Of a stretch of DNA of 37,840 nucleotides, positions 1 through 37,840 are shown one piece after another. A program made the translations under genes and the position numbers. Positions within the stretch are counted from its first letter, which is position 1; each line of letters starts with the position of its first letter. The stretch comes from a virus. Where the stretch lies: UHGV virus genome UHGV-0090851; one strand, written 5' to 3'. Below the pieces are notes generated by a model, which was given only the letters and a program-made list of their open reading frames with translations, was not told the DNA's origin and made no database searches.

Positions 1-49
1 CGCACAGGTTCCCACGTTTTATGGGAACCCGAAATAACGAGGTCGTGTA

Positions 50-1147
50 ATGGCGTACTATAACATAGAGAAACGACTAAAATCCGATGGCACACCACGC
101 TATCGCTGTAATGTGATTATCAAAGAAAAAGGTGTTATCACTTACAGGGAAAGCAAAACATTCCCTAAACATGCTCATGCCAAAACATGGGGCACACAGA
201 AAGTGATGGAATTAGATCTATATGGCATTCCATCATCAAATGCAGTTGACGGACTTACAGTCCGTGACTTACTACACAAATATTTAAATGACCCAAATGC
301 CGGAGGTAAAGCAGGCCGTACTAAAAGATATGTGCTGGAACTGCTTATGGATAGTGACATCTCCGCGATCAAACTATCTGAACTGACAGAAAATGACGTA
401 ATTGAACATTGCAGGCTAAGAAACAACGCTGGCGCAGGTCCAGCAACAGTCAGCCACGATGTTAGTTATCTTGGCAGTGTTCTGGATGCGGCCAAACCTG
501 TATACGGAATTAATTACACATCAAACCCGGCGAAAAGTGCTCGTCCATATCTACTTAAACTTGGTTTGATTGGTAAATCAAACCGTCGTAATCGTAGACC
601 AGCATCTGATGAACTGGACATGCTCATTGAAGGCCTTCAACAACGATCTACTCATAAATGCTCAAAAATTCCGTTCGTTGATATCCTCAAATTTTCTGTG
701 TGGTCCTGTATGCGAATCGGAGAAGTATGCCGGTTACGATGGGAAGATCTCGACCAGGAACAAAAATCTATACTCGTAAGAGACAGGAAAGATCCACGCA
801 AAAAGGAAGGCAACCACATGAAAGTAGCCTTGCTTGGGGAAGCCTGGGATATCGTCCAACGACAGCCCAAAAAATCGGAATTCATTTTTCCATATAACAG
901 CACTTCTATTACTGCGGGATTTCAGAGGGTAAGAAGCAAATTAGGTATTAAGGATCTGCGATACCATGATTTGCGTAGAGAAGGGGCAAGTCGCTTATTT
1001 GAGGCTGGTTTTAGTATTGAGGAAGTAGCCCAGGTTACAGGGCATCGTTCATTAAACGTGCTATGGCAGGTATATACCGAACTGTATCCGAAATCTTTAC
1101 ATAATCGTTTTGAAGAGCTCCAAAGGAGCAGAAATAAGACCCCTTGA
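50..1147 (+). CDS. Tyrosine recombinase / phage integrase
   Basis: 365 aa ORF with ATG at 50. C-terminal catalytic region HDLRREGASRLFEAGFSIEEVAQVTGHRSLNVLWQVYTELY fits the R..H..R..Y tyrosine recombinase signature. Confidence 0.88.
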   Translation: MAYYNIEKRLKSDGTPRYRCNVIIKEKGVITYRESKTFPKHAHAKTWGTQKVMELDLYGIPSSNAVDGLTVRDLLHKYLNDPNAGGKAGRTKRYVLELLMDSDISAIKLSELTENDVIEHCRLRNNAGAGPATVSHDVSYLGSVLDAAKPVYGINYTSNPAKSARPYLLKLGLIGKSNRRNRRPASDELDMLIEGLQQRSTHKCSKIPFVDILKFSVWSCMRIGEVCRLRWEDLDQEQKSILVRDRKDPRKKEGNHMKVALLGEAWDIVQRQPKKSEFIFPYNSTSITAGFQRVRSKLGIKDLRYHDLRREGASRLFEAGFSIEEVAQVTGHRSLNVLWQVYTELYPKSLHNRFEELQRSRNKTP

Positions 1148-1195
1148 CACTGTTTATCCATACAGTTAAAAATAATACTGTATACAAACACAGTA
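1144..1195 (+). promoter_or_regulatory. dinI promoter region with two tandem LexA (SOS) boxes
   Basis: TTGACA at 1144-1149. CTGT-N8-ACAG at 1150-1165 and a near-consensus 20-mer TACTGTATACAAACACAGTA at 1176-1195, 14 nt upstream of the dinI start. Confidence 0.65.
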
Positions 1196-1208
1196 TAGAG
1201 GGACTTTT

Positions 1209-1457
1209 ATGCGTATTGAAATCTGCATAGCCAAAGAAAAAATGACTAAAATGCCAACCGGTGCTGTGGATGCGTTAAAGGAAGAATTAACCCGACGCAT
1301 CAGTAAACGTTATGACGATGTAGAGGTGATCGTAAAAGCCACCAGCAACGATGGCCTTTCTGTTACACGCACCGCAGATAAGGATTCTGCAAAAACTTTT
1401 GTTCAGGAGACTCTGAAAGATACCTGGGAATCTGCTGACGAGTGGTTTGTTCACTAA
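1209..1457 (+). CDS. dinI: DinI-family DNA-damage-inducible protein
   Basis: 82 aa; MRIEICIAK...[33 protein letters not shown] matches the DinI/MsgA family; LexA boxes immediately upstream; ATG at 1209 with SD GAGGGA. Confidence 0.85.
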
Positions 1458-1600
1458 TTAACACGTAAAATCGGTAACGGCTGGAAATCATTCAATAATC
1501 GCACTATCGAAAGTTCGCCAGCCAGCCGCAGCACGTTCTTGCATACGACGTGGCTGCGGCTTCCAACATTAGACAAATAACTCTTTAAATTGCTTTTAAA

Positions 1601-1846
1601 TTATTTCGTTTGAATGCCAGTAACAGGAAATCGTTTATATAGGGTTGATATCCGATCTAACTTCCAGACAATCAACTCATCTCCACTTTTCATCACCGTA
1701 ATTAATTCCTTTAACACAGGGCGATTAGCTGTTCTGCCACTGGCATATTCTTCATAAATTCGCTCACAGCCAGCTGACTCAAGTGCAAGACGTTGCAACT
1801 CTGTATCCTGATGATTTGTTGATACACGAACATACCCGTAAATCAT
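1601..1846 (-). pseudogene. Truncated serine DNA invertase (Pin/Gin/Hin family), N-terminal remnant
   Basis: First ~65 aa (MIYGYVRVSTNHQDTELQRLALESAGCERIYEE...LIVWKLDR) match the invertase catalytic N-terminus including the active-site Ser motif, then the frame degenerates. Too little room before dinI (1457) for a full ~190 aa invertase. Confidence 0.7.
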
Positions 1847-1920
1847 GAGTGCTTCTCCTGTTGTAAAAACAGGAGAAGAGGCGAAATATCACCTGATTCA
1901 GAAAAATATTTCAAAGGTTC

Positions 1921-2415
1921 CTATGCTGGTTTTTCTGGCCACTCTGGCTTTGAGGTATCGACGCGCATCAGTAAGACCCGGTATTTTTTCCATTCTGACA
2001 AAGCGGCGGTTTCGTCTTCTGTCGCTATTCCCGCATCAACCGCATCCTGCCGCCATGCAATTTCAGAATCAGCTTTCAGCCTCAGGCTTGCCTTCATAGC
2101 CTCTGAATCAGCGATTAACTCGCTCTGCGATTTTTGATACTCGACCAGTTTTCCACCGATTAATCGCTGTTTATCTGTATCAATCGTTTCAGCATTAATC
2201 TCCACCACATAGAAGCCAGCAGGGTCAGGAAGGCTGGAAACATCGCGTGTAAACGCTGAAATACGGCCGTCATCGTCGTAGAGGATTTTTAGTGTATCTT
2301 CAGCAAAGTTATTCTGTTGCTCATACCAGTCGCCGTCTGCGTTTCTGGAATAGCTGACAGTGCCATATTTCAGATTATCTGGTGTGTAACGTTCAAATTT
2401 TTTACTGAGTGACAT
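1921..2415 (-). CDS. Tail fibre assembly protein (Tfa-like chaperone)
   Basis: 164 aa, directly downstream of the tail fibre gene with a 14-nt overlap; C-terminal region typical of Tfa proteins; ATG verified at 2413-2415. Confidence 0.75.
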
Positions 2416-3310
2416 TGACCCATGCTCCGTTAATGTAAGCCTGAAGAGTTGCGACTTTTACTTTGTTAAGTACCCACGCACCACCACCTGGCGTCGGGGT
2501 GATATAAATACCCACAACCATTTCACTAGTTGTGAAATTCATCCAGGCATCTGCAGTCGTAACAGTTACTTCTCGGGGCGCAGAAAGGCGCAATGCTGAA
2601 ACCGACTCGCCCGCCAGAGCCATTGTCCCTGCTTTATCTGGGATGATAATTGCCTTACCGTTAATCCCTGTAATGGTCGCCTGGTTGTTCGTGGAATAAA
2701 TACCAACACGGATAATATTATTGCTGTCCGTAACCTCTAATCCGTATCTGCATGAAAGTGCGTCAGATAATGATTGTTTCGTGCTGGCGTCCGTAATGAC
2801 GTAGTTTCCTTTCGGTTGCAATTTATCAATACCGAAAGCGGCTTTAACTCCATCAACAGTCGTTTGACCTGTCCCCCCTTGTGTGACAGGTAGAGCGATA
2901 GCGGCTCCGGTGTCGTTATTCCACATTCCCCAACTGGTGTTCGACACCAGGAGAAATTTTTTCAAATCAGGAGAGAAAATCTTCGTGGATACAGGGTCGG
3001 GTTTAATGGTCTGCAATCCAAGGTTTTCGAGAGCTGTTTTCACCGTGCCATCCGATTTGATATCGCCAAACGGATTCTTGCGGCTTAACAGCAGCGCGCG
3101 AAGTGCGGTAAGTAACTGGTCGTGCCGCCCCTTCTCCAGGCTGGCACCGGATGCCTCCACCACGCTGCAAAGTTCCTCCTGCAACATGTCAAAGTAGTCA
3201 TCATCCAGATCGGTGGCAGGCGTGCCGGTCTGGGGGTTACCACGGGTAAAACCGTTCTTACCCGCGCCGAACTTATCCTTCTGCGCGGTTTTCGTGTCTA
3301 TACGATGCAT
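2402..3310 (-). CDS. Tail fibre protein (short, receptor-binding part)
   Basis: 302 aa, Gly/Thr/Asn-rich C-terminus, placed between the baseplate gp48-like gene and Tfa; ATG verified at 3308-3310. Confidence 0.7.
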
Positions 3311-3313
3311 GGA

Positions 3314-3898
3314 TTACTCCGGATATTTAAAAATTACGTAGGTATGCGACGGGCAGAGTTTGTTAAGCACGCACTCGACAACGGTGTCCCCCCAGATACG
3401 CAGTGCGGAATCACAGGGATCGCCACATGTCATCCAGGTGGTGTTGGTGGCGGCTGGCATGTTGACCTGCCAGTAATACCGCCATTCCGGCGCATTCACC
3501 GCGTCAGTACAGGCCGATGAGCAGGTGAACGTGCTTTTGTCGTATCGCGTGATGGTAGCGTCTGGTCTGCCCAGGGCAGCAAGCTGTGCAAGGTAAAAAT
3601 CCTCATTGATGCCGCCCGCCAGGTTAACCTTCGCATCCAGTCGTTGCTGACGCTGGCGAAGGGTCTGTGTCCCTGCGGGAATACATTCATCCGGCAGGCC
3701 GCACAGACGCTCCCAGCGATTTATCAGTTCGGTGGTGGTGCGCGGATCCAGCTCCCGCATCAGGGCATCCGCACGCTGATGAACACGAGTTAATGACGGT
3801 GCCGCACCGGCAATCGCCGGATCGCTGGCTGACCACGCCGGACCGGGCGGCAGCAGTGCCGACAACAGACGGATGTAATCATCGTTTGTCACGTCCAT
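3314..3898 (-). CDS. Baseplate/tail protein, Mu gp48-like (DUF2313, YmfQ-like)
   Basis: 194 aa; position immediately after baseplate J; sequence reminiscent of the YmfQ/gp48 family. Confidence 0.65.
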
Positions 3899-4947
3899 GA
3901 AATCGTCCCCAGAACCGCCAGTTCATTTTTCGCAATGGAGATATTGTCTGCCGGTACAAGCAACTGATGGCTGTATTCCCCGTTCGCACCGGAAATCGCT
4001 TCACTGATACGCGACACCTTCAGTTCTCCCTGCGGATAACCATCACGCAGCAGGAACGAACGCAACTCAGCAGTGATGGCGGCTCGTATTTCCGGTGTGT
4101 CCGGCGTCACGCGGATATGAAAATCCACCGTATGCGCCACCGGCCTGAACACATACAAATCAGAGCCTGCCACCGGGGCCAGTGGCTCAATGTGTTGTCT
4201 TGCCGCCGTTTCCGTTGATTCTTCCGGAATGGGATTAATCAGGTCACTGCCGGCAATCATCACACCGACAGTCCCCGTTCCCATCCAGTGACGGTATGTC
4301 CATGCGCGGGTAATGCCGGGCACTTCTTTAGCCCAGACGACATAGTCCCCGTCAGCCCCGCCCTGCGGCGTCCAGTAATACCGCTCAATGACGCGGGCGC
4401 GCCACGTTTCCAGATCTTCAGTATCGAATCCGCCAGTCAGGGTATCTGCCACACCGGAAGACGGCAGACCATTCACCGGCGTGACCAGGATTAATGCCGT
4501 ACCGTCGTCAGCGTTACCGACCGCGCCTGCACTTGAGCAGGCGATCGGCACGCGCAGGACACCACCGGAGCTGGTTGCATCGGCAGTTGCCGTGTACTGA
4601 ACCAGGTCATCGCGCTGAATAACACTCCCGGCAGTCACCTTCAGGCCATCGCTGACACCTTCCCAGCGCATATACCCGCTGGCAGCCGTGGCCCCCTTGC
4701 GCGGACACCGTTTCATCGCAGCATGTCGCGCCAGCCAGGACTCATCGCACAGGTCAGGCAGCATGTTCATTGCCAGATAATCGATGTAACCGTAAACCGT
4801 ATGCAGCGCCGCCGCATACACCTTTGCCCGCACGTCTTCATCCATGCGCCGGAGCGTGTCGCTGACGTCCAGCCTGGCGAATAAATCGTTACGGAGCATA
4901 CTGATATTTTCTGCCAGCGTCGGGCGCTGAAATTCACTGTCCGCCAT
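3889..4947 (-). CDS. Baseplate J-like protein
   Basis: 352 aa; baseplate J family features and synteny (gp46-like, J, gp48-like). Confidence 0.8.
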
Positions 4948-5362
4948 GCGTTATCGCACTCCACAGATCATCAAAAGAAATCATTACCGGTCCGTCACGA
5001 CGCCAGAGAGTGATACTGTTACCCAGTTCATTAATCCCGGTGCGGCGGATATCCAGATCAATACGGGACACCACGCCGTCATCAATCATCCATTGCAGGC
5101 ATTCGCGGATATACCCCCTTACCGTCTGCACCAGCTGATTGGTCAGTTTGCTGCGCTGAAGCAGCCACAGCCGGGAGCCGTAACGGTCATTCTGTACCGC
5201 AGGCCAGGTATCCCCCCACCATCCCATCGGGACGTCGGCGTTGTCATCAGGCTCCGCCCGCCGCCAGGTAAACAGGGAAATCACCACGGCGCGGGTCAGC
5301 GGATCCAGCGGTGCGCTGGCGCAGGTGCGTTTACCGTTCACCGTCAGCCACAGTTCCATCAT
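4934..5362 (-). CDS. Baseplate protein (Mu gp46 / GP46 family)
   Basis: 142 aa between the spike and J genes; overlapping start/stop with neighbours. Confidence 0.65.
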   Translation of the reverse strand: MMELWLTVNGKRTCASAPLDPLTRAVVISLFTWRRAEPDDNADVPMGWWGDTWPAVQNDRYGSRLWLLQRSKLTNQLVQTVRGYIRECLQWMIDDGVVSRIDLDIRRTGINELGNSITLWRRDGPVMISFDDLWSAITHGGQ

Positions 5363-5907
5363 GCCTCCATCGCTTTATCCGGTTTGTCGGTGTTACTGCC
5401 CTGACCGTTCTCTCTGTGACGATGCCCGTTATAGGCAAGCCGCATCGCTGACATGGTGGTGCCGCCGGAGTCGCACAGGTCTTTCACCTGTCCTGTCACT
5501 TCCAGGTCCATTTCAAAACGTGCTTTAGGTGAATTGCGAAACGTGATCGTTTTACCTGCACCGTCCACCACGATCCCCTCCCGGGTCAGCGTCACGGACT
5601 GCCCCTGATCGTCATAGACAGCCACCTCACCCGTCTGCAGCCCTTTCAGGCGGTAGCGCCGGTCCGACACCGTAACAACCACCGCATGAGAACGGTCGCC
5701 ATCCGGAAACAACACTACCGCTTCCGCACCGCTGTTTGCCCTTGCGGTAAAACCGTAGGGTTCAAGATGTTCAACCCCGGCTTTGGGTTCACCGGCAATC
5801 AGGGACACATCCACGGTCTGACATTTCGTGGCGGCACTGATGCTTTTCACCACGGCTCGCCCAATCAGGCCGAGGAGTTGTCGCTGCATGGCTTCAATCG
5901 TCCTCAT
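5359..5907 (-). CDS. Baseplate assembly protein V / spike
   Basis: 182 aa; gpV-like beta-rich sequence; synteny between hub and gp46. Confidence 0.7.
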   Translation of the reverse strand: MRTIEAMQRQLLGLIGRAVVKSISAATKCQTVDVSLIAGEPKAGVEHLEPYGFTARANSGAEAVVLFPDGDRSHAVVVTVSDRRYRLKGLQTGEVAVYDDQGQSVTLTREGIVVDGAGKTITFRNSPKARFEMDLEVTGQVKDLCDSGGTTMSAMRLAYNGHRHRENGQGSNTDKPDKAMEA

Positions 5908-6986
5908 CAGAACGGGTCCTCCTGTACTCTGGCTTTTTTCTTTTTCCGCACGCCGGGGGCTTCGGGTTCAGGCAGATAAGCATCAGGTGGGCCGACACGG
6001 ATTTCCGTCAGGGTGCCGTTCTGGTCCTGAGTAAACGTGACTTCCGAGACAAGCAGTTCGGTATTGTCAAAACCACAGACCGGATCGAAGACAATCACCC
6101 GCTGGTTGGGCTGCCACAGCGTACCGTTACCCTGTCGCCAGCCCTGCACCACATAGGTGGTTTCATCCGTCCGCGCCGCCCGTTGTCGGGCTTCAAAGTC
6201 AGCACGCGCAATACAGCCTGCCCCCGTAGCCTGCCCTGTCTGCCTGATATACATCGGACGGTAACGGGCAATAAATGCGTCCTCTGTGCGGGCCCGCAGC
6301 GCGGTGGTGGTGGCCTCACCGAAATCATCGTCGTTTCCGGCACGCTGCCCCGCCACCTGGTAAACAGAAAACCGCTCCCGGATACTCTTCTCCGTATCGC
6401 AGGAAAGGATGTTTTCCCCGAGTACCAGCGCAGTATGTGCCCGCGTTGAGCCAATACCGCCAATCACCAGCCTGCCGTGCGGGTCGTCGTAAGCCAGTGC
6501 CTGCTGCTGACCGAGTATTTTGTTGATCACCTCAATCACCGTTTCGCCGTGATCAGGCTGGACATCAGGAATAACACCCGACGGCGCACTGTTGTTCACC
6601 ACCTCAATGCCGAAAGGCGCAGCAAGCGCCTGCGCAATCTGTACCAGCGATCGTCCGTTAAACTGTGTCGGTTCGGCTGCACAGTCAATCAGGTCAGCGG
6701 TCAGACTGCGTCCGGCAATACCGGTGCTGACCGAACGGGCATCGTAACGAACGGGCGTCGCCTCCACCCAGCCGGTGATCACCAGCTCATCACCAATCAG
6801 CACCTCCACTTTTGAACCGTTTTTAATGCGCGGCTGAAGCGTGGTAATACCCTCATCTCCCGGCCACTGGCGGGTGATCTCCACACTGAAATCCCGCGCC
6901 AGCCGTTCAATACCGGCACCGATGCGCACCGATGTCCAGCCATTCCACTCCCGGCCATTTACCCGTAGCGTGACATTGTCGTTCAT
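5907..6986 (-). CDS. Baseplate hub (phage late control D-like)
   Basis: 359 aa; gpD-like; follows the DNA circulation gene as in Mu-type tails. Confidence 0.7.
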   Translation of the reverse strand: MNDNVTLRVNGREWNGWTSVRIGAGIERLARDFSVEITRQWPGDEGITTLQPRIKNGSKVEVLIGDELVITGWVEATPVRYDARSVSTGIAGRSLTADLIDCAAEPTQFNGRSLVQIAQALAAPFGIEVVNNSAPSGVIPDVQPDHGETVIEVINKILGQQQALAYDDPHGRLVIGGIGSTRAHTALVLGENILSCDTEKSIRERFSVYQVAGQRAGNDDDFGEATTTALRARTEDAFIARYRPMYIRQTGQATGAGCIARADFEARQRAARTDETTYVVQGWRQGNGTLWQPNQRVIVFDPVCGFDNTELLVSEVTFTQDQNGTLTEIRVGPPDAYLPEPEAPGVRKKKKARVQEDPF

Positions 6987-8356
6987 TGCACTGGCACCTT
7001 CAGAGGGATCACCGGCACAAAGCCGGGATGCGTAATGGCATTACGCCGGATAATGTCCGCGTCACGCGCCGCGTTATCAAACCAGGTCGCCGCCAGCACC
7101 AGCGCGGGTAAAACCTCATCCGGTGTGCGCTGAATGATCCGTGCAGACTGTTCAAGGCGCGTGTTGATATCCGCATTCAGATCTGCTTTCACCCGGCGCA
7201 GCGCCAGAAACAGCGCATCACTGGTTGTACGGGACAACTCCTTATCAATTGCCGTATTCAGTGTGTCGCGAATGTCAGTCAGTTCTTCCCACGTCGGCAG
7301 GTCAACCGTGTTTTTCACCGCCGGTGCATTGTTCAGTGCCGGATGCGTGACGGAAGGCCAGCCAGTGCTCTGCGCGGGTGTTGTTGCCTGCCCCACTGCG
7401 GAATTCTGCATCACCGCGGAAGTTGTTGGCGCAGGCAATCGGGTGACGGCATACGCCGCTTCGCTGATTGCGGTCGTACGAAGGGTGCTGGCAACCACGT
7501 TACGCTGCTGCGTCGCCGTGGCGGTGGTTTTACTGTCCGTTTTCCAGACGCCGCGCGGTTGCAGATCGCTGCCGAGGCTGACACCGGAAAGCGTTTTGAT
7601 CATGGTGACCAGGTCGCTGGCGTTACCATAAAGGCGTTTCCCGGTACGCCACATTTTCTGCACCTGCTCAACGAAATTTTTGCCTGACGATGGCGGCGGC
7701 AGAAGTACCGAGATATCCCCCTGCAACAGCCTGGCGGCATCCGATACGGCAGAATCCACCACTTTCATCGCATCAGAAACATACCCCAGCATTATGCTGG
7801 CATTACCGATAACGTCGTTCTGCACGAAATCCGCCACACCATCGATACTGAAACCACTGAAGCTGTCACTGATGCAGTCATCCAGTGCAGAACAGGATGA
7901 CATCAGCGTCTGCGCCGTCGCCGCACCTGAAGTGGGGTAAGAGAGCTCTCCTGCTTCGACAAACTTCAGGTCAAAACGGACAATACGCCCTTCACTCTTC
8001 GATGTGCTGACCCGAACTTCCCCGTCAACACAGACTTTCAGCTCACCGTAAGTCGGATGGACAAGCGTGCCGGGACCGGGTTTATTCAGCGCTTCAATCA
8101 GGCGATCGCGCTGGTCAAAGCAGTCATCTCCCACCACATAAGCTGTGATGGACGGGCGGAAAGTGACTTTTCCCAGATCTTCGGTATAGGGCTTGTCGCG
8201 GTTCGGGTATTCATGTGTTTCCACACGACGACCGGTTCCCGCACTTTCTTCTTCAACCTTAAACGGCACACCTCGAAATGATGCTTCAAGTAGCTTTTCA
8301 CGCCAGCCACTTCGAGAATCAGAGGATAGGTACGAAGAAATATGAGAAAAATCCAT
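6983..8356 (-). CDS. Tail protein with DNA-circulation N-terminal domain (Mu N-like)
   Basis: 457 aa; lies between tape measure and hub; ATG verified at 8354-8356. Confidence 0.75.
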   Translation of the reverse strand: MDFSHISSYLSSDSRSGWREKLLEASFRGVPFKVEEESAGTGRRVETHEYPNRDKPYTEDLGKVTFRPSITAYVVGDDCFDQRDRLIEALNKPGPGTLVHPTYGELKVCVDGEVRVSTSKSEGRIVRFDLKFVEAGELSYPTSGAATAQTLMSSCSALDDCISDSFSGFSIDGVADFVQNDVIGNASIMLGYVSDAMKVVDSAVSDAARLLQGDISVLLPPPSSGKNFVEQVQKMWRTGKRLYGNASDLVTMIKTLSGVSLGSDLQPRGVWKTDSKTTATATQQRNVVASTLRTTAISEAAYAVTRLPAPTTSAVMQNSAVGQATTPAQSTGWPSVTHPALNNAPAVKNTVDLPTWEELTDIRDTLNTAIDKELSRTTSDALFLALRRVKADLNADINTRLEQSARIIQRTPDEVLPALVLAATWFDNAARDADIIRRNAITHPGFVPVIPLKVPVQ

Positions 8357-8371
8357 GGCGTCACCTCAAAT

Positions 8372-8398
8372 AAAAACCGCGTGTAAACGCGGTTTTTT
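8372..8398 (-). terminator. Hairpin with flanking T-run downstream of the moron gene
   Basis: AAAAACCGCGTGTAAACGCGGTTTTTT: 5-bp GC stem CCGCG/CGCGG with A-run and T-run flanks, so it could terminate in either direction. Confidence 0.45.
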
Positions 8399-8412
8399 AT
8401 TAGGTAATAAAA

Positions 8413-8901
8413 TTAACGATCATAATCAACATTATGAGTATCTATTCTACATGATGAATAAGTAATTCCGCTTTCACCACTAATATTTACGCCAGCCTTT
8501 ACCTTCCCTGTTTTCGTAACATCAACAAAGAATTGCCCTCTTGGCATTTTAAATGCAAAAGAGAAACCAATAATTTCCGAGTCAAAGTTATTTTCATCCT
8601 CACTAATTGGTACAATAAAAGTCAATGGTGCAGATTGTGAGTTATTTTTAAAATCAAAAGCACCAATGCTTTTATTAAACTCGTAGGATGCTTTTTTTAT
8701 TAAAAGAGTTCCACTTGCCGACTTTGCTGGGCATATTACAGACAGTCTATTTATTCCCTCTACATCTAGATCTATATTCTTATCCGCTGAAGTTTTAACG
8801 TTATCTATAAAGTATGTAGCAAGCTGCTTTTCCGTTACTGGCTTCGCAAAGGAGTTTAATGGCAGTCCTACAGCCAACAACAATATAAACATTTTCTTCA
8901 T
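8413..8901 (-). CDS. Secreted/periplasmic protein of unknown function (AT-rich moron in tail module)
   Basis: Start taken at ATG 8899-8901 (SD GGAGAG), giving MKKMFILLLAVGLPLNSFA-KP, a signal-peptidase-I-type signal peptide. Region is clearly AT-rich relative to GC-rich flanking tail genes. Own downstream hairpin. Confidence 0.6.
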   Translation of the reverse strand: MKKMFILLLAVGLPLNSFAKPVTEKQLATYFIDNVKTSADKNIDLDVEGINRLSVICPAKSASGTLLIKKASYEFNKSIGAFDFKNNSQSAPLTFIVPISEDENNFDSEIIGFSFAFKMPRGQFFVDVTKTGKVKAGVNISGESGITYSSCRIDTHNVDYDR

Positions 8902-8965
8902 ATTCTCTCCTACATTCAGCACAAACTTTACCACTCAATAACCCTACTTGATTAAAGTAGTTATA

Positions 8966-10867
8966 TTATCGTCTGAATGGAGAATACCCCACATCGTGCG
9001 TGATTTTCATCAGGGGATCGGCTTTGCCCGGTACATCAATTATCTTCATACCTGGCGGAGCATTCTCGAACGTGACTTTCAGCTCGCTGTGCTGTGTCAT
9101 GGAAGAAGATGGATTCAACAGCGGAACATTGGGTTTGTACTGACTCAGGCTGGCCTGATACTGCTCGTACTCTTTACGATCAAAAAAAGGCGTCCAGTCT
9201 GAAGCCAGAAACAGCCCTTTATTATCCAGCCAGTTAACCGTATCTTCAGGAATAACACTTTCCAGAGTATCTTTAACCGGCTCATACATCAGGGTTCCCA
9301 GAAAACCATATACCCCGGCCTTCCCGATAAAGCCGCGGCCTTTCCCCATCAATCCCGTTTCTGCCGATACCTTCCCCAGCGTACGCATCTCTCTGGTCAC
9401 TGCGGTAATGGATTTGGTAACGTCAGCAACCCATTTGGTTGCCATAAACAGGGCAATCGCTTTCAGAACAGTTTCCCATCCCCCCATCGCCTGCGCCGTT
9501 TCATCCACCACGTGCCAGACTTTTTTTATGACAGGACCTACGGTTTCCCAGTTATCAATAATGAGGTAAGCGCCACCAACCAGAAGAGCAATCAACCCCT
9601 TAGCAGGCGTCATATTCATCACACCGCCGAGAACTTTCATAATTCTGGACAAAGAGCCTGCAGCGGCTCCCACCGTCAGTAAGGCCAGACCGATTTTAGC
9701 AATGGTCTTAACGAGCTCCGGGTTTTCACGAACAAACGTTCTCACTTCCTCAAGGAGCGGTTTTACCGCTTCAAGACCATCATTAACCTCAGGAAGAAAC
9801 GTTTCCCCCAGCGTGGAAGAAATGGCATCAAGTTGATTTTGCAGAAGTAAAAGCTGGTTTTCCGTCGTCGCTGCCCTCGAAGCATATTCCTTCTGCATCG
9901 AACTGCCATACTGCTGGGAATCCGCAACCCGCCTGAAGTTGGTACGCAACAAATCAAGGTTAGTCAGCAGAGGTGCTATCGCGCCCAGAGACTCTTTCCC
10001 GAACAGGGCATTCAGCACAGCTGCCTGTTTTTCTTTAGGCACTTTAGCCATCGCATCCAGTACAGACAGCATGGTGCCCCGGGCATCTTTCTGCATATCA
10101 GCAGCTAATTTCTTCGGATTGATCCGCAGAAAACGCAATGCCTGTTTCTGCGATTTTGTCGCAGAATTTCCCGCGGTCAGGGAAAGCATGAAGTTCTTGA
10201 TCCCTGTGGCGGCAATTTCTGACTCCACGCCCATCCCGGCAATGGTTGCCCCCATTGCCGCGATTTCGCCGGAAGCCACACCTGCAACACCACCTAAAGG
10301 ACCAATACGCGTAACAATATCGGAGATTTTCTTCGCGTTCGCCGGGCCGGTATTACCAAGGTAGTTGATTTTGTCAGCCAGCCCGGCCACTTCATCCTGC
10401 GTCATATTAAACGCAGTACGCCACTGGGCCATCATCTGCCCGGACTCTTCAGCCGTGGTATCAAAGGCCACGCCCATCTTCACCGCATCAGTGGCAAACT
10501 GCATCAGTTCATCACGTGCAATCCCGGCCTGACCGCCAGCCGCCACAATTTCCGCGATCCCGTCTGCAGACATGGGAAGCTCAGTAGACAAAGCGCGTAC
10601 CTGCTCCGTCATGGCCTTAAACGCATCCGGCGTATCCAGACCGTCCACCACTTTGCGGACATCAGCCATCTTCGATTCAAGGGTGATGGCTGATTTTACA
10701 GGGAGTGCCAGTGCCCCCATTATTGCAGTACCCGCCCCGGCAGCGCCCAGAGCAAGGCTGGAGACTTCTTTCTGAAATCCCTTAAGCTGACGCTGCATAC
10801 CTTTAAGCGGGCCGGACAGCCTGTCAACAGCGGTGATGATGGCTTTCAGCTGAAAATTATCAGCCAT
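8966..10867 (-). CDS. Tail tape measure protein
   Basis: 633 aa, Ala/Gly-rich, with predicted helical and hydrophobic segments; located after the chaperone pair; ATG verified at 10865-10867. Confidence 0.85.
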   Translation of the reverse strand: MADNFQLKAIITAVDRLSGPLKGMQRQLKGFQKEVSSLALGAAGAGTAIMGALALPVKSAITLESKMADVRKVVDGLDTPDAFKAMTEQVRALSTELPMSADGIAEIVAAGGQAGIARDELMQFATDAVKMGVAFDTTAEESGQMMAQWRTAFNMTQDEVAGLADKINYLGNTGPANAKKISDIVTRIGPLGGVAGVASGEIAAMGATIAGMGVESEIAATGIKNFMLSLTAGNSATKSQKQALRFLRINPKKLAADMQKDARGTMLSVLDAMAKVPKEKQAAVLNALFGKESLGAIAPLLTNLDLLRTNFRRVADSQQYGSSMQKEYASRAATTENQLLLLQNQLDAISSTLGETFLPEVNDGLEAVKPLLEEVRTFVRENPELVKTIAKIGLALLTVGAAAGSLSRIMKVLGGVMNMTPAKGLIALLVGGAYLIIDNWETVGPVIKKVWHVVDETAQAMGGWETVLKAIALFMATKWVADVTKSITAVTREMRTLGKVSAETGLMGKGRGFIGKAGVYGFLGTLMYEPVKDTLESVIPEDTVNWLDNKGLFLASDWTPFFDRKEYEQYQASLSQYKPNVPLLNPSSSMTQHSELKVTFENAPPGMKIIDVPGKADPLMKITHDVGYSPFRR

Positions 10868-11275
10868 GCTTCATCTCCTCATTTATACGGACAGCCTCTG
10901 CCTCCAGATCAGCAAAGTGGGAAATAGCCGTCCGGCGAAGTTCAAGGGGGTTTAATTTCCAGAACCACGCGACATTGTAGAATCGCTTCCGGAGCTCTCT
11001 TCCGTCTCCAAGCCGGTAAAAAAACGCATTACAATCATGCCTGCCTTGAAAATATCCAGCTTCGTCATCTGCGCTGCAGACGAGCGCGGGATCCCGGCCA
11101 GAAGCGGGATATATTTCAGCGCCACCTGACTGTCCATTTTCATACCACCATCAGGCGAAACAGAGAAAGGGAACCCCAGCGCCTCAATCTCGTCATACGT
11201 AGGCTCACGTATTTCCAGCACATGCAGTGTTTCTTTGTGGGCGATGATCGGTTTTTTAAGTACAAGCTCAATCAC
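10860..11275 (-). CDS. Tail assembly chaperone, putative -1 frameshift-extended product
   Basis: After slippage at T_TTT_TTT (plus-strand 11018-11024) the -1 frame stays open for 52 codons and stops at a TGA overlapping the tape-measure start codon. Confidence 0.45.
10952..11275 (-). CDS. Tail assembly chaperone (zero-frame product)
   Basis: 107 aa between tube and tape measure; GTG start overlapping the tube stop (GTGA); contains slippery heptamer T_TTT_TTT. Confidence 0.6.
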   Translation of the reverse strand: MIELVLKKPIIAHKETLHVLEIREPTYDEIEALGFPFSVSPDGGMKMDSQVALKYIPLLAGIPRSSAAQMTKLDIFKAGMIVMRFFTGLETEESSGSDSTMSRGSGN

Positions 11276-11628
11276 TGGTAATCCCCTTCTTCACCGTGGA
11301 ACTCAAGATCAACCGTGCCTTCTTCGGCATTATGGTTCGCTTCTCCGTGCAGCCAGGCGGACGACAATACATAGACCTGACCGTTCGCCAGCTCGGCAGT
11401 GATGGTCATCTCATCAGACGAGGTGATTTTGCTCACCGGAAAATTCTTCGGCACCTTGAAGGTCCCTTTGACATAAGGCGCACGGTGAGTTTCCTTGCGG
11501 TCCACTGAACCGTCCAGACCGATGATGTCATCGTTAACCGTTTTGTTCATGGGCACCTCAATGCCGCCGGTCAGCGATAGCTGCTGACCGTCAATTTTGA
11601 AATAACAGGTTCCCCCGATACGGGCCAT
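11272..11628 (-). CDS. Tail tube protein
   Basis: 118 aa directly downstream of the sheath gene; ATG verified. Confidence 0.75.
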   Translation of the reverse strand: MARIGGTCYFKIDGQQLSLTGGIEVPMNKTVNDDIIGLDGSVDRKETHRAPYVKGTFKVPKNFPVSKITSSDEMTITAELANGQVYVLSSAWLHGEANHNAEEGTVDLEFHGEEGDYQ

Positions 11629-13124
11629 TATGCAGACTCCTCTGAATACTGAAGACGGAACTGGTTAACCACGGCAAAGACACGCAACTGGTTAACATAG
11701 TCAGGCGGGAACAGCGTGTTCAGGCGGTTCGGATCGCTGGCATCACGCTCCACAATCAGGTACTGCTTGAACAGTTCGTAGTTTTCCACGATCCCCGCAC
11801 GCTCGAGCTGACGGTAGGTTGCCAGCAGTTCCCCTTTGATCACCGCCGGGGTGACAATCGCCTGACCGGGACCAAAGCGGGTACCGTCGCTGGCAAGCTT
11901 GTGACGCCCGTACTTACTGGTAATGACGGATTTCAGTTTGCGCAGTACATACGCACTGGTATGCAGCGTCTCGCTGTCGAGGTAGCTGTTATCCGCAACC
12001 CCGTAAGCGTTTTTCCTGTACGTGGTGACATCACGCTGAATGCGCAGTACCCCGCTTTCGACATACGCCGTTGCCACGCCATGAGACAGCAGGGTCTGTT
12101 GTTCGGTCATCGTGAACCGTTTCCCCTTCGGCGCAGGCAGCATACCCACCAGCTCACCGGTCTGCGTGGAACGTGCCGGATCGTTGCGGATAAACACCGC
12201 TGCGCGGGCGGTACGGCTTGCCGCCAGCTCGTCGGCAGGCGTCTGGGTCTCTTTTTCGTACCCCGCCAGGGTAATGTGCTGCTGGTTAAACTGGTCACCT
12301 GCGGTCACCAGTTCTGACAGCGTGCCGATCTTTGCCGTATACACATGACCATACAGCTGACGCGCATAGCTCCAGCGACCGCTGGTATCGTTCATCTCGG
12401 TCACCAGCGTGTTAACGGAGGCTGTGTCGTTGAACGGCAGGCCGATATAATCAAACGGCTCATCCGCCATTGCAGCCACCGCGCCGGTGAGAACAGGAGC
12501 GCCCGTTCCGGCGGTACCCGTCGCCACGGCAATCTGTACGCCCGCTGGCAGCACTTCGCCCCCACCAAAGCCGTAGTAATTGAGGCTGACAGGAATTTCA
12601 TTCCCGCAAAGCCCCTTATGACGCGCGGTCAGTGTGACCACGCCTGCCGAAGATGAAGCCGTAAACGGCAGGGTCGGAACGGCATTGATGGCATCCTGGA
12701 TACTGCTGGCAATCGTCGCAACGTTATCGCCGTTGGTCACCGGTGCCTGCACGCGGGTACGTCCCACATAAACATTCACCGTGCCGGTTTCGGTTGCCGC
12801 GCCGGTCACCGTCAGCGTAACCGTTGCCGCCGCGCCCGTGGATTCAGGAACGGCAATCACATACAGCTCGCCAAACGGGTCGGTCTGGCGATAAGCCTCG
12901 ACCATACGCGCCAGCTGACTTCCCGCACCACAAATCTGGCGTGCATAGTCTGCCGACGGCATCAGTACCAGACTGTTGGCAACAATCTCCGCACCGTTAT
13001 TGGCATGACCAATCAGCAGCGATGCTCCGCTGTCCTGTGCAGTATTCGCCGCCTGATTATCCATTTCCGCATAAAACAGCGGAACCAGCGTATTCGACGG
13101 AATGGTGTTAAAGCTTATCGTCAT
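11628..13124 (-). CDS. Contractile tail sheath protein
   Basis: 498 aa; sheath family features; sheath then tube order. Confidence 0.88.
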   Translation of the reverse strand: MTISFNTIPSNTLVPLFYAEMDNQAANTAQDSGASLLIGHANNGAEIVANSLVLMPSADYARQICGAGSQLARMVEAYRQTDPFGELYVIAVPESTGAAATVTLTVTGAATETGTVNVYVGRTRVQAPVTNGDNVATIASSIQDAINAVPTLPFTASSSAGVVTLTARHKGLCGNEIPVSLNYYGFGGGEVLPAGVQIAVATGTAGTGAPVLTGAVAAMADEPFDYIGLPFNDTASVNTLVTEMNDTSGRWSYARQLYGHVYTAKIGTLSELVTAGDQFNQQHITLAGYEKETQTPADELAASRTARAAVFIRNDPARSTQTGELVGMLPAPKGKRFTMTEQQTLLSHGVATAYVESGVLRIQRDVTTYRKNAYGVADNSYLDSETLHTSAYVLRKLKSVITSKYGRHKLASDGTRFGPGQAIVTPAVIKGELLATYRQLERAGIVENYELFKQYLIVERDASDPNRLNTLFPPDYVNQLRVFAVVNQFRLQYSEESA

Positions 13125-13278
13125 CGGTGTTCACCTTTTTATTCACGCGCCGGATATCACCCGCTACTTCACGGCGCAGCCAGTAGTTGTTCTCGTCAAC
13201 ATTTCGCCCTTCGGCGGGCAAAAGGTCGCCGCGGGCAGGGTCAGGAACTGACCGCCCTTTAACAGGTTTGACAAACAT
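13108..13278 (-). CDS. Small hypothetical protein upstream of and overlapping the sheath gene start
   Basis: 56 aa ORF missed by the >=60 aa track: ATG at 13276-13278 with SD GAGGA 7 nt upstream; MFVKPVKGRSVPDPARGDLL...; fills an otherwise non-coding 160-bp gap. Confidence 0.35.
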   Translation of the reverse strand: MFVKPVKGRSVPDPARGDLLPAEGRNVDENNYWLRREVAGDIRRVNKKVNTDDDKL

Positions 13279-13286
13279 GAGGATCC

Positions 13287-13847
13287 TCAGGAAGGAAGGG
13301 TTATTTCGGTGTGATGTTCGATATCGCCGTCAGGCCCGTTACCGGGCTCGAGATAATCAACATCAATCGCCAGCGTTTGCAGTTCATCCAGACTGTTCAG
13401 ATCATCCTGCTGGCGGGTATCGTCTTCAGTCAGCTCGCTGATGACCGAAAAATCGAACTGATAAATCAGCTCATGACGATTCAGATCCAGCAGCGTGCCG
13501 CCGTCATAGGTAATCGGGTTACCGCACGCTTCCGGGTTCCAGCCCAGCAGGGCCTTAAAGAGCATCTGCCGGACATCGTCCACCACATCATACGAGGCAA
13601 ACTGACCGCGCTCATCACGCCCGTTACTCAGTATGACAACCACGGAGAAGCCCTCTTTCAGCTCCTGCCAGTAGTCGGTCTGGCTTTTGTTTTCTCCCGG
13701 AGAGTCATCACCCGGTACCACATACGCCGCCGGGAGTCTCAGCTTTCCGACCTCCGGCAGATTTTTGAACTGTGCCGCGCCTGCCACCCGGTTTTCAAAA
13801 TACGGGCAGCGGGCACGCAGCGCAGCAATAACAGGCGTCAGTTTCAT
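13287..13847 (-). CDS. Putative tail completion / neck protein
   Basis: 186 aa ORF between head-tail joining genes and sheath; assignment by position only. Confidence 0.45.
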   Translation of the reverse strand: MKLTPVIAALRARCPYFENRVAGAAQFKNLPEVGKLRLPAAYVVPGDDSPGENKSQTDYWQELKEGFSVVVILSNGRDERGQFASYDVVDDVRQMLFKALLGWNPEACGNPITYDGGTLLDLNRHELIYQFDFSVISELTEDDTRQQDDLNSLDELQTLAIDVDYLEPGNGPDGDIEHHTEITLPS

Positions 13848-14350
13848 CTGTGTCGTCGCTCCGGCTTCAGTGATTTACGCAATTCCCGCGCCAGAAAATA
13901 GCGTGTCCAGCTGCGGTTCTTTTCAAGAGTTTCCACCATGAAGTTATTACGTGGAGCCAGTCGCCAGCCGCTGCCACCGGATGCACCACGATGATGACTA
14001 CGACGACGTTTTGCTCCTCCCCGGACACCAAAAAACAGAAATGCCGGATAGAAGTCACCAGAGATCATCCGGTTCCCCTTCCCGTTGCGCTGGTTAGGGG
14101 CAATGCGTGTCATAAAACCGGCTCGCTTTTTACTGGCTCTCGGCACCATATAACCAATCGAACGAGCCAGGCGTCCGGTCTGATAACCGGGGTTTTCACC
14201 TGGTGCCGACCGCGCACGGCGCATCACCAGCCGACGGGCATCACGCATATGACGCTGCCCAATCGTGACAAACGCCCGCCGGACACGGGCGCGGTTAAAG
14301 CGCATCTCGGCGGGCTGCTGAACATCAACGTGAAAAAAGGGAGTCGCCAT
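13844..14350 (-). CDS. Putative virion morphogenesis / neck protein
   Basis: 168 aa, very basic; position in head-tail joining cluster. Confidence 0.45.
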   Translation of the reverse strand: MATPFFHVDVQQPAEMRFNRARVRRAFVTIGQRHMRDARRLVMRRARSAPGENPGYQTGRLARSIGYMVPRASKKRAGFMTRIAPNQRNGKGNRMISGDFYPAFLFFGVRGGAKRRRSHHRGASGGSGWRLAPRNNFMVETLEKNRSWTRYFLARELRKSLKPERRHR

Positions 14351-14735
14351 TGCTGCCTCCGTGACTCTGCCTGCATTCGCCCAGCTCCGTACACTCCAGC
14401 AGCAGAAAGCGCCGCGCCCCGTTCAGATCACGCTGACGTTTCACCCGGTACACACTGTCATCACAGACCACCTCATAATCAGCAGTGATCCCCCGGCGGT
14501 AACGAATGGTGATGTAATGGGTGATGGCGTCCCCGGTCTGCGCGGTTTCCTGCCAGGTGGTGGCACTGGTCTGGATAACCTTCGCCCATGCCCGGAACGT
14601 AACCGGGTATTGAGGCTCCACGCCAAAGTTATCCGCGGGCATATCCACCCGCTGGCGGATCAGGACGCGTTTATTCAGTTCACCGGGGTCCGGCAGAATG
14701 TAGGTTGCGCTGGTCTGCGCCTGACGAATTTTCAT
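14325..14735 (-). CDS. Head-tail adaptor / head closure protein
   Basis: 136 aa; synteny downstream of the connector gene. Confidence 0.5.
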   Translation of the reverse strand: MKIRQAQTSATYILPDPGELNKRVLIRQRVDMPADNFGVEPQYPVTFRAWAKVIQTSATTWQETAQTGDAITHYITIRYRRGITADYEVVCDDSVYRVKRQRDLNGARRFLLLECTELGECRQSHGGSNGDSLFSR

Positions 14736-15055
14736 TGCGGAAAGTACCTGTACGGGCCGACAAGCCAGCCAAAACTCTGCGGCATGTCGAGTTTCTCCAC
14801 TTCCGTAACCGACGAGCGGTTTTCGTAAAAATGGCTGATAAGCATCAGCATCCCCAGACGAATATCATCCGGCAGGTGCAGCCCGTCCGGATCGCTGTCC
14901 GGAATGGTTTCATCCGGTGCATAGAGCTTCCGGTTCAGATACGTTTCCGTCCGCTTTTGCGCCGCACAGGCCAGCAGTTGCAGATGGCGGTCATCAGCAT
15001 CGAAATCCTCATCCAGCCGGAGTTGGGCTTTAATCTCTTCCATTGTCAGAAGCAT
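14732..15055 (-). CDS. Head-tail connector protein (gp6-like)
   Basis: 107 aa; typical size and acidic character; follows the capsid genes. Confidence 0.55.
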   Translation of the reverse strand: MLLTMEEIKAQLRLDEDFDADDRHLQLLACAAQKRTETYLNRKLYAPDETIPDSDPDGLHLPDDIRLGMLMLISHFYENRSSVTEVEKLDMPQSFGWLVGPYRYFPQ

Positions 15056-15057
15056 AC

Positions 15058-15258
15058 TCAGCCCTCTTTACTGGTCGTGGCTTTTTTCTCTTTTGCCGCT
15101 TTACTGCTTTTTGCACTGGTTCCGCGCTCTGCTAACCCGGCCTGAAGTGCAATCTCCTGCACCCGGGCAGGAAGCGCCCCGTCGTCATACTCACCGGCCC
15201 GAATGACCTCAACACGCATACCGTCCGGTGACCATTTCAGATCTTGTTTCAGGATCAT
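15058..15258 (-). CDS. Small hypothetical head-module protein
   Basis: 66 aa, ATG verified; Lys/Ala-rich C-terminus; lies between capsid and connector. Confidence 0.4.
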   Translation of the reverse strand: MILKQDLKWSPDGMRVEVIRAGEYDDGALPARVQEIALQAGLAERGTSAKSSKAAKEKKATTSKEG

Positions 15259-15307
15259 GATTCTTCACCCGTCAGAACAGGGGGCGCGGTTCCACGCCCC
15301 TGAGTGA

Positions 15308-16513
15308 TTACGCCGCTGCAATCTTCAGCAGTTTGATGGCCTGCGAATCGACCAGCATCCCGCCGGTGCGCTTGGTGGTATAAAAACCGACAAACGGTTT
15401 ATTGGTGTACGGGTCACGCAGAATGCGGGTGCCGATACGGTCAACGATGGTGTAACCCCGTTTGAAGTTACCAAATGCAATGGCTTTCGCATCAGCGGCG
15501 ATATCCGGCATCTGTTCGTTTTCAGCGATACCGTAACCCGCCAGAGAGGACGGCTGCCCCAGTTCCAGCCCCGGACGCCACAGATAGTTACCCTCGGTGT
15601 CTTTCAGCAGACGGATGGCAAACAGGCTGTTGTTGTTCATCATGAACTTCGCGCCAGTGCGGTGTGCCTTACGCAGCGTGTAAATCAGTTTGATAATGGC
15701 GTCTGCAGTCACCGCGGTCGCTTCGCCGGATACAATATGCTGAAGTTTGCCGAACGCCCGGACCTTGTCGGTTTCATCAGTGGATTCATACGCCAGGAAC
15801 CCTTTCGGCTTCTTGGTGCCATCGCCTGAGGTAAAGGCAATTTCTTCCTGTTCGGCAAATTCGGTTGCCAGCTCGCTGTTGATCCAGGCCTCCACGTTGA
15901 AGAAGGCATCGTCCAGCATTTTCTGGGTAGCCTGCGGGTTGCCGTAGATTTCCCCCATGAGAGGTTCAATCAGCTCCAGTCTGGAGGTGGCAGTCTGGGA
16001 TCGCGTATCCGTTTCCCCCACCCATCCGGAAGCCGTACCGCCCAGATTCACCAGTTTTTTGTAGTCGGAACCGCCAACGGTGATCACCGTGGCTTCCTGA
16101 CGCATCACCACTTCATCTTTCAGCAGGTTAAGAATGTTGCGATCCAGTGCTTCCGGCACGGCGTAGCCACCGTCTTCATCGGTACCCACCTGCAATGCCT
16201 TACGCTCCAGATCGCGCAGACCGTCTTCACGGCCTTTACGCAGGAAGCCCACAAACGCCTCTTTATGCTCGGTGGCCAGTTTATTTTGCGCTCCACCTGC
16301 CGGACGTTTCAGCTCAAGCAGCTCTTTTTCAAGGTCGCTTTTGAGATTTTCCAGCTCGCTGAGTTTCCCGTTCAGGGTTTCCACCTGCCCGGCAAGCTTG
16401 CCTTTTTCCTGCTCAATCGCATCCACGCGCTTGTCGTTCTTTGCTTTGAAGTCGTCAAACTTCTGCTGCAGCTCCTGCGCGACCTGTTCGACATCTTTAA
16501 TATCAACCGCCAT
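15308..16513 (-). CDS. Major capsid protein (HK97 fold)
   Basis: 401 aa with N-terminal coiled-coil delta-like domain followed by capsid domain; preceded by prohead protease and portal. Confidence 0.85.
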   Translation of the reverse strand: MAVDIKDVEQVAQELQQKFDDFKAKNDKRVDAIEQEKGKLAGQVETLNGKLSELENLKSDLEKELLELKRPAGGAQNKLATEHKEAFVGFLRKGREDGLRDLERKALQVGTDEDGGYAVPEALDRNILNLLKDEVVMRQEATVITVGGSDYKKLVNLGGTASGWVGETDTRSQTATSRLELIEPLMGEIYGNPQATQKMLDDAFFNVEAWINSELATEFAEQEEIAFTSGDGTKKPKGFLAYESTDETDKVRAFGKLQHIVSGEATAVTADAIIKLIYTLRKAHRTGAKFMMNNNSLFAIRLLKDTEGNYLWRPGLELGQPSSLAGYGIAENEQMPDIAADAKAIAFGNFKRGYTIVDRIGTRILRDPYTNKPFVGFYTTKRTGGMLVDSQAIKLLKIAAA

Positions 16514-16527
16514 CGTATTTCTCCTGA

Positions 16528-17178
16528 TTAGAAGTTCAGATTTTTCAGTGCATTCAGTGCAGAGCCCACATCCTCAGCGTCGCGCAGGGACAGTGCGCTA
16601 TAGCCCCCGGCCATGAATGCTTTGGCCTGGGTGCGGGAGAGTCCGACATCACGCAGGACTCTTTCGATTTTTTTCTGTTCGGGGATTTCCCCGCGGGCCA
16701 GTGCGTTCTTGACGTCGCTGATCCGCGCCTCGTCGTTAGACGGGAACGTCACCAGGCTGACTTCCCAGAGGTCGATTTCTTTCAGCAGAAAGGCTTCTTT
16801 GCTCCGGTCGTATTCCCAGTCTTTCAGGACGTACCCAATAGAAAGGCCGGTTAACGAACCGGCCTTCATGTGTGCATGTGCGCGTTTTGCGAGGGGATCA
16901 TCATCAATAAGCAACCGTCCCCTGACGTAAAGCCCGACATCGTCTTCCTTCATTTCGGTGTAAACACCGATGGGTTCATCCATGCGGTGCTGCCAGAGCA
17001 GCGCAGGTAACGCTTTTCTGTCACTCCACGCCCGCAGGGAAGCAGCAAATGCCCCGGACATCACCACATCATCGTGGCTGTCCTTTACACCAAAGACGGA
17101 GCCATACCCTTCAAACTCACCGGAGTCACTGACAGATTTCAGACTCAGCGGTACATCAAGACGTTGTTTCGTCTGCAT
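16528..17178 (-). CDS. Prohead protease (HK97-type)
   Basis: Start preferred at ATG 17176-17178 (SD AAGGA); the table's longer ORF begins at 17214 with no SD. Order is portal, protease, capsid. Confidence 0.8.
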   Translation of the reverse strand: MQTKQRLDVPLSLKSVSDSGEFEGYGSVFGVKDSHDDVVMSGAFAASLRAWSDRKALPALLWQHRMDEPIGVYTEMKEDDVGLYVRGRLLIDDDPLAKRAHAHMKAGSLTGLSIGYVLKDWEYDRSKEAFLLKEIDLWEVSLVTFPSNDEARISDVKNALARGEIPEQKKIERVLRDVGLSRTQAKAFMAGGYSALSLRDAEDVGSALNALKNLNF

Positions 17179-18397
17179 TGGCGTTATCCTTCTGCTTACC
17201 GGCTTTACTGCCATCGGAGGGTTTCGTGGTCATGTTCATCGGTGTGAGATAGACATCACCACCGGGACGCGGATTCATATCTTCCAGGTCGCGGCAGTCA
17301 TTGGGAGAGTAAATTCCCCAGTTGATCCCGGTGGCGTAGGCTTCAAAACGGGACTTCATATCCCCGCGCAGTAACGCCCCGGCGTTAAATTTGGCGTAAT
17401 AAACGCCCTGCTTACTTTTTCGTACCAGTCCGGTGTTGATCCGCTGTTCGATGCGGGTCAGATACGGCACCAGTGAATAGTTGATAAATCCCAGCCCCAG
17501 CTCTTCGATATTGTTGAAGGTGGCGCGATCGGTGTTCTGCACCATGTGCAACGGCACCCGGAACAGACGACAGATTTCTTCAAGCTGAAACTTGCGGGTT
17601 TCCAGGAACTGGCTGTCCTCGGCGTTCAGCGCCATCGACTTCCAGTCCAGCCCCATCTCAAGGATCATCGGGCGGTGAGCATTGCCAAGCCCGGTGTGAC
17701 GCTCCTCAAAATCTTTCTTCAGGCGCTCATAAGCCTGATCTGACAGCGTCTGCTCTGTACGCAACACACCCGACGTCACCGCGCCATTGCTGAACAGTCT
17801 GGCCCCGTGCTCTTCGGTCGCAGCTGCCAGCGATATTGCCTCGCGGGCATAGGCGATGGGATTCAGCCCCACCAGTCCGTCCAGCGTCAGCGTGCGCACA
17901 TGCCAGATATCCTCCTGGCTCAGTACATCCGTGGAGCCATCCGGGAATGTGACCTGATAGATCGGCTCCCAGCTACTGTTAAGCTTCGGTACCACACAGC
18001 CGGGATCGACGGGCAGCAGTTCAGCCACTTCGCCAAATGCTTTCACTTTGTAGGCGTAAAAGTTTCCTCGCAGGCACAGACAGGTGACCACCAGCTCCCA
18101 GAACTCCTGCGGCGTCATATAGCCATTGGGATGCGTGGAGATCAGTTTATGCAGACGTTCGCCGGTGGCTCTCTGTTTCAGGCTGCCGTTCAGGTGATAC
18201 AGGTTGCAGGGCAACATCCCGACCGACTCCGCCAGCACCCTGACGCAGGAAAAAACCGCCGTCAGTCGCATGGCCCGCTGGCTGCTGATCTGCTTTCCGG
18301 TATAGGTGTCATATGACAGCCCGATAGCATCCGCCAGCTCTGCTGGCGTGGTCACCGGTGCGTCACTTTTTCGTTGAAATAATCCCGAAAAGAACAC
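17156..18397 (-). CDS. Portal protein
   Basis: 413 aa; GTG start at 18397 with strong SD GGAGG; follows the large terminase. Confidence 0.85.
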   Translation of the reverse strand: MFFSGLFQRKSDAPVTTPAELADAIGLSYDTYTGKQISSQRAMRLTAVFSCVRVLAESVGMLPCNLYHLNGSLKQRATGERLHKLISTHPNGYMTPQEFWELVVTCLCLRGNFYAYKVKAFGEVAELLPVDPGCVVPKLNSSWEPIYQVTFPDGSTDVLSQEDIWHVRTLTLDGLVGLNPIAYAREAISLAAATEEHGARLFSNGAVTSGVLRTEQTLSDQAYERLKKDFEERHTGLGNAHRPMILEMGLDWKSMALNAEDSQFLETRKFQLEEICRLFRVPLHMVQNTDRATFNNIEELGLGFINYSLVPYLTRIEQRINTGLVRKSKQGVYYAKFNAGALLRGDMKSRFEAYATGINWGIYSPNDCRDLEDMNPRPGGDVYLTPMNMTTKPSDGSKAGKQKDNANADETTS

Positions 18398-18579
18398 TAT
18401 TTACCTCCGCCGACAGACGGCTGTGTACGGTTGAGATATCGCGCCACCAGCCACGACCAGAACAGGCACAGCGCCCCGGCAACAACAAACCCCGCCGGGG
18501 GATAAATCAGCCAGGCACCATACGCCAGCAAAAGCGCACCCAGCACGCCCACCAGAGGCGCGAGAATCAGCATGATCAT
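18397..18579 (-). CDS. Small hydrophobic (membrane) protein between terminase and portal
   Basis: 60 aa, almost entirely hydrophobic with two predicted TM segments; ATG with SD GAGGT; its stop overlaps the portal start. Confidence 0.45.
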
Positions 18580-18590
18580 AATTACCTCAG

Positions 18591-20324
18591 TTAAAGCGAG
18601 CGGATCCCATAGGACTCAATGTGGTCAGACAGCGTGTCTTCTTTCTCGTACAGCATGGCTCTGCCAACCGCCATAATCAGCGCAACTGCACCATCGATTT
18701 TGTTTTCCGCCTGCTCTTTGACGGGCTTCACCACATCATCGTTACCCGGAATGGTTTTGCCGACCACGTTGCCGATACACCAGGTCATGATGGGATTGCC
18801 ATCATGATGAAAGCGCCCCGATTCAATTGCCGCTTCCAGCTCTTTCATCGGGTCGGACATGTTGGTGTAGTTCTGAATGATGGTGACGGGGTTCAGGTCT
18901 TCATCAGCAAGGTCATGTGAGAGCCCGGTCGCCCCGAAGGGGTCGATGGGTGACTCGCTGACCGGGCTGATTTTGTTCGCCGCTTTGGCCTCTTCGAGGA
19001 TGTAGCGATAATCCACCTCTGCACCATCGGTAACGGTCAGGACGCCCATTTCCACCCATTTCTGAAAGCGTTCGGCTGTCCGGCGATCTTCATTTTTCTC
19101 GACGCTGTACACCGTGTCATACGGTACCCAGAAACGCGGGGCCACACTGTAGTAATGCGTTTTACCGTCAATCTCGCGGGTATAAAGTCGCGCCATGCTG
19201 TTCATATCCAGCTTACGCGCCAGGTCAAAGGCCAGAATGCACGGCTGCCCCTCGAACTGCTCAAGGGTCAGTGATTTATCCTCGCAGCTCTGCCAGCTCA
19301 CCAGGTTGAAATACGCCGAACGCGCCGACACCCAGATATTGAGGTGTTTTGTTTTAAAGACGTTTGCCAGACGGGCGTTATTTTTCGCACGCTGCTGCTG
19401 ACTTAACAAAAATTCGCGATAAACCGACACGCCAATATTCGGGTTAGCTTTTTCCAGCACCTGCGGGTCGGTCCAGTCGTCTCCTTCATCAACGGTATAG
19501 ATGATCCCGAACAGTTCATCGTTAGGCACCGAGCCGTTGAGCATCTCGATGACTTCCCGCCGCTTGTCGTAGCACGGCCCCTCAATGTTGTACCCGGCGG
19601 TAGTGATGGCCCACATCAGTGGCTGACGTCGCGCCCCCATCCCGGTAAGCATTGTGGTATAAAGCGCATCGGTGGCATGCTCGTGATATTCATCAACCAC
19701 GGCACAGTGGGGTGATGAACCATCACCGGGGTTGCCGATCAGCGGTTCAAACCGCGCGCCATCCTCCGGACGGTTCATGTTTGAGGCGTTAACCTCAATC
19801 CCGAACGCTTCCGTCAGCATGGGTGTGCGTTTACACATCAGTCGCGCCGGGCGAAAGACTTCCCACGCCTGTTTCTCTGTCGTGGCACCGGAATACACTT
19901 CCGCGCCAAACTCGTTATCACAGGCAAAACAATACAGGGCAACACCGGCAGAGATTGCCGATTTGCCGTTCTTACGGGGGATTTCGGTATACACCTCCCT
20001 GAAGCGGCGCAGCCGGGAGCCTTTATTGACCCAGCCAAACGCACAGCAGATCACAAAGAGCTGCCACGGCTCCAGCGTGATGGGCATCCGTTTGAATGCC
20101 CACTCACCCTTGGTGTGCGGCAACAGCTGAATAAATTTCGCAGCCCGTTCAGCCAGGTCCTTGTCGAAGCGGTAACGAAACGACTTACTTTTTTCCACCA
20201 TCAGGTCATCAAGATGGCGCTGGCAGGCCTGAATCACAAACTGGCAGGCAACAATCTTTCCGCGCACGACATCCCGGGCATACTGATTGGCAGCATTTAC
20301 GTTGGGGTAAGATTTCCGGCTCAT
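18591..20324 (-). CDS. Terminase large subunit
   Basis: 577 aa; ATPase and nuclease regions; ATGA overlap with the small-subunit stop. Confidence 0.9.
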
Positions 20325-20815
20325 GACTCGATGATTTTCAGAAACGGGTTAGTGGCTTTCTTCTGCCCCGCCAGGCCAATCAGACGCTGGCGGCTGCTGG
20401 GGTCGAGTCCGAGCATTGCCCCCGTGCTGCTCATCTCGGACTCCTGTTCTTTCTTGGCGGTCAGCTCCGGGTTTTTGACCATACCGCCCATTGCACCGGT
20501 AATGGTGTTGCCCTGGCTGGCAATATTTTTCACGGCACGTCGCCAGAACTCATAGGCCACGCACCACCGCTCAAGCACCGCGAGGTCAGTCACGCACAGC
20601 AAGCCCTGACCGCAGAGTTCTTTGGTTGTCAGTTGCCACATGATCGTGGCGAGAGGGAGATCTTCTTCAGCGAACCACTCCGGTGGCTCAACACCTTTGA
20701 TGGGCGTAAAAACAGGTTCATCTTTATTCAGGGCTCGCTTGCCGGGGTTTCCGGCAAGCGCCTTGCGCGCCGTTGGCTTGGGGCGACGCCCGGAACGCCC
20801 CGCCGTTCCAGCCAT
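20321..20815 (-). CDS. Terminase small subunit (P27 family-like)
   Basis: Start taken at ATG 20813-20815 (SD AGGAG 8 nt upstream); the table ORF starts at GTG 20824. Confidence 0.7.
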
Positions 20816-20824
20816 ATGCGGCAC

Positions 20825-20940
20825 TCCTGGTTAAATTTCATTTTTCGCGGGTATAAAAAAACGATGGGGCGGGCAGTCCGGAAGACGTCAGGTCACAGAG
20901 ATTTGACCCGCCCCTCCCCTCAGACAGTTGAGAGTTATTA
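20825..20940. other. Candidate cos / packaging-site region
   Basis: 116-bp non-coding gap between HNH endonuclease and terminase small subunit with a G-rich inverted repeat (GGGGCGGGC...GCCCGCCCC). Confidence 0.3.
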
Positions 20941-21291
20941 TCACTTAAGCCGTTCACGGGCCGTCTTCGCCTTATGACACGGCCAGCACAGACTCTGCAG
21001 ATTACTGTCGGCATCAGTGCCGCCATGTGCTTTAGGGATGATGTGGTCAACGGTTTTCGCTTCACGCGCCACACCGGCACGCAGACATAACTGACACAGG
21101 CCTTTGTCACGTTGCAGCACACGCACACGGATAACATCCCACTTAGAACCATAACCGCGCTGATGACGGGATTGTCCTGACTTGTATTGCTTCCAGCCTT
21201 CGCTTTTGTGGCTTTCGCAGTAGCCTGACGGGTCTGTCGTGGTATTACGGCAGCCGCGAACGCGGCAGGCTTTTGGAGTTCGAGGGGGCAT
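20941..21291 (-). CDS. HNH endonuclease (terminase-associated)
   Basis: 116 aa with Cys-rich zinc knuckles and an HNH-type motif (VDHIIPKAHGGTDADSNLQSLCWPCH); immediately upstream of the terminase. Confidence 0.85.
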   Translation of the reverse strand: MPPRTPKACRVRGCRNTTTDPSGYCESHKSEGWKQYKSGQSRHQRGYGSKWDVIRVRVLQRDKGLCQLCLRAGVAREAKTVDHIIPKAHGGTDADSNLQSLCWPCHKAKTARERLK

Positions 21292-21317
21292 AAATATATT
21301 CCTGATCTTTGTCCGGA

Positions 21318-21590
21318 CTATTTGCCTGCTGCCAGCAAAGCGTTACGGCGCATCTCGATACTTCGAATCCCCGCTTTGTCAATATTGCATTGTCCCAACG
21401 CCGAAAGCAGGCTCACATTCAGATCCAGACTGGCCCCATAGGTCAGCGGCTCGGGAATGACTGGCTGGGGAGTTTCAGTAGTCAGGCTTGCTGGCAACGG
21501 TACCGCCGGAATCGGTACGTAAACTGTTCGCGTACTTCCGCAACCGGTCAGCAGCGGCAGCAGGCACAGGACGTGAAGCACAATCATCAT
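21318..21590 (-). CDS. Rz1-like outer-membrane spanin (o-spanin) in the +1 frame of Rz
   Basis: Internal ATG at 21588-21590 gives MMIVLHVLCLLPLLTGC..., a lipobox followed by a Pro-rich mature region; overlaps the Rz 3' end and extends beyond it. Confidence 0.6.
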   Translation of the reverse strand: MMIVLHVLCLLPLLTGCGSTRTVYVPIPAVPLPASLTTETPQPVIPEPLTYGASLDLNVSLLSALGQCNIDKAGIRSIEMRRNALLAAGK

Positions 21591-21867
21591 CCGCAACAGC
21601 CACTTTGATATCTTCCTGGGTTCTCTGTGACTCCAGTGTGATCTGCTGTTTTGCATGCTGGTTAGCCTCCAGAACTGTATTGACGATTTGCAGTGATTGC
21701 AGGACGTTATTGGTAATGACAGTTGCCGATTTGGCATTTTGTACAGCCTCATCAGCACGTTTCTTTTCGTGCTGATATTTGCTGTAGTAGTGGTTGGCAG
21801 ACCAGATGAAAGAACCGATGACAGTAAAGAAGAATGCAGCGATAACCAGCTTATAGCTCAACTTCAT
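21475..21867 (-). CDS. Rz-like inner-membrane spanin (i-spanin)
   Basis: 130 aa with N-terminal TM segment and coiled-coil periplasmic region; overlaps the endolysin stop. Confidence 0.75.
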   Translation of the reverse strand: MKLSYKLVIAAFFFTVIGSFIWSANHYYSKYQHEKKRADEAVQNAKSATVITNNVLQSLQIVNTVLEANQHAKQQITLESQRTQEDIKVAVADDDCASRPVPAAAADRLRKYANSLRTDSGGTVASKPDY

Positions 21868-22327
21868 TTACCACCCCACCAGCCTCTTTAAACCGGGAAA
21901 TCAGATCACTGATTTTATGTTCATACTGACCATAACCTGCACCAGGTAACGACGCCCAGATATTGCTGCAACGATCGATAGCCTGACGGATATCACCGCG
22001 ATCAATCATCGGTAAAGCGCCACGCTCCTTAATCTGCTGCAATGCCACAGCGTCCTGGCTTTTCGGAGAGAAGTCTTTCAGGCCAAGCTGCTTACGATAG
22101 GCATCCCACCAACGGGAAAGAAGCTGGTAACGTCCGGCGGCTGTTGATTTGAGTTTTGGGTTTAGCGTGACAAGTTTGCGAGGGTGATCGGAGTAATCAG
22201 TGAACAGTTCGCCACCAACAATAACATCATAACCGTGGTTACGTGTCGGTTGTCGCCCGTTATCCGTTCCTTCTGACCATGCCACCATATCCAGGAAAGC
22301 TTTACGCTGGGAATTTAGTGCCTGCAT
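21851..22327 (-). CDS. R: Endolysin, lambda R-like lytic transglycosylase
   Basis: 158 aa; near-identity over long stretches to lambda R as recalled (QRKAFLDMVAWSEGTDNGRQ...RYQLLSRWWDAYRKQLGLKDFSPKSQDAVALQQI). Confidence 0.9.
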   Translation of the reverse strand: MQALNSQRKAFLDMVAWSEGTDNGRQPTRNHGYDVIVGGELFTDYSDHPRKLVTLNPKLKSTAAGRYQLLSRWWDAYRKQLGLKDFSPKSQDAVALQQIKERGALPMIDRGDIRQAIDRCSNIWASLPGAGYGQYEHKISDLISRFKEAGGVVNEVEL

Positions 22328-22330
22328 AAA

Positions 22331-22666
22331 TTACTCCTTCGAGCTACCAAATTTGTTACCGATTACTCGCATTGCAGCCCCACGAATAGCATCGACACCG
22401 ATCAGCCCCACGCCACCACCAATGGCAACAGAAAGCGATTTAGGCCATCCGACATATTCAAGAGCGGATGCAAAGGTCAGCGTCAGAGCGCCACAGAGCA
22501 AAATCTCGAGCGTTTTTCGCTTCCAGCCACCACCACCGCCAAAATAGGCGATGCGCAAACCAGCCATAACGATCGACATAATCACTGCACCCAGCGGTGT
22601 GTCTCCACGCCACCAGCTCTGAAACAACTCCAGCCAGTCCGGCCAGGTATTTGGGTTATGAGGCAT
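22331..22666 (-). CDS. Holin (lambda S-like, class I)
   Basis: Start taken at ATG 22664-22666 (about 111 aa, three hydrophobic segments); the table ORF extends to a GTG at 22762 that overlaps the methyltransferase gene. Confidence 0.6.
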   Translation of the reverse strand: MPHNPNTWPDWLELFQSWWRGDTPLGAVIMSIVMAGLRIAYFGGGGGWKRKTLEILLCGALTLTFASALEYVGWPKSLSVAIGGGVGLIGVDAIRGAAMRVIGNKFGSSKE

Positions 22667-22742
22667 TTCGTCATCTCTCACCTCGCGATATTTGCGGGTG
22701 CTGTGTTGGAAATAAAAAGGCCACGCAACGTGGCCACCAGAA

Positions 22743-23795
22743 TTATTTCCCCACCAGTTCACTTACCTCTTTCACCGTCTGATTAAACCGCTCTGACTCA
22801 AGTTCAACACCTAACGCCCGACGCCCCAGCGCCATTGCTGCTTTTATTGTGGAACCGGATCCCATAAAGAAATCAGCAACCAGATCACCAGGTCGACTAC
22901 TGGCATTGATTATTTGCCGGAGCATATCCGTCGGTTTCTCGCACGGATGTTTACCCGGGTAGAACTGAACGGGCTTATGCGTCCAGACATCGGTATAAGG
23001 CACGGAGACTGATACGGAGAAATAGCGCCGGAGAGATTTAAACTCATCCAGCAATTCAGAATATTTGCGATTCAGTGAATCATAAGATGCCACCAGCTGG
23101 TGGTGTGGTTGTTCCAGTTGTTGTTCCTGAAACTTCTCTGCCGCTATACGGGAAAACAGTGCCTGTAACTTCCGATAGTCAGCCTCATTCGGCAACTGCC
23201 ACTGACTGGCACCAAACCAGTGGGAAACCATATTTTTCTTACCTGTGGCTTCGGCAATTTGTTTTGCCGTTATACCCAGTTCGGCACGAGCATCCCTGAA
23301 ATACGATATCAGCGGTGCCATTATGTGCTGTTTGAGTTCCCTTTCTTTTGCCGCATAGCCGTCACTTTTGCCGCGATATGGCCCCCGGTAATGTTCAGCA
23401 AACAGAACGCGCTCTGTGGCAGGAAAATATGCGCGCAGACTTTCTTTATTACACCCATTCCAACGTCCGGACGGCTTCGCCCAGATGATATGGTTAAGCA
23501 CGTTGAAACGTTCACGCATCATGATCTCAATATCAGATGCCAGGCGATGCCCACAGAACAGGTAAAGGCTTCCGGCAGGTTTCAACACCCGCCAGAACTG
23601 GGCCAGACAGTGGTCCAGCCACTTAAGGTAATCTTCGTCCCCTTTCCACTGATTGTCCCAACCGTTAGGTTTCACCTTGAAGTAAGGCGGATCGGTAACA
23701 ATCAGGTCAATGGAATCATCAGGCAGGGACTGAATAAAATGCAGGCAATCAGCGTTGATTAAATCAACACTGTTTATTTTTACAGTATTTTTCAT
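22743..23795 (-). CDS. DNA methyltransferase, beta-class (DPPY then FxGxG), probably N6-adenine
   Basis: 350 aa; DPPY motif near the N-terminus (LIVTDPPYF) and AdoMet-binding motif near the C-terminus (DFFMGSGST); ATG verified; no adjacent restriction endonuclease. Confidence 0.85.
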   Translation of the reverse strand: MKNTVKINSVDLINADCLHFIQSLPDDSIDLIVTDPPYFKVKPNGWDNQWKGDEDYLKWLDHCLAQFWRVLKPAGSLYLFCGHRLASDIEIMMRERFNVLNHIIWAKPSGRWNGCNKESLRAYFPATERVLFAEHYRGPYRGKSDGYAAKERELKQHIMAPLISYFRDARAELGITAKQIAEATGKKNMVSHWFGASQWQLPNEADYRKLQALFSRIAAEKFQEQQLEQPHHQLVASYDSLNRKYSELLDEFKSLRRYFSVSVSVPYTDVWTHKPVQFYPGKHPCEKPTDMLRQIINASSRPGDLVADFFMGSGSTIKAAMALGRRALGVELESERFNQTVKEVSELVGK

Positions 23796-23945
23796 GGATC
23801 AGTAAGCGTAACTCTGGTAGGCTCACTCTGCTTTTGCGCTAAAGCAGTGGGCCGTGGTTCGCTTGTGACCAGTAAGCATGAGCGAATGGCTGGCAGGTGC
23901 TACCAACACCCACCAGCCGCCCATTTTCACAGCAGGAAACCGCCA

Positions 23946-24173
23946 TTACTGGCAGCGTCTGAATTTATTCCCGTACCCGCCGTTATCCTTCGCCAGACCC
24001 GCCAGAACTAACTGAGTCAGTATTAACTGGCACCGGGCTTCGCTTACTCCGGTAGTTCTCGTCATCATGCGTGGCGTTACCCACTTGTCAGCAGGTAAGA
24101 AATGAAGGACTGCGGCGGCGGTTTCTGTCATATCTTGCTGTTTTAGCATGTCTTTTTCCCTTCTGGTTAACAT
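23946..24173 (-). CDS. Hypothetical small protein, first ORF after tR'
   Basis: 75 aa (or 67 aa from the internal ATG at 24149); possible HTH-like segment; function unknown. Confidence 0.35.
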   Translation of the reverse strand: MLTRREKDMLKQQDMTETAAAVLHFLPADKWVTPRMMTRTTGVSEARCQLILTQLVLAGLAKDNGGYGNKFRRCQ

Positions 24174-24269
24174 GACATACCAATAACTCTTGTCTAAAAA
24201 TCCAGCAAGATAAAAAGTCAGTATTCACGACCACCAGCGTGTTTACTGTACTGCACCAAGTTTACAGGT

Positions 24270-24293
24270 ACAAAAAACCCGCTCAGTGGCGGG
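24270..24293 (-). terminator. Intrinsic terminator tR' (target of Q antitermination)
   Basis: Minus-strand CCCGCCACTGAGCGGG followed by TTTTTT, about 65 nt downstream of the predicted pR' start. Confidence 0.65.
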
Positions 24294-24341
24294 TTCTTAA
24301 ATCTTATCAACGGTAGACATACAAAGCCCATCGTTGGGAAA

Positions 24342-24370
24342 ATCTTATCCATATTTTTTGAAAAATGCAA
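24342..24370 (-). promoter_or_regulatory. Putative late promoter pR' (with qut region)
   Basis: Minus-strand TTGCAT, 17-nt spacer, TAAGAT, immediately downstream of the Q gene and upstream of tR'. Confidence 0.45.
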
Positions 24371-24401
24371 GCATCATGTCGCCATCTTCGGCGAAAATCA
24401 T

Positions 24402-25154
24402 TTATCTTGTCACTTTTCTCAATTGTGTCTCTGCATATGCTTCTTCCTGCCAGCACTTTGTAACCAGTTTATCAATGACATCTGCATATCCTTTGTACCA
24501 CTGATAATCCGTCAGATCCGGTACCAGCTTCTGGACATGATGCCGCGCCAGTGTGGTTGGTAAACGGCTAAACCGGTTTCCATTGCAACGCCCACAAACC
24601 TTATAAACAGGCGCACCATGAAGCCGGGTTCTTTTTTCATCCAGGACAATACCTTTACCCTTACACCCTCTGCACGCTGTGCTGACTTCTCCCTTACCAT
24701 GACAATGCTGACATAGTTCCTTCACCCACTCTTCCTTGATAACAGATTCCCCGCTTCTGGAGTGTTTCACCACTTCGCGCAATACATTATGAAATCCAGT
24801 ACCAGCACAATGCTCACAGCGAGCCTTACTTGCCGCAGACCTGGAATAATCAGCAAAGGCAAAATTCACAAGGTAAGGAATAATCTGTAGCCGGGTTTCT
24901 TCACTCAATTTATTCAATGTCGGGTTATCCAGTGCCATCGCGTAATTGAGCAGACCTTCAATCGCAAACTGAGGATCCTGAACACCAACTTTTGCCAGGA
25001 ATAAGGCAAACCCAAGCGGTGCTTTCGACTGCACCATCCCCTGCGCAGCCATCACATCCGTAATTGTTAAACCACCAGAGCCTGTCGCCGGTGCGTCATC
25101 GCTCAATTTTGGAGATTTTGGGGAGTAATATTTCGGTAAGGCTTCAAGGTTCAT
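24402..25154 (-). CDS. Late-gene antiterminator Q-like protein
   Basis: Several CxxC zinc-ribbon motifs; position immediately upstream of pR'/tR' and the lysis cassette. Start preferred at ATG 25152-25154 (SD GGAGA) over the table's GTG at 25181. Confidence 0.7.
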   Translation of the reverse strand: MNLEALPKYYSPKSPKLSDDAPATGSGGLTITDVMAAQGMVQSKAPLGFALFLAKVGVQDPQFAIEGLLNYAMALDNPTLNKLSEETRLQIIPYLVNFAFADYSRSAASKARCEHCAGTGFHNVLREVVKHSRSGESVIKEEWVKELCQHCHGKGEVSTACRGCKGKGIVLDEKRTRLHGAPVYKVCGRCNGNRFSRLPTTLARHHVQKLVPDLTDYQWYKGYADVIDKLVTKCWQEEAYAETQLRKVTR

Positions 25155-25167
25155 GCTCGTTCTCCAC

Positions 25168-26163
25168 TTACGCCAGTACACCTATTGCCAGCGCACGATC
25201 GATAAAACGAAATATCAGCTCCAGCTGGGAGCCATACTTCTCTTCAAATGCCACGGTATCCGCATGCAGCTCGTCGTGATGCTTTCTGCACAAAGGCAAC
25301 ACAAAAAGGTCATGCGCTTTTGTTCCCATTCCACCCTGACCGTGACCTATCAGGTGGTGGGGATCATCAGCGGGCTTTCCACAACATGCACACGGCTGTG
25401 TCTTAACCCAGCGCGTGTACTTTTCATTAACCCAGCGGCGACGTTTTGGGCGTAACATAAAAGACTCCGGCGACTCCGGATCCACTTTCAGCGCCAGCAC
25501 CTTTTTCGCCTTATCCTGGATGATGCTGGTGGCAGGAACCGAAGGCACAAGGTCACTTTCCCGGGTGACAGACGGCACAACAGGCTTCGGTAATCTCAGT
25601 GCCTTACGGGCTGCACTTTCCGGTAAGGCGTCCGCCAGGTCATTACGAATCAGCCACCAGCACAGTTCCGGCATTGTCACAACGTGACTGTCATCAAAAC
25701 CGAGATCCCGACGCACAACAGACAACACCCAGCGGGCACAGTTATCCGTTGCCATTGATTCCAGCCGTTCCGTGAACTGATCGCGCAGCTGGTTATCGCA
25801 GTGCCAGCACAGACGGATTGCGCCCGGAGCGTGTCGCATTGTTGTCATGTTCTCGCTGTGCCAGTCGGAATGAAGCCACTGGCAGCCTTTTTCACGAAGT
25901 AACCAGCTTTCAAGACATTCCACGCCACCAGCACGACGGATCACTGCCTCATTGCGGAACACGGCCCGAACGGCAGGATCATCCGCCAGCGGTTGTGATG
26001 CCGCGGGAACGGCACCACTGGCGAAAGATGAATAACGTTCCGGCTCAGGCTCCAGCAGGACACGCCCCTGCATAAACAAGGGCATCAGCTCTGAACCTGG
26101 CCTGAACAATACGATCCCCATACGCGGGGCAATTTCAGGGGTCAGTAGTGCTCTCACGGTCAC
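25168..26163 (-). CDS. Conserved lambdoid nin-region protein (DUF968-like, C-terminal Cys/His cluster)
   Basis: 331 aa; CACCGK...HH...H cluster; GTG start; family name from memory only. Confidence 0.5.
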   Translation of the reverse strand: MTVRALLTPEIAPRMGIVLFRPGSELMPLFMQGRVLLEPEPERYSSFASGAVPAASQPLADDPAVRAVFRNEAVIRRAGGVECLESWLLREKGCQWLHSDWHSENMTTMRHAPGAIRLCWHCDNQLRDQFTERLESMATDNCARWVLSVVRRDLGFDDSHVVTMPELCWWLIRNDLADALPESAARKALRLPKPVVPSVTRESDLVPSVPATSIIQDKAKKVLALKVDPESPESFMLRPKRRRWVNEKYTRWVKTQPCACCGKPADDPHHLIGHGQGGMGTKAHDLFVLPLCRKHHDELHADTVAFEEKYGSQLELIFRFIDRALAIGVLA

Positions 26164-26164
26164 C

Positions 26165-26974
26165 TCAATGAACGGTATCGAGCAGCTTTAACAGCTCTGG
26201 GAATCGGGATTCGAAGAAATGCGGCTGCGTCTCGCGCGGATTTGCGGGACTGGTGATGTTCTTGCCGAACATGCAGCCTTTCGCCGTCAGCGACCAGAAT
26301 TTTTTGATGTTGTTAATCGCTGTACGGCTGTATCGTTCGCGCTGTTCGACGATCCCCAGCTTCGCCATCTGGTGATATGCCTGATTAGCCGTAAGGCGGA
26401 TACCATACTGTTTCAGCAGTGCACTCAGCGACAGCGTAGGGCGACTTGAGCCATCAGGCGCGTCAGCAGGAGCATCAATGGCATAGCGCGGTGCCAGATT
26501 CGGTAAGCCAACAGCCTCCTGGAGTTTCTGACAGGCACCAAGCACAGATGAGTTAGACAGGTTTAACTCCCGGCGCATAAAGTCCAGCAGAATCACGCCA
26601 GCCTGCATCTTGTCAGCAGCCTGTCCGGATAACTTTTCCGGCGCGCTGGTTACCATATCGAAAGTACGGATCACCTTCAGATGGAATGACGGGCTGATCC
26701 ACATTGCATAGGCATACACCAGTTCCTTACAGACATACGTTCCCCGTTCATTTCCCCCATGAATCACACTCACCGGGTCAACACCCAAATTCTGGGTGTT
26801 GGTCAATTCATGAACAAGCTCAACAGTTTGTTGGCTGGAAAGAAACTTTCCCGGCTCCTTGGTTCTGGCATTTGCACCAGATGCTACTGCTGCGCGATGC
26901 AGATCGTTCAGGCTGTAACGCCCATAAGCATCACGACGAACTTCAATACCATCAATGACCATCAGATTATTCAT
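26165..26974 (-). CDS. KilA-N domain protein
   Basis: Start at ATG 26972-26974 with strong SD AGGAGA; N-terminus MNNLMVIDGIEVRRDAYGRYSLNDLHRAA typical of KilA-N. Confidence 0.7.
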   Translation of the reverse strand: MNNLMVIDGIEVRRDAYGRYSLNDLHRAAVASGANARTKEPGKFLSSQQTVELVHELTNTQNLGVDPVSVIHGGNERGTYVCKELVYAYAMWISPSFHLKVIRTFDMVTSAPEKLSGQAADKMQAGVILLDFMRRELNLSNSSVLGACQKLQEAVGLPNLAPRYAIDAPADAPDGSSRPTLSLSALLKQYGIRLTANQAYHQMAKLGIVEQRERYSRTAINNIKKFWSLTAKGCMFGKNITSPANPRETQPHFFESRFPELLKLLDTVH

Positions 26975-26993
26975 ACTTCGTTTCTCCTTTTGC

Positions 26994-27383
26994 TCAGGCG
27001 GCTGCACCCGCCGTTTTCTCGTACTTACTGATAGTGATCTCGACCTTCCCTTCCGGGATAACCGGTCCCCACTCCACCAGCATTCTTTTCACCTGTCTGT
27101 CGTCTTCCCACACACCCGCGTGGGTCAGGGCGTCAAACAGCGCCTTGTTATAGTTGTCCAGATCGCGGATCCGGTTATCCGGAGGAAACAACACGATCTC
27201 CACTGAAGCAGGTGCCGACGTTGGTTTTGGCAGACGACGTAACTGCTCAACTATTGCTGCGCACGCCGCGCTCTGAAATTTTCGCCCCGCCGCGCTTATC
27301 AGGCTCTTACCAGAAAATGCCCCTTTGTTGGGGTGTCGCCAGTACGTGTTCACGCTGGGCGGAAAAGGCAGGATCAGCTTCAT
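26994..27383 (-). CDS. rusA: Holliday junction resolvase RusA
   Basis: 129 aa; RusA-like motifs (LPFPPSVNTYW...RDLDNYNKALFDALTHAGVWEDDRQV). Confidence 0.85.
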   Translation of the reverse strand: MKLILPFPPSVNTYWRHPNKGAFSGKSLISAAGRKFQSAACAAIVEQLRRLPKPTSAPASVEIVLFPPDNRIRDLDNYNKALFDALTHAGVWEDDRQVKRMLVEWGPVIPEGKVEITISKYEKTAGAAA

Positions 27384-27706
27384 ACTTTCAGGTCCCTCTC
27401 ATGTAACCAGTGGGTTGCACGCAGCCTTGCGTTTTCCTCACCGGCAAGCAGTGCGCGGATAATCCCGACCGCCTCGCTGTCGTCGTCCTTCACCGCGGTA
27501 TGAAGCGTTATCCCCCGGGCCACGCCACGCTTTATCGTGATGACGCCTTTTTTCTCCAGTGCGCGAAGATGCTCCACCGCTGCATTCACTGAACGGTATC
27601 CCAGCATGGTTGCCACCTCCTGATTGGTTGGCGGAAAGCCACGCTCTTTCTGATAAGAAATCAGCATATCCAGCACCTGCTGCTGGCATTGAGTTAATGT
27701 CGTCAT
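27380..27706 (-). CDS. LexA N-terminal DNA-binding-domain homolog lacking the S24 peptidase domain
   Basis: 108 aa; strong similarity to the LexA winged-HTH as recalled, including the recognition helix (SVNAAVEHLRALEKKGVI vs LexA SPNAAEEHLKALARKGVI); no catalytic domain. Confidence 0.7.
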   Translation of the reverse strand: MTTLTQCQQQVLDMLISYQKERGFPPTNQEVATMLGYRSVNAAVEHLRALEKKGVITIKRGVARGITLHTAVKDDDSEAVGIIRALLAGEENARLRATHWLHERDLKV

Positions 27707-28356
27707 GCCGCCATCTCCCTGACCAGTTTTTCCGCCTGCTGGCGAACCTGCGCCAGAAACGCCTCACCACATGCCTCAAGTTCATCGCGCCCGATGTAGC
27801 TGATTGCCGGTCCCTTCCAGGTCTTGTCAAAAACAGCAATAGCACCAGCGAAAAAAGCTCCTGTCGGTACCTGCTTCTCGTCTTTCGGGATAAACCAGAC
27901 AGGCAGTTCAAAACCAATACGCCCGCGAATAAAAGCAATATGATCTGCATCTTCCGGCCACCACACTTCGCTGGTGGCAGCTTTGATCAGGAAAACATAG
28001 CGCCCGCCCTTATCACGCATGGCACTGGCATGTTTCATGATGTAACGCATGCCGGTGATGTATTGCCCCTCATGCTGACTGGCGCGGCTGTATGGAGGAT
28101 TACCAAAGGCAGCACCTTTAAGCTCCGCAAGGCGTTCTGACCAGTCATGCGCCAGCGCGTTGTCTTCCGCCGTGTAATACGCGGCACATTTGGCGTTATC
28201 ACCGTCAGTGAACAGATCCAGAACAAACGGGCCAAACAGGGTGTTAATTCCCCAGAAAATGTTGTCCGGCGTGCGCCACTGATCACCCACTTCCTTCAGT
28301 TCATGGGCTGGTTTGTTCCGCAGTTCCACCAGCTCCTGGCAATATTTATTACTCAT
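27703..28356 (-). CDS. Phage Dam-like DNA N6-adenine methyltransferase
   Basis: Start taken at ATG 28354-28356 (TAATG overlap with the upstream stop); conserved WRTP near the N-terminus and FGNPPYS catalytic motif. Confidence 0.8.
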   Translation of the reverse strand: MSNKYCQELVELRNKPAHELKEVGDQWRTPDNIFWGINTLFGPFVLDLFTDGDNAKCAAYYTAEDNALAHDWSERLAELKGAAFGNPPYSRASQHEGQYITGMRYIMKHASAMRDKGGRYVFLIKAATSEVWWPEDADHIAFIRGRIGFELPVWFIPKDEKQVPTGAFFAGAIAVFDKTWKGPAISYIGRDELEACGEAFLAQVRQQAEKLVREMAA

Positions 28357-28844
28357 TAAGCCCCCACGTAATTCCCTGACAGATACCACTCATCACCCGA
28401 TACAGCGCGCTTGCTGCTTTTCCGTAAACACTGCTCACGACGCACCAGAAAATTGTTTCGTTCTGGCTGGGAGTGGCTTTCACGGAATGCCGCCATCCAC
28501 ACCGTTGCAGCACGACGGTATAGGCCCCTGGACTCCAGTTCTTCCGCCTGGCGGGTCAGGCACAAAATCACCCGGGGATCGTTAGTGCCGACATAGAAAT
28601 TGCGCACAGGTCTGGTTTCACGAACTGGTTGTGGTTCCGGCTCCTGCGCTCTCTCAGTCAGGCGTGGGAAATGTCTGCGTGTATCTCCTTCACAACGGTG
28701 AGCCACACGCCCACTCTGACGTAACTTGCTTGCTGACTGCAGAACGCGCTGCCGTGAGTAACCTGCAAAAGCATCCGCAATGTCTCCGGAAGTACACCCC
28801 GGATGGGCTTCAATGAATTTCTGAACTTCATTCAAAAGACTCAT
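28356..28844 (-). CDS. Hypothetical protein, possible winged-helix N-terminus, in the helicase-loader position
   Basis: About 162 aa from ATG 28842-28844; follows the replication initiator where lambda P or DnaC-like genes usually sit, with no resemblance to them. Confidence 0.4.
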   Translation of the reverse strand: MSLLNEVQKFIEAHPGCTSGDIADAFAGYSRQRVLQSASKLRQSGRVAHRCEGDTRRHFPRLTERAQEPEPQPVRETRPVRNFYVGTNDPRVILCLTRQAEELESRGLYRRAATVWMAAFRESHSQPERNNFLVRREQCLRKSSKRAVSGDEWYLSGNYVGA

Positions 28845-28846
28845 GA

Positions 28847-29839
28847 TCACCCCCTGAATCCTGCCGGGATCTGGCTGTAGTCCACGTTGTCGTAACTGGC
28901 TTTGAAGTACGGGTCTTCACGTTTTTCTGTGTGCGTGCTGACGGACGGCGATAAGCGCAGGGAAAGCTCATCCCATTTTTCCCGCAACTTCGACGGGCTG
29001 AGCACGTTACGGCACCAGAACGGATCGCGGCTGACGCGGCTGTACATCTCGCAGATTTGTTTGTGAGTACGACCATCCTGCACACACATCAGGCGAATTT
29101 CGTTTGCCCAGGCTGTCCAGTTCGGTTCTTTGGGACGAACCACCTCGCCGTCACATTCGGCGGCCTGCTCGTACAGGGCGATGATTTTTTTCCAGAGCCA
29201 CTGTGCGCAGGTCAAATCATCCTGCGTTCCCCACTGGCGCTTTTTAGGGCTGAATACAACCGCATCAGGATGGCGAGTTAAAAACTCCTGTTCAGCCGTT
29301 TGCGTGTCCGGTTGCGAAGCGTCCGGACGAGAAGAGGTTTTATTCTCTGTAGTAATCTCTGTTGTATTCTCTGTAAGATCATTGGGCCATTTTGACCCGA
29401 TGACAGCGTGTCGTTTTGAACCAATGGATCGTGTCATTTTGCGCCCATCCATCAGGTCACTTTGACCCGATGGAGAAGTGCATTTTGACCTGATCGATTC
29501 GTTCACTTTGACCTCTTCTAAAAGCTCACTTTCATAGTTGATCGTGTAGAAGTTGGTCATGTCACGCTTCGATTTATTGAGTTGCTCGCGACGCAAAACC
29601 CCAAGTGATTTCAGGCTTGCAAATGTGCGTTTCAGAGTGGACTCTGACCAGAACGGAAACTGCTCCAGCCACTGTTCTGTCGTGTTATAAACCCAGCGAA
29701 TTCCGCCATGCTCAGTGCCTGAATTCGTTTCATTCAGCCAGTAATGAAGCTGCTGCAACACAATTGCCTCATTCAGACCAATACGGCATGCAAGATCACG
29801 ATTTATCACAATGGGCTGGGATGTCATTAACAGGCTCAT
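28847..29839 (-). CDS. Replication initiation protein (lambda O-like replisome organiser) carrying the origin
   Basis: 330 aa; iteron array and AT-rich tract lie inside the coding sequence as in lambda O; ATG verified at 29837-29839. Confidence 0.7.
   Translation of the reverse strand: MSLLMTSQPIVINRDLACRIGLNEAIVLQQLHYWLNETNSGTEHGGIRWVYNTTEQWLEQFPFWSESTLKRTFASLKSLGVLRREQLNKSKRDMTNFYTINYESELLEEVKVNESIRSKCTSPSGQSDLMDGRKMTRSIGSKRHAVIGSKWPNDLTENTTEITTENKTSSRPDASQPDTQTAEQEFLTRHPDAVVFSPKKRQWGTQDDLTCAQWLWKKIIALYEQAAECDGEVVRPKEPNWTAWANEIRLMCVQDGRTHKQICEMYSRVSRDPFWCRNVLSPSKLREKWDELSLRLSPSVSTHTEKREDPYFKASYDNVDYSQIPAGFRG
29388..29516. repeat. Origin of replication: six 23-bp-spaced iterons
   Basis: CATTTTGACCCGATGA, CGTTTTGAACCAATGG, CATTTTGCGCCCATCC, CACTTTGACCCGATGG, CATTTTGACCTGATCG, CACTTTGACCTCTTCT, with an AT-rich tract containing short TTCTCTGT repeats at 29337-29385. 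Confidence 0.65.
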
Positions 29840-30008
29840 GACCGACCTCTATTTCCCTGAATTTACGACGAAACTGTTCGAGCGGACTGAAGCATTCATG
29901 TTCATAGCCTTCACGGAGGTAGATAACCCGTTGTGTTTCCGGCTCCCAACGAATGACTCTGACGGGCACTCCGTAGTGATCTTTGAACCAGCGGTTAACT
30001 TGTCGCAA
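29796..30008 (-). CDS. Alternative-frame ORF (TTG start), possible downstream part of a frameshifted gene
   Basis: 70 aa, no ATG; TTG at 30006-30008 preceded by SD GGAGA; protein-like composition. Confidence 0.25.
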
Positions 30009-30187
30009 AGGACTGTCTCCTTCTGCCGGTTGAAATCACCCACAGCCCACTCTGCAAAGCTGTGGGTTACAATTTCCCTGTCACCTGGTACATTCACTGC
30101 ATAGCAATACTCCACCTTCGCTTTTCCACCCGGTACAGGAAGCGCAATCAGTTGCGAGCGACGGTAGTGTGTTGTTAAACTGTTCAT
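29849..30187 (-). CDS. Hypothetical protein (ATGA-coupled to the upstream gene); C-terminal part doubtful
   Basis: 112 aa ORF with ATG at 30185-30187; the last ~50 aa are Ser-rich and low complexity while the overlapping alternative frame looks more protein-like. Confidence 0.35.
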
Positions 30188-30735
30188 GCGTTAGTTTCTC
30201 CACAGACACAAAACGCCACGGCGCCCGGAGCTGCACACTCGCGGGCGTCACTCTTTTCTGGAGCGCAAAAGATTTTGTAGACCAGTGCTGCATGCTCCTG
30301 CAGCTTCGAAATTGACATGTACAGCTCGTCGTTAATTGCTGCCTGCTCGTGTGGTTCCACCACCCCGTCTTCAATTGCTGAACGAATCTGTCTGGAATAA
30401 CTGCCGATCTGTTCAATGACCTCCAGCAGGCGCTGGTTGATATCGGCGTTCTCTACTTCCTCAATTTCAGGAAGTGATACAAACACCCCACCAGCAGACT
30501 GTGCGACAGCATCCGCAATGTGGTGATTGCCAGCAGCACGCTGTAAAACCATTGCCCATCCCAACGGGAAAATCTGATCGCCATCTGCACGAAGGCGGTT
30601 GAATAAAGCGTTCTCTGTTACATCCAGCCAGTCAGCAGCTTCAGCGTAACCCCCTGGCAATGCCGCGATAGTTTTTCTGACAGCTTTCACGTACCACTCA
30701 GGTTGTTTTTCCACTTTCCAATGATGCTTACCCAC
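30184..30735 (-). CDS. YdaT-like protein (CII-position early regulator)
   Basis: 183 aa immediately downstream of the Cro-like gene; GTG start with strong SD AGGAGG; family assignment from memory of Rac-type immunity regions. Confidence 0.5.
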
Positions 30736-30988
30736 GGCTTACCTCCTGTTCCTGTGGTTTAAACCCATTCTGGTTTTGGCTAGATTGAAAACGTGCCGGA
30801 TAAAGAATCTGCATTTCGCTGATTTCACCCTTAAAAAAATTGGCCAGACGTTCTGCAAGATCGATAGATGGAATTTGTTCCAGTCTTTCAATACGACTCA
30901 GCGTCGCTGGATTGACCTGAACGCCCGCAGCAACATGCTGCAAAGTAAATCCGTGCGCCTTACGCACATTCCGTAATGGTGATTGCAT
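30728..30988 (-). CDS. Cro-like HTH regulator (YdaS-like)
   Basis: 86 aa; HTH (FTLQHVAAGVQVNPATLSRIERLEQIPS); divergent from the cI-type repressor; ATG with SD GGAGG. Confidence 0.7.
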   Translation of the reverse strand: MQSPLRNVRKAHGFTLQHVAAGVQVNPATLSRIERLEQIPSIDLAERLANFFKGEISEMQILYPARFQSSQNQNGFKPQEQEVSRG

Positions 30989-31085
30989 ATAACCTCCACA
31001 TATTGCGTGATGAGCATATTATTTCACGCAAATATTTTGCGCAAGTTGATTTGCTTAACGCGCAATAAAGAAATGTAATAAACGC
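30989..31085. promoter_or_regulatory. Immunity switch region: divergent pR / pRM candidates and operators
   Basis: Palindrome TTGCGTGA-N13-TCACGCAA (31003-31031), TTGCGCAA (31037-31044), TTGC-N7-GCAA (31051-31065). Minus-strand promoter TTGCGC-17-TAATAT for cro; plus-strand TTGCTT-17-TGTAAT ending about 6 nt before the cI ATG. Confidence 0.5.
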
Positions 31086-31778
31086 ATGAACATAGGAAAT
31101 CGAGTCAGACAACTTCGCCAGGCGAAGAACATGAAAATCGCCGATCTCGCTGAAGCAATAGGAGTGGATGCGGCGAATATCTCGCGCCTCGAAACAGGTA
31201 AGCAGAAACAATTCACTGAACAAGCCCTGAGTAATATTGCCAGGAGCTTAGGTGTTGATATTGCTGATCTCTTTACCTCAGACCTCAAAAGTAATACTGT
31301 ATGTAAAAACAGTATTAGTGAGGATGTTGCGCAGGTGAAGGATGTATTCCGTATTGAAATGCTGGATGTCAGTGCCAGTGCGGGAAATGGCCTTATCCAG
31401 GGCGGTGATGTCATTGATGTGATTCATGCCATTGAATACAGAACTGATAATGCTGTATCGATGTTTGGTGGACGACCAGCAAATCACATTAAAGTTATCA
31501 ACGTTCGTGGGGACAGTATGTGTCCAACCATTGAGCCAGGAGATCTCATCTTCGTTGATATCAGTATCAATCAGTTTGATGGGGATGGTATATATGTATT
31601 TGGTTTTGATGATAAAATTTACGTCAAACGACTGCAAATGATACCTGATAAACTGCTGGTAATTTCTGATAATCAGATTTACCGCGAATGGGGAATTACC
31701 AGCGAAAACGAACACCGGTTTATGGTCTTTGGAAAGGTCTTAATCAGTCAGTCACAAACCCTTAAGCGACACAATTAA
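31086..31778 (+). CDS. CI-type phage repressor (HTH plus S24 LexA-like peptidase domain)
   Basis: 230 aa; N-terminal HTH (VRQLRQAKNMKIADLAEAIGVDAANISRLETG) and C-terminal autocleavage domain (VRGDSMCPTIEPGDLIFVD...VKRL). Confidence 0.9.
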   Translation: MNIGNRVRQLRQAKNMKIADLAEAIGVDAANISRLETGKQKQFTEQALSNIARSLGVDIADLFTSDLKSNTVCKNSISEDVAQVKDVFRIEMLDVSASAGNGLIQGGDVIDVIHAIEYRTDNAVSMFGGRPANHIKVINVRGDSMCPTIEPGDLIFVDISINQFDGDGIYVFGFDDKIYVKRLQMIPDKLLVISDNQIYREWGITSENEHRFMVFGKVLISQSQTLKRHN

Positions 31779-31800
31779 CCCCCTACCTCAACATCAATTA

Positions 31801-31824
31801 GCCACCAGAAGGTGGCTTTTCATT
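31801..31824 (+). terminator. Intrinsic terminator downstream of the repressor gene
   Basis: GCCACC-AGAA-GGTGGC followed by TTTTCATT. Confidence 0.6.
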
Positions 31825-31834
31825 ACTCACGCTA

Positions 31835-31872
31835 TTGCATATCTCGCAATAAAATACTTGCACGTTACGCAA
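31835..31872. promoter_or_regulatory. oL-like operator pair
   Basis: TTGCATATCTCGCAA (31835-31849) and TTGCACGTTACGCAA (31858-31872), same TTGC-N7-GCAA architecture as the site at 31051-31065. Confidence 0.45.
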
Positions 31873-32343
31873 TTTCATTTTATCTTTCTTTCCAGACCAA
31901 CAAACAAGGTCCTGACAAAATTTGGTTGTAACACGGCGTATGGCACATGCGTCGTTAGCGGTCTGGGGACGTTAAAGGGGACAATCCACTCCTTGCTCGG
32001 GCAAACAAACCAGGTAGCCGGAATGTGCAAGTCAATGATGATGCTGATAAGACGCCTAACCAGCGCGGCGATCCGGTTTGACGCCTGGGAAGAGACCAGG
32101 GTGCAACGATGAGGGCATTTATGGAACCGCGACAAAGTGTGGTGCCGTAACTGGCTAAGTGCTCTCAGCGTTGTGGTAATCCGCGAAATGGCGCGGCGGT
32201 AAGTATGGCGGGGTTACTCTTTCCCCGTTGAGGACACCGGATTGTCAGGTTGACCATACGCCTGAGTGACAACCCCACCACAACAGCCACTGCTTTGGCG
32301 GTGCCAGTTTGTACACTTGCTTCCGGCTGGTACCGCTCTTTTT

Positions 32344-32432
32344 ACAAAACAGAGAAGAGCATCACCGGACGACGGGCTCATAACCCAATCCATCCGGGCG
32401 GCTGCCACCGCAGGTGTTCTTCTCTGTTTTGT
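32344..32432 (+). repeat. Perfect 15-bp inverted repeat with 59-nt spacer in the early-left leader
   Basis: ACAAAACAGAGAAGA (32344-32358) and TCTTCTCTGTTTTGT (32418-32432); sits about 50 nt upstream of the first early-left gene. Confidence 0.4.
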
Positions 32433-32480
32433 GGAGAAACCAACCGACCTTGCAGGGTCGATATGATGAGGAACAGCAAA

Positions 32481-32843
32481 ATGGCTAGCGAACGCAGTAC
32501 TGATGTGCAGGCATTTATCGGGGAGCTGGACGGCGGCGTATTTGAAACCAAAATCGGCGCAGTTCTCAGTGAAGTCGCTTCCGGTGTGATGAACACGAAA
32601 ACCAAAGGGAAGGTCTCACTCAACCTGGAAATCGAACCATTTGATGAGAACCGTGTGAAAATCAAACACAAACTCTCATATATTCGCCCGACTAACCGCG
32701 GGAAAATTTCCGAAGAAGACACCACCGAAACGCCGATGTATGTCAATCGCGGTGGTCGCCTGACTATTCTGCAGGAAGACCAGGGACAATTACTGACTCT
32801 TGCCGGTGAACCTGACGGAAAACTCCGCGCAGCAGGTCATTAA
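32481..32843 (+). CDS. Hypothetical early-left protein
   Basis: About 121 aa from ATG 32481; the longer table ORF from 32250 starts at TTG and its N-terminal region does not look protein-like. Confidence 0.45.
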   Translation: MASERSTDVQAFIGELDGGVFETKIGAVLSEVASGVMNTKTKGKVSLNLEIEPFDENRVKIKHKLSYIRPTNRGKISEEDTTETPMYVNRGGRLTILQEDQGQLLTLAGEPDGKLRAAGH

Positions 32844-32908
32844 TATCGTTTTTAATAAACTGATTATTTATCTCATCACTGAATATTTTTATATAGTGAG
32901 GACTTATT

Positions 32909-33733
32909 ATGTCTCAGAACTTAGACGCAACCGCAATTAATCAAATCCATGCCCTTATTTCTGCTCAGGGTGTTAATGAAATTATCAGTAAGATTGGTGC
33001 CGATGCTGTGGCATTGCCTGAGAATTTCCGCATTCATGATCTGGAAAAATTTAATTTAAATCGCTTCCGTTTCCGTGGTGCGCTTTCCACTGCCAGCATC
33101 GATGACTTTACCCGTTATTCTAAAGATCTTGCAGATGAAGGCACCAGCTGCTTTATCGATGCTGATAATATGCGTGCCGTCAGTGTACTTAACCTGGGTA
33201 CTATTGATGAACCAGGTCACGCAGATAACACCGCCACTCTCAAACTGAAAAAGACAGCACCGTTCTCTGCCCTGTTGTCTGTTAACGGCGAGCGTAACTC
33301 CCAGAAGTCACTGGCAGAATGGATTGAAGACTGGGCCGACTACCTTGTGGGCTTTGATGCCAATGGTGACGCTATTCAGGCAACAAAAGCGGCTGCGGCA
33401 GTCCGTAAAATCACGATTGAAGCAAACCAGACCGCTGATTTTGAAGATAATGACTTCAGCGGCAAACGCTCCCTGATGGAGTCTGTCGAAGCGAAGACAA
33501 AAGACATTATGCCAGTGGCATTTGAATTTAAATGCGTTCCGTTTGAAGGTCTGAAAGAACGTCCGTTTAAATTACGCCTCAGCATTATCACTGGCGATCG
33601 TCCTGTACTGGTTCTGCGCATTATTCAGCTGGAAGCGATGCAGGAAGAAATGGCTAACGAATTTCGTGATCTGCTTGTTGAGAAATTCAAGGACAGCAAA
33701 GTAGAAACCTTTATTGGTACTTTCACCGCCTGA
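32909..33733 (+). CDS. YfdQ-like protein (DUF2303)
   Basis: 274 aa, ATG with SD; resembles the CPS-53/KpLE1 prophage YfdQ family as recalled. Confidence 0.6.
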
Positions 33734-33861
33734 TTTCATTACTGCAAATGCCCCTGCGGGGGCATTTATGGAAACGTAATTAACTCAATAATCACCGGAT
33801 GGTGAGAGCTTCCTTTTAGCAGAATTCAGCGCGGTGCAGCGCATATAAAGTGGAGAACAAA

Positions 33862-34398
33862 ATGTCATTTATTAAAACTTTTTCCGGGAAGCATTTTTAT
33901 TATGACAGGATAAATAAAGACAACATCGATATTAACGATATCGCGGTTTCCCTTTCAAATATCTGTCGCTTTGCCGGTCATCTTTCACACTTCTACAGCG
34001 TCGCCCAACATGCGGTGCTTTGCAGCCGGCTGGTGCCGCAGGAATTTGCTTTTGAAGCGTTAATGCATGATGCAACAGAAGCGTATTGCCAGGACATCCC
34101 CGCGCCACTGAAACGCCTTCTTCCTGACTATAAACGGATGGAAGAAAAAATAGACGCCGTAATCCGTGAGAAATACGGGTTACCCCCGGTTATGAGTACG
34201 CCCGTGAAATATGCCGATCTCATCATGCTGGCAACCGAACGCCGTGATCTCGGGCTTGATGATGGCTCTTTCTGGCCTGTACTGGAAGGCATCCCGGCAA
34301 CAGAGATGTTCAACGTGATTCCACTGGCACCGGGCCATGCCTACGGGATGTTTATGGAACGCTTCAACGAGTTATCGGAATTACGCAAATGCGCATAA
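33862..34398 (+). CDS. yfdR: HD-domain 5'-deoxynucleotidase, YfdR-like
   Basis: Start at ATG 33862 (SD GGAG); H...HD metal-binding motif (AGHLSHFYSVAQHAVLCS...ALMHDATEAY); strong resemblance to E. coli YfdR as recalled. Confidence 0.7.
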   Translation: MSFIKTFSGKHFYYDRINKDNIDINDIAVSLSNICRFAGHLSHFYSVAQHAVLCSRLVPQEFAFEALMHDATEAYCQDIPAPLKRLLPDYKRMEEKIDAVIREKYGLPPVMSTPVKYADLIMLATERRDLGLDDGSFWPVLEGIPATEMFNVIPLAPGHAYGMFMERFNELSELRKCA

Positions 34399-35267
34399 CT
34401 CATGTAGTTAGTTTTTCTGGCGGGAGAACATCTGCATATCTTGTTCACCTGATGGAAGAACAAAGAAAGGCTGGCAATAACGTCTGCTACATCTTTATGG
34501 ATACCGGTTGCGAACATCCGCTGACATACCGCTTTATTCGGGAGGTTGTGAAGTTCTGGGGCATATCGCTAACTGTGTTGCAGGTCGATATAAATCCAGA
34601 GCTTGGGCAGCCAAATGGTTATACGGAATGGGAACCAAAGGATATTCAGACACGAATGCCGGTGCTTAAACCGTTTATGGACATGGTAAAAAAATATGGC
34701 ACGCCATACATCGGCGGCGCGTTCTGCACTGACAGATTAAAACTCACCCCCTTCACAAAATACTGCGATGACCATTTCGGACGAGGGAATTACATCACAT
34801 GGCTGGGTATTCGTGCAGACGAACCTCGTAGGCTGAAACCGAAATCGGGCGTCCGGTATCTTGCCGAGCTATCTGATTTTGATAAGTCGGATGTTATCCG
34901 GTGGTGGCATAAACAACCTTTTGATTTGCAAACCCCGGAGCACCTCGGGAACTGTGTTTTCTGCATCAAAAAGTCCACGCAAAAGCTGGGGCTTGCATGT
35001 AAAGACGAACCTGGTCTGATGCGAGTTTTTAATGAGCTGGTTACAGGTAAACACGTCCGGGATGGTCACCGAAAGACAAATAAAGACGTTATGTACCGTG
35101 GTCATCTGAGCCTTGACGGGATTGCCAGAATGTATGCCGACAGCGACTACAGAAATTTGTATCAGGCGATGGTGCAAGCCAGGCGATTCGATACCGGCTC
35201 GTGTTCAGAGTCATGTGAAATCTGGGGTGATCAATTGGAGTTGAAATTCGAAGAGGTGGTGGCATGA
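34389..35267 (+). CDS. PAPS-reductase-like PP-loop protein
   Basis: 292 aa; N-terminal PP-loop SFSGGRTSAY; C-terminal Cys clusters; overlaps neighbours (translational coupling). Confidence 0.65.
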   Translation: MRITHVVSFSGGRTSAYLVHLMEEQRKAGNNVCYIFMDTGCEHPLTYRFIREVVKFWGISLTVLQVDINPELGQPNGYTEWEPKDIQTRMPVLKPFMDMVKKYGTPYIGGAFCTDRLKLTPFTKYCDDHFGRGNYITWLGIRADEPRRLKPKSGVRYLAELSDFDKSDVIRWWHKQPFDLQTPEHLGNCVFCIKKSTQKLGLACKDEPGLMRVFNELVTGKHVRDGHRKTNKDVMYRGHLSLDGIARMYADSDYRNLYQAMVQARRFDTGSCSESCEIWGDQLELKFEEVVA

Positions 35268-35740
35268 CAACCAAAATTAACTATCAGGCACTGCGTGAGG
35301 CGGCAGAAGCAATAAAAATAGTAGCCACACCACAAAAATTGCTGGCATTTCGTATGAAAGTCACACCGCAGGTTGTGCTGGCGCTGCTGGATGAGCTGGA
35401 AGCAGCAGAGAAGCGAAACGCTGAATTACAAAGCGAGAATGCATACATCCGCAACCGGTACAAAGAACTGGACCTATTAATCGGGAAAAACATTCTGGTC
35501 ATGCAGGCTGCCATTATCGAATGGCAGGCAACTGGCGACGCTAAGAGCGGACTGGCATGGATTTATAACACACTGTTTGGCCCTGGCGAATTACCGGACG
35601 AATCTGAGAAAGATGCTCAGGCCTACTTTAATCGCAAATATGCACCGATTGACGAAAAGCTTATGGCGCTTCACAAGTGGTTTTGGGAACAAAGTGAAGC
35701 CGAGCGCGCCGCCGCCAACATTGGTGTGAAGGGGAAGTGA
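35264..35740 (+). CDS. Ead/Ea22-like protein
   Basis: 158 aa; coiled-coil central region; ATGA overlap with the upstream stop; family assignment from memory. Confidence 0.5.
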   Translation: MTTKINYQALREAAEAIKIVATPQKLLAFRMKVTPQVVLALLDELEAAEKRNAELQSENAYIRNRYKELDLLIGKNILVMQAAIIEWQATGDAKSGLAWIYNTLFGPGELPDESEKDAQAYFNRKYAPIDEKLMALHKWFWEQSEAERAAANIGVKGK

Positions 35741-35741
35741 G

Positions 35742-35933
35742 ATGAACGGACAAATCTCAATTGTTCGACCGGGAGCATGTGACGATTGCGAGATACGAAT
35801 GATTATTCGTCTGGCGAGGGGGAAAACAATAACTGCTCTCATTACTCCTGAAAATCTCGCATTAGCATTAACAGGAAAGTCAGACCTGCCAGTAGAGCTA
35901 AAGCTGCGAAATATTGAGATTAAAGTGAAATAG
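35742..35933 (+). CDS. Small hypothetical protein
   Basis: 63 aa, ATG with SD; tightly packed in the operon. Confidence 0.4.
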   Translation: MNGQISIVRPGACDDCEIRMIIRLARGKTITALITPENLALALTGKSDLPVELKLRNIEIKVK

Positions 35934-35935
35934 TT

Positions 35936-36679
35936 ATGAATACTCTTACCAAAGAATGGTTACAGAACACGATTACCAGCATTGAGTCAGCACGGGATGA
36001 AATACCGTTCGGACTCGATGAAGATCAAAACAACATGCTTACCGCATTAAAAATTGCACTGGCATCACTGGCATCACTGGCAGCAGTATCGGATGAACGA
36101 GCAGCCTATGAATTATTTATGGAGAAGCGTTTCGGGGAATCTGTAGATCGCCGTAGGGCAAAAAATGGCGATAGAGAATACATGGCATGGGATATGGCGC
36201 TTGGCTGGATTATCTGGTGTCACCGCGCCGCCATGCTTCAGGGTAGCCAACCTGTAAGCCAAACTTACAACTTGCCAGAATTAATCGAAGGCATGGAAGT
36301 TTCCATTGATGTAAGCACTTGTGATGCTGATTTAGGTAATCGCTATTTCGGCACCGTCACCGAGGCGTTAGAACTTGATACAGCCAAGAATGGTTACATC
36401 CTCCTGGTTCAGGACGCAGAGCCAAACTTCGATGTAAATGGCAACTCTCCGGTAACTCCGGATAGTTGGATAAGCTGTAGTGATCAAATGCCTGAAAAGG
36501 GCCAGAACGTGCTTATTTCGGTGAATTTCGATAGCTCTCTGGTTGAACCGCTAATATGCTCCGCACGCTATACCGGAAGCACCTTTCGGCGCGGAGATGC
36601 AACGATTAAGCCGGGTAATGGTATTGAGCAAGCAACTCACTGGATGCCGCTACCGGAACCGCCGCAGGAGGTGAAGTGA
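35936..36679 (+). CDS. DUF551-containing protein with Ea22-like N-terminus
   Basis: 247 aa; C-terminal segment (WISCSDQMPEKGQNVLI...THWMPLPEPP) resembles DUF551. Confidence 0.55.
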   Translation: MNTLTKEWLQNTITSIESARDEIPFGLDEDQNNMLTALKIALASLASLAAVSDERAAYELFMEKRFGESVDRRRAKNGDREYMAWDMALGWIIWCHRAAMLQGSQPVSQTYNLPELIEGMEVSIDVSTCDADLGNRYFGTVTEALELDTAKNGYILLVQDAEPNFDVNGNSPVTPDSWISCSDQMPEKGQNVLISVNFDSSLVEPLICSARYTGSTFRRGDATIKPGNGIEQATHWMPLPEPPQEVK

Positions 36680-37251
36680 TGAACAACTTAATGATCGACC
36701 TTGAGACGATGGGGAAAAATAAGGATGCACCGATCGTTTCCATTGGCGCGGTGTTCTTCACTCCAGAAACCGGAGACATCGGACAAGAATTCTATACGGT
36801 TGTTAGCCTGGAAAGTGCTATGGGGCAAGGAGCTACACCTGACGGCGATACCATCCTGTGGTGGTTGAAACAAAGCCCTGAAGCACGAGCTGCAATCTGT
36901 ATTGATGATACTTTGTCGATCAGCGATGCTCTCTCAGAACTAAATCATTTCATTAACCGGCACGCAGACAATACGAAATATTTAAAAGTCTGGGGTAACG
37001 GAGCCACCTTCGACAACGTAATTTTACGTGGAGCTTATGAGCGAGCAGGACAAATCTGCCCGTGGGCATACTGGAATGACCACGATGTACGCACGATCGT
37101 TACGCTTGGGCGTTCCATCGGATTCGACCCCAAAATGGACATGCCTTTCGATGGCGAACGGCACAACGCCCTGGCTGATGCCCGTCATCAGGCAAAATAT
37201 GTTTCCGCTATCTGGCAGAAATTAATTCCTGCCACCAGCACAGAATTATGA
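36679..37251 (+). CDS. 3'-5' exonuclease, DnaQ-like DEDDh family
   Basis: Start at ATG 36679 (SD GGAGG); Exo motifs IDLET (motif I) and HNALADA (motif III). Confidence 0.7.
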   Translation: MNNLMIDLETMGKNKDAPIVSIGAVFFTPETGDIGQEFYTVVSLESAMGQGATPDGDTILWWLKQSPEARAAICIDDTLSISDALSELNHFINRHADNTKYLKVWGNGATFDNVILRGAYERAGQICPWAYWNDHDVRTIVTLGRSIGFDPKMDMPFDGERHNALADARHQAKYVSAIWQKLIPATSTEL

Positions 37252-37287
37252 TTTTCCCGGGTGCAGCCGGTTTTGATGGAGAAAATT

Positions 37288-37569
37288 ATGAACACCTTGT
37301 TTTTACTGATGGCTGAATTCAATACCCCTAACATTGAACTCTCAGCAGTTAGCCAAAAGTACTTTGGCATGAGTCCAGCCACGGCAGAAGCAAAAGCAAA
37401 CGCTTGTAAGTTGCCCGTTCCAACATATCGCATCGGCACATCACAAAAAGCAAAACGTTGCATCAATATTCAGGATCTTGCGGAATACATAGACAAAAGA
37501 CGAGAAGAAGGACGTATCGAGTGGGAACAGGTCAGAACAAGCAAACAGAAGGGCAAAGAACATCACTAA
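37288..37569 (+). CDS. PrtN-family / excisionase-like small DNA-binding protein
   Basis: About 93 aa from ATG 37288 (SD GGAG); MNTLFLLMAEF...KLPVPTYRIG...INIQDLAEYID resembles PrtN-type regulators; last gene of the early-left operon. Confidence 0.5.
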   Translation: MNTLFLLMAEFNTPNIELSAVSQKYFGMSPATAEAKANACKLPVPTYRIGTSQKAKRCINIQDLAEYIDKRREEGRIEWEQVRTSKQKGKEHH

Positions 37570-37577
37570 ATAAAAAA

Positions 37578-37597
37578 CCCGCCTAAAGGCGGGTTTT
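37578..37597. terminator. Bidirectional intrinsic terminator
   Basis: CCCGCC-TAAA-GGCGGG flanked by an A-run upstream and TTTT downstream; sits between convergent genes. Confidence 0.6.
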
Positions 37598-37616
37598 CAA
37601 AAAGCACCAGCTATGA

Positions 37617-37790
37617 TCATGCTGCTTTGCGACGACGAAGCTTACCCTGCTGCTCTTTACCAGAGACAGTAGCGTGAGTGAACGCATTAGGAGCAGCCTT
37701 CATCAGAACTTCAACAGCAGCACCCATACCTGCGAATGCTTTCATTGTGTCGAACTTAACCTGTGGCTTGGTTGCTTTTTGATCTTCCAT
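37617..37790 (-). CDS. Small hypothetical protein, convergent with the early-left operon
   Basis: 57 aa ORF absent from the >=60 aa track: ATG at 37788-37790 with strong SD AGGAG 7 nt upstream; Lys/Arg-rich C-terminus; could be host or phage. Confidence 0.4.
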   Translation of the reverse strand: MEDQKATKPQVKFDTMKAFAGMGAAVEVLMKAAPNAFTHATVSGKEQQGKLRRRKAA

Positions 37791-37840
37791 AGAAAACTCC
37801 TGAAGTTATACCGAAACAATTCCTGTTGTTTACTCATCAT

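Follow-up and report, generated by a model that had tools for sequence, protein, structure and literature searches.

A dusA-specific integration module with repeated motifs on both attP arms of an SfV/SfIV-like Escherichia coli prophage

Results

Genes at the two ends of the window

The window, meaning the whole 37,840 nt stretch of virus genome UHGV-0090851, opens with a tyrosine integrase gene (int) and closes with a PrtN-family gene followed by reverse-strand cargo (Table 1). A sequence-only reading had placed int 49 nt from the left edge and the end of the PrtN-like gene about 270 nt from the right edge, and both spacings stand, with exactly 49 nt before the int ATG and 271 nt beyond the stop codon of the PrtN-family ORF. 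The catalytic domain of Int (PF00589) covers residues 189-346 (E 1.6e-20). The AlphaFold model comprises a β-β-β-helix domain (residues 2-58), a helical domain (71-171) and the catalytic domain (186-362), and matches the structures of Tn1549 Int, lambda Int and XerA; with full-length lambda Int the alignment extends over 368 columns (E 2e-9), as compared with 297 columns for its N-truncated form. The N-terminal domain (a three-stranded sheet plus helix, pLDDT about 90, leading into a linker) is confidently modelled as an extra one preceding the core-binding domain and has no match in Pfam.

At the right-hand end the PrtN-family ORF was listed as 37261..37569 from a GTG start, while the ATG at 37288 is the more likely start, being preceded by GGAG 6 nt upstream and giving the 93-aa protein annotated in relatives. 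The PF11112 domain spans residues 3-74 of this protein (E 3e-23, 82 bits; cut-off 24 bits), which is 100% identical in SKA5 and ETEC4077 and 96.6-98.9% identical in VG888-46E9 and S115. The genes leading into it encode yfdP/Q/R-like, PAPS-reductase-like, Ead/Ea22, DUF551 and 3'-5' exonuclease products, and we infer that they form one operon with it. Beyond it the 57-aa ORF is annotated WP_000390072.1 in relatives and has no match in Pfam, NCBIfam or PADLOC. The final 11 nt of the window are identical to positions 7530-7540 of locus L002 and match the next cargo gene, so the prophage goes on past the right edge; in 24 of the 25 best genome hits at this end the match covers two hypothetical proteins. 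Those 11 nt are the sole direct sign, within the window, of rightward continuation.

Table 1. Features of the window that bear on integration and excision, with neighbouring genes.
Feature	Position	Strand	Basis or remark
P' arm, innermost 49 nt; also the intergenic stretch from the phage-borne dusA 5' end (outside the window) to int	1..49	.	
Direct repeat copy 2, AGGTTCCCAC, candidate arm-type Int site P'2	6..15	+	12 bp from copy 1
Inverted copy, TGGGAACC, candidate arm-type site P'3	22..29	-	pairs with 7-14
int, dusA-specific (DAI-family) tyrosine integrase, 365 aa	50..1147	+	PF00589
DinI-like gene 3' of int; context only, outside the recombination module	1209..1457	+	PF06183, E 1e-19
cI-like repressor (HTH and S24 peptidase), upstream of the rightward early genes	31086..31778	+	PF00717, PF01381
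Rightward early genes, tightly packed, leading into rdfN	32250..37251	+	ORF list, Pfam, relatives' annotation
rdfN homologue (PrtN-domain recombination directionality factor), 93 aa	37288..37569	+	PF11112
GC-rich hairpin between convergent rdfN and 57-aa ORF	37573..37598	.	scored as intrinsic terminator, - strand
57-aa ORF, last of the reverse-strand cargo block between rdfN and attP	37617..37790	-	
3' end, including stop codon, of the next cargo gene (128-139 aa)	37830..37840	-	window's final 11 nt

An apparently different integration cassette on an Sf phage backbone

The closest relatives share different parts of the window. In SKA5 (OR670062.1) the integrase and the 49 nt upstream of int are both 100% identical, and the structural genes of SKA5, VG888-46E9, ETEC4077 and S115 are 97-98% identical to those of the window. 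The window is nevertheless a mosaic, and no more than 57% of its first 25 kb is covered by SKA5. The window's invertase gene has an internal deletion, and the reverse-strand cargo block before attP matches SKA5, ETEC4077 and S115 while the right-end block of VG888-46E9 differs. Among the complete E. coli genomes in the collection none carries the whole window, the best covering 95% of it at 97.7% identity. Between positions 3014 and 20882 the window matches phages SfIV, SfII, SfI and SfV (44-68% of a 25-kb query aligned, 97-98% identity), with a head, tail and packaging module in common. These matches begin at 3014 and leave int uncovered, and no Sf phage occurs among 60 spread-sampled rows of the 327 integrase matches. 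By these comparisons the integration module appears to be a different cassette from that of the Sf phages, on a shared backbone. The window is an ordinary E. coli SfV/SfIV-like temperate myovirus prophage lodged in the 5' end of dusA through a known dusA-specific module. As a separate observation, one copy is plasmid-borne at a pseudo-attB, so members of this phage family can ride a plasmid with conjugative-plasmid leading-region genes.

Probable placement of the attachment sites in dusA

The ends of the window share no direct repeat, as the sequence-only reading had reported: the longest word that the two terminal 300-nt segments have in common is 7 nt, and shuffled ends usually give 7-9. Its further statement that the attachment sites could not be identified is correct for the window taken alone and fails once near-identical relatives are used. 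E. coli VG888-46E9 matches the left 1.65 kb at 100% identity; in that strain the start codon of dusA (the tRNA-dihydrouridine synthase A gene) is found 40 nt to the left of window position 1, and the opposite end of the prophage bears a displaced dusA 5' pseudogene of 105 bp. The lysogens ETEC4077 and S115 match the right 1.5 kb at 98-99% identity, and in both the sequence past the window end holds a 128-aa ORF, a Panacea-domain ORF and a displaced dusA 5' fragment, the small cargo block with the Panacea-domain gene thus preceding the right-hand core. In these lysogens int adjoins attL and the PrtN-family gene lies near attR. Their attL and attR have in common the core TCGAGCAT and a further stretch of about 105 bp that is about 80% identical, and comparison with an empty site, which the sequence-only reading had proposed, gave an exact result: the K-12 attB is the left half of attL, TCGAGCAT and the right half of attR, that is, the outer halves joined. 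The crossover core corresponds to dusA nt 97-104, in agreement with attB TCCAGTCGAGCATGGGAGC and its 7-base core as published for a dusA-integrating Stx phage (PMC6328086).

From relatives 99-100% identical at the window ends together with the empty K-12 site, the left core would lie 143-136 nt to the left of position 1 and the right-hand core about 1.23 kb beyond position 37840, both placed by the relatives rather than by the window's own flanks. Neither core is in the window because its left edge falls 135 nt inside the junction and its right edge about 1.23 kb short; the att sites went unseen since the window stops just short of them on either side, rather than through any unusual biology. 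The window is about 96% of the whole prophage, trimmed within the element at both ends.

The hybrid dusA of the lysogen is full length, its nt 1-96 matching native dusA at 78 of 96 positions, and encodes a DusA of 346 aa in which 23 of the 32 N-terminal residues are as in the native protein. A dusA' ORF is found in attP of both SKA5 and YeP2. In the genome that is 100% identical over window positions 1-1650, int is divergent from dusA with the start codons 88 nt apart, and at 33 of about 46 usable loci, from many genera, relatives of the integrase are likewise divergent at about 88 nt from the dusA start; about 13 lie elsewhere. Among the matches listed, relatives 25-36% identical occur in phages of Pseudomonas, Acinetobacter, Ralstonia and Burkholderia. 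The catalytic domain and, in the relatives' flanks, the divergent dusA neighbour, imperfect att repeats and replacement dusA 5' end are the features of the DAI integrase family, whose att region in dusA has been described (Farrugia et al., 2015; PMC4482086). DAI elements, and the Stx phage phi1720a-02/phi-stx2dact in Citrobacter rodentium (PMC6328086), also enter about 100 bp into dusA with int beside attL, and share with the present element imperfect att repeats centred on ...TCCAGTCGAGCAT... and an in-frame replacement of the dusA 5' end. The present phage differs in its backbone, which is SfV-like, with a contractile tail, rather than lambdoid.

Organisation of attP and a proposed route of excision

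In SKA5 the PrtN-family gene, three small reverse-strand genes, an intact attP, the dusA 5' fragment and int follow one another in one continuous stretch, with 1.5 kb between rdfN and the core. In this lineage attP thus does not directly follow rdfN, and of the gap of about 1.5 kb only the first 271 nt are within the window. In phages YeP2 and Kp4882-1, RdfN homologues of 55% and 51% identity are encoded immediately before attP. The predicted order, with attP between the excisionase-like gene and int and with int on its downstream side, is borne out by the order in SKA5, by the lysogens and by the report that int and rdfN flank attP on opposite sides (PMC8409611). The refuting condition named in the sequence-only reading, att direct repeats at internal positions, does not hold, since no att copy is present within the window.

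PrtN-domain proteins of dusA-specific elements have been identified by experiment as the excision factor RdfN, which in IMEVchUSA3 is necessary for excision and sufficient together with Int (Durand et al., 2021; PMC8409611). The product of 37288..37569, with its PF11112 domain and its place across attP from int, resembles RdfN of the IMEVchUSA3 pair IntdusA/RdfN and is by analogy an RdfN homologue and candidate excision factor. IMEVchUSA3 differs in being a mobilisable island in which the plasmid activator AcaCD switches on rdfN, while rdfN here is the last gene of a presumed phage early operon downstream of a cI-like repressor; the authors of that study leave open how rdfN is activated in dusA elements of the prophage type (PMC8409611).

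In the proposed mechanism, the circular phage would carry attP between int and the early operon with its reverse-strand cargo block, and Int would exchange strands within TCGAGCA(T) at dusA nt 97-104. In the integrated state int would be the first gene at attL, reading inward, with rdfN near attR. The phage-carried dusA codons 1-32 would replace the host's displaced 5' end, and dusA would stay intact because the phage supplies its own copy of these codons. Excision probably proceeds, as homology and gene order suggest, through RdfN together with Int, RdfN being made when inactivation of the cI-like repressor lets the early operon be transcribed. The phage-borne dusA 5' end presumably has its own promoter, by analogy with IMEVchUSA3; a scan for sigma-70-like promoters found none for int and none for the phage-borne dusA start.

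Repeated GGTTCCC motifs on both arms of attP

The 49 nt before int, which are 100% identical to positions 6001-6049 of locus L001 and to attP of SKA5, contain the inverted repeat GGTTCCC-N9-GGGAACC. The sequence-only reading had recognised this repeat at 8-30; its correct position is 7-29, with 8-bp arms GGTTCCCA (7-14) and TGGGAACC (22-29). It is the sole match in the window with one mismatch allowed, and 0 of 100 dinucleotide-preserving shuffles matched. The repeat belongs to a five-copy set over both attP arms rather than being a lone feature. Three GGTTCCC copies lie in the P' arm beside int, the first cut by the window edge so that position 1 is its final base, and two lie across the core, giving positions of -62/-51 and +136/+148/+165 relative to the core; the pair on the other arm spans 62-41 bp from it. 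The reconstructed 445-bp attP holds four exact copies and one with a single mismatch, as against six exact copies on both strands of the remaining 37.8 kb of the window.

The same layout (a direct pair 11-12 bp apart, in most cases an inverted copy and, on the opposite arm, a second pair at about 60 bp from the core) is present in phages YeP2, Kp4882-1, C5a and AS1 and at about 30 chromosomal loci, with motifs that vary between relatives (GCACCCC, GTACACC, GGACACC, GTCACCC, GTGCTCC). The commonest 7-mer family is more frequent than in shuffles in three lineages (p ~0.017, 2e-4 and <2e-4). Motif class follows the Int N-terminus, identity being 0.86 within and 0.65 between classes for residues 1-40 and 0.65 and 0.51 for residues 41-80, a link that is confounded by phylogeny, class B being mostly Xenorhabdus. 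Residues 81-180 (0.64 vs 0.61) and 181-365 (0.76 vs 0.74) are without such a link. Copies on both arms at conserved distances from the core are the pattern of Int arm sites, and we infer that the GGTTCCC copies are putative arm-type sites for the small N-terminal domain of Int.

The copies might instead bind RdfN, or serve as an operator for another regulator acting on the divergent promoters of int and dusA'. Those in the P' arm lie in the 88 bp that separate the two divergent start codons, and the isolated N-domain model gave nothing significant against the PDB, the arm-binding domain of lambda Int included (best E 0.07). RdfN could covary with the repeats too, the two being known together in three lineages only. 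The presence of copies on both arms at conserved core distances speaks against these roles, as does the finding of repeats in C5a and AS1, where no RdfN homologue was found within the stretches fetched; and motif class tracks the integrase N-terminus specifically. The sites of lambda Xis are confined to one attP arm. We consider these roles unlikely.

Much less probable still is a role of the inverted repeat as an RNA hairpin in the leader of int or of dusA' (a terminator, stability or translation element). It can fold on either strand, into a stem of 8 bp on the + strand (-17.4 kcal/mol for nt 1-60) and of 11 bp on the - strand (-18.8 kcal/mol, z -2.2), and its arms change together between lineages, which would preserve pairing as well. 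However, z is only -1.4 on the + strand, the stem lacks a following T-run on both strands and the terminator scan finds no terminator there; the motif recurs as non-pairing direct copies nearby and about 200 bp away on the other arm, and in several lineages the direct pair is retained without an exact inverted copy of the 7-mer.

That int belongs to a neighbouring element such as a tandem dusA island, or that the window is complete with internal att sites, is scarcely credible: tandem dusA-specific elements are on record (PMC8409611) and no genome in the collection is identical to the mosaic window, but TCGAGCAT is absent from the entire window, nothing dusA-like is encoded there, similarity to attP is confined to nt 1-49, a related lysogen has only two att-region copies, one at each end, SKA5 unites int, attP and rdfN in one phage genome, and the window has no second integrase, just the internally deleted invertase gene.

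Discussion

The element falls in a well documented class, that of the dusA-specific integrase with RdfN, and to that extent is already known. Taken as a whole, the account of a dusA lysogen with its att cores outside the window, probably excised by RdfN and Int and bearing GGTTCCC copies as putative arm-type sites, is very probably correct. It shares with lambda a three-domain tyrosine integrase, the probable need for a small directionality factor and a complex attP with repeated non-core motifs on both arms, the last being a trait of heterobivalent (lambda-type) integrases. Unlike in lambda, int is transcribed away from attP, the directionality factor gene lies across attP and belongs to the PrtN rather than the Xis fold family, and the core and the P' sites are about 136-171 bp apart, owing to the dusA coding segment in between.

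For prophage calls at dusA these results mean extending the element by about 150 nt on the int side and, on the other side, as far as the displaced dusA 5' fragment. Only the set of conserved, co-varying att-arm repeats may go beyond what has been published: no description of these GGTTCCC repeats was found, and att-arm repeats are absent from the accounts in PMC4482086 and PMC6328086. They offer a hypothesis for how dusA integrases assemble on attP and how their specificity diverged. Tentatively, an undescribed N-terminal domain of dusA-specific integrases may read five arm-type sites with a specificity that has diversified into several motif classes; the 88 bp separating int from the phage-borne dusA start are taken up by the three P' copies, so Int binding there could affect transcription of both. 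If true, Int occupancy of the P' copies would couple autoregulation of the integrase to expression of a host tRNA-modification gene.

Attachment sites

Both attachment sites of the prophage fall beyond the window, and their absence from it is an effect of where the window was cut. The integrase gene (int) and the PrtN-family gene (rdfN) lie near the left and right edges, where the sequence-only reading had placed them, with 49 nt ahead of the former and 271 nt after the latter. The ORF list starts rdfN at GTG 37261, versus an ATG at 37288 with GGAG upstream; the latter start agrees with the annotation in relatives, a 93-aa protein (PF11112, E 3e-23). The flanks were deduced at each end from the relative that matches it best. 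On the left, VG888-46E9 is 100% identical across window 1-1650, position 6001 of its locus corresponding to window position 1; its dusA is encoded on the opposite strand, and the start codon of that gene is 88 nt from the int ATG and 40 nt beyond the left edge. At the far end of that prophage is a 105-bp pseudogene ("tRNA-dihydrouridine synthase, missing C-terminus") beside the DUF2713/yjbM-zur side. On the right, the last 1.5 kb of the window match ETEC4077 (99.3%) and S115 (98.4%), in both of which the window end falls 11 nt inside a 128-aa reverse-strand ORF, followed by a 190-aa Panacea-domain ORF (PF13274, E 2e-18), ~250 nt of non-coding DNA and a displaced dusA 5' fragment. This 11-nt tail is the only sign within the window that the prophage continues rightward.

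The empty site in K-12 MG1655 bears out this reconstruction: joining the host half of attL, the core TCGAGCAT and the host half of attR reproduces attB exactly, and the core is nt 97-104 of dusA. The core would lie 143-136 nt left of window position 1 and, on the right, after about 1,232 nt of phage DNA beyond 37840, the figure being the same in ETEC4077 and in Escherichia phage SKA5. The left flank would run from the phage-borne dusA start codon through TCGAGCAT to host dusA, and the right flank from the Panacea-domain gene through AGGTTCCCAATAGGCTCCCAC, TCGAGCAT and the native dusA 5' end to the yjbM/DUF2713 side. Comparison with these relatives shows insertion of the phage at nt 97-104 of dusA, with int at attL and rdfN near attR, and dusA rebuilt with a phage-supplied 5' end.

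Two other arrangements were weighed. A tandem element was rejected because a related lysogen has just two copies of the att region. Att sites inside the window were rejected as well: searches for TCGAGCAT, for similarity to attB or attP and for DusA-like coding returned chance-level matches only. That no att repeat was visible from the sequence holds, because the window is trimmed short of the repeats; the core and dusA-like sequence are both absent, and the longest direct word common to the two ends is 7 nt, as in shuffled ends.

The presumed position of attP, between the excisionase-like gene and int with int downstream, is found uninterrupted in SKA5 (OR670062.1), whose integrase is identical to that of the window. 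Its order is a 3'-5' exonuclease, the PrtN-family gene, three reverse-strand ORFs (57 aa, 139 aa and Panacea-domain), attP, a dusA 5' fragment and int. In Yersinia phage YeP2 (integrase 68% identical) and Klebsiella phage Kp4882-1 (52%) the PrtN-family gene lies immediately upstream of attP, without cargo. The reverse-strand cargo block found between rdfN and attP varies. A Panacea-domain gene (SocA-like antitoxin, PF13274) always comes first, and after it stands an unrelated small gene, which in one version encodes 128-139 aa and has no family and in another encodes 182 aa. The two look like a toxin-antitoxin or defence pair; the cargo genes past the right edge had no PADLOC defence-system match, and the 57-aa ORF had none in Pfam, NCBIfam or PADLOC.

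Features of the prophage and of related loci (window coordinates unless a locus is named)
Feature	Position	Strand	Remarks
int	50-1147	+	365 aa; PF00589 at residues 189-346 (Pfam, E 1.6e-20)
Invertase gene	1601-1846	-	Tail-fibre DNA invertase; Resolvase N-terminal domain, PF00239
cI-like repressor	31086-31778		S24 peptidase domain; upstream of early operon
Putative early operon	about 32250-37569		Rightward, packed; from gene order
PAPS-reductase-domain gene	34389-35267	+	PF01507, weak N-terminal match; within early operon
rdfN	37261 or 37288 to 37569		PrtN family
Hairpin	37573-37598		Between rdfN and convergent cargo genes
57-aa ORF	37617-37790	-	MEDQKATKPQVKFDTMKAF…RRRKAA; WP_000390072.1 in relatives
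Cargo block, right-end relative (L002)	7530-8518	reverse	
Cargo block, VG888-46E9 (L001)	43332-44375	reverse	
Cargo block, SKA5 (L005)	1566-2554	reverse	
Plasmid-borne copy, NZ_CP126947.1 (L063)	4842-5050		
Plasmid-borne copy, NZ_CP126947.1 (L064)	about 2790-2880		

The recombination module

The recombination module of the window is an already known one, because published dusA systems, the hybrid dusA and the loci of relatives all match it. The dusA-associated integrases were defined from elements in more than 200 genomes, inserted at the dusA 5' end, with semi-conserved 21-bp att repeats, a substitute dusA 5' end supplied by the element and, in 64% of elements, a prtN homologue (Farrugia et al., 2015; PMC4482086). 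An Stx phage integrates in dusA 100 bp into the gene, with a 7-base core, attB TCCAGTCGAGCATGGGAGC and int adjoining attL (Balasubramanian et al., 2019; PMC6328086); compared with the E. coli site for the window, GTCCAGTCGAGCATTGGTGC, this is the same site. The PrtN-domain protein RdfN was identified as a directionality factor, an int-only mini-element being excised only when rdfN was supplied (Durand et al., 2021; PMC8409611); on RdfN, the literature search found only this paper, the other hits being unrelated. In the lysogen the hybrid dusA is full length, the replaced part being identical to the native one at 78/96 nt and 23/32 residues. Of about 46 usable loci with a relative of the window integrase, 33 have it divergent from dusA and about 88 nt from its start; among the genera are Kosakonia, Phytobacter, Izhakiella, Mixta, Rosenbergiella, Morganella, Proteus, Xenorhabdus, Serratia, Plesiomonas, Shewanella, Idiomarina, Vibrio and Aeromonas. 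The element is a typical representative of the described class; what the sequence-only reading observed is confirmed and its interpretation supported.

In about 13 relatives (59-79% identical), the 2.5 kb upstream lack dusA (loci L029, L031-L040, L046, L053 and L054; Xenorhabdus, Serratia, Erwinia and Pseudomonas lundensis). They keep paired direct repeats upstream of int, most with a dusA-like start (…CGTGCAT), and may be either insertions elsewhere or internal members of tandem arrays. Multiple copies per genome are frequent in Xenorhabdus.

By homology to the tested systems, Int alone would integrate the phage and Int with RdfN would excise it. Judging by gene order, rdfN would close the early operon downstream of the cI-like repressor gene and would therefore be made upon SOS induction, while int, which lies apart from that operon in the prophage, would need its own promoter. 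A simple sigma-70 scan found no promoter for int and none for the phage-borne dusA start.

Phage backbone and a plasmid-borne copy

Window 3014-20882 is 97-98% identical to parts of Shigella phages SfIV, SfII, SfI and SfV, which have an HK97-type head, a contractile tail and a Mu-like baseplate, and 3014-25000 is 98% identical to E. coli phage vB_EcoM-720R4. The integrase end is DNA unlike the Sf-type part; it is a 100% identical prophage end in hundreds of E. coli chromosomes, and at least 80% of window 1-1500 is present in 723 genomes. Since even the best match in the E. coli complete-genome set covers just 95% of it (97.7% identity), the window is another mosaic of this SfV/SfIV-like group. 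Relative to the 187-aa gene of VG888-46E9, the invertase gene has an in-frame internal deletion of about 318 bp, joining window 1650 directly to position 7967 of that locus and leaving an 81-aa product (…KLDRI/STLYKRF…); because of the deletion, the fibre-switching invertase is probably inactive. The PAPS-reductase-domain gene, present in the window and S115 and absent from VG888-46E9 and ETEC4077, is one among several mosaic differences of the early region.

The same prophage occurs in plasmid pEND_Eco 18005 (NZ_CP126947.1, 204,838 bp; 99.9% identical over window 1-1500), inside a leading-region ParB/RepB/Spo0J-family gene with ssb, psiA and hok close by. The junctions, CTGTCCGGTGCCGCAT/AGGAGC and CATCCTATCGAGCA/CGGGAC, point to a pseudo-attB, CTGTCCGG-TGCCGCA-CGGGAC, which set against the dusA attB, CCGTCCAG-TCGAGCA-TTGGTGC, fits a 7-bp overlap. 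This copy is a secondary-site insertion, and it puts the phage on a plasmid with conjugative-plasmid leading-region genes.

Repeats in the arms of attP

The inverted repeat GGTTCCC-N9-GGGAACC reported upstream of int is present, its position being one base off (7-29, not 8-30); its arms extend to 8 bp, and it occurs once in the window with one mismatch allowed and in 0 of 100 shuffles. In attP rebuilt from the two phage halves (445 bp), GGTTCCC occurs four times exactly and once with one mismatch, in the P arm on the rdfN side (AGGTTCCCaatAGGCTCCCAC, -62 to -41 from the core) and in the P' arm on the int side (AGGTTCCCgcacAGGTTCCCACgttttatGGGAACC, +136 to +171, ending 20 nt ahead of the int ATG). 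The first P' copy is cut by the window edge, and the inverted repeat consists of copies two and three; the remaining 37.8 kb hold six exact copies, both strands counted. Relatives share the layout with a different motif, and about 30 chromosomal loci fall into the classes GGYYCCC, GCACCCC, GTACACC and GGACACC. In three independent lineages, the commonest 7-mer family has more copies than in shuffles (p about 0.017, 2e-4 and below 2e-4), and E. coli lysogens keep the P-arm pair although the flanking DNA differs.

Repeated motifs in the arms of attP
Phage	P arm	P' arm
Window / SKA5	AGGTTCCC, AGGCTCCC	AGGTTCCC x2 direct, GGGAACC inverted
YeP2	CAGCACCCCaatAGCACCCC	CAGCACCCCataCAGCACCCC-N8-GGGGTGCTG
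Kp4882-1	AAGGACCCCaatAGAACCCC	CAGCACCCCataCAGCACCCC
C5a	inverted pair GTCCCCC/GGGGAC	GTCACCC x2 direct
AS1	GGTGCTCC x2	two direct and two inverted copies

A terminator or RNA hairpin was rejected as an account of the inverted repeat, since the stem lacks a T-run after it and has a modest z-score, and since the direct copies elsewhere do not fit. The most probable reading of the GGTTCCC repeats is as arm-type Int sites. The founding papers on dusA-specific systems do not mention such arm repeats, and a literature search including full text returned nothing specific on arm-type sites of dusA integrases.

Among the regions of Int, only the N-terminus varies with motif class, in a comparison that ignores phylogeny. 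When integrases were grouped by shared versus differing motif class irrespective of kinship, identity was 0.86 versus 0.65 over residues 1-40, 0.65 versus 0.51 over 41-80, 0.64 versus 0.61 over 81-180 and 0.76 versus 0.74 over 181-365. AlphaFold models predict, with confidence, an N-terminal three-stranded sheet and helix (residues 2-58), then a linker, a core-binding domain (71-171) and the catalytic domain, and the integrase model aligns with lambda Int over 368 columns at full length versus 297 for lambda Int without its N-domain. The N-terminal domain had no Pfam or NCBIfam match, a weak Int_N hit at residues 72-165 being the core-binding domain; its isolated model had no significant fold match in the PDB, and a PDB sequence search with the integrase returned only XerA and a Xer-like protein, across the catalytic domain. 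A speculative further role for Int bound at the P' copies would be control of int and of the phage-borne dusA start. The repeat architecture of attP is a modest, testable lead.

Follow-up and report, generated by a model that had tools for sequence, protein, structure and literature searches.

DinI of Escherichia coli is a LexA-regulated modulator that binds RecA filaments. A dinI-like gene also lies near one end of the prophage genome considered here (UHGV-0090851), of which the whole analysed stretch, 37,840 nucleotides long, is called the window below. Upstream of this gene are two palindromes that resemble LexA sites, and the locus thus raises the question of whether both act as operators on a single promoter, and of what a prophage would keep silent in this way. 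The answer to which the evidence points, with a probability that we put at about 0.85, is that the gene is an accessory gene (a moron) silenced by LexA, which would be freed upon DNA damage and whose product would bind RecA filaments. The features on which the argument draws are the following, with positions counted in the window and HI being the LexA-site score described below.

50-1147, plus strand: tyrosine integrase gene (open reading frame call and Pfam Phage_integrase, E 1.6e-20).
1144-1149, plus strand: TTGACA, the -35 hexamer and at the same time the left edge of the mobile dinI cassette (sequence and promoter scan).
1148-1167, no strand assigned: LexA box 1, CACTGTTTATCCATACAGTT, with its core at 1150-1165, filling the spacer between -35 and -10 (HI 7.20).
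1167-1173, plus strand: predicted -10 region, in the AT-rich gap between the LexA boxes (promoter scan).
1176-1195, no strand assigned: LexA box 2, TACTGTATACAAACACAGTA, with its core at 1178-1193 (HI 5.22; three mismatches to the 20-nt consensus).
1198-1203, plus strand: Shine-Dalgarno sequence GAGGGA, 5 nt before the ATG (read from the sequence).
1209-1457, plus strand: DinI-like gene of 82 amino acids (open reading frame and Pfam DinI, E 1.1e-19).
1524-1561, plus strand: GC-rich 14-bp hairpin with no U tract, at which the cassette probably ends (fold).

A preliminary description of this DNA had pointed to a near-consensus SOS box at 1176-1195 and to a second CTGT-N8-ACAG site at 1150-1165, and both were found there base for base. 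The core of box 1 reads CTGTTTATCCATACAG, and each of the two boxes is an exact CTGT-N8-ACAG with an AT-rich spacer. The HI matrix used for scoring was obtained by regression on 140 pairs of 20-mers and HI values from E. coli K-12 (Table S1 of PMC12527982); it is additive and palindromic, was recovered exactly (rmse 1e-5), and reproduces the published HI of recA (4.31), sulA (4.65), umuDC (2.77), uvrB (6.11), and chromosomal dinI (6.24). Validated E. coli operators range from 2.8 to 12.8 on this scale. A working limit of 15 has been used for LexA binding (PMC11002266), and the range taken here as LexA-binding was below about 12.6-15. When the matrix check that the same description had proposed was run, box 1 scored 7.20, a value comparable to those of the uvrA and lexA operators, and box 2 scored 5.22, so that neither score is a poor one and both sites are supported, by score, as good LexA operators.

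The background of the window leads in the same direction. HI scores are bimodal, with four sites between 3.3 and 7.2 and the next-best CTG-N10-CAG site at 17.1, and none of 300 Markov-shuffled windows contained a site with an HI of 7.5 or less, versus four such sites in the real one. For the CTGT-N8-ACAG motif, the four occurrences in the 37.8-kb window compare with an expectation of 0.44, and no shuffle out of 100 reached that number; for the LexA consensus with at most three mismatches, two occurrences were counted where 0.00 were expected. These figures bear on the idea that the palindromes have nothing to do with LexA and are either targets of a regulator encoded by the phage or inverted repeats that arose by chance. 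A 16-bp palindrome could in principle be used by any dimeric helix-turn-helix (HTH) protein; however, the arms are exactly the CTGT/ACAG of LexA and enclose 8-nt AT-rich spacers, the cro-cI operators of the phage itself are of another type (TTGCG...CGCAA repeats), the boxes are kept across unrelated phage backgrounds as well as in non-phage contexts beside bacteriocin genes, and the chance expectation for such sites is about zero. We regard this idea as scarcely credible.

With regard to the promoter itself, a consensus scan called TTGACA-18-AAAAAT at 1144-1173 with 10 of 12 matches. The -10 can be read either as TAAAAA with a 17-nt spacer or as AAAAAT with an 18-nt spacer, and it is weak in itself (4/6 matches). 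In the near-identical phage mEp460, a promoter is annotated on the equivalent bases, which correspond to 1144-1172 of the window. The two boxes bracket the -10 of this predicted TTGACA-17/18-TAAAAA(T) promoter, with 8 nt between the 20-mers. It had been stated beforehand that both sites overlap the TTGACA promoter upstream of dinI, and this holds, with box 1 located in the spacer and box 2 just past the predicted -10: the latter begins 3-4 nt after it and extends over the predicted transcription start and the early leader.

The integrase stop codon and the -35 do overlap, as likewise described earlier, the TGA at 1145-1147 being enclosed in the hexamer. This overlap is a module junction and implies no regulatory link to int, because 25 related loci found by blastn begin their similarity at 1141-1144, with unrelated DNA upstream. 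The integrase gene is therefore a neighbor of the dinI cassette and no part of it. Within the prophage it occupies the end proximal to dusA, and in E. coli VG888-46E9 the same integrase gene is divergent from dusA. Control of the integrase by LexA was considered separately and ruled out, as there is no low-HI LexA site upstream of int.

The conservation of the two-box arrangement was examined in homologous loci, which were collected from contigs with one genome per species and by exact-protein look-ups, scanning 130 nt upstream of the start codons; 21 dereplicated promoters were aligned. The scan of genome contigs yielded 17 loci and that of viral contigs yielded only copies that are 99-100% identical, so that the diversity sampled comes from few loci together with three exact-protein look-ups. 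The layout TTGACA, box 1, AT-rich -10, box 2, Shine-Dalgarno, and ATG was found in 19 of the 21 diverged loci. These 19 come from Escherichia/Shigella, Stx-type E. coli, Salmonella, Pantoea, Trabulsiella, Mixta, and Erwinia, and the layout is kept in six genera, down to 58% protein identity. Box 2 is present in 21/21, and two loci from metagenome-assembled genomes (MAGs) have box 2 only; some lineages can thus dispense with box 1.

In the alignment, TTGACA is the first conserved column and the DNA on the 5' side of the hexamer is unrelated, and in these loci dS is above 1. Where box 1 is present, it always abuts the -35 (TTGACA followed by CTG-N10-CAG). In every homologue an AT-rich gap of 8-13 nt with the -10 follows it, and box 2 stands 13-17 nt from the start codon, a distance that includes the Shine-Dalgarno, at whose place the homologues have a purine-rich block. 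In each of the two boxes the CTG/CAG arms persist while the interior varies, and this combination of constant arms and variable interior is the signature of selection for LexA binding. The centre-to-centre spacing of the boxes ranges from 24 to 29 bp among homologues, a spread that precludes any claim of fixed helical phasing or cooperativity, and each box seems to be placed relative to the promoter elements and not relative to the other box. On a shorter evolutionary scale, 57 near-identical viral contigs representing 19 sequence variants leave the CTGT/ACAG cores untouched in all cases, with an HI of 4.9-8.3 for box 1 and of 5.2-7.5 for box 2.

The closest documented relative of the cassette is found in the Stx1 phage VT1-Sakai, whose H0001 (dinI) belongs to the same 82-aa clade, is 95% identical, and has the same TTGACA promoter. 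In its record (AP000400), a promoter "of H0001 and H0002" is annotated together with a "putative SOS box" at the position of box 2. The equivalent of box 1 lies unannotated inside the annotated promoter with an HI of 11.4, and the equivalent of box 2 has an HI of 9.5, so that the operators described here (7.2 and 5.2) are much nearer to the consensus. In VT1-Sakai, as in cdtI, mEp460, and BP-4795, the dinI-like gene is situated at the end of an Stx or lambdoid prophage, convergent with tail-fibre genes, as it is here. The two phages differ in what surrounds it: here the cassette abuts a dusA-type integrase gene and is followed by no H0002-like gene, whereas in VT1-Sakai it is next to an att site.

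It could be argued from this comparison that box 2 is the sole working LexA operator and that box 1 is a promoter spacer resembling a LexA site, given that the box 2 equivalent alone is annotated in VT1-Sakai, that box 1 is weak in the Stx-type copies, and that the two MAG loci do without it. In the prophage studied here, however, box 1 has a score on a par with that of established operators, and in 19/21 loci its CTG/CAG arms are kept while the 10 nt between them vary freely, which is the pattern of a LexA site and not that of a spacer. We consider a single working operator improbable, and the reading with two operators is retained in what follows.

The product of the gene belongs to the DinI family, as had been proposed. 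Its match to Pfam PF06183 (70.9 bits versus a cut-off of 24.2) runs over residues 16-80 and covers profile positions 1-63 of 63, and its residues 1-81 align with residues 1-79 of the E. coli DinI structure 1GHH (E 3.7e-13; 7YWA has the same sequence). It also matches PHROG 189, "RecA filament binding protein DinI" (E 5.7e-31). The acidic C-terminal helix (TWESADDWFV in E. coli DinI; pattern TWESADxWFV) is conserved, and residues W73, E74, A76, D77, W79, and F80 are invariant in 14 members of the clade. Comparisons with homologues at which synonymous sites are saturated (dS > 1) give dN/dS values of 0.09-0.19, which indicates purifying selection. By homology to 1GHH/7YWA, we infer that the 82-aa protein binds RecA filaments and modulates the coprotease. 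The clade is widespread in Enterobacterales prophages, with 282 protein clusters at E <= 1e-5, and occurs in 133 phage records, many of which are from Stx-converting phages. No experiments on this 82-aa clade were found in the literature searched, in which the papers on EHEC concern chromosomal dinI.

Chromosomal DinI of E. coli (b1061) shares its fold family, its length, and its acidic C-terminal helix with the phage protein, the similarity of the two proteins being only moderate (52 bits). Its gene in K-12 has a single operator (HI 6.24) over the -10 TATAAA of a TTGTCA promoter. Homology of the cassette promoter to the chromosomal one was ruled out, given the one box and the different promoter in K-12.

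Downstream of the gene, the region 1455-1600 folds at -35.8 kcal/mol (z -2.96) and contains the GC-rich hairpin, which is stable. The right ends of the blastn matches cluster at 1551-1563, just past this structure, which is probably a terminator or an RNA-end structure that marks the 3' end of the cassette. A consensus scan for intrinsic terminators over 1000-1950 called none, the hairpin being seen by folding only, and an Rfam scan of the whole window returned no family, so that 1458-1600 corresponds to no known sRNA. Elsewhere, the neighbors of the cassette are integrases, att sites, host genes, or bacteriocin genes, although its usual place is at a prophage end, convergent with tail-fibre genes. 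Here its carrier is a lambdoid prophage of E. coli that sits at dusA and whose integrase gene is oriented divergently from that gene. From these boundaries, the segment 1144 to about 1562 would be a self-contained accessory cassette, or moron, made of a sigma-70 promoter, a gene, and a hairpin, and portable as a whole.

Such a description has to be weighed against the best-studied prophage dinI genes. [quoted passage not shown] 2011, PMC3121763). Nalidixic acid induces them 4.6-23-fold, and they have a single box with an HI of 3.9-5.3 (PMC8072944). The likeness to the present locus lies in a prophage DinI homologue placed directly behind a LexA-repressed promoter that is preceded by a terminator. 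A related arrangement is known from coliphage 186, in which Tum combines an antirepressor with a DinI-like half (PMC3121763), and from the split tum/dinI of PSP3 and Fels-2; all of these are LexA-controlled and carry a DinI-like module of the same PHROG 189.

By analogy, the promoter here might serve mainly an antirepressor that is co-transcribed with dinI and inactivates the prophage repressor, and the fact that the 82-aa protein covers only positions 71-149 of the 151-position PHROG 189 profile could be taken in this sense. What it lacks, however, is the N-terminal antirepressor half of 186 Tum, and no candidate for a separate antirepressor was seen: the frame after the dinI stop has no start codon, there is no plus-strand open reading frame of at least 30 aa between dinI and the convergent invertase and tail-fibre genes, and the cassette ends at the hairpin. 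Moreover, in Gifsy the small antirepressor that follows dinI drives the induction of a phage with a non-cleavable repressor, whereas CI of the present prophage has a lambda-type HTH domain and a Peptidase_S24 domain (E 5.9e-19) and can presumably cleave itself. Gifsy-2 DinI is also only 42.5% identical, and its gene lies in the early (nin) region with one box over the -10 (HI 5.26). An induction module of the Gifsy/186 type is thus very improbable at this locus, and the self-contained dinI cassette is the reading pursued below.

Several LexA sites on one promoter, as found here, are also a property of lexA, recN, and colicin promoters, at which, in contrast, the boxes overlap or lie downstream of the promoter and are not split by the -10. 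Three LexA boxes have been described for Salmonella recN and two for lexA (PMC8072944), and the two overlapping LexA boxes of colicin genes hold their basal expression at an undetectable level (PMC2994835).

In the mechanism that we propose on this basis, the cassette is most likely silent until LexA is cleaved. In the undamaged lysogen, one LexA dimer would occupy box 1, between the -35 and the -10, and a second dimer would occupy box 2, over the predicted start site, the pair excluding RNA polymerase. Upon DNA damage, activated RecA would promote the self-cleavage of LexA, both operators would be emptied, and dinI would be transcribed. With two good operators, basal expression should be very low, and the switch should be later and steeper than that of the single-box chromosomal dinI. 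The DinI-like protein would then bind RecA filaments via its acidic C-terminal helix and tune RecA-dependent cleavage reactions. Possible benefits include a damping of CI cleavage, which would guard against abortive induction, a limitation of UmuD processing, and a better survival of the host. Any such role of the phage DinI is putative, since induction was not detectably altered when the Gifsy dinI homologues were removed by non-polar deletion (PMC3121763).

The two remaining low-HI sites of the window lie inside genes. One of them (31295-31314, HI 3.31) is located in the linker-coding part of cI, over codons 70-77. The diverged cI alleles of SfII, Stx2a_1447, ST64B sb38, and two Klebsiella phages (69% DNA identity) all have the box at nt 210-229 of the coding sequence, and in a motif scan of viral contigs 82/82 full-length unique cI alleles carried it, with an HI of 1.4-6.0. 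Among 17 representatives with less than 92% identity, the linker around the box is hypervariable, and yet codons 71, 72, and 76 are ACT, GTA, and AGT in 17/17, and codons 70 and 75 read NNT and NAC throughout, across four amino acids each, while neighboring Ser, Leu, and Asp codons vary. This pattern of codon use reflects selection on the DNA and not on the protein. No consensus promoter was called at the cI-internal box. An antisense promoter at this place (TTCACC-17-AATACT) was rejected, its spacing not being conserved, and the evidence speaks neither for nor against a CTD-only CI product made from an internal start. The svsR sRNA reported "within cI" (PMC12803456) is unrelated, as it concerns the 3' end of another prophage's cI. 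In the literature searched, we found no paper describing a LexA box inside cI.

The other site (23768-23787, HI 6.84) extends over codons 3-9 of the first late-region gene, which lies downstream of Q and encodes a DNA methylase. An 80%-identical homologue from an Stx phage retains this site (HI 5.5), and a 55%-identical Enterobacter phage lacks it.

A broader scheme can be drawn, which we regard as doubtful: the dinI cassette could belong to a larger LexA circuit that includes the operators at 31295-31314 and 23768-23787, so that a single event, the cleavage of LexA, would change the synthesis of the repressor, the transcription of the late region, and, via the DinI-like protein, RecA* activity. 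DinI would then be no passenger, and would act as a timer or threshold-setter for the RecA-stimulated self-cleavage of CI.

That a prophage dinI can be under LexA control was already known from the SOS box annotation of VT1-Sakai and from the Gifsy experiments; what is new here is only the second operator and its conservation. To our knowledge, the lambda paradigm includes no direct action of LexA on an immunity gene. If the cI-internal operator is functional, LexA would act directly on the immunity gene of a phage with a self-cleaving repressor, and this more surprising by-product of the analysis would then matter more than the dinI cassette.

For the phages concerned, the cassette adds a well-supported and probably tightly repressed SOS gene to the widespread mEp460/SKA5-like prophages and to the relatives of Stx phages, and the 82-aa DinI clade travels as a portable unit together with a two-operator promoter of its own. 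A prophage DinI-like gene has been flagged, in a comparative study, among the elements that precede the acquisition of quinolone resistance (bioRxiv 10.1101/2023.06.20.545734). More generally, an additional SOS-induced DinI could damp or reshape the RecA-dependent induction of prophages, including that of Shiga-toxin phages, as well as SOS mutagenesis and survival under quinolones.

Four sites in the window have a low heterology index (HI), the mark of a good LexA operator. Two of them lie at the promoter of the dinI-like gene near one prophage end, and the other two are intragenic:

31295-31314, within the cI-like ORF 31086-31778 (plus strand): near-consensus LexA box TACTGTATGTAAAAACAGTA, HI 3.31
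23768-23787, codons 3-9 of the DNA methylase ORF 22743-23795 (minus strand): LexA box CACTGTTTATTTTTACAGTA, HI 6.84, the fourth low-HI site

The first of these intragenic boxes falls in the linker-coding region of a repressor gene of the HTH + S24 type, and a LexA box occupies the identical position of the coding sequence (nt 210-229) in the cI alleles of SfII, Stx2a_1447, ST64B, and Klebsiella phages. More generally, each of the 82 unique full-length alleles taken from viral contigs has such a box, at HI 1.4-6.0, its CTGT and ACAG ends kept by fixed synonymous, and even amino-acid-changing, positions in a linker that is hypervariable on either side. Promoter prediction called none at this box, and our literature search on a cI-internal LexA box found no description of it. 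Repeated palindromes of the TTGCG...CGCAA type, clearly unlike LexA boxes, flank cI on both sides (window 31000-31085 and 31830-31880) and presumably represent this immunity type's OR and OL operators.

The Q antiterminator gene lies at 24402-25181, and the methylase ORF is downstream of it. On the plus strand, the methylase box is flanked by TCAACA and TATTTT, an arrangement that resembles the dinI promoter, but no promoter passed the scan at this site. The box is retained (HI 5.5) in the 80%-identical methylase of an Stx2 phage and is absent from the 55%-identical methylase of an Enterobacter phage.

The cassette formed by the dinI-like gene and its two-box promoter also occurs in other settings, among them seven Salmonella enterica loci:

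3001-3249 (L101-L104, L106-L108): dinI-like gene

There, the cassette stands outside any obvious prophage and is followed, after about 370 bp, by bacteriocin and immunity genes of the S-type pyocin/cloacin-like kind. An additional LexA-like sequence, TGCTGTATATACATCCACCA, is found about 315 nt past dinI. Cassettes of the enterobacterial type (68-72% identical) were also seen on two contigs assigned to unrelated phyla, one titled Chryseobacterium sp. (L087) and the other a MAG titled Candidatus Saccharibacteria (L091), which probably reflects contamination or mis-binning.

The window retains the dusA-side prophage end, followed by an invertase remnant:

1-49: DNA upstream of int
50-1147: int
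1601-1846 (minus strand): remnant of a Pin/Hin-type DNA invertase, N-terminal 81 aa only, Resolvase domain

A 100%-identical E. coli chromosome has dusA and int in divergent orientation, with the start of dusA 88 bp upstream of int, and a short dusA-like fragment adjoins int in phage SKA5. The prophage is integrated at dusA, a placement that would fit the dusA-specific integrase family. Among 80 viral contigs from IMG/VR (L003-L082), 24 records include fewer than 70 nt ahead of the dinI start codon, which indicates that prophage-boundary callers often cut at the cassette; such cuts are consistent with its position at a prophage end.

Unlike the window, the close relatives SKA5 and E. coli VG888-46E9 carry an intact invertase gene (about 187 aa, 564 nt) together with an invertible tail-fibre segment. 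Against window 1-2000, these relatives match in two separate pieces and extend over about 320 bp of extra DNA. The window therefore has a deletion, which should leave the orientation of the tail fibre frozen.

Follow-up and report, generated by a model that had tools for sequence, protein, structure and literature searches.

The locus considered here lies near one end of a virus genome and places, between a dinI-like gene and a set of tail-fibre genes, a short open reading frame related to DNA invertases of the Pin/Gin type. The initial annotation had read it as an N-terminal stub of about 65 residues abutting dinI, and had proposed that the host-range switching module was deleted and the fibre locked in one orientation. 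The questions raised by the locus are how the invertase was lost and whether the fibre can still be switched.

The window (the whole stretch of DNA analysed, UHGV-0090851, 37,840 nucleotides, ~37.8 kb) is an apparently complete temperate prophage integrated at dusA. It has lambdoid early and lysis genes, Mu-like tail genes and the architecture of phage SKA5 (OR670062). SKA5 covers 56% of the window at 94–100% identity, with mosaic gaps; the integrase-dinI-invertase block is 100% identical and the baseplate genes are 98% identical. Judged from relatives, the window starts ~40 bp from the dusA start. The normal right-to-left order in prophages of this type is fibre, tfa, the invertible segment, invertase, dinI and integrase; in the left part of the window, the fibre gene is followed by baseplate genes resembling Mu gp48 and gp47. 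The features of the region are the following.

50–1147, plus strand: tyrosine integrase of a dusA-inserting prophage, at the prophage left end (Pfam Phage_integrase, E 1.6e-20; adjoins dusA in relatives).
1209–1457, plus strand: dinI-like gene, 82 aa, convergent with the invertase remnant (PF06183, E 1.1e-19; annotated as DinI-like in relatives).
1458–1600, no strand: native 143-bp spacer from dinI to the invertase stop codon, outside the lesion (same length and sequence in relatives with an intact gene).
1601–1846, minus strand: invertase pseudogene, an 81-aa in-frame ORF (Pfam and alignment to intact relatives).
1649–1650, no strand: deletion junction, 318 bp absent, with a 2-bp 'TA' microhomology of both flanks (mapped against L001 and nine other intact relatives).
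1852–1878, minus strand: perfect 11-bp stem closing a 5-nt loop, directly 5′ of the invertase ATG (inverted-repeat scan and RNA fold).
1885–1914, minus strand: weak sigma-70-like promoter match, a possible invertase promoter (TTGAAA, 18-nt spacer, GATATT), overlapping the outer half-site.
1906–1931, no strand: remnant of the invertase-proximal crossover site, between tfa and the invertase start (end of SKA5 homology; alignment to Mu gixR).
1921–2415, minus strand: tail-fibre assembly (chaperone) gene tfa, 164 aa, in a single cassette (Pfam Caudo_TAP, E 1.4e-24).
2402–3310, minus strand: tail-fibre gene, 302 aa, with Sc as residues 1 to ~97 and Sv after the crossover core (ORF and site coordinates).
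3008–3033, no strand: remnant of the Sc-side crossover site, inside the fibre gene (SKA5 homology resumes at 3014; homology to the M172-1 cassette ends at 3024).

The assignment of the remnant at 1601–1846 (minus strand) to the Pin/Gin type was borne out. Its 81-aa ORF matched the Resolvase family (PF00239, E 2.4e-18) through residues 2–67, corresponding to model positions 1–76 of 145, a match well beyond chance. Alignment to Gin, named at the outset as a check, revealed that an intact 187-aa relative is colinear with Mu Gin (PDB 3UJ3, 4M6F) over residues 1–181 (E 1e-56). Measured against such a 187-aa Gin/Pin-family invertase, the ORF consists of residues 1–66 joined in frame to residues 173–187 and followed by the native stop codon. 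The remnant is thus not an N-terminal stub, as initially described, but a gene with an internal deletion of 318 bp. As had been anticipated, a full-length invertase cannot be rebuilt by a single frameshift: tblastn with a full-length relative against the whole 37.8-kb window found only residues 1–66 and 172–187, both at the remnant locus, and detected no second serine recombinase.

The lesion was mapped against relatives that keep the gene. Megablast of positions 1100–2500 against 5,426 complete E. coli genomes gave matches of which the top 30 listed all align in two pieces and extend over 318 bp more than the query. Against E. coli FG31-1 (L001) and phage SKA5 (L002), a single gap is placed at window position 1649/1650. 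The missing 318 bp are internal and in frame and amount to 106 codons (residues 67–172); in ten intact relatives the flanks of the missing segment read GATCGGA TA GGGAG and TTGGGC TA TCAACC. Both ends of the gene are kept, namely the 5′ 198 bp and the last 15 codons with the native stop, and the distance to dinI is 143 bp both in the window and in relatives with an intact gene. The stretch 1458–1600, which had been taken to show that the stub abuts dinI with no room for the rest of the gene, is this unchanged native spacer. By alignment, the gene has lost its interior, with no truncation from the dinI side, and dinI is a bystander. The dinI-like product itself matched PF06183 over the full length of the model (positions 1–63 of 63).

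A single deletion entering from the dinI side could have taken away both the second cassette and two-thirds of the invertase at its 3′ end, and left a stub abutting dinI; the restriction of the Pfam match to ~66 N-terminal residues and the presence of one cassette only would fit such an event. The alignment already refutes it, however, since the terminal codons, the stop and the spacer are intact and identical to those of relatives. The second cassette would, moreover, sit on the opposite side, upstream of the ATG, and single-cassette relatives carry an intact invertase. We regard this course of events as highly improbable.

The deletion allele is not peculiar to the window. The exact 81-aa protein is present in a collection of ~15 billion proteins and is encoded by ~15 contigs from independent ENA and Logan samples, produced by different assemblers, with identical junctions; the contig ERZ27256525 k119_82017 shares 7.8 kb with the window at 100% identity. 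None of the complete RefSeq E. coli genomes among the 30 top matches listed carries the deletion, which is what an assembly or sequencing artefact would predict, but given the recurrence of the same junctions in independent data we assign an artefact a negligible probability. Besides the deletion, no more than 2 SNPs over ~6.3 kb separate the window from its nearest intact relative, the complete genome L024 (GCA_949767935.1), which argues that the invertase was lost recently. The deletion is thus recent and confined to one lineage. In one Logan contig (SRR18271157, L005, 4489–6246) the 81-aa allele is found together with tfa and Sv on another baseplate backbone (Baseplate_J of 399 aa, Phage_Wedge1), the switch of backbone in the fibre lying ~25 codons before the crossover core. 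Homologous recombination has therefore already moved the deleted module.

In the Gin alignment, the remnant retains the Ser9 nucleophile, Asp64 and Arg65. It is devoid of Arg68, the remaining catalytic domain (67 to ~99), the oligomerisation helix and nearly all of the helix-turn-helix (HTH). Accordingly, the catalytic domain that defines small serine DNA invertases is represented by a partial PF00239 match with Arg68 deleted; helix E, responsible for dimer/tetramer oligomerisation, is absent together with residues 67–172; and of HTH_7, detected as PF02796 in intact relatives, the last 15 residues of the protein (STLYKRFPVTGIQTK) alone remain, and the window ORF gave no Pfam match to it. A fragment of this kind would not be expected to dimerise, bind the crossover site or catalyse exchange. 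Given the loss of the second catalytic arginine, of the oligomerisation helix and of nearly the whole HTH, we infer from established serine-recombinase structure-function relationships that the 81-aa product is recombination-dead and cannot recombine DNA. In annotation, the ORF should be labelled as an invertase pseudogene with an internal deletion and not as a "recombinase family protein".

The region upstream of the remnant was scanned for expression signals. The promoter scan returned 4 sigma-70-like sites against 2.4 expected in shuffled sequences, a number not significant on its own. The leader hairpin at 1852–1878 has a folding energy of −15.4 kcal/mol (z −4.0), with 0 of 200 shuffles as stable, and probably limits invertase translation, because its 3′ arm contains the AGGAG ribosome-binding sequence (RBS). 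Stems of different sequence were noticed by eye at the same place in other invertase leaders, ATCCCC…GGGGAT in the P2-like L040 and TTCCTG…CAGGGA in the pinE leader of L020. RNAalifold applied to six invertase leaders, whose alignment is poor, did not recover the RBS hairpin. Taken together, the leader stems suggest a conserved translational brake on invertase expression.

A second, GC-rich hairpin (AGCCGCAGC…GCTGCGGCT) lies at ~1524–1561 in the spacer, where the convergent dinI and invertase genes meet, and is kept in all relatives, including those with an 88-aa stub (described below). It folds at −23.4 kcal/mol (z −2.0) when read as plus strand and at −30.9 kcal/mol (z −2.6) when read as minus strand. 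A terminator scan did not call this hairpin, which has no T-run; from its fold and position it is probably a shared bidirectional terminator. An Rfam scan of 1100–2100 gave sub-threshold matches only. They include IS009 at 1949–2100 (minus strand, 3′ part of tfa; 32.6 bits against a gathering threshold of 117, E 1.3e-5) and CssrB at 1527–1582 (minus strand, over the spacer hairpin; 22.4 bits against 76), and probably reflect Rfam seeds taken from prophage tfa and dinI neighbourhoods.

Loss of an invertase beside dinI has occurred in at least three independent events in related prophages. An allele with an 88-aa stub, far commoner than the 81-aa allele, is carried by lambdoid and Mu-tail prophages of E. 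coli and Salmonella, with over 100 contigs found, and also by the isolated phage phi458 (OP434518) and by NZ_CP191548. Counts of complete genomes at ≥80% coverage are not counts of stub alleles, since two-piece matches to intact genes are merged in them. In L012–L017 and L019 (~5001–5267 or 3329–3529) the 88-aa stub lies 46 bp from dinI. Alignment to the intact pinE beside dinI in L020 revealed that the stub results from a 344-bp deletion that begins at codon 68 of a pinE-type gene and ends in its stop-codon region. The stub ORF does not rejoin the native C-terminal frame and continues into the spacer. The 5′ 186 bp of the allele are mosaic, being Cin/PinE-like or identical to the window gene. 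The 88-aa and window alleles share their position (site, stub, dinI) and the N-terminal 60-odd residues, and their 5′ breakpoints are ~7 bp apart. The two are nevertheless independent events. The 88-aa-stub loci also keep a second cassette as well as a full crossover site, neither of which the window has. These loci are candidates for inversion in trans. A 3′ breakpoint common to both alleles, considered because the motif TATATAAA comes after both junctions, was rejected, the L020 alignment showing that the 88-aa deletion ends in the stop-codon region.

The third loss was found in a Mu-tail lineage (L032–L036, L038 and L039; 3956–4080), in which the same cassette is present with an outer half-site AA CGTTTACGAAAA and without an invertase gene; dinI follows ~69 bp after tfa. 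Selection for the retained 5′ ~200 bp, as an enhancer, was considered as an explanation of the stubs and is weakened by this whole-gene loss, only two stub events being available; we do not take the closeness of their 5′ breakpoints as a sign of it. The same lineage bears on the idea that selection maintains the 81-aa product as a small protein, one that might for instance inhibit co-resident invertases. The in-frame deletion, the intact promoter-like site, RBS hairpin and start codon, and the independent stub allele that breaks within ~7 bp on the 5′ side would agree with such a function. Yet a deletion is in frame by chance in 1 case of 3 and the 88-aa allele is not in frame, the allele of the window is both rare and very young, the product has no dimerisation helix with which to poison a partner, and the third lineage dispensed with the entire gene. 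A selected product is, in our judgement, very unlikely.

We then turn to the substrate of the lost enzyme. On the plus strand, the site at 1906–1931 reads ATATTTCAAAGG TT CCTATGCTGGTT. Its outer half (1906–1917) and core (1918–1919) are as in functional relatives, the outer half being one base away from the functional SKA5 site; the inner half (1920–1931) is the 3′ end of tfa including the stop codon and agrees with the half-site consensus at 4 of 12 positions. The site at 3008–3033 reads GGTCTGCAATCC AA GGTTTTCGAGAG, with 9 of 12 consensus positions in the outer half (3022–3033) and 5 of 12 in the inner half (3008–3019). The register was confirmed by alignment with Mu gixR-gin. Homology between the window and SKA5 ends between 1919 and 1920 and resumes at 3014, which corresponds to the central dinucleotides of the two sites. 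No gix-like site was detected by scanning around 1600–1650, one of the places named for a search at the outset, and no further crossover site was found in the 37.8-kb window; at both 1906–1931 and 3008–3033 the outer halves alone are consensus-like. Within the fibre gene, the other place named, the site is a remnant.

In SKA5, two tail-to-tail Sv-tfa cassettes occupy 1.8 kb between inverted full sites, TTCTCCCAAACC AA GGTTT. The window contains one 1.1-kb Sv-tfa cassette between the two cores, and the initial statement that a second inverted tail-fibre cassette is missing holds. The two complete inverted sites that delimit an invertible tail-fibre segment are likewise absent, the inner halves being degenerate. 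As read from these sites, the single cassette is predicted to be non-invertible, since only outer half-sites survive. The longest inverted repeat in 1400–3500, a 24-nt pair at 1889–1912 and 2951–2974 with 75% complementarity, was rejected as a site pair: by our estimate 2.1 kb of AT-rich DNA should contain ~1 such pair by chance, and one arm is constant in all relatives and lies outside the true site.

The arrangement is that of the G segment of Mu with Gin, a system whose enzyme is interchangeable with P1 Cin, e14 Pin and Salmonella Hin. The gene order (Sc, site, Sv-tfa, site, invertase), the spacing of ~70 bp between site and ATG and the sequence of the half-sites are the same. Unlike the Mu system, the window has lost invertase residues 67–172, contains one cassette and outer half-sites only, and permits no inversion in cis, nor was any observed. 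The ancestor is a standard host-range switch of the Gin/Pin/Cin type, and the present locus falls short of an active member in its incomplete catalytic domain, the lack of helix E, of an HTH domain and of complete sites, and its one cassette and one orientation.

The relative order of the two losses is given by other phages that carry the same cassette. An identical 302-aa fibre and 164-aa tfa are found beside an intact 187-aa invertase in most contigs and in the prophages H1–H3. The combination of a single cassette with an intact invertase is present in near-identical dusA prophages (H1–H3, L022–L024, L026–L031), in a prophage of another baseplate type adjoining yciI (M172-1, L044), and, with invertases of 180–197 aa, in P2-like prophages (L037, L040–L045). 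Loss of the second cassette thus predates the deletion in the invertase and is widespread. The comparison with intact relatives, which the initial annotation had named as a check, speaks against part of its own reading: dinI is uninvolved, both gene ends and the spacer are kept, and the loss of the cassette is older than the deletion. In L001 (NZ_CP142680, 4635–5529), RefSeq gives the fibre as a pseudogene of 99 aa, 'stfP, incomplete', with 600 bp left without annotation; the fibre ORF there is in fact intact, 302 aa long and colinear with the window fibre.

The history that we favour, with a probability of roughly 0.88, consists of two events, an older cassette replacement followed by a recent 318-bp deletion in an invertase without a substrate. 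In the older step, whose cause we infer, a two-cassette invertible segment would have been replaced by a single Sv-tfa cassette with borders on the 2-bp cores. This would have left outer half-sites alone, abolished inversion and fixed the fibre in the expressed orientation. In the recent step, seen directly in the alignments, illegitimate deletion between two 'TA' dinucleotides removed codons 67–172. Because the invertase had no substrate in cis, neutral decay is the simplest reading of its loss, with dinI and the spacer not involved. The locus is an ordinary, well-precedented pseudogene in an already fixed fibre locus.

To look for the alternative orientation, the inverted configuration was built in silico. 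It fuses Sc to a 59-aa tail encoded antisense to tfa, yielding a 156-aa product, and its predicted junctions are GAAAACC TT CCTATGCTGG and TGCAATCC AA CCTTTGAAAT or, in longer form, …CTCGAAAACC TT CCTATGCTGGTTTTTCTGG… and …GGTCTGCAATCC AA CCTTTGAAATATT…. Two allelic versions of the inverted-state fusion protein were absent among ~15 billion proteins, a collection in which at least 45 contigs encode the exact normal 302-aa fibre. A k-mer search with a 66-aa tail returned zero candidate proteins, there being too few shared 5-residue words. The inverted junction was also absent from IMG/VR, a search of low power, as the normal junction itself was found there once. All 24 contigs read with the exact fibre, including those with an intact invertase, have it in one orientation. 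The two orientations were thus not found side by side in consensus assemblies and called proteins, data in which a rare subpopulation would be missed. Together with the degenerate inner half-sites, the failure to find the inverted form supports a fibre that is probably fixed in the expressed orientation. The early proposal of a deleted switching module and a locked fibre therefore stands as regards the single cassette, the one orientation and the lack of an inverted form in the public data searched; it does not stand as regards a single deletion, two separate events being indicated.

The retained part of the invertase gene includes the region at the distance expected for a Fis enhancer (window ~1753–1820), in which GTGTATCAACAAATC aligns with the homologous stretch of Mu gin; the Fis motif is too weak to call. 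The Hin enhancer is located ~100 bp from the site and is 65 bp long (PMC3798978), and the retained 5′ 198 bp cover the position of the Hin/Gin enhancers. The remnant DNA may keep some role in cis, for example as an enhancer.

A related case is prophage Phi4 of E. coli EC958, whose DNA invertase is truncated and has no HTH domain (Forde et al. 2014, PMC4134206). Like the window, it combines an E. coli prophage tail-fibre locus with an invertase minus its HTH, and such remnants have therefore been described already. Unlike the window, Phi4 retains two cassettes between full 26-bp sites, and its segment still inverts, presumably by trans action (PMC4134206).

It may be asked on these grounds whether the window locus is still switchable, a Pin-family invertase acting in trans on the sites with the help of the retained Fis enhancer and the OFF state being Sc with a 59-aa junk tail. 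The inversion of the Phi4 segment despite a truncated invertase (PMC4134206) and the action of PinQ on e14 (PMC12529663) are precedents; in the window, the enhancer position is retained ~98–165 bp from the site centre and the core dinucleotides of the two remnants, TT and TT, are compatible. On the other hand, the inner half-sites agree with the consensus at no more than 4 and 5 of 12 positions, no inverted state turned up in the data searched, not even among the many relatives that have an intact invertase in cis, and a further lineage did away with the gene altogether, enhancer region included. Switching in trans is improbable in our view, and we retain the reading of an older cassette replacement followed by a recent deletion.

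The cassette itself turned out to be widely distributed. The Sv-tfa cassette with the 164-aa tfa (window 1920–3019) is core-exact in at least five contexts (including L011, L037 and L040–L045), on both P2-like and Mu-tail backbones. Its end points are identical across contexts, …ACC TT / GGATTGCAGACC… at one side and …CCAG(C/A)ATAGG / AA C… at the other (slashes mark the end points). The Sc-side outer half-sites differ with context (CTCTCGAAAACC, CTCTCTCAAACC, TTCTCGCATACC, TTCTCACATACC and CTCTCACAAACC), as do those on the invertase side (CCTTTGAAATAT, CCTTTTTTATAA and CGTTTATGAAAA), and the invertase beside the cassette is one of four types (180–197 aa) or absent. Borders that are exact to the core suggest that the module was made or spread by a site-specific event at these cores. 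In at least one context (L005), ordinary homologous exchange took place further upstream in Sc.

Cin is known to recombine a true site with a poorly matching quasi-site to give hybrid sites, as summarized in the citing paper (Iida and Hiestand-Nauer 1986/1987, cited in PMC4134206). The products of that reaction are joined at the central dinucleotide, which is the pattern at both borders of the window cassette; in the window, an invertase may have made these borders. We can tentatively imagine, though we consider it rather less than an even chance, that the Sv-tfa cassette is a portable unit and that Pin-family invertases occasionally exchange or delete cassettes via quasi-sites, producing dead-end loci in which the invertase repeatedly decays. 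If anything here is new, and then only mildly, it is the core-exact portability of the single cassette between unrelated phage backbones. Truncated prophage invertases and trans-acting Pin enzymes have been published already.

For the biology of these phages, the fibre locus of the window is to be treated as non-switching, and the induced prophage is predicted to make virions of a single receptor specificity. The window and its near-identical intact relatives provide a dated example of the loss of a host-range switch, in which the cassette went first and the enzyme after. If cassettes are indeed exchanged via quasi-sites, the window would be the last and youngest step of a recurrent one-way path from switchable to fixed host range, and the core-exact borders hint that invertases may move fibre modules between unrelated phages.

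Follow-up and report, generated by a model that had tools for sequence, protein, structure and literature searches.

The gene that encodes the tail assembly chaperone of the prophage described here very probably yields, besides its short product, a second and longer protein by a -1 ribosomal slip on seven T's. The prophage, i.e., the whole stretch of 37,840 nt that was analysed (in the following the window), is SfIV-like and carries a Mu-type tail. Its genes of interest are situated on the minus strand in the order sheath, tube, chaperone, and tape measure. The features referred to below are as follows:

11272..11628, minus strand: tail tube gene, 118 aa (Pfam PF10618 Tail_tube, E=3e-33)
10952..11275, minus strand: 0-frame ORF of the tail assembly chaperone, 107 aa (ORF list, PF10109, phrog_166, PGAP)
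11018..11024, minus strand: slippery heptamer T_TTT_TTT (100/100 related loci, ST64B, YeP1, 17 lineages)
10860..11018, minus strand: -1 frame extension, 52 sense codons (YRLGDG...EEMKHG) and TGA (pN/pS; phrog_32181, E=4.6e-6)
10955..11017, minus strand: dual-coding overlap of 21 codons (pN/pS 0.78 in the 0 frame vs 0.52 in the -1 frame)
10868..10951, minus strand: apparent intergenic gap of 84 nt, coding in the -1 frame (codon-position test)
10875..10880, minus strand: GAGGAG, putative Shine-Dalgarno sequence of the tape-measure gene, as read from the sequence
8966..10867, minus strand: tape-measure protein gene, 633 aa (Pfam PF10145, E=2e-42)

The chaperone gene and its slippery heptamer

The TGA stop of the tube gene and the GTG start of the chaperone gene overlap in the sequence GTGA at 11275..11272. 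From this GTG at 11275, the chaperone ORF extends to a TAA stop at 10954..10952 and encodes the short product of 107 aa (11.7 kDa, pI 5.3); in the PGAP annotation, this CDS carries the name 'phage tail assembly protein'. The chaperone stop is separated from the ATG of the tape-measure gene (10867) by exactly 84 nt (10951..10868), the length already given in the initial annotation. A GAGGAG situated 7 nt upstream of this ATG, within the Glu-Glu codons of the -1 extension, is likely the Shine-Dalgarno sequence of the tape-measure gene, the product of which is the presumed client of the chaperone. At the same position, most divergent loci possess GAGGAG or GAGGAA, and two possess GGGGAG or GGGGAA.

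Residues 5-86 of the chaperone match PF10109 Phage_TAC_7 (named 'Phage tail assembly chaperone proteins, E, or 41 or 14') with 32.1 bits over model positions 3-78 of 79, the cutoff, i.e., the curated gathering threshold, being 25. For phrog_166, the E-value amounts to 2e-25 for the chaperone of the window and to 4e-7 for P2 gpE. By these profile matches, the protein belongs to the P2 gpE / Mu gp41 family of tail assembly chaperones. No match was obtained in NCBIfam for the short or the long product, and no meaningful match in a sequence search against solved structures. Structure prediction for the long product, based on a 19-sequence alignment headed by the homologue P0001, reached a mean pLDDT of 44.8 and a pTM of 0.29, values too low for the model to be of use.

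Concerning the slip site, a canonical heptamer T_TTT_TTT had been reported in the chaperone gene at a distance of 25 codons from the stop. The heptamer is indeed present at 11024..11018 and in the correct 0-frame register, CG[T TTT TTT] ACC (i.e., X_XXY_YYZ), where it comprises the last base of codon 84 together with Phe85 and Phe86 of the 107-residue chaperone; the distance, however, has to be corrected to the 21 sense codons that follow the heptamer before the TAA is reached. In all 100 of 100 related loci, originating from at least eight genera, T_TTT_TTT is found in register at the same position, as is the case in ST64B and in the Yersinia phage YeP1. Across 17 lineages, the amino acid preceding the Phe pair varies (G, N, R or S), but the third base of its codon is always T, and both Phe codons of the slip site are TTT in all 17, whereas elsewhere in the same genes TTC is the commoner codon (29 vs 21). 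At the nucleotide level, conservation of the heptamer exceeds what the encoded amino acids demand. Elsewhere on the minus strand of the window, T7 tracts occur at, for example, 9188, 20861, 30839, and 34694. In the sister clades, the homologous site reads T_TTT_TTC (SfV clade, 77/80 loci) or T_TTT_TTG (P2 clade, 80/80 loci), both with runs of only six T's. Scans of IMG/VR for diverse profiles of the P2 E' or SfV type returned only copies with 99-100% identity, in which the slip site is conserved, and which added no depth to the profile comparison.

That the split of the gene results from mutation or from an error in sequencing the homopolymer, with one continuous ORF of 137-142 aa as the true gene and the present copy as a pseudogene, is very improbable. 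Single-ORF versions do exist, namely P0001, with a T5 tract, and a Shigella flexneri variant (P0003-P0007), but the T7 tract and the split occur together across genera (100/100 loci), in 212 E. coli records (at least 80% query coverage, at least 90% identity), and also in the isolated phage SfIV (PMC3851460); furthermore, the 0-frame tail keeps its length and composition. The single-ORF form of S. flexneri has to be regarded as a derived state, since its T7 tract is intact and the frame is made continuous by another change, the insertion of 1 nt (GG→GGG) at a distance of 28 nt downstream. SfIV, which carries exactly the split arrangement of the window, was isolated as a serotype-converting phage (PMC3851460), such that splitting of the gene is not lethal. 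Several database proteins that span the entire long product (P0008-P0010, P0015, P0016, P0021, and P0083) change frame at least twice and have the appearance of assemblies with many indels; they were left out as evidence. A frameshift reported in the literature, considered as a possible misreading of the programmed site, maps to sb21/sb22 and not to the sb15 chaperone.

The -1 frame extension and the apparent intergenic gap

After both Phe codons, the -1 frame continues with TAC (11018..11016) and remains open through GGC up to a TGA stop at 10862..10860; these are the 52 sense codons across the gap that had been claimed initially. The final TGA had been described as overlapping the start of the tape-measure gene. 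The two genes do overlap, as the long chaperone ORF shares 8 nt with the tape-measure ORF, but the TGA lies over codons 2-3 (ATGGCTGA) and not over the ATG itself. The long product, join(11275..11018, 11018..10860), is predicted to comprise 138 aa (15.9 kDa, pI 8.9) and to read ...MIVMRFFYRLGDGRE across the slip junction. Residues 1-86 are common to the short and the long product.

In the window, the open -1 frame of 96 codons contains no ATG, GTG or TTG until 4 codons before its stop, and in 6 of 17 divergent loci it contains no start codon anywhere. On the 5' side of the heptamer, this frame is open for 7-69 codons in the 17 divergent loci and is not conserved. With no start codon usable in the -1 frame, independent initiation is impossible; slippage at the heptamer is the only way into the extension. 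A separate small gene in the 84-nt gap, translated from a start of its own, is hardly conceivable for this reason. Gene callers sometimes call such ORFs on their own, and the families phrog_32181 (SfV type) and phrog_12783 (Mu type), both listed under 'unknown function', are such extension ORFs, but conservation of the peptide begins right at the heptamer (FFY..G.G..LR.R), i.e., still within the chaperone ORF.

When the downstream 155 nt were subjected to mononucleotide shuffling, the -1 frame was open in 6.3% of the trials, and openness alone is therefore weak evidence. It is the comparison among related loci, and not the pattern in a single sequence, that lifts the case above chance. Among 30 unique sequences, pN/pS of the gap is 0.33 in the -1 frame vs 1.37 and 1.69 in the other two frames, diversity at the -1-frame codon positions 1, 2, and 3 is 0.19, 0.13, and 0.44, and stop codons are found in 0/30 sequences in the -1 frame vs 30/30 in each of the other two. 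The 84-nt gap evolves as coding sequence, and in the -1 frame only. All 100 of 100 related loci possess a -1 ORF of 52-59 codons, in which the motif N.A[HW]FW[KR].NPLEL...S.F.E.E.EA.RI is kept, and the extension peptide is conserved from E. coli and Shigella through Pantoea, Erwinia, Lonsdalea, Mangrovibacter, and Yersinia phages, that of the Yersinia phage YeP1 being 43% identical to the one of the window. The initial annotation had made its reading depend on conservation of the extension in related phages; the check revealed a conserved peptide with coding-type substitutions in the -1 frame only. That the -1 frame is open by coincidence, the gap being a non-coding spacer or a regulatory sequence of the tape-measure gene, has a negligible probability. 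The proportion of open shuffles would be compatible with it, and the gap does include the Shine-Dalgarno sequence mentioned above, but the substitution pattern and the distribution of stop codons effectively refute this explanation; in addition, the heptamer is conserved at synonymous positions, and a pS of 0.54 argues against an artefact of non-independent copies of the loci.

In the dual-coding overlap, translation of the 0 frame gives an acidic, Ser/Thr-rich tail of the short form (TGLETEESSGSDSTMSRGSGN, pI 4.05), the length (21 codons in most loci) and composition of which are both kept, whereas that of the -1 frame gives the basic beginning of the extension, which in the long form has a pI of 9.4.

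The overlap of 21 codons, which follows a pure U7 without stimulator, is unusually long.

The recoding site might be more than a plain copy of that in P2, although we consider this doubtful. If it were so, the ratio of long to short product would be set jointly by slippage of RNA polymerase and of the ribosome on the same U7 tract, and the two C-termini would represent functionally antagonistic modules rather than 'tail absent' vs 'tail present'. The widespread prophage variant of S. flexneri, which possesses only a protein like the long form owing to the 1-nt insertion, might then serve as a natural experiment on the importance of the ratio.

Slippage by the ribosome or by RNA polymerase

In the proposed mechanism, both products would be initiated at one start codon. 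Most ribosomes would stay in the 0 frame and produce the protein of 107 aa (11.7 kDa), whereas a minority would slip back by one base while two tRNA-Phe are positioned on the UUU UUU of U_UUU_UUU; in the -1 frame, both tRNAs would again find UUU and pair with it perfectly. The slipped ribosomes would translate 52 more codons across the gap and terminate 8 nt inside the tape-measure gene, resulting in the protein of 138 aa (15.9 kDa). By analogy to lambda G/GT and P2 E/E+E', the shared N-terminal domain would coat the tape-measure protein, the rare long form would recruit the tube protein through its -1 domain, and neither product would end up in the virion. The frameshift-chaperone arrangement of tailed phages, as which the initial annotation had interpreted the locus, is supported by protein family, gene position, heptamer, and conservation of the -1 frame: As is characteristic for this class, the gene is situated between the tube and the tape-measure genes (flanks matching PF10618 and PF10145), and a -1 ORF without start, evolving in the manner of coding sequence, reaches the tape measure.

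U_UUU_UUU is a -1 frameshift motif with measured activity in E. coli, amounting to 0.33% in an unstimulated reporter and to 10.2% in combination with the IS3 pseudoknot, and it falls in the efficient H_HHU_UUY class (PMC4066793). As the value for the bare U7 is about tenfold below the GT:G ratio of lambda (about 1:30), slippage would have to be enhanced by the context, or else a lower ratio would be enough. Concerning a stimulatory structure past 11018, for which a search had been proposed in the initial annotation, no conserved hairpin or pseudoknot was found. Folding of 131 nt as a single sequence gave z=0.00, 16 homologues folded individually exhibited no common hairpin, RNAalifold on 17 divergent sequences predicted 0 pairs, and an Rfam scan produced no match. 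Equally, no SD-like stimulator upstream is conserved in the alignments, and the 12 nt on the 5' side of the heptamer are not conserved. With the presence of a stimulator defined as a conserved hairpin or pseudoknot 5-9 nt past the heptamer, or as an SD-like element upstream, the site does not belong to the RNA-stimulated -1 frameshift cassettes of the IS3/IS911 or dnaX type. P2 is likewise reported without a downstream structure (PMC3091744). A local GCGAY...RUCGC hairpin situated around 30 nt downstream occurs in some sequences only, is lost where Val becomes Thr, and is too distant.

The same long protein could also arise mainly via slippage of RNA polymerase on T7/A7, alone or together with ribosomal slippage, such that standard translation of mRNAs with U8 (+1 nt) or U5 (-2 nt) would enter the extension frame; we regard this as unlikely. 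In each of the three frames, U7 occurs less often than expected in E. coli genes, which Sharma et al. partly ascribe to transcriptional slippage (PMC4066793), the whole clade retains a pure homopolymer of seven identical bases, and in the genomic T5 variant P0001 (...MRFYRLG...) a -2 change at the tract leads to a fused ORF. However, documented transcriptional slippage in bacteria uses runs of around 9 A/T, compared to which T7 is short (PMC5009743), the sister clades of SfV and P2 possess T6 runs and yet canonical ribosomal heptamers in register, and both the P2 record and PMC3091744 describe P2 E+E' as the product of a translational -1 frameshift. Slippage of the polymerase furthermore requires no codon register, yet the third base of the preceding codon is held at T (X_XXY_YYZ), an argument that is weak for T7 itself because a run of seven is by definition in phase for some frame. 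From sequence alone, ribosomal and transcriptional slippage are inseparable. We infer the ribosome, and not RNA polymerase, to be the slipping agent, and likewise the product ratio and the division of labour among the domains.

Annotation of the predicted long chaperone and comparison with known systems

The long chaperone of 138 aa is unannotated in the records inspected, i.e., those of SfIV, SfV, vB_EcoM-720R4, ST64B, YeP1, and PGAP-annotated E. coli; with this protein missing from the records, the 84-nt region that appears as 'intergenic' is really coding. The families phrog_32181 and phrog_12783 can be assigned a role as frameshift extensions of tail chaperones. In engineering phages of the SfIV, ST64B or phiP27 type, or tailocin-like particles, both the T7 tract and the -1 frame must be preserved, and caution is required as the Shine-Dalgarno sequence of the tape-measure gene sits inside the -1 frame, too. 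For enterobacteria, a well-supported natural U_UUU_UUU site without stimulation is added, and together with the sister clades, which possess U_UUU_UUC and U_UUU_UUG at the homologous position, it provides a set for studying effects of the last base and of the context on efficiency. The arrangement itself is known from P2 and lambda, and the mechanism class is unchanged by this site.

In P2, which also has a contractile tail, the E/E+E' frameshift (Christie et al. 2002, J Bacteriol 184:6522, as cited in PMC3091744) is annotated as a joined CDS (NC_001895), and the small ORF is situated directly upstream of the tape-measure gene, as in the window. The N-terminal domains of both belong to PF10109 and phrog_166, the P2 extension equally lacks a start of its own, and extension lengths including the two slip codons are similar (54 codons in the window, 59 in P2, and 55 in SfV). 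In all three, base +8 of the tape-measure gene is the last base of the -1 stop. Despite this similarity, the tail module of the window is Mu-like (sheath L, tube M, DNA-circulation N) and not P2-like, and the last base of the heptamer differs (T_TTT_TTT in the window, T_TTT_TTG in P2, and T_TTT_TTC in SfV). After the heptamer, 21 zero-frame codons follow in the window vs 6 in P2, such that the short product here possesses an acidic tail of its own of 21 aa. Comparison of both products to chaperone families, as the initial annotation had suggested, succeeded for the N-terminal domain (PF10109, phrog_166), whereas for the extension it failed with regard to PF06528 Phage_P2_GpE, to which the extension exhibits no match even at E<=10, P2 E' scoring 78.6 bits; because of this, the extension is grouped with phrog_32181 (SfV type), which it does match. 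Similarity to P2 E' is weak and collinear, with E=0.012 over 124 columns when the whole long product was compared by hhalign; an HMM of the extension only, aligned to the PF06528 core, reached 4.9 bits against P2 E' (E=0.0012, one comparison).

SfV, with its orf13 and the equivalents in SfI and SfII, belongs to the same phage group as the window, and its flanking sheath and tube genes are around 97% identical. Its chaperone, homologous to that of the window at 43% identity, has T_TTT_TTC at the aligned position, and the extensions are homologous as well, since both match phrog_32181 and both end with ...HG* on CAT GGC TGA over the start of the tape-measure gene. In contrast to the flanking genes, the chaperone and tape-measure genes of SfV constitute a different allele cassette: nucleotide similarity to the window ends at 11247, 28 nt inside the chaperone gene, and just 3 zero-frame codons follow the heptamer.

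Concerning the tail module as a whole, Mu is closest to the window, with homologues of Mu L, M, gp42, and N, and the Pfam family of the chaperone includes gp41 (Mup41) in its name; the profile comparison between Mu gp41 and the family of the window was not significant. A gap of 144 nt precedes the tape-measure gene of Mu and is crossed by an open alternative frame. However, gp41 contains no in-frame X_XXY_YYZ heptamer, and its extension uses the other of the two alternative frames, which Xu et al. (as cited in PMC2628397) describe as a -2 shift.

Phage lambda (gpG/gpGT) differs by its non-contractile tail, by its heptamer G_GGA_AAG (Lys/Gly tRNAs), and by the lack of detectable sequence similarity to the protein of the window, for which Pfam gave PF10109 only. 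The gene order is nevertheless the same, i.e., tail tube or major tail gene, chaperone, -1 extension, and tape measure. According to the account in PMC5009743, which refers to Levin et al. 1993 and to Xu, Hendrix & Duda 2004, 2013, and 2014, the N-terminus shared by both lambda products binds the tape measure, the rare long form possesses an extra domain, a product ratio of around 30:1 was measured, and no strong RNA stimulator is involved. It is from gpG/gpGT of lambda that the mechanism proposed for the window is borrowed.

Tail module and chaperone gene

The window (37.8 kb) is an SfIV-like temperate myovirus; its region 8900-13200 exhibits 98.6% identity to Shigella phage SfIV and 98.3% to Escherichia phage vB_EcoM-720R4. 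The genes from the sheath to the DNA-circulation protein constitute a Mu-type contractile tail module:

Features of the tail module
13124..11628, minus: tail sheath (Pfam Phage_sheath domains)
11628..11272, minus: tail tube (PF10618)
11275..10952, minus: 107-aa ORF, the chaperone (ORF list and Pfam)
10951..10868, minus: gap of 84 nt between chaperone stop and tape measure
10867..8966, minus: tape-measure protein (PF10145)
8413..8934, minus: low-GC ORF of 173 aa between tape-measure and DNA-circulation genes
8356..6983, minus: Mu N-like DNA-circulation protein (PF07157)

Read directly on the minus strand, the chaperone gene starts with a GTG at 11275 that overlaps the tube stop as GTGA (11272..11275). 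The slippery heptamer proposed in the initial annotation is indeed present at 11024..11018, in the register CG[T TTT TTT] ACC, i.e., as a canonical X_XXY_YYZ (T_TTT_TTT) in the 0 frame, and is followed by 21 codons, not the 25 claimed, before TAA (10954..10952). Past the two Phe codons, the −1 frame runs exactly as annotated over 52 sense codons (YRLGDGRELRKRFYNVAWFWKLNPLELRRTAISHFADLEAEAVRINEEMKHG) through the 84-nt gap to a TGA (10862..10860), which overlaps tape-measure codons 2-3 (ATGGCTGA) and not, as had been claimed, the start codon, the ATG itself being spared. The predicted products are a short one of 107 aa (11.7 kDa, pI 5.3) and a long one of 138 aa (15.9 kDa, pI 8.9). Since 6.3% of shuffles yield a −1 frame open over this length, its openness is unremarkable alone, and the argument has to come from comparisons between related loci.

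The likely tape-measure Shine-Dalgarno GAGGAG (10875..10880, minus) falls on the Glu-Glu codons of the extension, such that the gene is bracketed by translational coupling signals, the GTGA overlap upstream and this Shine-Dalgarno inside the extension; the latter duty probably adds to the strong conservation of the extension C-terminus (...RINEE). The 0-frame tail past the slip site (10955..11017, minus; TGLETEESSGSDSTMSRGSGN) has a pI of 4.05; in most relatives (A1, the alignment of related chaperone loci) it likewise spans 21 codons and is acidic and rich in Ser/Thr, whereas it comprises just 3-8 codons in SfV, P2, YeP1, and one Leclercia locus. It is therefore an optional extra module of the short product.

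Concerning the neighbouring genes, about 97% nucleotide similarity to SfV, SfI, SfII, and SKA5 across sheath and tube ends at window position ~11247 (minus strand), i.e., 28 nt into the chaperone gene. Chaperone and tape-measure gene are exchanged together as a single diverged cassette (less than 50% identity; PMC3851460), which fits a chaperone co-evolving with its tape-measure client. The ORF at 8413..8934, with a signal-peptide-like N-terminus (MKKMFILLLAVGLPLNSFA) and no Pfam match, sits in an island of 34.5% GC between genes of about 50-58% GC; because it is present in vB_EcoM-720R4 and absent from this junction in SfIV, it resembles a moron insertion (accessory gene) within the tail operon.

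Conservation of the slip site and the −1 frame

By scanning one genome per species and IMG/VR, 100 related loci were gathered; the genomic set (Shigella, E. coli, Pantoea, Erwinia, Mixta, Buttiauxella, Leclercia, Mangrovibacter, Lonsdalea) exhibits 50-73% protein identity. A lack of conservation of the extension in related phages had been named beforehand as what would refute the frameshift, and the proposal passed this test: in all 100 loci T_TTT_TTT occupies the same register, and the −1 frame behind it stays open for 52-59 codons and encodes a conserved peptide. A tblastn search with the extension also finds phiP27, ST64B, 118970_sal3, and the Yersinia phages YeP1-3 (43% identity); the arrangement in ST64B and YeP1, which were inspected, is the same as in the window.

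In 30 unique gap-free sequences, diversity downstream of the 0-frame stop is 0.19, 0.13, and 0.44 at −1-frame codon positions 1, 2, and 3, and pN/pS is 0.33 in the −1 frame versus 1.37 and 1.69 in the other frames. Stops occur in 0/30 sequences in the −1 frame and in 30/30 in each of the other two. Where the two frames overlap (21 codons), constraint acts on both, and more strongly on the −1 frame (0.52) than on the 0 frame (0.78). A −1 frame open by chance is effectively excluded, as is a pseudogene or sequencing error. The same holds for a separate small gene in the gap: the extension cannot have a start of its own, ATG, GTG, and TTG being absent from the −1 frame of the window until 4 codons before the stop and wholly absent from the extension frame in 6 of 17 divergent loci. 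Upstream of the heptamer, the −1 frame is open for a variable 7-69 codons and lacks any conserved peptide.

Selection acts on the nucleotides of the heptamer itself. Across 17 lineages both of its Phe codons are always TTT, whereas elsewhere in the same genes the ratio TTC:TTT is 29:21; the preceding codon is GGT, AAT, CGT, or AGT, such that the amino acid varies and the third base is always T. The computed probabilities overstate independence because the lineages are related; the direction is unambiguous.

Mechanism, stimulators, and fused variants

Tandem slippage on U_UUU_UUU is the best explanation of the locus as judged from sequence: two tRNA-Phe would slip in tandem, giving a minor 138-aa product that would have residues 1-86 in common with the major 107-aa product. 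By analogy with the division of roles in lambda G/GT (summarised in PMC5009743), the N-domain may sit on the tape measure and the extension may recruit the tube protein, both products presumably leaving the finished tail. The one serious rival, transcriptional slippage on the T7 tract via U8 or U5 transcripts, was raised for U7 by Sharma et al. (PMC4066793); however, most documented cases involve runs of about 9 (PMC5009743), and sister clades manage with T6 heptamers. We consider it improbable here. The window contains eight further T7 runs (minus 9188, 20861, 30839, 34694; plus 8692, 9521, 16668, 29185); that at 9188 is an in-frame T_TTT_TTT within the tape-measure gene, where the −1 frame closes after 2 codons.

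A downstream stimulatory structure, for which a search had been proposed, was found neither by folding (131-nt region no better than shuffles, z=0.00; no hairpin common to the individual folds of 16 homologues) nor by RNAalifold (0 predicted pairs) or an Rfam scan (no match), and the 12 nt upstream of the heptamer are not conserved. In P2 and its Burkholderia relatives, a downstream structure was likewise not found (PMC3091744). In an E. coli reporter, −1 frameshifting amounts to 0.33% on bare UUUUUUU and 0.12% on UUUUUUC, and with the IS3 pseudoknot these values rise to 10.2% and 7.6%, respectively (PMC4066793, Suppl. Table S3); H_HHU_UUY motifs rank among the efficient ones in E. coli (PMC4066793).

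Frame-fused variants exist in the database. A Shigella flexneri prophage variant (loci L107:1501-1929 and L108; proteins P0003-P0007; 754 indexed blocks of the collection) retains T7; 28 nt past the heptamer, one inserted nucleotide (GG to GGG) shifts the 0 frame into the extension frame, yielding a single 142-aa ORF with an 8-nt overlap with the tape-measure gene. Under standard decoding, a long-form-like protein would be its sole product; the variant, probably a decayed prophage, amounts to a natural 'long-only' mutant. The near-identical protein P0001 (137 aa; 9 member sequences, 5 contigs) reads ...MRF-YRLGDG... with the frames fused, which requires a T5 tract (2-nt deletion); either the homopolymer has truly mutated or the assembly is at fault. 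Proteins P0008-10, P0015, P0021, and P0083, with repeated frame switches, look like indel-laden assemblies.

Family assignment and comparison with P2, SfV, and Mu

The proposed comparison with chaperone families supports the assignment: the 107-aa protein matches PF10109 ("Phage tail assembly chaperone proteins, E, or 41 or 14") at 32.1 bits (curated cutoff 25) and phrog_166 (E=2e-25), which P2 gpE matches too (4e-7). PGAP labels the CDS "phage tail assembly protein"; in the SfIV paper the gene is a hypothetical protein and a frameshift is unmentioned (PMC3851460). With the Pfam E′ model PF06528, P2 E′ reaches 78.6 bits and the window extension gives no match. A profile built from 12 long products can be aligned with P2 E+E′ over the full length, with coinciding slip sites and NPLEL over PPSEL, but at no better than E=0.012; an HMM of the extension alone finds the PF06528 core of P2 E′ with 4.9 bits (E=0.0012, single comparison). 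We assign the N-domain to PF10109 and count the arrangement among the P2 E/E+E′ class; the extension is kept out of PF06528 because of the missing model match and the weak profile scores, its distant homology to the P2 E′ domain being plausible but unproven. The predicted structure of the long product (pLDDT 44.8) is too low in confidence to use, and a sequence search of solved structures found no relative. The window and SfV extensions have phrog_32181 in common (4.6e-6 and 3e-41), and the Mu alternative-frame extension matches phrog_12783 (5e-30); both families ("unknown function") are tail-chaperone frameshift extensions called as free-standing small ORFs.

Chaperone frameshifting is a textbook phenomenon (Levin 1993; Christie 2002; Xu 2004). 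Points that appear new are limited to the SfIV/ST64B/phiP27/YeP clade: its use of U_UUU_UUU, its longer dual-coding overlap, and the absence of frameshift annotation in all records inspected. Window, SfV, and P2, the reference annotated with E and a joined E+E′ CDS, were compared with an identical script.

Slip site and reading frames in the window, P2, and SfV
Heptamer: window T_TTT_TTT; P2 T_TTT_TTG; SfV T_TTT_TTC
0-frame codons remaining past the heptamer: window 21; P2 6; SfV 3
−1 codons including the two slip codons: window 54; P2 59; SfV 55
Last base of the −1 stop, relative to the tape measure: window +8; P2 +8; SfV +8

Mu gp41 differs from these in that an in-frame heptamer is absent and the open alternative frame is the other one, in agreement with the −2 shift of Mu that a passage of PMC2628397 attributes to Xu et al.

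Follow-up and report, generated by a model that had tools for sequence, protein, structure and literature searches.

A YmfR-family gene encodes a predicted membrane hairpin between the large terminase and portal genes of HK97-type head modules

Identity and coding status of the small gene

A gene for a very small, hydrophobic protein lies inside the packaging module of virus genome UHGV-0090851, and the question is what it encodes and why it is located there. The window is the whole 37,840-nucleotide stretch of this genome that was analyzed. The first-pass annotation described a 60-residue hydrophobic ORF with a proper Shine-Dalgarno sequence, wedged between the large terminase and the portal, and each element of that description was borne out. 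The ORF (18397..18579) encodes 60 amino acids from an ATG start to a TAG stop and is on the minus strand; the strand is the only addition to the earlier description. Pfam domains identify both neighbors as the large terminase subunit gene (18591..20324, minus strand; PF03354 and PF20441) and an HK97-type portal gene with a GTG start (17156..18397, minus strand; PF04860). The terminase TAA ends at 18591, and the ATG of the small ORF is 11 nt downstream. Its Shine-Dalgarno sequence, GAGG (18585..18588, minus strand), was read from the sequence 5 nt before the ATG. The overlap of the small-ORF stop with the portal start, also reported in the first pass, consists of one base common to the TAG (18399..18397) and the portal GTG (18397..18395). 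The portal Shine-Dalgarno sequence, GGAGG (18404..18408, minus strand), is found 6 nt before the GTG within codons 58–59 of the small ORF. These codons are GGA GGT, so the Gly-Gly codons double as the portal Shine-Dalgarno. The protein has a GRAVY of 1.20, and its only charged residues are R47, R51, and K60. The GC3 of the small ORF is 0.69 compared to 0.66–0.68 for its neighbors.

The window protein is identical to Escherichia coli K-12 YmfR (b1150) at 58 of 60 positions (97%) over the full length (60/60). The two proteins are of equal length and differ only by the substitutions N50D and P54S. The K-12 gene, which RefSeq labels 'IPR020297 domain-containing protein YmfR', occupies the same position as the gene described here, between a terminase remnant (ymfN/aaaE) and the portal remnant beeE of the cryptic prophage e14. 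In K-12 the terminase and portal genes on either side have decayed, whereas both are intact in the window. Among the 5426 complete E. coli genomes in RefSeq, about a quarter (1347) contain ymfR. By megablast, the window falls into the SfII / SfIV / SfI / ST64B / phiP27 group of temperate phages. The gene is annotated as a 'putative integral membrane protein' in SfII (SfII_03), phiP27, and ST64B (Sb3) and does not differ materially from the one in the window. The DNA of these three phages is 84–97% identical across the terminase end, the small ORF, and the portal start. The gene is also present in SfIV, where it was left unannotated. The sequence, the length together with two helices and a Y-P-P-A-G turn, and the position before the portal all identify the protein as a member of the YmfR family (IPR020297 / PHROG 502). 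The feature is an ortholog of a named K-12 gene and as such is already known, not a novelty. We are highly confident of the identity and architecture of the small gene.

The literature on ymfR is sparse. The e14 gene order including ymfR appears in gene lists for e14 deletions (PMC12956098), and transcription of K-12 ymfR rises with that of other e14 genes under SOS-inducing treatment (PMC10012262). It was also in the first-round list of a membrane-protein screen of the ASKA collection but was not retained (PMC10299036). We did not find a functional study of YmfR in the searchable full-text literature, where data on ymfR are incidental only.

Sequence comparisons were used to determine whether the small frame is a real gene. 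The protein matches PHROG 502 ('membrane protein') with an E value of 5.5e-28, with residues 1–55 of 60 aligned to profile positions 3–57 of 58. A search of 5.8 billion proteins returned 165 homologs, nearly all of 59–61 residues, from Escherichia, Shigella, Salmonella, Citrobacter, Klebsiella, Enterobacter, Yersinia, Hafnia, and Buttiauxella. Eighteen positions are invariant in an alignment of 24 homologs that extends down to 58% identity. Codon alignments of eleven loci gave dN/dS values of 0.18–0.34 in pairs with dS >1, and the variable columns were concentrated at third codon positions (59 compared to 40 and 34 at the other positions). The terminase and portal genes are under stronger selection (dN/dS 0.02–0.08) than the small ORF, and the weaker selection is in keeping with a short protein whose C-terminal tail is unconstrained. 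These data indicate that the small frame is under purifying selection and is a genuine gene. The first-pass annotation had named lack of conservation of the frame in relatives as a sign of a spurious ORF; frame, length, and position are in fact kept down to ~35% identity and across phyla. Rfam and tRNA scans of the whole window gave no match, so no RNA gene accounts for the conservation of the small ORF. Pfam and NCBIfam searches with the small ORF returned only subthreshold noise (TctB, DUF1206, and ABC permease). An antisense ORF of 78 residues (18358..18594, plus strand) was taken as a shadow of the real frame.

Predicted hairpin and distribution of the family

Hydropathy and an AlphaFold2 model computed from a 49-sequence alignment both predict two membrane helices, in agreement with the two-TM assignment of the first pass. 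The model contains helices at residues 2–25 and 29–52 joined at Y26-P27-P28 and followed by a disordered tail, with a mean pLDDT of 69.6. From these data and the conservation pattern, the first predicted TM helix was assigned to residues 2–22 (18514..18576, minus strand) and contains invariant P8, G11, G14, L17, L18, and G21. The hairpin turn, I-Y-P-P-A-G (residues 25–30; 18490..18507, minus strand), is predicted to be periplasmic. The second predicted TM helix covers residues 31–46 (18442..18489, minus strand) with invariant G35, C38, L39, W41, and S42. The remaining residues, 47–60 (18400..18441, minus strand), form a basic C-terminal tail that was delimited by its charges, variable columns, and low pLDDT and is predicted to be cytoplasmic. 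Conservation is found in the intramembrane glycines G11, G14, G21, G30, and G35, in an aromatic belt formed by Y20, W23, Y26, and W41, and in the turn. The turn is the most conserved motif of the family and was the pattern that pulled out relatives across phyla. The tail is variable save for its Gly-Gly; G58 and G59 are invariant in Enterobacterales because the portal ribosome-binding site sits in those codons.

The predicted location of the hairpin is the cytoplasmic membrane. The net positive charge is located entirely in the tail, and the N terminus and the turn are uncharged, so the positive-inside rule puts both ends in the cytoplasm. The model suggests a topology with cytoplasmic N and C termini and the turn outside. 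Searching the PDB sequences with the family profile identified no relative among solved structures. A Foldseek comparison to viral models returned only other uncharacterized small hairpins, none with E ≤0.001, and a 60-residue hairpin with a pLDDT of 70 is not informative in such a comparison. Ribosome stalling at the Pro-Pro of the turn was considered and rejected; the distant relatives retain one proline only (Y-E-P-A-G, Y-A-P-A-G, or Y-Q-P-A-G).

The family extends far beyond the Enterobacterales. A first IMG/VR scan recovered near-identical E. coli prophages only. The family profile matched 403 clusters (50% identity) at E ≤0.001 among 1.84 billion representatives. Nearly all are 50–70 residues long and have in common a core that starts with G-x-x-G and ends with -x-G. 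When one genome per species was scanned, relatives were found in Massilia, another Burkholderiales genome, Reyranella, Sphingopyxis, Shinella, and Rhodopila, and further relatives in Micromonospora, Ruminococcaceae, Yanshouia, and a Dehalococcoidia genome. The prophage relatives thus span Proteobacteria, Actinobacteria, Firmicutes, and Chloroflexi.

Phage SfV has a terminase in common with the window but another portal type, with no annotated gene between the two. SfV was considered as a relative that lacks the gene, and this was ruled out by an unannotated, divergent copy. The SfV gap holds a 53-residue two-TM ORF (2289..2450 of SfV) that overlaps the terminase stop and runs into the portal start. 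This ORF matches PHROG 7105 at 3e-22, PHROG 502 at 5.7e-6, and the family profile with 26 bits. It is of the PHROG 7105 type, with the turn F-G-M-A-P-A instead of Y-P-P-A-G. The annotated SfV portal start lies inside the small ORF and is probably too far upstream. HK97 differs in having no small gene; its terminase gene (542–2056) abuts a portal gene that starts at 2056. The hairpin is common in this lineage and is not universal. The statement in the first-pass annotation that a membrane protein is not expected in a packaging module was overstated, because such a gene is the usual state in this lineage of HK97-type head modules.

Linkage of the small gene to the portal

The gene order was examined first in three distant enterobacterial homologs (58–63% identity). 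It reads HNH, small terminase, large terminase, small ORF, portal, S78 protease, and capsid, and the small-ORF stop touches the portal start in all three. The analysis of genomic context then covered every locus recovered by the genome scan and by two scans of IMG/VR, with portal and terminase profiles built by jackhmmer. An HK97-type portal match was located ≤100 nt from the small-ORF stop in 78 of 80 distinct relatives, with a median distance of 0. The terminase was adjacent to the small ORF in 70 of the same 80 relatives, 0.4–2.8 kb away in eight, and could not be placed in two that have too little upstream sequence. The small ORF and the portal overlap by one base (TGATG, TAGTG, or TAATG) at 52 of 67 distinct junctions, and at 51 of the 67 the final 21 nt of the small ORF include a Shine-Dalgarno-like tetramer. 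We did not find the small ORF fused to either the portal or the terminase.

Pairwise distances identify the partner with which the small gene is inherited. The Spearman correlation between small-protein and portal distances is 0.90, compared to 0.67 between small protein and terminase and also 0.67 between portal and terminase. Where portals are near-identical and terminases are >30% diverged, the small-protein distance is 0.10. Where terminases are <10% diverged and portals are >10% diverged, it is 0.35. Phages phi467 and vB_EcoM-606R7 keep the small ORF and the portal and have a different terminase. The distance correlations and these terminase swaps show that the small gene belongs to the portal module. 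Tail types also differ among carriers. The window has a contractile tail (sheath, 11628..13124), and a different set of tail genes is found in the relative L007. The occurrence of the small gene with different tail modules suggests that it goes with the head module, not with the tail.

The small gene shows no sign of independent transcription. Promoter-like and terminator-like sites between 17000 and 21500 were no more common than in shuffled sequences, and none flanks the ORF. The absence of its own promoter or terminator indicates that the small gene is read within the late packaging and head operon. The SfII record places a 'putative terminator' inside the ORF; this candidate was rejected because the corresponding RNA was no more stably folded than shuffled sequences (z 0.22). 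The only minus-strand match of the terminator scan in the ORF corresponds to the self-complementary Pro-Pro-Ala-Gly codons. The RNA around the portal start likewise folds no better than shuffles (z −1.0). The lysis genes form a separate cassette (21475..22762) that lies 3.7 kb upstream of the small ORF in the operon. It contains the prophage's own lambda-S-type holin (22331..22762; PF05106, E 5.9e-27). Putative endolysin and spanin ORFs come next, and for these no Pfam match exceeded the threshold.

Candidate roles of the hairpin

The explanation that we favor combines these properties. The small ORF is a genuine late gene of an SfII/e14-type prophage, a YmfR ortholog that encodes a predicted 60-residue helical hairpin. 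With the portal ribosome-binding site in its last codons and the stop and start overlapping, terminating ribosomes could restart on the portal message (translational coupling). Late in infection the hairpin would then assist, from the inner membrane, the step of head assembly or packaging that involves the portal, possibly by placing new portal subunits at the membrane or by nucleating the portal ring there. Taken jointly, identity, architecture, and role make up an explanation that we hold tentatively, with a chance not far below even. The portal-assembly or packaging role is possible but rather doubtful when judged by itself. HK97 lacks the gene, so the hairpin would be an accessory factor, not universally required, and it is dispensable for HK97-type portal incorporation in general.

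An analogy for such a role comes from phage T4, where head initiation is membrane-associated and involves the portal protein gp20 and the membrane chaperone gp40. The gp20/gp40 pair serves as a working analogy only, in that a phage membrane protein may help to start head assembly at a portal on the inner membrane. No sequence relationship between the T4 proteins and the small ORF was detected, with no such family among the Pfam or PHROG matches, and the T4 portal and head lineage is different. A second comparison is to PRD1, whose P20 and P22 are small integral membrane proteins of the packaging vertex (PMC4267777). P20 and P22 are very small membrane proteins functionally tied to a packaging portal, but PRD1 has an internal membrane and belongs to an unrelated capsid lineage; the virions of tailed phages have no membrane.

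Some features of the hairpin weigh against a portal role. The tail is the only part predicted to be cytoplasmic and yet is the least conserved, which is awkward for a specific portal interaction. The conserved residues are within the membrane and in the outer turn. Adjacency and co-inheritance are also expected for any gene that merely needs portal-level expression.

The same junctions could be explained by a translational leader. The short ORF would set the amount or place of portal synthesis by termination and reinitiation, and the peptide would have no job of its own after release. The ribosome-binding site of the small ORF would then replace direct coupling of the portal to the terminase. 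The one-base overlaps at 52 of 67 junctions and the portal Shine-Dalgarno embedded in the last codons, which accounts for the invariant Gly-Gly, are consistent with this idea. So is HK97, where the portal is coupled directly to the terminase instead. The portal is required in few copies per capsid. A leader does not account for the retention of a specific peptide. Relatives as far apart as Enterobacterales, Firmicutes, and Chloroflexi all retain the core and the residues G14, G21, W23, P28, G30, and G35, the dN/dS is 0.2–0.3, and the length is held at ~55–65 residues. The lack of stable RNA structure at the portal start (z −1.0) is a further point against it. We consider a leader without a functional product unlikely.

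The hairpin could instead be a pore-forming or membrane-perturbing late protein (holin-, antiholin-, or viroporin-like) that tunes the membrane potential or lysis timing during head filling. Class II holins and pinholins, such as the S protein of phage 21, have ~60–70 residues, two TM helices, and a basic C-terminal tail. The small protein resembles them in size, in its two TM helices, in the predicted N-in/C-in topology, in its Gly/Ala-rich helices, and in the basic tail, and its conserved intramembrane residues fit helix-helix oligomerization. It differs in that it is not beside an endolysin gene and is tied to the portal. The prophage has a separate S-type holin (PF05106), and the small protein matches no holin family in Pfam at E values up to 0.1. 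The small gene stays bound to the portal across phyla, whereas holins adjoin endolysins and are poorly conserved. Neither a family match nor a place in the lysis cassette therefore assigns it to the holins, and a holin-like function is, in our estimate, as unlikely as the leader.

Another alternative is that the hairpin is carried by the virion near the portal, or ejected from it, and assists DNA passage through the cytoplasmic membrane when the next cell is infected. In favor of this, the hairpin is expressed together with the portal, probably by cotranslation, and it is kept in hosts that have very different envelopes but a common cytoplasmic membrane. Its independence of tail type argues against this function, as does the absence of a relative in solved phage structures. 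The hairpin also has no soluble or amphipathic part to shield it inside a capsid. We regard a virion protein as improbable.

The gene could also be a moron, a membrane protein for lysogenic conversion or superinfection exclusion that was inserted into the structural operon. There is precedent for small membrane exclusion proteins in late operons; HK97 gp15 is a small membrane exclusion protein inside the late operon. PHROG 502 carries the category label 'moron, auxiliary metabolic gene and host takeover'. The features by which morons are recognized (their own promoter or terminator, atypical composition, and sporadic distribution) were not found. The ORF has no promoter or terminator of its own, and the RNA of the terminator that the SfII record places within it is no more stable than shuffled sequences (z 0.22). 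It is spaced 11 nt from the upstream gene and overlaps the downstream gene by 1 nt, and its composition is like that of its neighbors. Its fixed position and its codivergence with the portal across phyla are not those of a sporadic gene. The co-induction of ymfR with e14 genes in K-12 (PMC10012262) also argues against a moron or a lysogenic exclusion gene. A moron origin is likewise improbable.

The remaining candidates were a spurious ORF, ruled out by conservation and purifying selection, and a head-tail joining protein of the lambda gpW type, and together they have next to no chance of being correct. Lambda gpW is a soluble head-completion protein of 68 residues encoded between the large terminase gene A and the portal gene B. 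The records of vB_EcoM-689R6, -720R4, and -606R7 and of Salmonella phage As1 name the gene 'head-tail joining protein W', and lambda W is of similarly small size and fills the same slot. The hydropathy of the two proteins is opposite. The small ORF has no Pfam match (PF02831) at E values up to 0.1, its GRAVY of 1.2 excludes the soluble fold of gpW, and its model is an all-helical hairpin. The Pfam result and the hydropathy rule out gpW, and the name looks like a positional transfer.

As a sequence feature the gene is ordinary, an ortholog of a K-12 y-gene and of annotated Shigella, Salmonella, and Stx phage genes. The analysis does correct existing annotation: the 'gpW' names are wrong, the gene is missing from the SfIV and SfV records, and the SfV portal start is probably wrong. 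The family itself is small in size and strongly conserved, and its hundreds of clusters come from no fewer than four phyla. Its attachment to the portal gene, with the architecture for coupling, is conserved as well. A broader proposal, which we think of as speculative and not likely, is that YmfR hairpins are a widespread, overlooked morphogenetic cofactor. They would be made 1:1 with the portal by coupling and would form membrane oligomers, through their conserved glycines, on which the dodecameric portal ring is templated or anchored. Head assembly or packaging would then start at the membrane in a large branch of the HK97-type phages, as in T4. If the hairpin is a membrane cofactor of portal assembly or packaging, it would be a new component for the best-studied capsid assembly lineage.

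Annotation of the ymfR-type gene and its SfV counterpart

The ymfR-type gene (window 18397..18579, minus strand) is labeled 'head-tail joining protein W' in the nucleotide search matches ON470584.1 (H1), ON470603.1 (H2), ON470580.1 (H19), and PQ793804.1 (H12). The label appears to have been transferred by position from the lambda A-W-B gene order. The identity of the product as gpW was considered and rejected: the protein has no gpW Pfam match and is extremely hydrophobic. The gene is also present in SfIV (2382..2483; 94% identity over the BLAST-unmasked part), and nothing is annotated at these positions in either KC814930.1 or NC_022749.1.

SfV (U82619.2, L002) carries an unannotated 53-aa two-TM ORF between its terminase and portal (2289..2450, plus strand) that matches PHROG 7105 and gives a weak match to PHROG 502, the family of the ymfR-type ORF. 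The annotated SfV portal start, GTG 2392, falls within this ORF. The true portal start is probably near 2440, as judged from ORF translations rather than the nucleotide sequence.

Terminator-like and antisense signals within the small ORF

The codons CCC CCG GCG GGG (Pro-Pro-Ala-Gly; window 18489..18503, minus strand) are self-complementary, and the terminator scan of window 17000..21500 reported a weak terminator-like hairpin at this site followed by TTTGTTGTT. The hairpin folds no better than shuffled sequences (z -0.23). The SfII record (KC736978.1, L001) places a 'putative rho-independent terminator' at 2370..2419, within the 5'-terminal part of the small ORF. This annotation is probably a false call, because the equivalent window RNA (18515..18575, minus strand) folds no better than its shuffles (-19 versus -19.6 kcal/mol; z 0.22). 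A 78-aa antisense ORF (window 18358..18594, plus strand) spans the entire ymfR-type gene; its translation is Arg/Gln/Pro-rich, and it appears to be a shadow of the genuine ymfR-type frame.

The upstream lysis region

An N6/N4 DNA methylase gene (window 22743..23795, minus strand; PF01555, E 1.6e-42) is located directly upstream of the lambda-S-type holin gene and overlaps its start, an arrangement also found at L007, a relative with different tail genes. Between the holin and spanin-like ORFs lies a 158-aa ORF (21851..22327, minus strand) that had no Pfam match at E <= 0.001 and is presumably the endolysin.

Host labels and alphaproteobacterial variants

Two records carry Gram-positive host labels: OR844959.1 ('Enterococcus phage Efm 3-10', 1764 bp) and JAEWTL010000102.1 (L009, 'MAG: Bacillota bacterium'). 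These records share 93-97% identity with the enterobacterial terminase-ymfR-portal DNA of the window; rather than Gram-positive phages, they probably represent E. coli prophage sequence present through contamination or mis-binning. A 67-aa variant of the small ORF (MMKLLA...YGAWMIYPPAGFI...GNRAAG) is found upstream of portals in many near-identical copies in Reyranella and related alphaproteobacterial MAGs (loci L024-L044). In several of these loci the terminase is 1.2-2.2 kb from the variant, and the interval is therefore occupied by other genes.

Follow-up and report, generated by a model that had tools for sequence, protein, structure and literature searches.

Two DNA adenine methyltransferase genes of unrelated families in the early and late operons of an SfV/e14-like Escherichia coli prophage

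The 37,840-nucleotide stretch analysed here (virus genome UHGV-0090851; the window) contains an SfV/e14-like temperate phage integrated in Escherichia coli. Two DNA adenine methyltransferase genes, MT1 and MT2, both intact and both on the minus strand, are found in this one prophage, raising the question of whether they belong to a restriction-modification system, serve the phage's own DNA transactions, act on host genes or protect phage DNA from restriction. A reading of the letters without database searches (the sequence-only reading) had located them at 22743-23795 and 27703-28356, and both coordinate pairs are exact, stop codons included. The arrangement itself is already known, with counterparts of both genes annotated at matching positions in Shigella flexneri phage SfV (U82619; orf48 and dam, the latter orf-41). 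The 6.6 kb block harboring the pair shares 97.5% DNA identity with SfV, where few amino acids are substituted, and is present in 605 of the 5426 complete E. coli genomes, or about one in nine. Annotated in SfV and found in hundreds of E. coli genomes, the pair is therefore ordinary; standard pipelines already name both products as methyltransferases, and the finding of the pair as such adds little. The useful point is one of interpretation, in that the late-operon gene encodes an M.EcoGII-type enzyme which, judging by sequence, is probably non-specific for adenine, a relationship that the sequence-only reading had missed.

Two unrelated methyltransferase families

The two genes and their catalytic motifs are located as follows:

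22743-23795, minus strand: MT1, beta-class N6-adenine DNA methyltransferase of the M.EcoGII family, SfV orf48 orthologue, 350 aa
23682-23693, minus strand: MT1 catalytic motif IV, DPPY, aa 35-38 (translation check), aligning with the DPPY of PDB entries 9c3u and 8urk
22848-22874, minus strand: MT1 AdoMet-binding motif I, DFFMGSGST, aa 308-316 (translation check)
27703-28356, minus strand: MT2, phage Dam-family (PF05869/TIGR01712) N6-adenine methyltransferase, SfV dam orthologue, 217 aa from ATG
28204-28224, minus strand: MT2 motif-I-like strand, VLDLFTD, with D47 invariant in alignments A2-A4, down to about 30% identity
28090-28101, minus strand: MT2 catalytic motif IV, NPPY, aa 86-89 (translation check), nearly invariant across 30 aligned family members

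The MT1 protein product, sharing 345/350 identical residues with SfV Orf48, matches the Pfam family N6_N4_Mtase (PF01555; e-value: 1.6e-42) over residues 29-341, the central region of the match being unaligned to the short family members, as well as phrog_67 in the PHROGs database (e-value: 1.5e-102). Motif IV is located near the N-terminus, followed by a target-recognition region and by motif I (FMGSGST) near the C-terminus, the order that defines the beta class, and the product is thus the beta-class DPPY enzyme proposed from sequence. Both the DPPY and the FMGSG motifs hold on alignment with solved methyltransferases of the beta class. No extra domain is present.

The mechanical open reading frame of MT2 runs further upstream than the ATG, to a GTG at 28389. 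Its product matches Pfam PF05869 (Dam; 155.7 bits, cut-off 28.1; e-value: 1.1e-45) and NCBIfam TIGR01712 (phage_N6A_met; 256.5 bits, cut-off 97.05), and the family matches of MT1 and MT2 alike are far beyond chance. The full signature of the phage Dam family, DxWxTP, an acidic residue in the first strand and NPPYS, is present, with D25, W27, T29, P30, D47 and N86-S90 invariant or nearly so in alignments extending to about 30% identity. The acidic VLDLFTD strand is followed by NPPY about 40 residues on, giving a gamma-like core in which the motif order is opposite to that of MT1; as had been claimed, the two methyltransferases belong to different classes, and their families are unrelated. The likeness to SfV Dam and the staphylococcal PamA extends to the small single domain, DxWxTP, the invariant aspartate, NPPY and the lack of a separate target-recognition domain between the motifs, although PamA is shorter (141 aa), MT2 being extended at the C-terminus. 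A confident model predicts a class I SAM-methyltransferase fold with an N6-adenine-type core. No close solved relative of this model was found, no solved structure for members of the phage Dam family is detectable by sequence, and phmmer and profile searches of MT2 against all PDB chains, Dam entries included, returned no match.

The description of MT2 as Dam-like can therefore be retained in part. It is appropriate to the Pfam family name and to a probable GATC specificity, but not to any kinship with the canonical Dam enzymes. Membership of the latter group (E. coli Dam, T4 Dam and DpnM; alpha class, PF02086) was rejected, as no sequence similarity could be detected and the Pfam scan gave no PF02086 match; the canonical enzymes furthermore carry DPPY in place of NPPY, while MT2 is devoid of a target-recognition domain between motifs I and IV. 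With 215/217 residues identical to SfV Dam, which is annotated as dam, MT2 most probably methylates GATC. Allison et al. in 2002 are said to have described multiple DNA methylases in SfV and to have confirmed orf-41 experimentally as a Dam methylase. The Dam proteins of T1, HP1 and VT2-Sa are further members of PF05869/TIGR01712, and the characterised members methylate GATC, PamA among them and reportedly also the Dams of SfV, T1, HP1 and VT2-Sa.

Genuine fusions of PF05869 domains with NinC-like PP-loop domains occur elsewhere among phages and prophages. The order NinC-like then Dam is observed in many independent sequences and the reverse order in a single protein. In the window prophage the NinC-like PP-loop gene is separate, in the early-left operon (34389-35267, plus strand), and its product and MT2 each match a different half of a single PHROG, with e-values below 1e-90. 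It is nevertheless very unlikely, in our estimation, that MT2 and this PAPS-reductase-like, SspD/DndC-related protein are the two components of a DNA-modification module. Were the pairing functional, the product could differ from plain GATC m6A, and it would provide the first testable role for lambda NinC, to which, to our knowledge, no function has been assigned.

Relationship of MT1 to M.EcoGII

Characterised counterparts of MT1 are M.EcoGII and M.EcoGI of E. coli O104:H4 C227-11 (PMC5778455), which resemble it in the DPPY motif, the target-recognition region and the FxGxG motif and, in the case of M.EcoGII, in length (349-350 aa) and prophage location. Sequences of M.EcoGII, Anc291 and SUPREM were taken from Supplementary Table S1 of PMC11551740. 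BLASTP aligns MT1 colinearly with M.EcoGII over the full length (281/349 identical residues, 81%; 2 gaps), and global alignment gives about 80% identity to M.EcoGII, 88% to Anc291 and 69% to SUPREM, the M.EcoGII values being approximate since that reference was machine-read from a PDF with a few reading errors. Within the helical target-recognition region (aa 160-237), identity is 77% (60/78) to M.EcoGII and 86% to Anc291.

M.EcoGII is an adenine methyltransferase without sequence specificity (PMC5778455), and together with its variants, including SUPREM, it has been reported to be largely non-sequence-specific (PMC11551740). From these identities the activity of MT1 is predicted to be of the same kind, most probably adenine methylation that depends little, if at all, on sequence context. 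Some sequence preference may exist, given that about 20% of positions differ from M.EcoGII, including 18 of the 78 in the target-recognition region. The stronger proposal, that MT1 is instead a sequence-specific orphan Type II methyltransferase, draws on this divergence (23% in the target-recognition region) and on the PADLOC and PHROGs labels, which read only Type II or generic DNA methyltransferase. The high identity to a group of largely non-specific enzymes and the absence of an extra domain argue against it, and we regard it as quite unlikely.

M.EcoGII is also prophage-borne, unexpressed in the lysogen and deleterious under constitutive expression (PMC5778455). A review (PMC12707154) agrees on these points and groups it with Mom of phage Mu. 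The latter is a functional analogue in that it is a late-expressed adenine modification, toxic if mis-expressed, that confers broad protection from restriction, but the protein is unrelated and the modification is an acetamido group rather than a methyl group.

Early and late transcription units

MT1 and MT2 belong to separate transcription units, the surroundings of which are listed here in the direction of transcription:

28847-29839, minus strand: O-like replication initiator (phrog_391; e-value: 1.3e-101)
28356-28850, minus strand: PerC-like protein gene (PF06069)
25168-27706, minus strand: nin-like genes between MT2 and Q, encoding a LexA-DBD protein, a RusA resolvase, a KilA-N protein and a DUF968/HNH protein (Pfam, PHROGs)
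24402-25181, minus strand: Q-type late antiterminator gene (PF03589 Antiterm, e-value: 2.6e-53; phrog_127, e-value: 1e-108)
24342-24370, minus strand: late-promoter-like site just downstream of Q, TTGCAT, 17 nt spacer, TAAGAT (read from the sequence)
24272-24294, minus strand: tR'-like intrinsic terminator, ACCCGC-CACUGA-GCGGGU followed by a U run (fold dG -13.9 kcal/mol, z -3.9)
23946-24149, minus strand: small conserved ORF, 67 aa from the annotated start, directly upstream of MT1 (phrog_331, function unknown; e-value: 3e-26)
22710-22735, minus strand: intrinsic terminator between the MT1 stop and the holin start (terminator scan; fold dG -12.5 kcal/mol, z -3.05)
22331-22666, minus strand: lambda-family holin, first lysis gene downstream of MT1 (PF05106, e-value: 5.9e-27; PGAP on a homologous prophage)

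The placement of MT1 in the late operon, between a Q-dependent promoter and the holin, is borne out by this order, in which Q is followed by the TTGCAT-17-TAAGAT site, a terminator, the small ORF, MT1, a second terminator and the holin. MT1 is as such the first long gene of the late unit after the promoter-like site and lies behind a terminator. We infer the late-promoter function of this site from its position; a consensus scan missed it, the -35 hexamer matching at only three of six positions. Both terminators have counterparts at matching places in SfV, where that homologous to the tR'-like structure is annotated as a putative rho-independent terminator, and an equivalent of the second follows gp52 in N15. 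Orthologs of the small ORF precede the methyltransferase gene in SfV (orf47) and in the Stx2a phage Stx2_95, the SfV copy differing from that in the window by a divergent middle part.

The same slot, that of the first long gene behind the late promoter and terminator, ahead of the holin, is occupied by gp52 of N15 (55% identity to MT1) and by the 'DNA methylase' of Stx2a phages (80% identity in Stx2_95). In the Stx phages, however, inserted tRNA genes and stx2AB separate the methyltransferase from the holin, placing the methylase between Q and stx2. The Stx2_95 methyltransferase is 91.5% identical to M.EcoGII, and it is with this homologue that genomic context was compared.

MT2 is located in the early-right operon, in the replication/nin region to which it had been assigned, with the O-like and PerC-like genes on one side and the nin-like genes and Q on the other. 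Its start codon overlaps the stop codon of the PerC-like gene (TAATG), and the promoter proposed for dam by the SfV annotators is weak and has an altered -35 in the window; the overlap and the lack of conservation of the promoter fit transcription of MT2 from the early operon. The anatomy of the two units supports the suggestion that the enzymes are expressed at different times, MT2 early and MT1 late. Among closely related phages, SfIV has a similar replication module without MT2 (PMC3851460), and Stx2_95 retains an MT1 homologue, with MT2 absent from the replication-to-Q stretch examined; neither gene is therefore essential to such phages.

A dam promoter of its own would also suit a role in lysogenic conversion, with one or both enzymes acting as epigenetic regulators of host genes, and there is a precedent in PamA, a staphylococcal prophage enzyme with an NPPY motif that acts on GATC and alters host virulence gene expression. 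However, that promoter is weak and its -35 unconserved, and E. coli already methylates GATC, leaving MT2 with nothing to contribute in a dam-plus host. Enzymes of the M.EcoGII type are not expressed in lysogens and do harm when they are, and MT1 lies behind a terminator in a Q-dependent unit. We consider such a role highly improbable.

Candidate roles of the two enzymes

Membership of a Type II restriction-modification system was rejected, since no cognate endonuclease gene lies beside either methyltransferase, in agreement with the original observation. No restriction endonuclease family was found among the window ORFs scanned with Pfam, PHROGs, NCBIfam and PADLOC; the genes flanking MT1 and MT2 all belong to other families, no restriction endonuclease model matches any flanking or early-region ORF, and in a prophage block of 99% identity PGAP annotates no such enzyme. 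Two proteins could be envisaged as the nuclease of a cryptic system, namely the DUF968 protein (25168-26163), with a weak HNHc_6 match (26.9 bits, cut-off 26.6), and a 116 amino acid HNH protein (20941-21291), with weak PADLOC matches to HNH-type restriction enzymes (e-value: about 1e-5). The HNH gene, however, adjoins the terminase genes, the usual site of packaging-associated HNH proteins, and PADLOC gives no restriction-enzyme match for the DUF968, RusA or KilA-N proteins. DUF968 also occurs in the Qin prophage of K-12 (ydfU), where it is not known to have a methyltransferase neighbour. A site-specific system, furthermore, could not rely on a non-specific methyltransferase for its modification, and a cryptic system is hardly credible.

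A more serious alternative, mainly for MT2, is that the role of the methyltransferases lies in the phage's own DNA transactions and not in anti-restriction, whether through fast re-methylation of GATC, to escape SeqA sequestration or MutH nicking while the DNA replicates, or through P1-like methylation-dependent packaging or gene control. The position of MT2 directly after the replication genes and the supply of Dam by the host accord with this, as does the view that regulation of the viral cycle may be the role of many orphan methyltransferases in phages, P1 requiring Dam methylation at pac (PMC12707154). The 154 GATC sites of the window are, however, unremarkable in frequency and spacing (observed/expected 0.79, like other 4-mer palindromes), nothing in the window points to a Dam-controlled site, and the similar replication module of SfIV dispenses with the methylase. 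We judge this explanation unlikely, though it deserves more weight than the other alternatives.

The explanation that we consider probable is that MT2 is a solitary early GATC methylase and MT1 a late non-specific one, both with an anti-restriction function, one of the two roles proposed in the sequence-only reading. Translation of MT2 from the early-right (PR-type) operon would directly follow that of the replication genes, and by virtue of this position the enzyme would act while replication of phage DNA outpaces host Dam. GATC sites would thus stay fully methylated and protected from GATC-cleaving restriction enzymes; less certainly, MutH and SeqA would also be deprived of hemimethylated DNA to act on. 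MT1, on the Q-dependent late transcript, would be silent in the lysogen, where the enzyme is expected to be toxic, and would be made only once lysis is committed. Heavy m6A modification of the progeny DNA ahead of packaging would then shield it, in the next host, from many restriction systems of Types I, II and III. E. coli already has its own Dam, and with host Dam present the benefit of MT2 is not obvious, which speaks against this explanation. If MT1 methylates every adenine late in infection, MT2 would be redundant for packaged DNA, which, as a guess, points to an early role for MT2.

The MT1 slot is conserved from SfV and the Stx phages to N15, which fits the published idea of a methyltransferase that is switched on only at lysis and protects outgoing DNA. 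Prophages of this type may provide a convenient system in which that idea could be tested.

Prophage background and distribution

Several E. coli chromosomes carry prophages that match the 6.6 kb around the two methyltransferase genes (22300-28900) at 99% identity, and Shigella flexneri phage SfV matches this stretch at 97.5%. At least 80% of this block is found in 605 of 5426 complete E. coli genomes. In the PGAP annotation of the 99% identical prophage block, the element is a lambdoid-regulated myovirus, with a cro-like gene, replication genes, nin-like genes, the late antiterminator gene Q, lysis, terminase, head and tail genes following one another on the minus strand, while the repressor and the early-left operon occupy the plus strand. 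The window has the same gene order. No Rfam match was obtained in the region 22000-31500.

Next to the tail-fibre genes, the left end of the window carries a tyrosine integrase (50-1147, plus strand); an excisionase-like ORF (phrog_1300; 37261-37569, plus strand) closes the early-left operon on the far right. An 81-amino acid ORF (1601-1846, minus strand), whose product starts with MIYGYVRVS, resembles a truncated serine invertase by eye and has no family match. Between the tape-measure and DNA-circularisation genes, the G+C content drops to 41% at 8001-9000, compared with about 55-58% on either side; this island, which harbors a 173-amino acid ORF (8413-8934, minus strand; phrog_5586, without a PADLOC match), is a moron-like insertion in the tail module.

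The late-region methyltransferase MT1

The first methyltransferase, MT1, is encoded on the minus strand at 22743-23795 (350 amino acids; PF01555, e-value: 1.6e-42), exactly where the sequence-only reading had placed it. Its DPPY motif lies at residues 35-38 and DFFMGSGST at residues 308-316, and the protein aligns with solved β-class enzymes such as M.RsrI, M.MboIIA and CcrM. The motif order (IV, central region, I) and this alignment bear out the earlier assignment to the β class. MT1 shares 345/350 residues with SfV orf48; homologs were found in 95 phage records, and 1148 of the 5426 complete E. coli genomes also carry them.

The prophage-borne M.EcoGII methylates adenine in any context (PMC5778455), and together with its variants, SUPREM included, is reported to be largely non-sequence-specific (PMC11551740). 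MT1 shares 81% identity with M.EcoGII over the full length with two gaps, a figure that is approximate, as the reference sequence, taken from Supplementary Table S1 of PMC11551740, had been extracted from a PDF by machine reading. In global alignments, identity is about 80% with M.EcoGII, 88% with Anc291, a reconstructed ancestor, and 69% with SUPREM; across the target-recognition region it is 77% with M.EcoGII and 86% with Anc291. MT1 thus falls within the sequence range of enzymes reported to act non-specifically, and is itself predicted to be non-specific; the data do not favor a sequence-specific MT1. M.EcoGII is unexpressed in the lysogen and harmful when expressed constitutively (PMC5778455), and lysogenic conversion by the methyltransferases is likewise not favored by the data.

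The MT1 gene is located between Q and the holin gene, in the following surroundings.

Features of the late region around MT1
24402, minus strand: stop codon of Q
24342-24370, downstream of Q: promoter-like TTGCAT and TAAGAT with a 17-nt spacer, read from the sequence
24272-24294, after the promoter-like site: stem-loop with a U run (dG -13.9 kcal/mol, z -3.9)
23946-24149, minus strand: small ORF directly upstream of MT1 (phrog_331, without a Pfam match)
22710-22735, in the 76-nt gap after MT1: second terminator (dG -12.5 kcal/mol)
22331-22666: holin, downstream of MT1 and the second terminator

The late-promoter-like site at 24342-24370 was not reported by a consensus promoter scan, and as such it rests on reading of the sequence. 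Both terminators flanking the MT1 region were also marked by the SfV annotators. The Stx2a phage Stx2_95 shows the same order of Q, small ORF, methyltransferase (91.5% identity to M.EcoGII), tRNAs, stx2AB and holin, and phage N15 that of promoter, terminator, gp52, terminator and holin. This recurrence indicates a conserved position for the methyltransferase, whose gene is the first long one in the late transcript that depends on Q. Such a position would be compatible with expression during lysis only, as has been proposed for enzymes of this type (PMC5778455; review PMC12707154).

The small ORF at 23946-24149 is retained upstream of the M.EcoGII-type gene in SfV (orf47), Stx2_95 and the window. 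The three versions share MLKQQDMTETA at the N-terminus and RCQLILTQLV.AGLA as a C-terminal segment, with a divergent middle part; one possibility is that the product is dedicated to the methyltransferase, as a partner or a regulator. No clear Shine-Dalgarno sequence was observed 5′ of MT1. A GATC site (23797-23800) two bases 5′ of the MT1 start codon (CTGATCCATG) is probably a coincidence.

The early-region methyltransferase MT2 and its relatives

The second enzyme, the phage Dam-type MT2, is encoded on the minus strand at 27703-28356 (217 amino acids), in precise agreement with the earlier coordinates, and matches PF05869 (e-value: 1.1e-45) and TIGR01712 (256 bits against a cut-off of 97). 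NPPY occupies residues 86-89, and D25, W27, T29, P30, D47, N54 and NPPYS are invariant or nearly so in family alignments. A first structure model, built on an alignment of 21 close relatives, reached a pLDDT of 42 and was discarded; the model from a 30-sequence alignment extending down to about 33% identity has a pLDDT of 94.9 and a pTM of 0.90. Taken together, this evidence identifies MT2 as a compact N6-adenine methyltransferase in which a motif-I-like element precedes motif IV. Neither the single sequence nor a profile retrieved anything meaningful from the PDB, canonical Dam included, and with similarity to the latter undetected by both routes, MT2 appears unrelated in sequence to canonical Dam as well as to MT1.

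MT2-like genes are present in 1725 of 5426 complete E. coli genomes. MT2 is identical at 215/217 residues to the product of the SfV gene annotated as "dam: DNA adenine methylase". The 2002 abstract of Allison et al. reportedly describes multiple DNA methylases in SfV and confirms orf-41 as a Dam methylase. Staphylococcal phage dam genes share 33-36% identity with MT2, and one NPPY enzyme from such a phage, PamA, has been shown to methylate GATC (PMC12435837). The near-identity to SfV Dam and the analogy with PamA suggest that MT2 probably targets GATC as well. Alternatively, MT2 could serve replication or packaging, which the data do not favor; GATC frequency and spacing in the window, considered as a clue to MT2 function, are unremarkable, with neither avoidance nor clustering.

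The MT2 start codon overlaps the stop codon of a PerC-like gene (TAATG), which itself comes after an O-like replication gene, while the genes for a LexA-DBD protein, RusA, a KilA-N protein, DUF968 and Q follow 3′ of MT2 in overlapping or abutting frames. In SfV, dam was proposed to have a promoter of its own; this promoter is weak, and its -35 element is altered in the window. The simplest reading of this arrangement is that MT2 would be transcribed from the early-right operon. The replication module of SfIV is otherwise similar but lacks the methylase (PMC3851460), and the Stx2_95 annotation shows no dam-type gene in the stretch that starts with the replication genes, includes Q and ends at the MT1 homolog. 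The MT1 and MT2 genes are therefore independent, dispensable modules.

At 28354-28372 (minus strand), the TAATG overlap directly follows a run of five G residues, and the protein database contains many 380-amino acid PerC::Dam "fusion" proteins, mostly singletons. The simplest explanation for these is one extra G in the run; they are probably artefacts of sequencing or assembly, or else rare variants, with a natural frameshift variant being possible.

A NinC-like PP-loop protein of 292 amino acids is encoded in the early-left region (34389-35267, plus strand). It matches PF01507 (PAPS_reduct) in part and the PADLOC SspD model (e-value: 2.7e-15), and is 54% identical to the NinC protein of a P22-like phage. 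PHROG 33262 is matched by this protein at positions 2-279 (e-value: 1.8e-92) and by MT2 at positions 283-492 (e-value: 4e-96). Some proteins of other phages are true fusions of NinC-like and PF05869 (Dam) domains. They include a 479-amino acid protein of Vibrio phages, deposited as "Dam methyltransferase with PAPS reductase domain", a 510-amino acid cluster whose 21 distinct members come from many contigs, and a single 571-amino acid protein with the domains reversed. However, a near-identical prophage (L002) carries MT2 with no PAPS-reductase-like gene annotated, and in phage Chi, considered as a case of a NinC-like gene beside a PF05869 gene, the neighbors lack both a PAPS-reductase match and similarity to the window protein. 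Both cases count against an obligatory pairing, and a functional pairing of NinC and Dam is possible but unlikely.

Just upstream of the NinC-like gene lies a YfdR-like HD-domain 5′-deoxynucleotidase (33850-34398). Overlapping the NinC-like gene by 4 nt on its other side is an ORF (35264-35740, plus strand) with a PADLOC DpdH match at residues 46-147 (e-value: 1.2e-37) and a weak Ead/Ea22 Pfam match. Three MT2 relatives outside the window (P0126, P0128 and P0133) have PF05869 domains 67-75% identical to MT2. In Providencia prophages this domain is fused to a C5-cytosine methyltransferase (653 amino acids, a cluster of 18 members), and these proteins are double-specificity orphan methyltransferases.

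Orphan status and proposed role

The sequence-only reading had found no restriction endonuclease adjacent to either gene, and the scans of neighboring ORFs concur: no restriction endonuclease family was detected by Pfam, PHROGs, NCBIfam or PADLOC among the neighbors and less obvious ORFs of the window, and none is named in the PGAP annotation of the homologous prophage. The nucleases of the window are RusA, the DUF968 protein (a marginal HNH match), a terminase-adjacent 116-amino acid HNH protein and an early-left DEDDh exonuclease; the DUF968/HNH and terminase-adjacent HNH proteins were considered as cognate nucleases and rejected. A cryptic restriction-modification system is not favored by these data.

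The pair is correctly identified, yet already known, being annotated in SfV; the biochemical characterisation of the MT1 family dates from 2018. Such enzymes are already regarded as orphan modifiers whose expression accompanies exit from the cell (review PMC12707154). The best-supported reading for both enzymes is a two-step, self-directed DNA modification programme. The early GATC methyltransferase MT2 would keep replicating phage DNA fully methylated, and the late, Q-dependent and probably non-specific MT1 would load m6A onto progeny DNA just before packaging. Restriction of MT1 to the late transcript would avoid toxicity in the lysogen, and m6A loading may shield the progeny DNA against many of the restriction systems it meets in the next host.

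Follow-up and report, generated by a model that had tools for sequence, protein, structure and literature searches.

Genomic Setting of the LexA-DBD Gene

The window, i.e., the whole 37,840-nucleotide stretch of viral DNA that was analysed, carries on its minus strand a stand-alone LexA DNA-binding-domain (LexA-DBD) gene coding for a protein of 108 amino acids (27380..27706), as defined by the ORF list and by Pfam and PHROG matches. The open reading frame runs from an ATG start codon at 27706 down to 27380, with the stop codon at 27380..27382, and is part of a delayed-early operon of the nin type on the same strand (24402..29839), in which the ORF list and the domain assignments place O-like, PerC, Dam, LexA-DBD, RusA, KilA-N, DUF968 and Q genes. 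The ORFs within this interval abut or overlap each other, forming an unbroken run to Q, and such an operon slot corresponds to the nin-region position of lambdoid phages.

Reading of the sequence around the start codon (27703..27719, minus strand) returned a Shine-Dalgarno element, GGGAG, at 27715..27719, separated by 8 nt from the ATG at 27704..27706, and the start codon overlaps the TGA stop codon of Dam (27703..27705) as ATGA. The same type of ATGA overlap occurs at the other end of the gene (27380..27383, minus strand) between the LexA-DBD stop codon and the rusA start codon, an arrangement that we read as translational coupling. In consensus scans, neither Dam nor PerC contained a promoter-like site ahead of the gene, and from O to DUF968 neither a terminator nor an internal promoter stood out convincingly. 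On the basis of this negative scan, an internal promoter immediately upstream of the LexA-DBD gene was rejected. The two ATGA overlaps, the Shine-Dalgarno element and the gap-free operon up to Q are most simply read as indicating that the gene would be expressed in the delayed-early phase from pR, together with Q.

Domain Identity and Structure of the 108-Residue Protein

The Pfam profile PF01726 (LexA_DNA_bind) matched residues 1-65 of the protein over its entire length of 65 positions, with an E value of 2.9e-19 and a score of 69 bits (cutoff 23.7), while the PHROG 362 profile aligned from position 1 to 106 of 106 with residues 1-108 (E=3.8e-59). A BLASTP comparison with E. coli LexA showed 43% identity over 90 amino acids (E=1e-21), and a phmmer search against PDB sequences returned LexA entries only (1lea, 1jhh, 3jso and others), with E values of about 1e-15.

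The protein was then modelled by AlphaFold2 (AF2) using 22 homologues as input, resulting in a mean pLDDT of 84. The model displays the LexA topology, consisting of three helices and a two-strand wing. When it was submitted to Foldseek, the best matches were the LexA chains bound to DNA in 3jso, with an rmsd of 1.0 Å over 67-68 residues and about 50% identity, and the top matches 3jso, 1jhh and 1lea fell within 1.0-1.3 Å. According to the AF2 secondary structure and the Foldseek results, the LexA-type winged helix-turn-helix (HTH) covers residues 1-68 (27503..27706, minus strand), with helices at residues 6-22, 28-35 and 40-52 and wing strands at residues 56-58 and 66-68. It is followed by a flexible acidic linker at residues 69-74 (27485..27502, minus strand), where the pLDDT value drops below 50 at residues 71-74. 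Both the alignment with LexA and the predicted structure confirmed the original prediction, which had proposed by eye a LexA-like N-terminal winged HTH including the recognition helix.

The same prediction had described the protein as devoid of an S24 peptidase domain, and this description was also borne out. No Peptidase_S24 domain was detected in the protein by Pfam, and TIGR00498, the equivalog model of full-length LexA, gave a score of 70.6 bits, below its cutoff of 110.95, with a match limited to profile positions 1-91 of 203. The protein thus falls outside LexA proper as delimited by this equivalog, the S24 peptidase/dimerisation domain with its Ser119/Lys156 dyad being absent. Since the catalytic domain is missing, RecA*-stimulated autocleavage of the protein would not be expected. 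As for a role in defence, the PADLOC defence-system models gave just a weak match of part of the HTH to a CARF model (E=3.6e-4), which is no evidence for membership in a defence system. In short, an SOS-wired prophage encodes a LexA DNA-binding domain that stands alone, the autocleavage domain being absent from the 108-amino-acid product.

Recognition Helix

Alignments to LexA located the recognition helix, SVNAAVEHLRALEK, at residues 39-52 (27551..27592, minus strand). As given second-hand in PMC3091678, the DNA-contact residues of LexA are S39, N41, A42, E44 and E45 in helix III. With respect to this set of contacts, the phage protein keeps four out of five residues (S39, N41, A42 and E45), and E44 is replaced by a valine. 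The helix sequence is SVNAAVEHLRAL, compared with SPNAAEEHLKAL in E. coli LexA, and the subfamily as a whole has hydrophobic or varying residues at position 44. Judged by the residues kept, the recognition helix belongs to the type found in E. coli LexA.

C-Terminal Hairpin

Downstream of the linker, residues 75-108 (27383..27484, minus strand) fold in the AF2 model into a two-helix hairpin, with helices at residues 75-88 and 93-103 and a pLDDT of about 90. When 1.8 billion representative proteins were scanned exhaustively with HMMER, 4611 matches were returned, mostly LexA DNA-binding domains, including a small set of proteins of 105-135 amino acids, 40-53% identical, that aligned end to end. 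These relatives have in common the tail motif E-A-v-x-h-h-R-x-L-h-x5-A-R-x2-A-x3-L-x3-G, which is kept down to 40% identity, thus indicating that the tail is a conserved part of a distinct subfamily and not a random read-through. We propose the hairpin as a dimerisation element, this being its most likely role; two copies could form a four-helix dimer interface.

Both HMMER and BLASTP aligned residues 78-90 of the tail (EAVGIIRALLAGE) with the hinge/cleavage-site region of LexA (EGLPLVGRVAAGE). In the E. coli alleles, the A88-G89 pair aligns with the LexA cleavage bond A84-G85 ('LLAGE' versus 'VAAGE' in LexA), which hints that the gene might have originated from a lexA truncated just beyond the cleavage site. 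Citrobacter, Salmonella and more remote members have other residues in place of the Ala-Gly pair, with LLANE, LLVGE, VERESD and LTRKEN all occurring in the family. A vestigial cleavage site or substrate mimic was rejected as the main function, as the pair is not conserved among the relatives and the segment is helical in the AF2 model, and we do not regard A88-G89 as a functional cleavage site.

SOS Boxes in the Prophage

The whole window was scanned for SOS boxes, returning four CTGT-N8-ACAG sites compared with 0.44 expected by chance; all four display the extended ACTGT-N8-ACAGT arms. When scored with an approximate position weight matrix (PWM), built from published E. coli SOS boxes, these sites reached 21-26 bits, in the range of bona fide boxes, and nothing else exceeded 14 bits. 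Inverted, everted and direct repeats of the CTGT/ACTGT half-sites were also searched in the window at spacings of 0-20, and only the canonical N8 inverted repeat was enriched, leading us to reject an alternative operator geometry.

Two strong SOS boxes, CACTGTTTATCCATACAGTT and TACTGTATACAAACACAGTA, with PWM scores of 21.1 and 23.5 bits, occur at 1148..1195 (plus strand) directly upstream of dinI, their perfect CTGT-N8-ACAG sequences being at 1150 and 1178. The DinI-family gene itself (1209..1457, plus strand) was identified by Pfam PF06183 with an E value of 1.1e-19 and is a candidate target of LexA-type repression. A cI-type repressor is encoded at 31086..31778 (plus strand), where Pfam recognised an HTH and a Peptidase_S24 domain; it belongs to the cleavable type and shows by inspection the 'SAG' Ala-Gly site, the GDSM serine and the VKRL lysine. 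These data agree with the original prediction, according to which the element would carry a dinI gene preceded by two LexA boxes and a cleavable cI repressor.

The third site, TACTGTATGTAAAAACAGTA, is a near-consensus SOS box (PWM 26.2 bits) lying in the linker codons of cI at 31295..31314, and this intragenic box recurs in related loci. The fourth, TACTGTAAAAATAAACAGTG (minus strand, PWM 22.8 bits), is located at 23768..23787 over codons 4-9, near the start of the late gene encoding a 350-amino-acid DNA methyltransferase (23795..22743, minus strand). Prophages of Kluyvera, Kosakonia and Enterobacter retain the latter box despite differences in the residues it encodes. Since the box is maintained as the amino acids change, the operator itself is under selection.

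The association of the gene with SOS boxes was examined in related loci. Among 45 loci with both flanks available, 20 lack a strong SOS box in the interval from -6 to +6.5 kb around the gene. Citrobacter phage phiNP carries the methyltransferase SOS box with no LexA-DBD gene between O and Q, thus indicating that the phage SOS boxes do not need the gene and work with the host LexA alone. A strict coupling of the gene to nearby SOS boxes is not supported in view of both results. In at least 11 out of 13 phage records, the LexA-DBD gene is accompanied by the cI allele with the intragenic box, a co-occurrence for which linkage within one shared early region is a sufficient explanation.

Conservation, Prevalence and Existing Annotation

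Sequence variation was evaluated on 83 full-length copies, corresponding to 49 alleles, from IMG/VR and reference genomes. The alleles showed 44 synonymous and 13 non-synonymous variants, with a pN/pS value of 0.095; no premature stop occurred in any of the 83 copies and the recognition helix displayed no amino-acid polymorphism among the 49 alleles. The LexA-DBD gene is under strong purifying selection. Moreover, homologues with 50-67% identity fill the same PerC/Dam-RusA/DUF968 slot in prophages of Citrobacter, Kluyvera, Kosakonia and Enterobacter.

Near-identical copies of the gene, at 95-100% nucleotide identity, were found in 2233 out of 5426 complete E. coli genomes (~41%), with up to four matching places per genome. 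Fifty phage records show the same range of identity, among them SfV (orf42), SfII, SfIV, cdtI, mEp460 (mEp460_046) and the Stx2a/Stx2c converting phages. Databases label the gene as 'LexA family transcriptional regulator', 'LexA DNA binding domain protein', 'transcriptional repressor' (PHROG 362) or 'unknown', and some records are mislabelled as 'SOS-response repressor and protease LexA' or 'RecA-mediated autopeptidases'. The structural reading is therefore already present in thousands of database records and is less novel than the original prediction implied.

A full-text literature search found no functional study of the E. coli/Shigella LexA-DBD protein. RefSeq assigns K-12 gene symbols to the neighbouring genes (yfdN, yfdP-R and ymfL) and none to the LexA-DBD gene; the missing K-12-derived symbol suggests that the gene has no K-12 counterpart, and this may explain the lack of study. 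With respect to the literature searched, the new elements are the conserved hairpin, the host-type recognition helix and the prevalence of the gene, Stx phages included, together with a set of strong SOS operators carried by the same prophages.

Proposed Function and Alternative Explanations

The protein would be best explained as a working regulator that binds DNA sequence-specifically and descends from a LexA of the gammaproteobacterial type, having retained the winged HTH, lost the S24 autoprotease/dimerisation domain and acquired a short conserved helical hairpin. Among the more specific readings, we tentatively favour a RecA-insensitive, dimeric repressor of SOS boxes made during lytic growth, which takes its cue from the observed fold and domain identity, the absence of the S24 domain, the purifying selection, the operon position and the strong SOS boxes. 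Once cI repression is lifted, the delayed-early transcript from pR would yield the LexA-DBD protein alongside Dam, RusA and Q, and the protein would dimerise via its C-terminal tail. The dimer would then bind canonical CTGT-N8-ACAG boxes and, having no S24 domain, would be immune to RecA*. As a result, repression of the LexA type might be restored after cleavage of the host LexA; it would affect the phage boxes at dinI, inside cI and in the methyltransferase gene, along with the SOS promoters of the host. Here we infer the timing of expression, the dimerisation through the tail, the DNA target and the repressive outcome.

The need for a dimerisation element is supported by earlier work, where the LexA DNA-binding domain alone did not repress sulA-lacZ and became a repressor when fused to any homodimerising protein (PMC7160566), indicating that this domain plus a dimeriser is enough for repression at an SOS box. 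By analogy, the hairpin could provide the LexA-type head with the dimeriser it needs to act as a repressor. Binding of SOS boxes by the LexA-DBD protein appears plausible and is favoured by the type of the recognition helix, the four boxes in the window and the tail hairpin. However, the substitution of the contact residue E44 by valine, the related loci free of boxes and the methyltransferase box of phiNP, a phage with no such gene between O and Q, argue against the RecA-insensitive repressor, as does the activating role, at a changed target, of the truncated phage LexA homologue GIL01 gp6 (PMC6182141). In addition, at the box near the start of the late methyltransferase gene a bound repressor would stand in the way of late transcription, an awkward position for a factor acting in the lytic phase.

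An 'SOS reset' and commitment factor, in which a RecA-proof mimic of LexA locks in lysis, was also considered and is regarded as unlikely. The host LexA would hold the phage SOS boxes in the lysogen and its removal following damage would first raise the expression of dinI, which dampens RecA*, and the transcription of cI via the internal box, both effects being pro-lysogeny. Should cI still fall, the pR operon would make the uncleavable LexA mimic, which would re-silence dinI, cI and the host SOS regulon, with colicins, SOS toxins and the LexA-controlled antirepressors that rival prophages use among its targets.

The alternative that survives best assigns to the protein a diverged target, i.e., an operator of the phage itself instead of the SOS box, through which it would activate or repress a phage promoter, for example in the late or nin region, independently of SOS. 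We judge this explanation possible but doubtful. A precedent exists in GIL01 gp6, the one truncated phage LexA homologue that has been characterised, which has a changed site and works as an activator (PMC6182141). The valine at position 44 points in the same direction, a different dimerisation module could alter the preference for spacing, and in many carriers an SOS box is missing from the vicinity of the gene. On the other hand, the recognition helix is much nearer to that of E. coli LexA than the gp6 helix is, no other half-site spacing is enriched in the window and no candidate alternative operator was found there.

A second alternative places the action of the protein in the lysogen, where a low expression due to read-through or a cryptic promoter would raise the threshold of SOS derepression, thus stabilising lysogeny or silencing the LexA-controlled antirepressors of co-resident prophages. 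It shares the DNA-binding arguments of the RecA-insensitive repressor and would suit the finding that a genome may match the gene in as many as four places. Furthermore, about 440 bp downstream of the LexA-DBD gene some relatives have an antirepressor-like KilA-N gene preceded by an SOS-box promoter. Against this, the scan found no promoter-like site upstream within Dam or PerC, the gene is translationally coupled in the pR operon and lies under cI repression, and a constitutive uncleavable LexA would leave the host SOS-deficient. We consider this explanation improbable.

Still less probable, to the point of being barely tenable, is a decoy acting at the protein level, in which tail residues 78-90 would mimic the LexA cleavage region and dock in, or be cut by, the S24 site of LexA, cI or UmuD, modulating autocleavage. 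The idea draws on the HMMER and BLASTP alignments to LexA, which reach residue 90 with A88-G89 opposite A84-G85, but the Ala-Gly pair is unconserved in the subfamily and the AF2 model forms a helix in this segment, unlike the strand-loop of LexA. Finally, a non-functional remnant of a captured lexA, passively carried in the dispensable nin region with no known phenotype, is strongly disfavoured and hardly credible in view of the pN/pS value of 0.095 (44 synonymous against 13 non-synonymous variants), the 83 stop-free copies, the tail and position kept across genera at 50% identity, and the presence of a Shine-Dalgarno element and coupled start/stop codons.

Should binding of SOS boxes by the LexA-DBD protein be true, a common prophage gene would provide E. 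coli, Shigella and Stx phages with a LexA activity beyond the control of DNA damage. During induction, the SOS response would take a different shape and last for a different time, and the cross-talk of co-resident prophages using LexA-controlled antirepressors, possibly also Shiga-toxin output, would be affected. If the 'SOS reset' were true, a gene present in ~41% of E. coli genomes and in the Stx2a/Stx2c phages would modulate the induction of Shiga-toxin phages and the competition between prophages. The interest of the system rests on the easy testability of a potentially widespread RecA-proof SOS repressor.

Comparison with Known Systems

The phage protein resembles E. coli LexA (1lea, 3jso) in its fold and in residues S39, N41, A42 and E45, the H46-L47 and A49-L50 pairs and the RGI motif of the wing. 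It differs from LexA in lacking the S24 peptidase/dimerisation domain and the conserved Ala-Gly site, in the valine at position 44 and in the two-helix C-terminal hairpin, which LexA does not have. Moreover, it is phage-encoded in a delayed-early operon, with no SOS box at its own promoter region.

GIL01/Bam35 gp6 is likewise a stand-alone LexA winged HTH of a temperate phage with no autocleavage domain. The GIL01 protein is 44% identical to the host LexA, is made from the early operon of a phage whose switch is wired to the host LexA, binds the non-SOS palindrome GaCACAnnTGTGaC and activates the late promoter P3 (PMC6182141). The fetched gp6 sequence consists of 66 amino acids and ends at the wing with no tail. 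BLASTP gave no alignment between gp6 and the 108-residue protein at E<=100, and their identity in a MAFFT alignment was 33%. The recognition helix of gp6 (SHKTAHRYL, with K38) is unlike the type of its host, whereas the helix examined here (SVNAAVEHL) is host-type. A close kinship between the two proteins was rejected on the basis of these results, and the two are independent captures. For activation of a late promoter from a gp6-style non-SOS palindrome overlapping the -35 element, no candidate site was found, and only the N8 spacing of CTGT/ACAG half-sites was enriched.

[quoted passage not shown] They are laboratory constructs with an authentic LexA domain, whereas the domain of the 108-residue protein is 51% identical and its natural tail is a predicted dimeriser. 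Fusions in the LexA two-hybrid system of Dmitrova et al. (1998) reportedly use LexA residues 1-87. The gain of repression on fusion to a dimeriser is the basis of this LexA-based bacterial two-hybrid system, which was used in PMC7160566.

The genes labelled PHROG 362 or, in RefSeq, 'LexA family transcriptional regulator' show no difference from the gene described here and are the same gene. Many solo LexA DNA-binding domains occur among viral structure predictions, and the LexA-DBD gene belongs to these stand-alone LexA DNA-binding domains of phages.

Candidate LexA operators at the methyltransferase gene and within cI

A SOS box located at positions 23768..23787 of the window lies over codons 4-9 of the gene 23795..22743 (-), which encodes a 350-aa N6/N4 DNA methyltransferase and is the first large gene past Q, pR' and tR'. 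Kluyvera, Kosakonia, Enterobacter and Citrobacter phage phiNP all retain the arms of this box but differ in both the spacer and the encoded residues. Such retention of the arms within variable coding sequence implies that selection acts on the operator at the methyltransferase start, and suggests that the methyltransferase is a late or moron gene under LexA control.

The highest score of the window (26.2 bits, on an approximate PWM built from E. coli SOS boxes) was returned by the near-consensus SOS box AATACTGTATGTAAAAACAGTATT, which has 8-bp perfect arms and is located at 31293..31316 within the cI repressor gene, 31086..31778 (+). The box falls in the linker coding region separating the HTH from the S24 domain. 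Many related prophages carry it too, as does Citrobacter, with a C/T difference in its spacer.

SOS boxes in related loci

In the IMG/VR locus L082, the SOS box TACTGTATTTATGAACAGTG was found at 2319..2338, +766 from the start of the LexA-DBD gene, and likewise in 11 other IMG/VR loci. These relatives carry an intergenic region after rusA containing both promoter-like hexamers (TTGAGC-17-TATTAC) and the box; about 100 nt downstream of the box comes a KilA-N gene whose product differs at its N-terminus. In the window, by contrast, the KilA-N gene overlaps rusA and has no SOS box. On these sequence features, the KilA-N gene of the L082-type loci, which is separated from the LexA-DBD gene by about 440 bp, looks like an antirepressor-type gene controlled by LexA.

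A further CTGT-N8-ACAG match with poor flanks, GGCTGTAAGTAACCACAGAG, recurs 2.3-4.3 kb upstream of the LexA-DBD gene (e.g., in the related loci L008 and L026). Many relatives have it in their replication/Rha module, and it is probably a chance match carried along inside this conserved coding module.

The operon of the LexA-DBD gene and the prophage ends

The operon also encodes a yfdN-like homologue of PerC-family activators, 28356..28850 (-), and, immediately ahead of Q, a DUF968/HNH-like protein, 25168..26163 (-). Four protein database entries (P0026, P0092, P0098 and P0119; 168-185 aa) join Dam (PF05869) and LexA_DNA_bind in a single product; they probably represent frameshifts or miscalled genes spanning the ATGA junction, natural fusions being a possible alternative.

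In E. coli CT29 (L001, NZ_CP032073.1), an identical prophage interrupts a gene for tRNA-dihydrouridine synthase, which carries the annotation of a partial pseudogene, and the host dinF-lexA operon is located about 4-5 kb from the prophage end. This proximity probably reflects merely the location of the attachment site.

Finally, the region 50..1457 of the window comprises the integrase gene (50..1147), two SOS boxes within 3 bp of its end and then dinI. The same int-dinI order is present in phage mEp460, where a promoter was annotated at the corresponding position by the depositors.

Follow-up and report, generated by a model that had tools for sequence, protein, structure and literature searches.

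That an iteron origin can lie inside the gene of its own initiator is a textbook principle. In λ and the Stx phages the origin is found in the middle of gene O and is made of four or six iterons and an AT-rich tract, which is required for unwinding and is dispensable for O binding (PMC7466680). In the O region of λ we located four 18-bp iterons, spaced 20, 24 and 23 bp apart, at nt 349-433 of O and followed by an A-rich region. Another proven origin of this kind is oriL of SPP1, inside gene 38, which encodes the origin-binding protein gp38 (PMC6316719). Outside of phages, repeated 13-mers have been proven to act in unwinding at oriC and at RK2; at RK2 oriV none of the 13-mers is dispensable, and one of the two strands, once melted, is bound by the initiator (PMC4980987). 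The locus described here is, on our reading, an uncharacterised but very common λ-type member of this group.

The locus lies in UHGV virus genome UHGV-0090851, and we refer to the whole stretch of 37,840 nucleotides that was analysed as the window. The window is a temperate lambdoid phage or prophage of E. coli/Shigella of the SfV/SfII/mEp460 kind, and long stretches of its right half match vB_EcoM-720R4, mEp460 and SfV at 96-98% identity. The gene of interest encodes a protein that is matched end to end by PHROG 391, "replication initiation O-like" (E 1e-101), and the gene is 98% identical to its counterpart in phage mEp460_4F5. Elsewhere it has been annotated as "hypothetical protein", "Primosomal protein I" (a mislabel), "transcriptional regulator" and "replication initiation O-like protein". 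It occupies a position in the early-right operon past the cro-like and cII-like genes. Upstream are a cI-like repressor on the opposite strand, the cro-like gene, the cII-like gene and a 112-aa ORF without assigned function, and downstream are a PerC-family regulator and then a phage Dam methylase. The ORF list also holds two frames that overlap the initiator gene, at 29130-29465 (+) and 29278-29424 (-).

We propose that a set of direct repeats in the middle of this gene is very probably the vegetative (theta-type) origin of this SfV/SfII/mEp460-like lambdoid prophage, organised like oriλ and carried inside its own initiator gene. The initial annotation had already read the repeats as an iteron origin embedded in the initiator gene, and all of the sequence-based tests that we applied agree in supporting it: anatomy, constraint, covariation and homology to λ O. 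The features are collected in Table 1.

Table 1. Features of the initiator gene and of the putative origin within it, in window positions; iterons are numbered in coding order.
Feature	Coordinates	Strand	Sequence	Basis or remark
Replication initiator gene, O-like, 330 aa, 993 nt	28847..29839	-		ORF list
N-terminal winged-helix DNA-binding domain (predicted), aa 1-105	29525..29839	-		AlphaFold2
Iteron 1, degenerate	29524..29536	-	TATGAAAGTGAGC	23-bp register; weak in relatives too
Iteron 2	29501..29513	-	GGTCAAAGTGAAC	
Iteron 3	29478..29490	-	GGTCAAAATGCAC	
Iteron 4	29455..29467	-	GGTCAAAGTGACC	Perfect 5-3-5 palindrome GGTCA-N3-TGACC
Iteron 5, diverged	29432..29444	-	GCGCAAAATGACA	
Iteron 6, diverged	29409..29421	-	GTTCAAAACGACA	
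Iteron 7	29385..29397	-	GGTCAAAATGGCC	Adjoins 12-mer tract; 24 bp from iteron 6
Putative DNA-unwinding element, three 12-bp repeats	29337..29380	-	TACAGAGAWTAC (coding strand)	Repeats, A+T, duplex stability
Mosaic junction	29345..29355	.		Megablast alignments end at query 497-503 = window ~29343-29349; protein alignment
C-terminal domain, λ O C-terminal homologue, aa ~183-294	28958..29293	-		hhalign, tblastn

Four exact copies of the core CAYTTTGACC are present in the 37.8-kb window, and all of them fall between 29388 and 29513 (126 bp). By chance 0.22 copies are expected, and four or more were found in none of 100 dinucleotide-preserving shuffles. Two further units, at 29412 and 29435, are in register with two mismatches each. 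The initial annotation had counted six repeats with a strict 23-bp period. We found that six clear units are real and that a seventh, degenerate unit precedes them in coding order, and that the start-to-start spacings are 24, 23, 23, 23, 23 and 23 bp, so that the strict period holds for five of the six. The core sequence given there stands for four units, while the repeating element proper is an imperfect palindrome of 13 bp, GGTCAAARTGACC on the coding strand and GKTCAYTTTGACC on the + strand. The array spans nt 304-455 of the 993-nt gene, and it lies between the predicted winged-helix domain and the λ O-like domain. No second iteron cluster was seen in the window; the four exact cores all sit in the initiator gene.

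This arrangement resembles oriλ in several respects. Like oriλ and the six-iteron variants of Stx phages 933W and P27, it has multiple dyad-symmetric iterons at a spacing of 20-24 bp. As in λ, the iterons are followed directly, in the sense of rightward early transcription, by an A-rich, easily melted tract, and DNA-binding domain, iterons, easily melted tract and C-terminal domain come in the same order. However, the unit here is the 13-bp GGTCA-N3-TGACC, in contrast to the 18-bp TCCCTC...GAGGGA of λ, the units number seven and keep almost rigidly to 23 bp, and the melted tract is built of defined 12-mer repeats.

Since 23 is not a multiple of three, successive iterons fall in different reading frames, and the seven cores translate as YESEL, EVKVN, RSKCT, GQSDL, GRKMT, GSKRH and GSKWP. 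The claim that the repeats are reflected in the protein as IGSK-type repeats is therefore correct for the three same-frame units, which give (S/V)I(R/G)SK, but not for the four units in the other two frames (EVKVN, GQSDL, GRKMT and YESEL). We then compared conservation at the three codon positions among 18 aligned homologues with 62-80% identity to the window gene, taken from phages and prophages of E. coli, Citrobacter, Klebsiella, Enterobacter, Xenorhabdus, Providencia and Pantoea, scoring on the initiator reading frame and the repeat register. The N-terminal domain scored 0.82, 0.90 and 0.60 at codon positions 1, 2 and 3, which is the usual signature of protein selection. This signature is gone in the iteron cores (0.81, 0.86 and 0.81) and in the 12-mer tract (0.98, 0.85 and 0.96), with a third-position excess of p = 4e-7 for the cores and p = 1e-8 for the tract by Mann-Whitney test. 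In addition, the iteron register is kept in these relatives even where single bases differ. These alignments indicate that the iterons are not a by-product of coding and that the constraint acts at the DNA level.

The opposite reading, in which the repeats arise from coding for a low-complexity peptide linker between the two domains and have no function as DNA, draws on the fact that the segment does encode a polar linker, with (S/V)I(R/G)SK and TENTTEITTEN, and that the 12-bp repeat is a multiple of three which stays in frame in most relatives (111 of 119 spacings). However, the 23-bp units run through all three frames and only three of the seven yield a similar peptide, and the third codon positions are as conserved as the first and second. 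Among relatives, moreover, the half-sites remain palindromic while they change, several loci have frame-shifting 10- or 11-bp spacings in the 12-mer tract, and the A+T-rich motif persists in GC-rich hosts. We consider this reading very improbable, and for the iterons the comparisons largely refute it. The initial annotation had itself raised the prospect of purely coding-driven repeats; on the coding side we found instead three frames, conserved third positions and symmetric half-site changes. Given the in-frame repeat, the 12-mers may serve in a peptide linker alongside a role as DNA.

The initial annotation had placed an AT-rich tract with short repeats after the iterons. We found this to be correct in the orientation of the gene itself, where three 12-bp repeats (29341-29352, 29353-29364 and 29365-29376) come directly after the iterons at nt 460-502; on the + strand the tract comes before the iterons. 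The tract starts at a GATC and encodes TENTTEITTEN. Its coding strand is A-rich, and at 68-70% A+T it is the local maximum of the gene, although richer stretches are present elsewhere in the window. In a nearest-neighbour scan, stability over 40 bp is lowest, both for the gene and for the region 27500-31000, in the duplex that starts at 29339, with a dG of -45.8 as compared to a gene mean of -57.2 (sd 3.7). It is thus 3 sd off the mean and among the 0.7% least stable windows of the whole sequence. The 12-mer pattern alone, with up to two mismatches, was not significantly enriched across the window (6 found, 2.85 expected), so that the significance of the 12-mers comes from their tandem arrangement and from the comparative data.

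Iteron plasmid origins such as RK2 oriV share this plan, in which the iterons lead into three or four short repeats, of about one helical turn apiece, that make up the unwinding element; oriC has 13-mers as well. The motif here is different, it lies inside a coding sequence and it has no DnaA boxes. The closest analogy to the 12-mer cassette is the set of 13-mers that is repeated where oriC and RK2 oriV unwind. Neither a DnaA box nor an IHF consensus was found within 28700-30100. Promoter and terminator signals in 28700-31200 did not exceed shuffled expectation and none fell at the origin. The density of GATC sites reaches its window maximum here, with 4 per 231 bp, which we judged too weak to build on.

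The stability minimum also bears on whether the repeats could be genuine binding sites for the initiator that serve in autoregulation, copy control or exclusion by titration of the initiator, with replication starting elsewhere. Plasmid iterons do act in copy control as well (PMC4980987). In our case, however, the sites are in the middle of the gene and not at a promoter, the least stable duplex of the region directly follows them, the arrangement is collinear with the proven oriλ, array and tract recur together as a module in relatives (see below), and there is no second iteron cluster in the window. We regard a purely regulatory role as improbable and favor the origin.

We next consider the protein. 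Searches of the whole initiator against Pfam, NCBIfam and PDB sequences gave no match, and when its two halves were searched separately the N-terminal domain was again without a hit. AlphaFold2 modelled aa 1-110 (pLDDT 87.8) as a winged helix-turn-helix with a β-hairpin wing, in which aa 66-79 form the predicted recognition helix, and the best PDB folds for this model were winged-helix regulators of the ArsR/MarR type. No Pfam or NCBIfam model matched the N-terminal domain, the Pfam search being empty even at E up to 5; this includes Phage_rep_O (PF04492). Likewise, a profile comparison with λ O gave a probability of 0.3%, and no relationship was detected. The N-terminal domain is a winged-helix family distinct from that of λ O. 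In contrast, the C-terminal domain aligns with λ O aa 172-273 by hhalign with a probability of 99.7% (E 2.3e-26, 39% identity over 102 columns) and by tblastn with 38% identity (E 1.8e-22). By sequence it is clearly homologous to the half of λ O that interacts with P. Thus a C-terminal domain shared with λ O at 38-39% identity is joined to a DNA-binding domain without detectable relationship to it.

A winged-helix N-terminal domain together with iterons in the middle of the gene is also found in the RepA_N plasmid initiators of Gram-positive bacteria, for which repA itself contains the origin. In this family the winged-helix N-terminal domain, as in RepA of pSK41 and pTZ2162, reportedly binds iterons in the middle of repA, and the helical C-terminal domain is said to recruit host factors. 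However, the initiator had no Pfam match to RepA_N (PF06970) and no clear fold match. Foldseek hits to the RepA_N initiators 4pql, 4pt7 and 5kbj were weak (E about 0.1, TM 0.4-0.5), no better than those to ArsR/MarR regulators and below generic winged-helix regulators.

The genetic setting departs from the known systems in one further respect. Unlike λ, the window phage is without a P gene, and unlike SPP1, which has its own loader gp39 and helicase gp40, it has neither. The window has no gene for a helicase, for a DnaC-like protein or for a homologue of λ P, and tblastn with λ P and with a helicase-like protein of a Stx phage found nothing there. A helicase-loader gene (P-like, DnaC-like or helicase) is likewise absent from beside the initiator, where the neighbors are the PerC-family regulator and the Dam methylase. 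Taken together, this λ-type member has a DNA-binding domain that is not that of λ, a λ O-like C-terminal domain and no P gene.

The initial annotation had called for a comparison with related phages, and there the iteron register and the tract recur. When a single genome of each species was scanned with a degenerate pattern for the N-terminal domain, genome contigs across phyla yielded 248 relatives, and 80 of these loci were examined; they come from enterobacteria, Pseudomonas, Comamonas, Acinetobacter, Staphylococcus, bacilli, lactobacilli, Tissierellia and several MAGs. Loci with clear repeats mostly show a periodicity of 22-24 bp that begins about 300 nt into the gene, and in nearly all proteobacterial loci the period is 23 bp. 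The iterons have the form N3-CA-N3-TG-N3, in which the outer triplets vary by clade yet are palindromic, giving the variants GGTCA/TGACC, GGGCA/TGCCC, GTGCA/TGCAC, GGACA/TGTCC and GATCA/TGATC. Positions 3 and 11, one in each half-site, are complementary in 159 of 246 iterons (61 loci), as compared to about 84 expected from the marginal base frequencies. Such symmetric change is the pattern expected if a dimer reads the two half-sites.

We found that one residue of the protein follows these changes. Residue 67, at the start of the predicted recognition helix in the motif W-S-x-X-T-[ILV]-K-R, tracks base 3 of the half-site almost perfectly: their mutual information is 1.43 bits, where 1.52 would be the maximum, and no other N-terminal column exceeds 0.86 bits; these statistics, from about 60 relatives, ignore shared ancestry. 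Where base 3 is T the residue is Ser (25 loci), where it is G the residue is Asp (19), where it is A the residue is Lys (5), and C is accompanied by Arg, His or Asn. Asp and G are paired repeatedly, in Pantoea, Citrobacter, Pseudomonas, Comamonas, Acinetobacter and Paenalcaligenes, and Ser and T in hosts that range from E. coli to Staphylococcus. The covariation of residue 67 and the symmetry of the half-sites argue that the initiator binds the repeats in its own gene, which would make them iterons in the proper sense. We take this as strong indirect evidence that the N-terminal domain binds the 13-mers of its own gene.

The two halves of the gene have different histories. Several phages, among them SfII, SfIV and Kati, share the DNA from the mosaic junction to the 3' end of the gene at 97-98% identity. 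In these phages the 5' half, with the N-terminal domain and the iterons, is unrelated and encodes an HTH_36-type N-terminal domain with different repeats of its own. The DNA-binding domain and the iterons are therefore exchanged together, with the junction in the 12-mer tract. The tract (29341-29380) is 97.5% identical to a segment inside "replication protein O" genes of Stx phages, in which both the N-terminal domains and the iterons are different.

The tract recurs widely. Two or more chained CAGAGA-type motifs come right after the iterons in 58 of 78 related loci, with a spacing of 12 bp in 111 cases, 11 bp in 6 and 10 bp in 2. The loci that bear the tract include Proteobacteria, Staphylococcus, Limosilactobacillus (Lactobacillaceae), Tissierellia, an Armatimonadales MAG and GC-rich hosts. 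When viral contigs were scanned for two adjacent 12-mers, at least 71 complete ORFs were recovered, and among the matches listed the tract is internal in all 71. In these listed ORFs it links N-terminal domains of at least four classes with C-terminal domains of at least four, the latter being the λ O-like class, the type found in the window, Phg_2220_C and the Stx1 type. When the 200 bp before the tract are examined for periodicity, 23 bp comes out best in 70 of the 71 listed ORFs, whatever the N-terminal class, and control segments of the same ORFs show no preference for 23 bp. Since the tract stands behind many iteron sets and domain classes, it behaves as a common cassette. By these sequence comparisons, 23-bp phasing of iterons and the same 12-mer cassette recur across several unrelated initiator families and across phyla.

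The same modularity suggests another role for the TACAGAGAWTAC tract, namely that it is mainly a shared recombination joint for the shuffling of N- and C-terminal domains and not a specific unwinding or helicase-loading element. This concerns the tract only and is compatible with an origin at this site. It would account for the position of the mosaic junction with SfII-type genes inside the tract, for the many combinations of N- and C-terminal classes that the tract links, and for its near identity in E. coli phage initiator genes that are otherwise unrelated. However, the tract has been kept in Staphylococcus, Limosilactobacillus, Tissierellia and the Armatimonadales MAG despite diverged flanks, for which recent recombination is no explanation. 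It is also always immediately after the iterons and coincides with the stability minimum, and for repeated 13-mers a part in unwinding has been proven at oriC and RK2 (PMC4980987). We think it rather unlikely that recombination is the main role, although less remote than the two alternatives raised above; the cassette may act specifically in unwinding or loading, may be chiefly a joint for recombination, or may combine the two.

As a tentative proposal, for which we would not claim better than a minority chance, these observations could reflect a portable grammar whose age and range exceed those of the lambdoid phages. Any of several unrelated winged-helix domains that bind origins, each with cognate palindromes phased at 23 bp, would feed a common cassette of 10- to 12-bp CAGAGA-type repeats. 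The cassette would be a sequence-specific element for unwinding or helicase loading, recognised as single-stranded DNA or through a host factor that is conserved, and not through the initiator domains, which vary, and would also be the joint at which domains are shuffled. The specificity for the iterons would then come largely from one residue of the recognition helix (Ser, Asp, Lys or Arg for T, G, A or C).

Beyond the anatomy, the constraint on the DNA, the covariation of protein and site and the homology of the C-terminal domain, all of which the sequence shows, we infer for the window phage binding, melting at the 12-mers, a helicase route and origin activity, in the following order. Rightward early transcription would lead to synthesis of the initiator, and its winged-helix dimers would bind the six or seven 13-bp iterons (GGTCA-N3-TGACC). 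The 23-bp phasing would allow a nucleoprotein complex of several dimers to form, comparable to the λ O-some. Strain from this complex, probably together with transcription through the site, would melt the adjacent tract of three 12-mers. The λ O-like C-terminal domain would then bring in the replicative helicase of the host. Since there is no λ P-like loader, the helicase would presumably be recruited through host DnaB-DnaC or by another host route.

We found the 231-bp origin segment in 1838 of 5426 complete E. coli genomes, about a third, where the gene is annotated as "hypothetical protein". The records with the segment include 226 at 95% identity or more and 1615 at 80-90%. In the literature that could be searched in full text, no paper was found on this iteron type, on the 12-mer cassette or on such an origin in mEp460, SfV or SfII, and an earlier description is possible.

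Recognising this origin would provide a usable annotation for one of the commonest replication modules of enterobacterial prophages. The family also raises the question of how a λ O-like C-terminal domain recruits a helicase without a P protein. The parts that are most worth pursuing are the grammar of 23-bp iterons and CAGAGA 12-mers that is shared across families and the one-residue specificity code. The correspondence of one residue to one base is an unusually clean readout of the specificity between initiator and iteron from sequence only. Together with the 12-mer cassette, this readout could help to foresee which prophages in one host exclude each other or are incompatible in replication, and could help in the design of origin-based tools for phage resistance or of plasmid tools.

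Genes for initiators whose N-terminal parts fall into at least four unrelated classes, and their C-terminal parts into at least four, were found to have the 12-mer cassette TACAGAGAWTAC in common. To this we add the spacing of the DNA next to it: over the 200 bp that precede it the best period was 23 bp in 70 of the 71 ORFs among the tract-bearing matches listed, and among these matches the period was independent of the N-terminal class of the encoded protein.

Coordinates of features in and around the initiator gene
Feature	Window position	Strand	Location or scope
Mosaic junction	~29343-29349		inside initiator gene
12-mer cassette	29341-29380		loci compared: L007 and L090-L169 (the latter tract-bearing loci from viral contigs)
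Codon 67 of initiator	29639-29641		start of predicted recognition helix
Phage-encoded Dam methylase gene	27703-28389	-	two genes downstream of initiator
PerC-family regulator gene	28356-28850	-	start overlaps initiator stop codon
112-aa ORF (phrog_1170)	29849-30187	-	between cII-like gene and initiator

The initiator gene is itself a mosaic. Its C-terminal half is 97-98% identical to that of SfII, SfIV, Kati and other phages, and in these phages the N-terminal half and the repeats are of another type, with an HTH_36 domain and TCTGACCCGTCAAAA-like repeats.

The 231-bp putative origin segment carries four GATC sites (29377, 29427, 29492 and 29540), packed more densely than anywhere else in the window. 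One site sits precisely where the iterons and the 12-mer tract meet, and we found that it is kept, as GATCTTACAGAG, in many relatives. The phage also encodes its own Dam methylase.

We found no λ P, DnaC-like or helicase gene in the whole window. The C-terminal domain of the initiator, which would recruit the helicase, resembles that of λ O. Upstream of the initiator, the phrog_1170 ORF is kept in SfII and mEp460_4F5 and is missing from phage HannyBb. Elsewhere in the window, a perfect 9-bp tandem repeat, CACTGGCAT, is present in 2.9 copies in the early-left region (36057-36082) and another 9-bp tandem repeat in 3.3 copies in the cI-like gene (31406-31435). The most A+T-rich 40-mers of the window (82% A+T) are at ~32837-32895, in the 3'-terminal part of one ORF (32250-32843) and the short intergenic stretch that separates it from the next (32909-33733).

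The putative origin segment was present in 1838 of 5426 complete E. coli genomes. PGAP labels the initiator gene that carries it "hypothetical protein" (hits H83-H90 in E. coli RefSeq genomes), and RAST-style records call it "Primosomal protein I".

Among relatives of the initiator N-terminal domain (loci L009-L088) we found that the third base of the half-site in the palindromic iteron, GGTCA-N3-TGACC in the window, follows residue 67 of the protein: serine occurs with T, aspartate with G, lysine with A, and arginine, histidine or asparagine with C. The mutual information between residue and base was 1.43 of 1.52 bits over these loci, a statistic that ignores phylogeny. Judged from this covariation, residue 67 looks like a one-residue specificity code for the iteron half-site.
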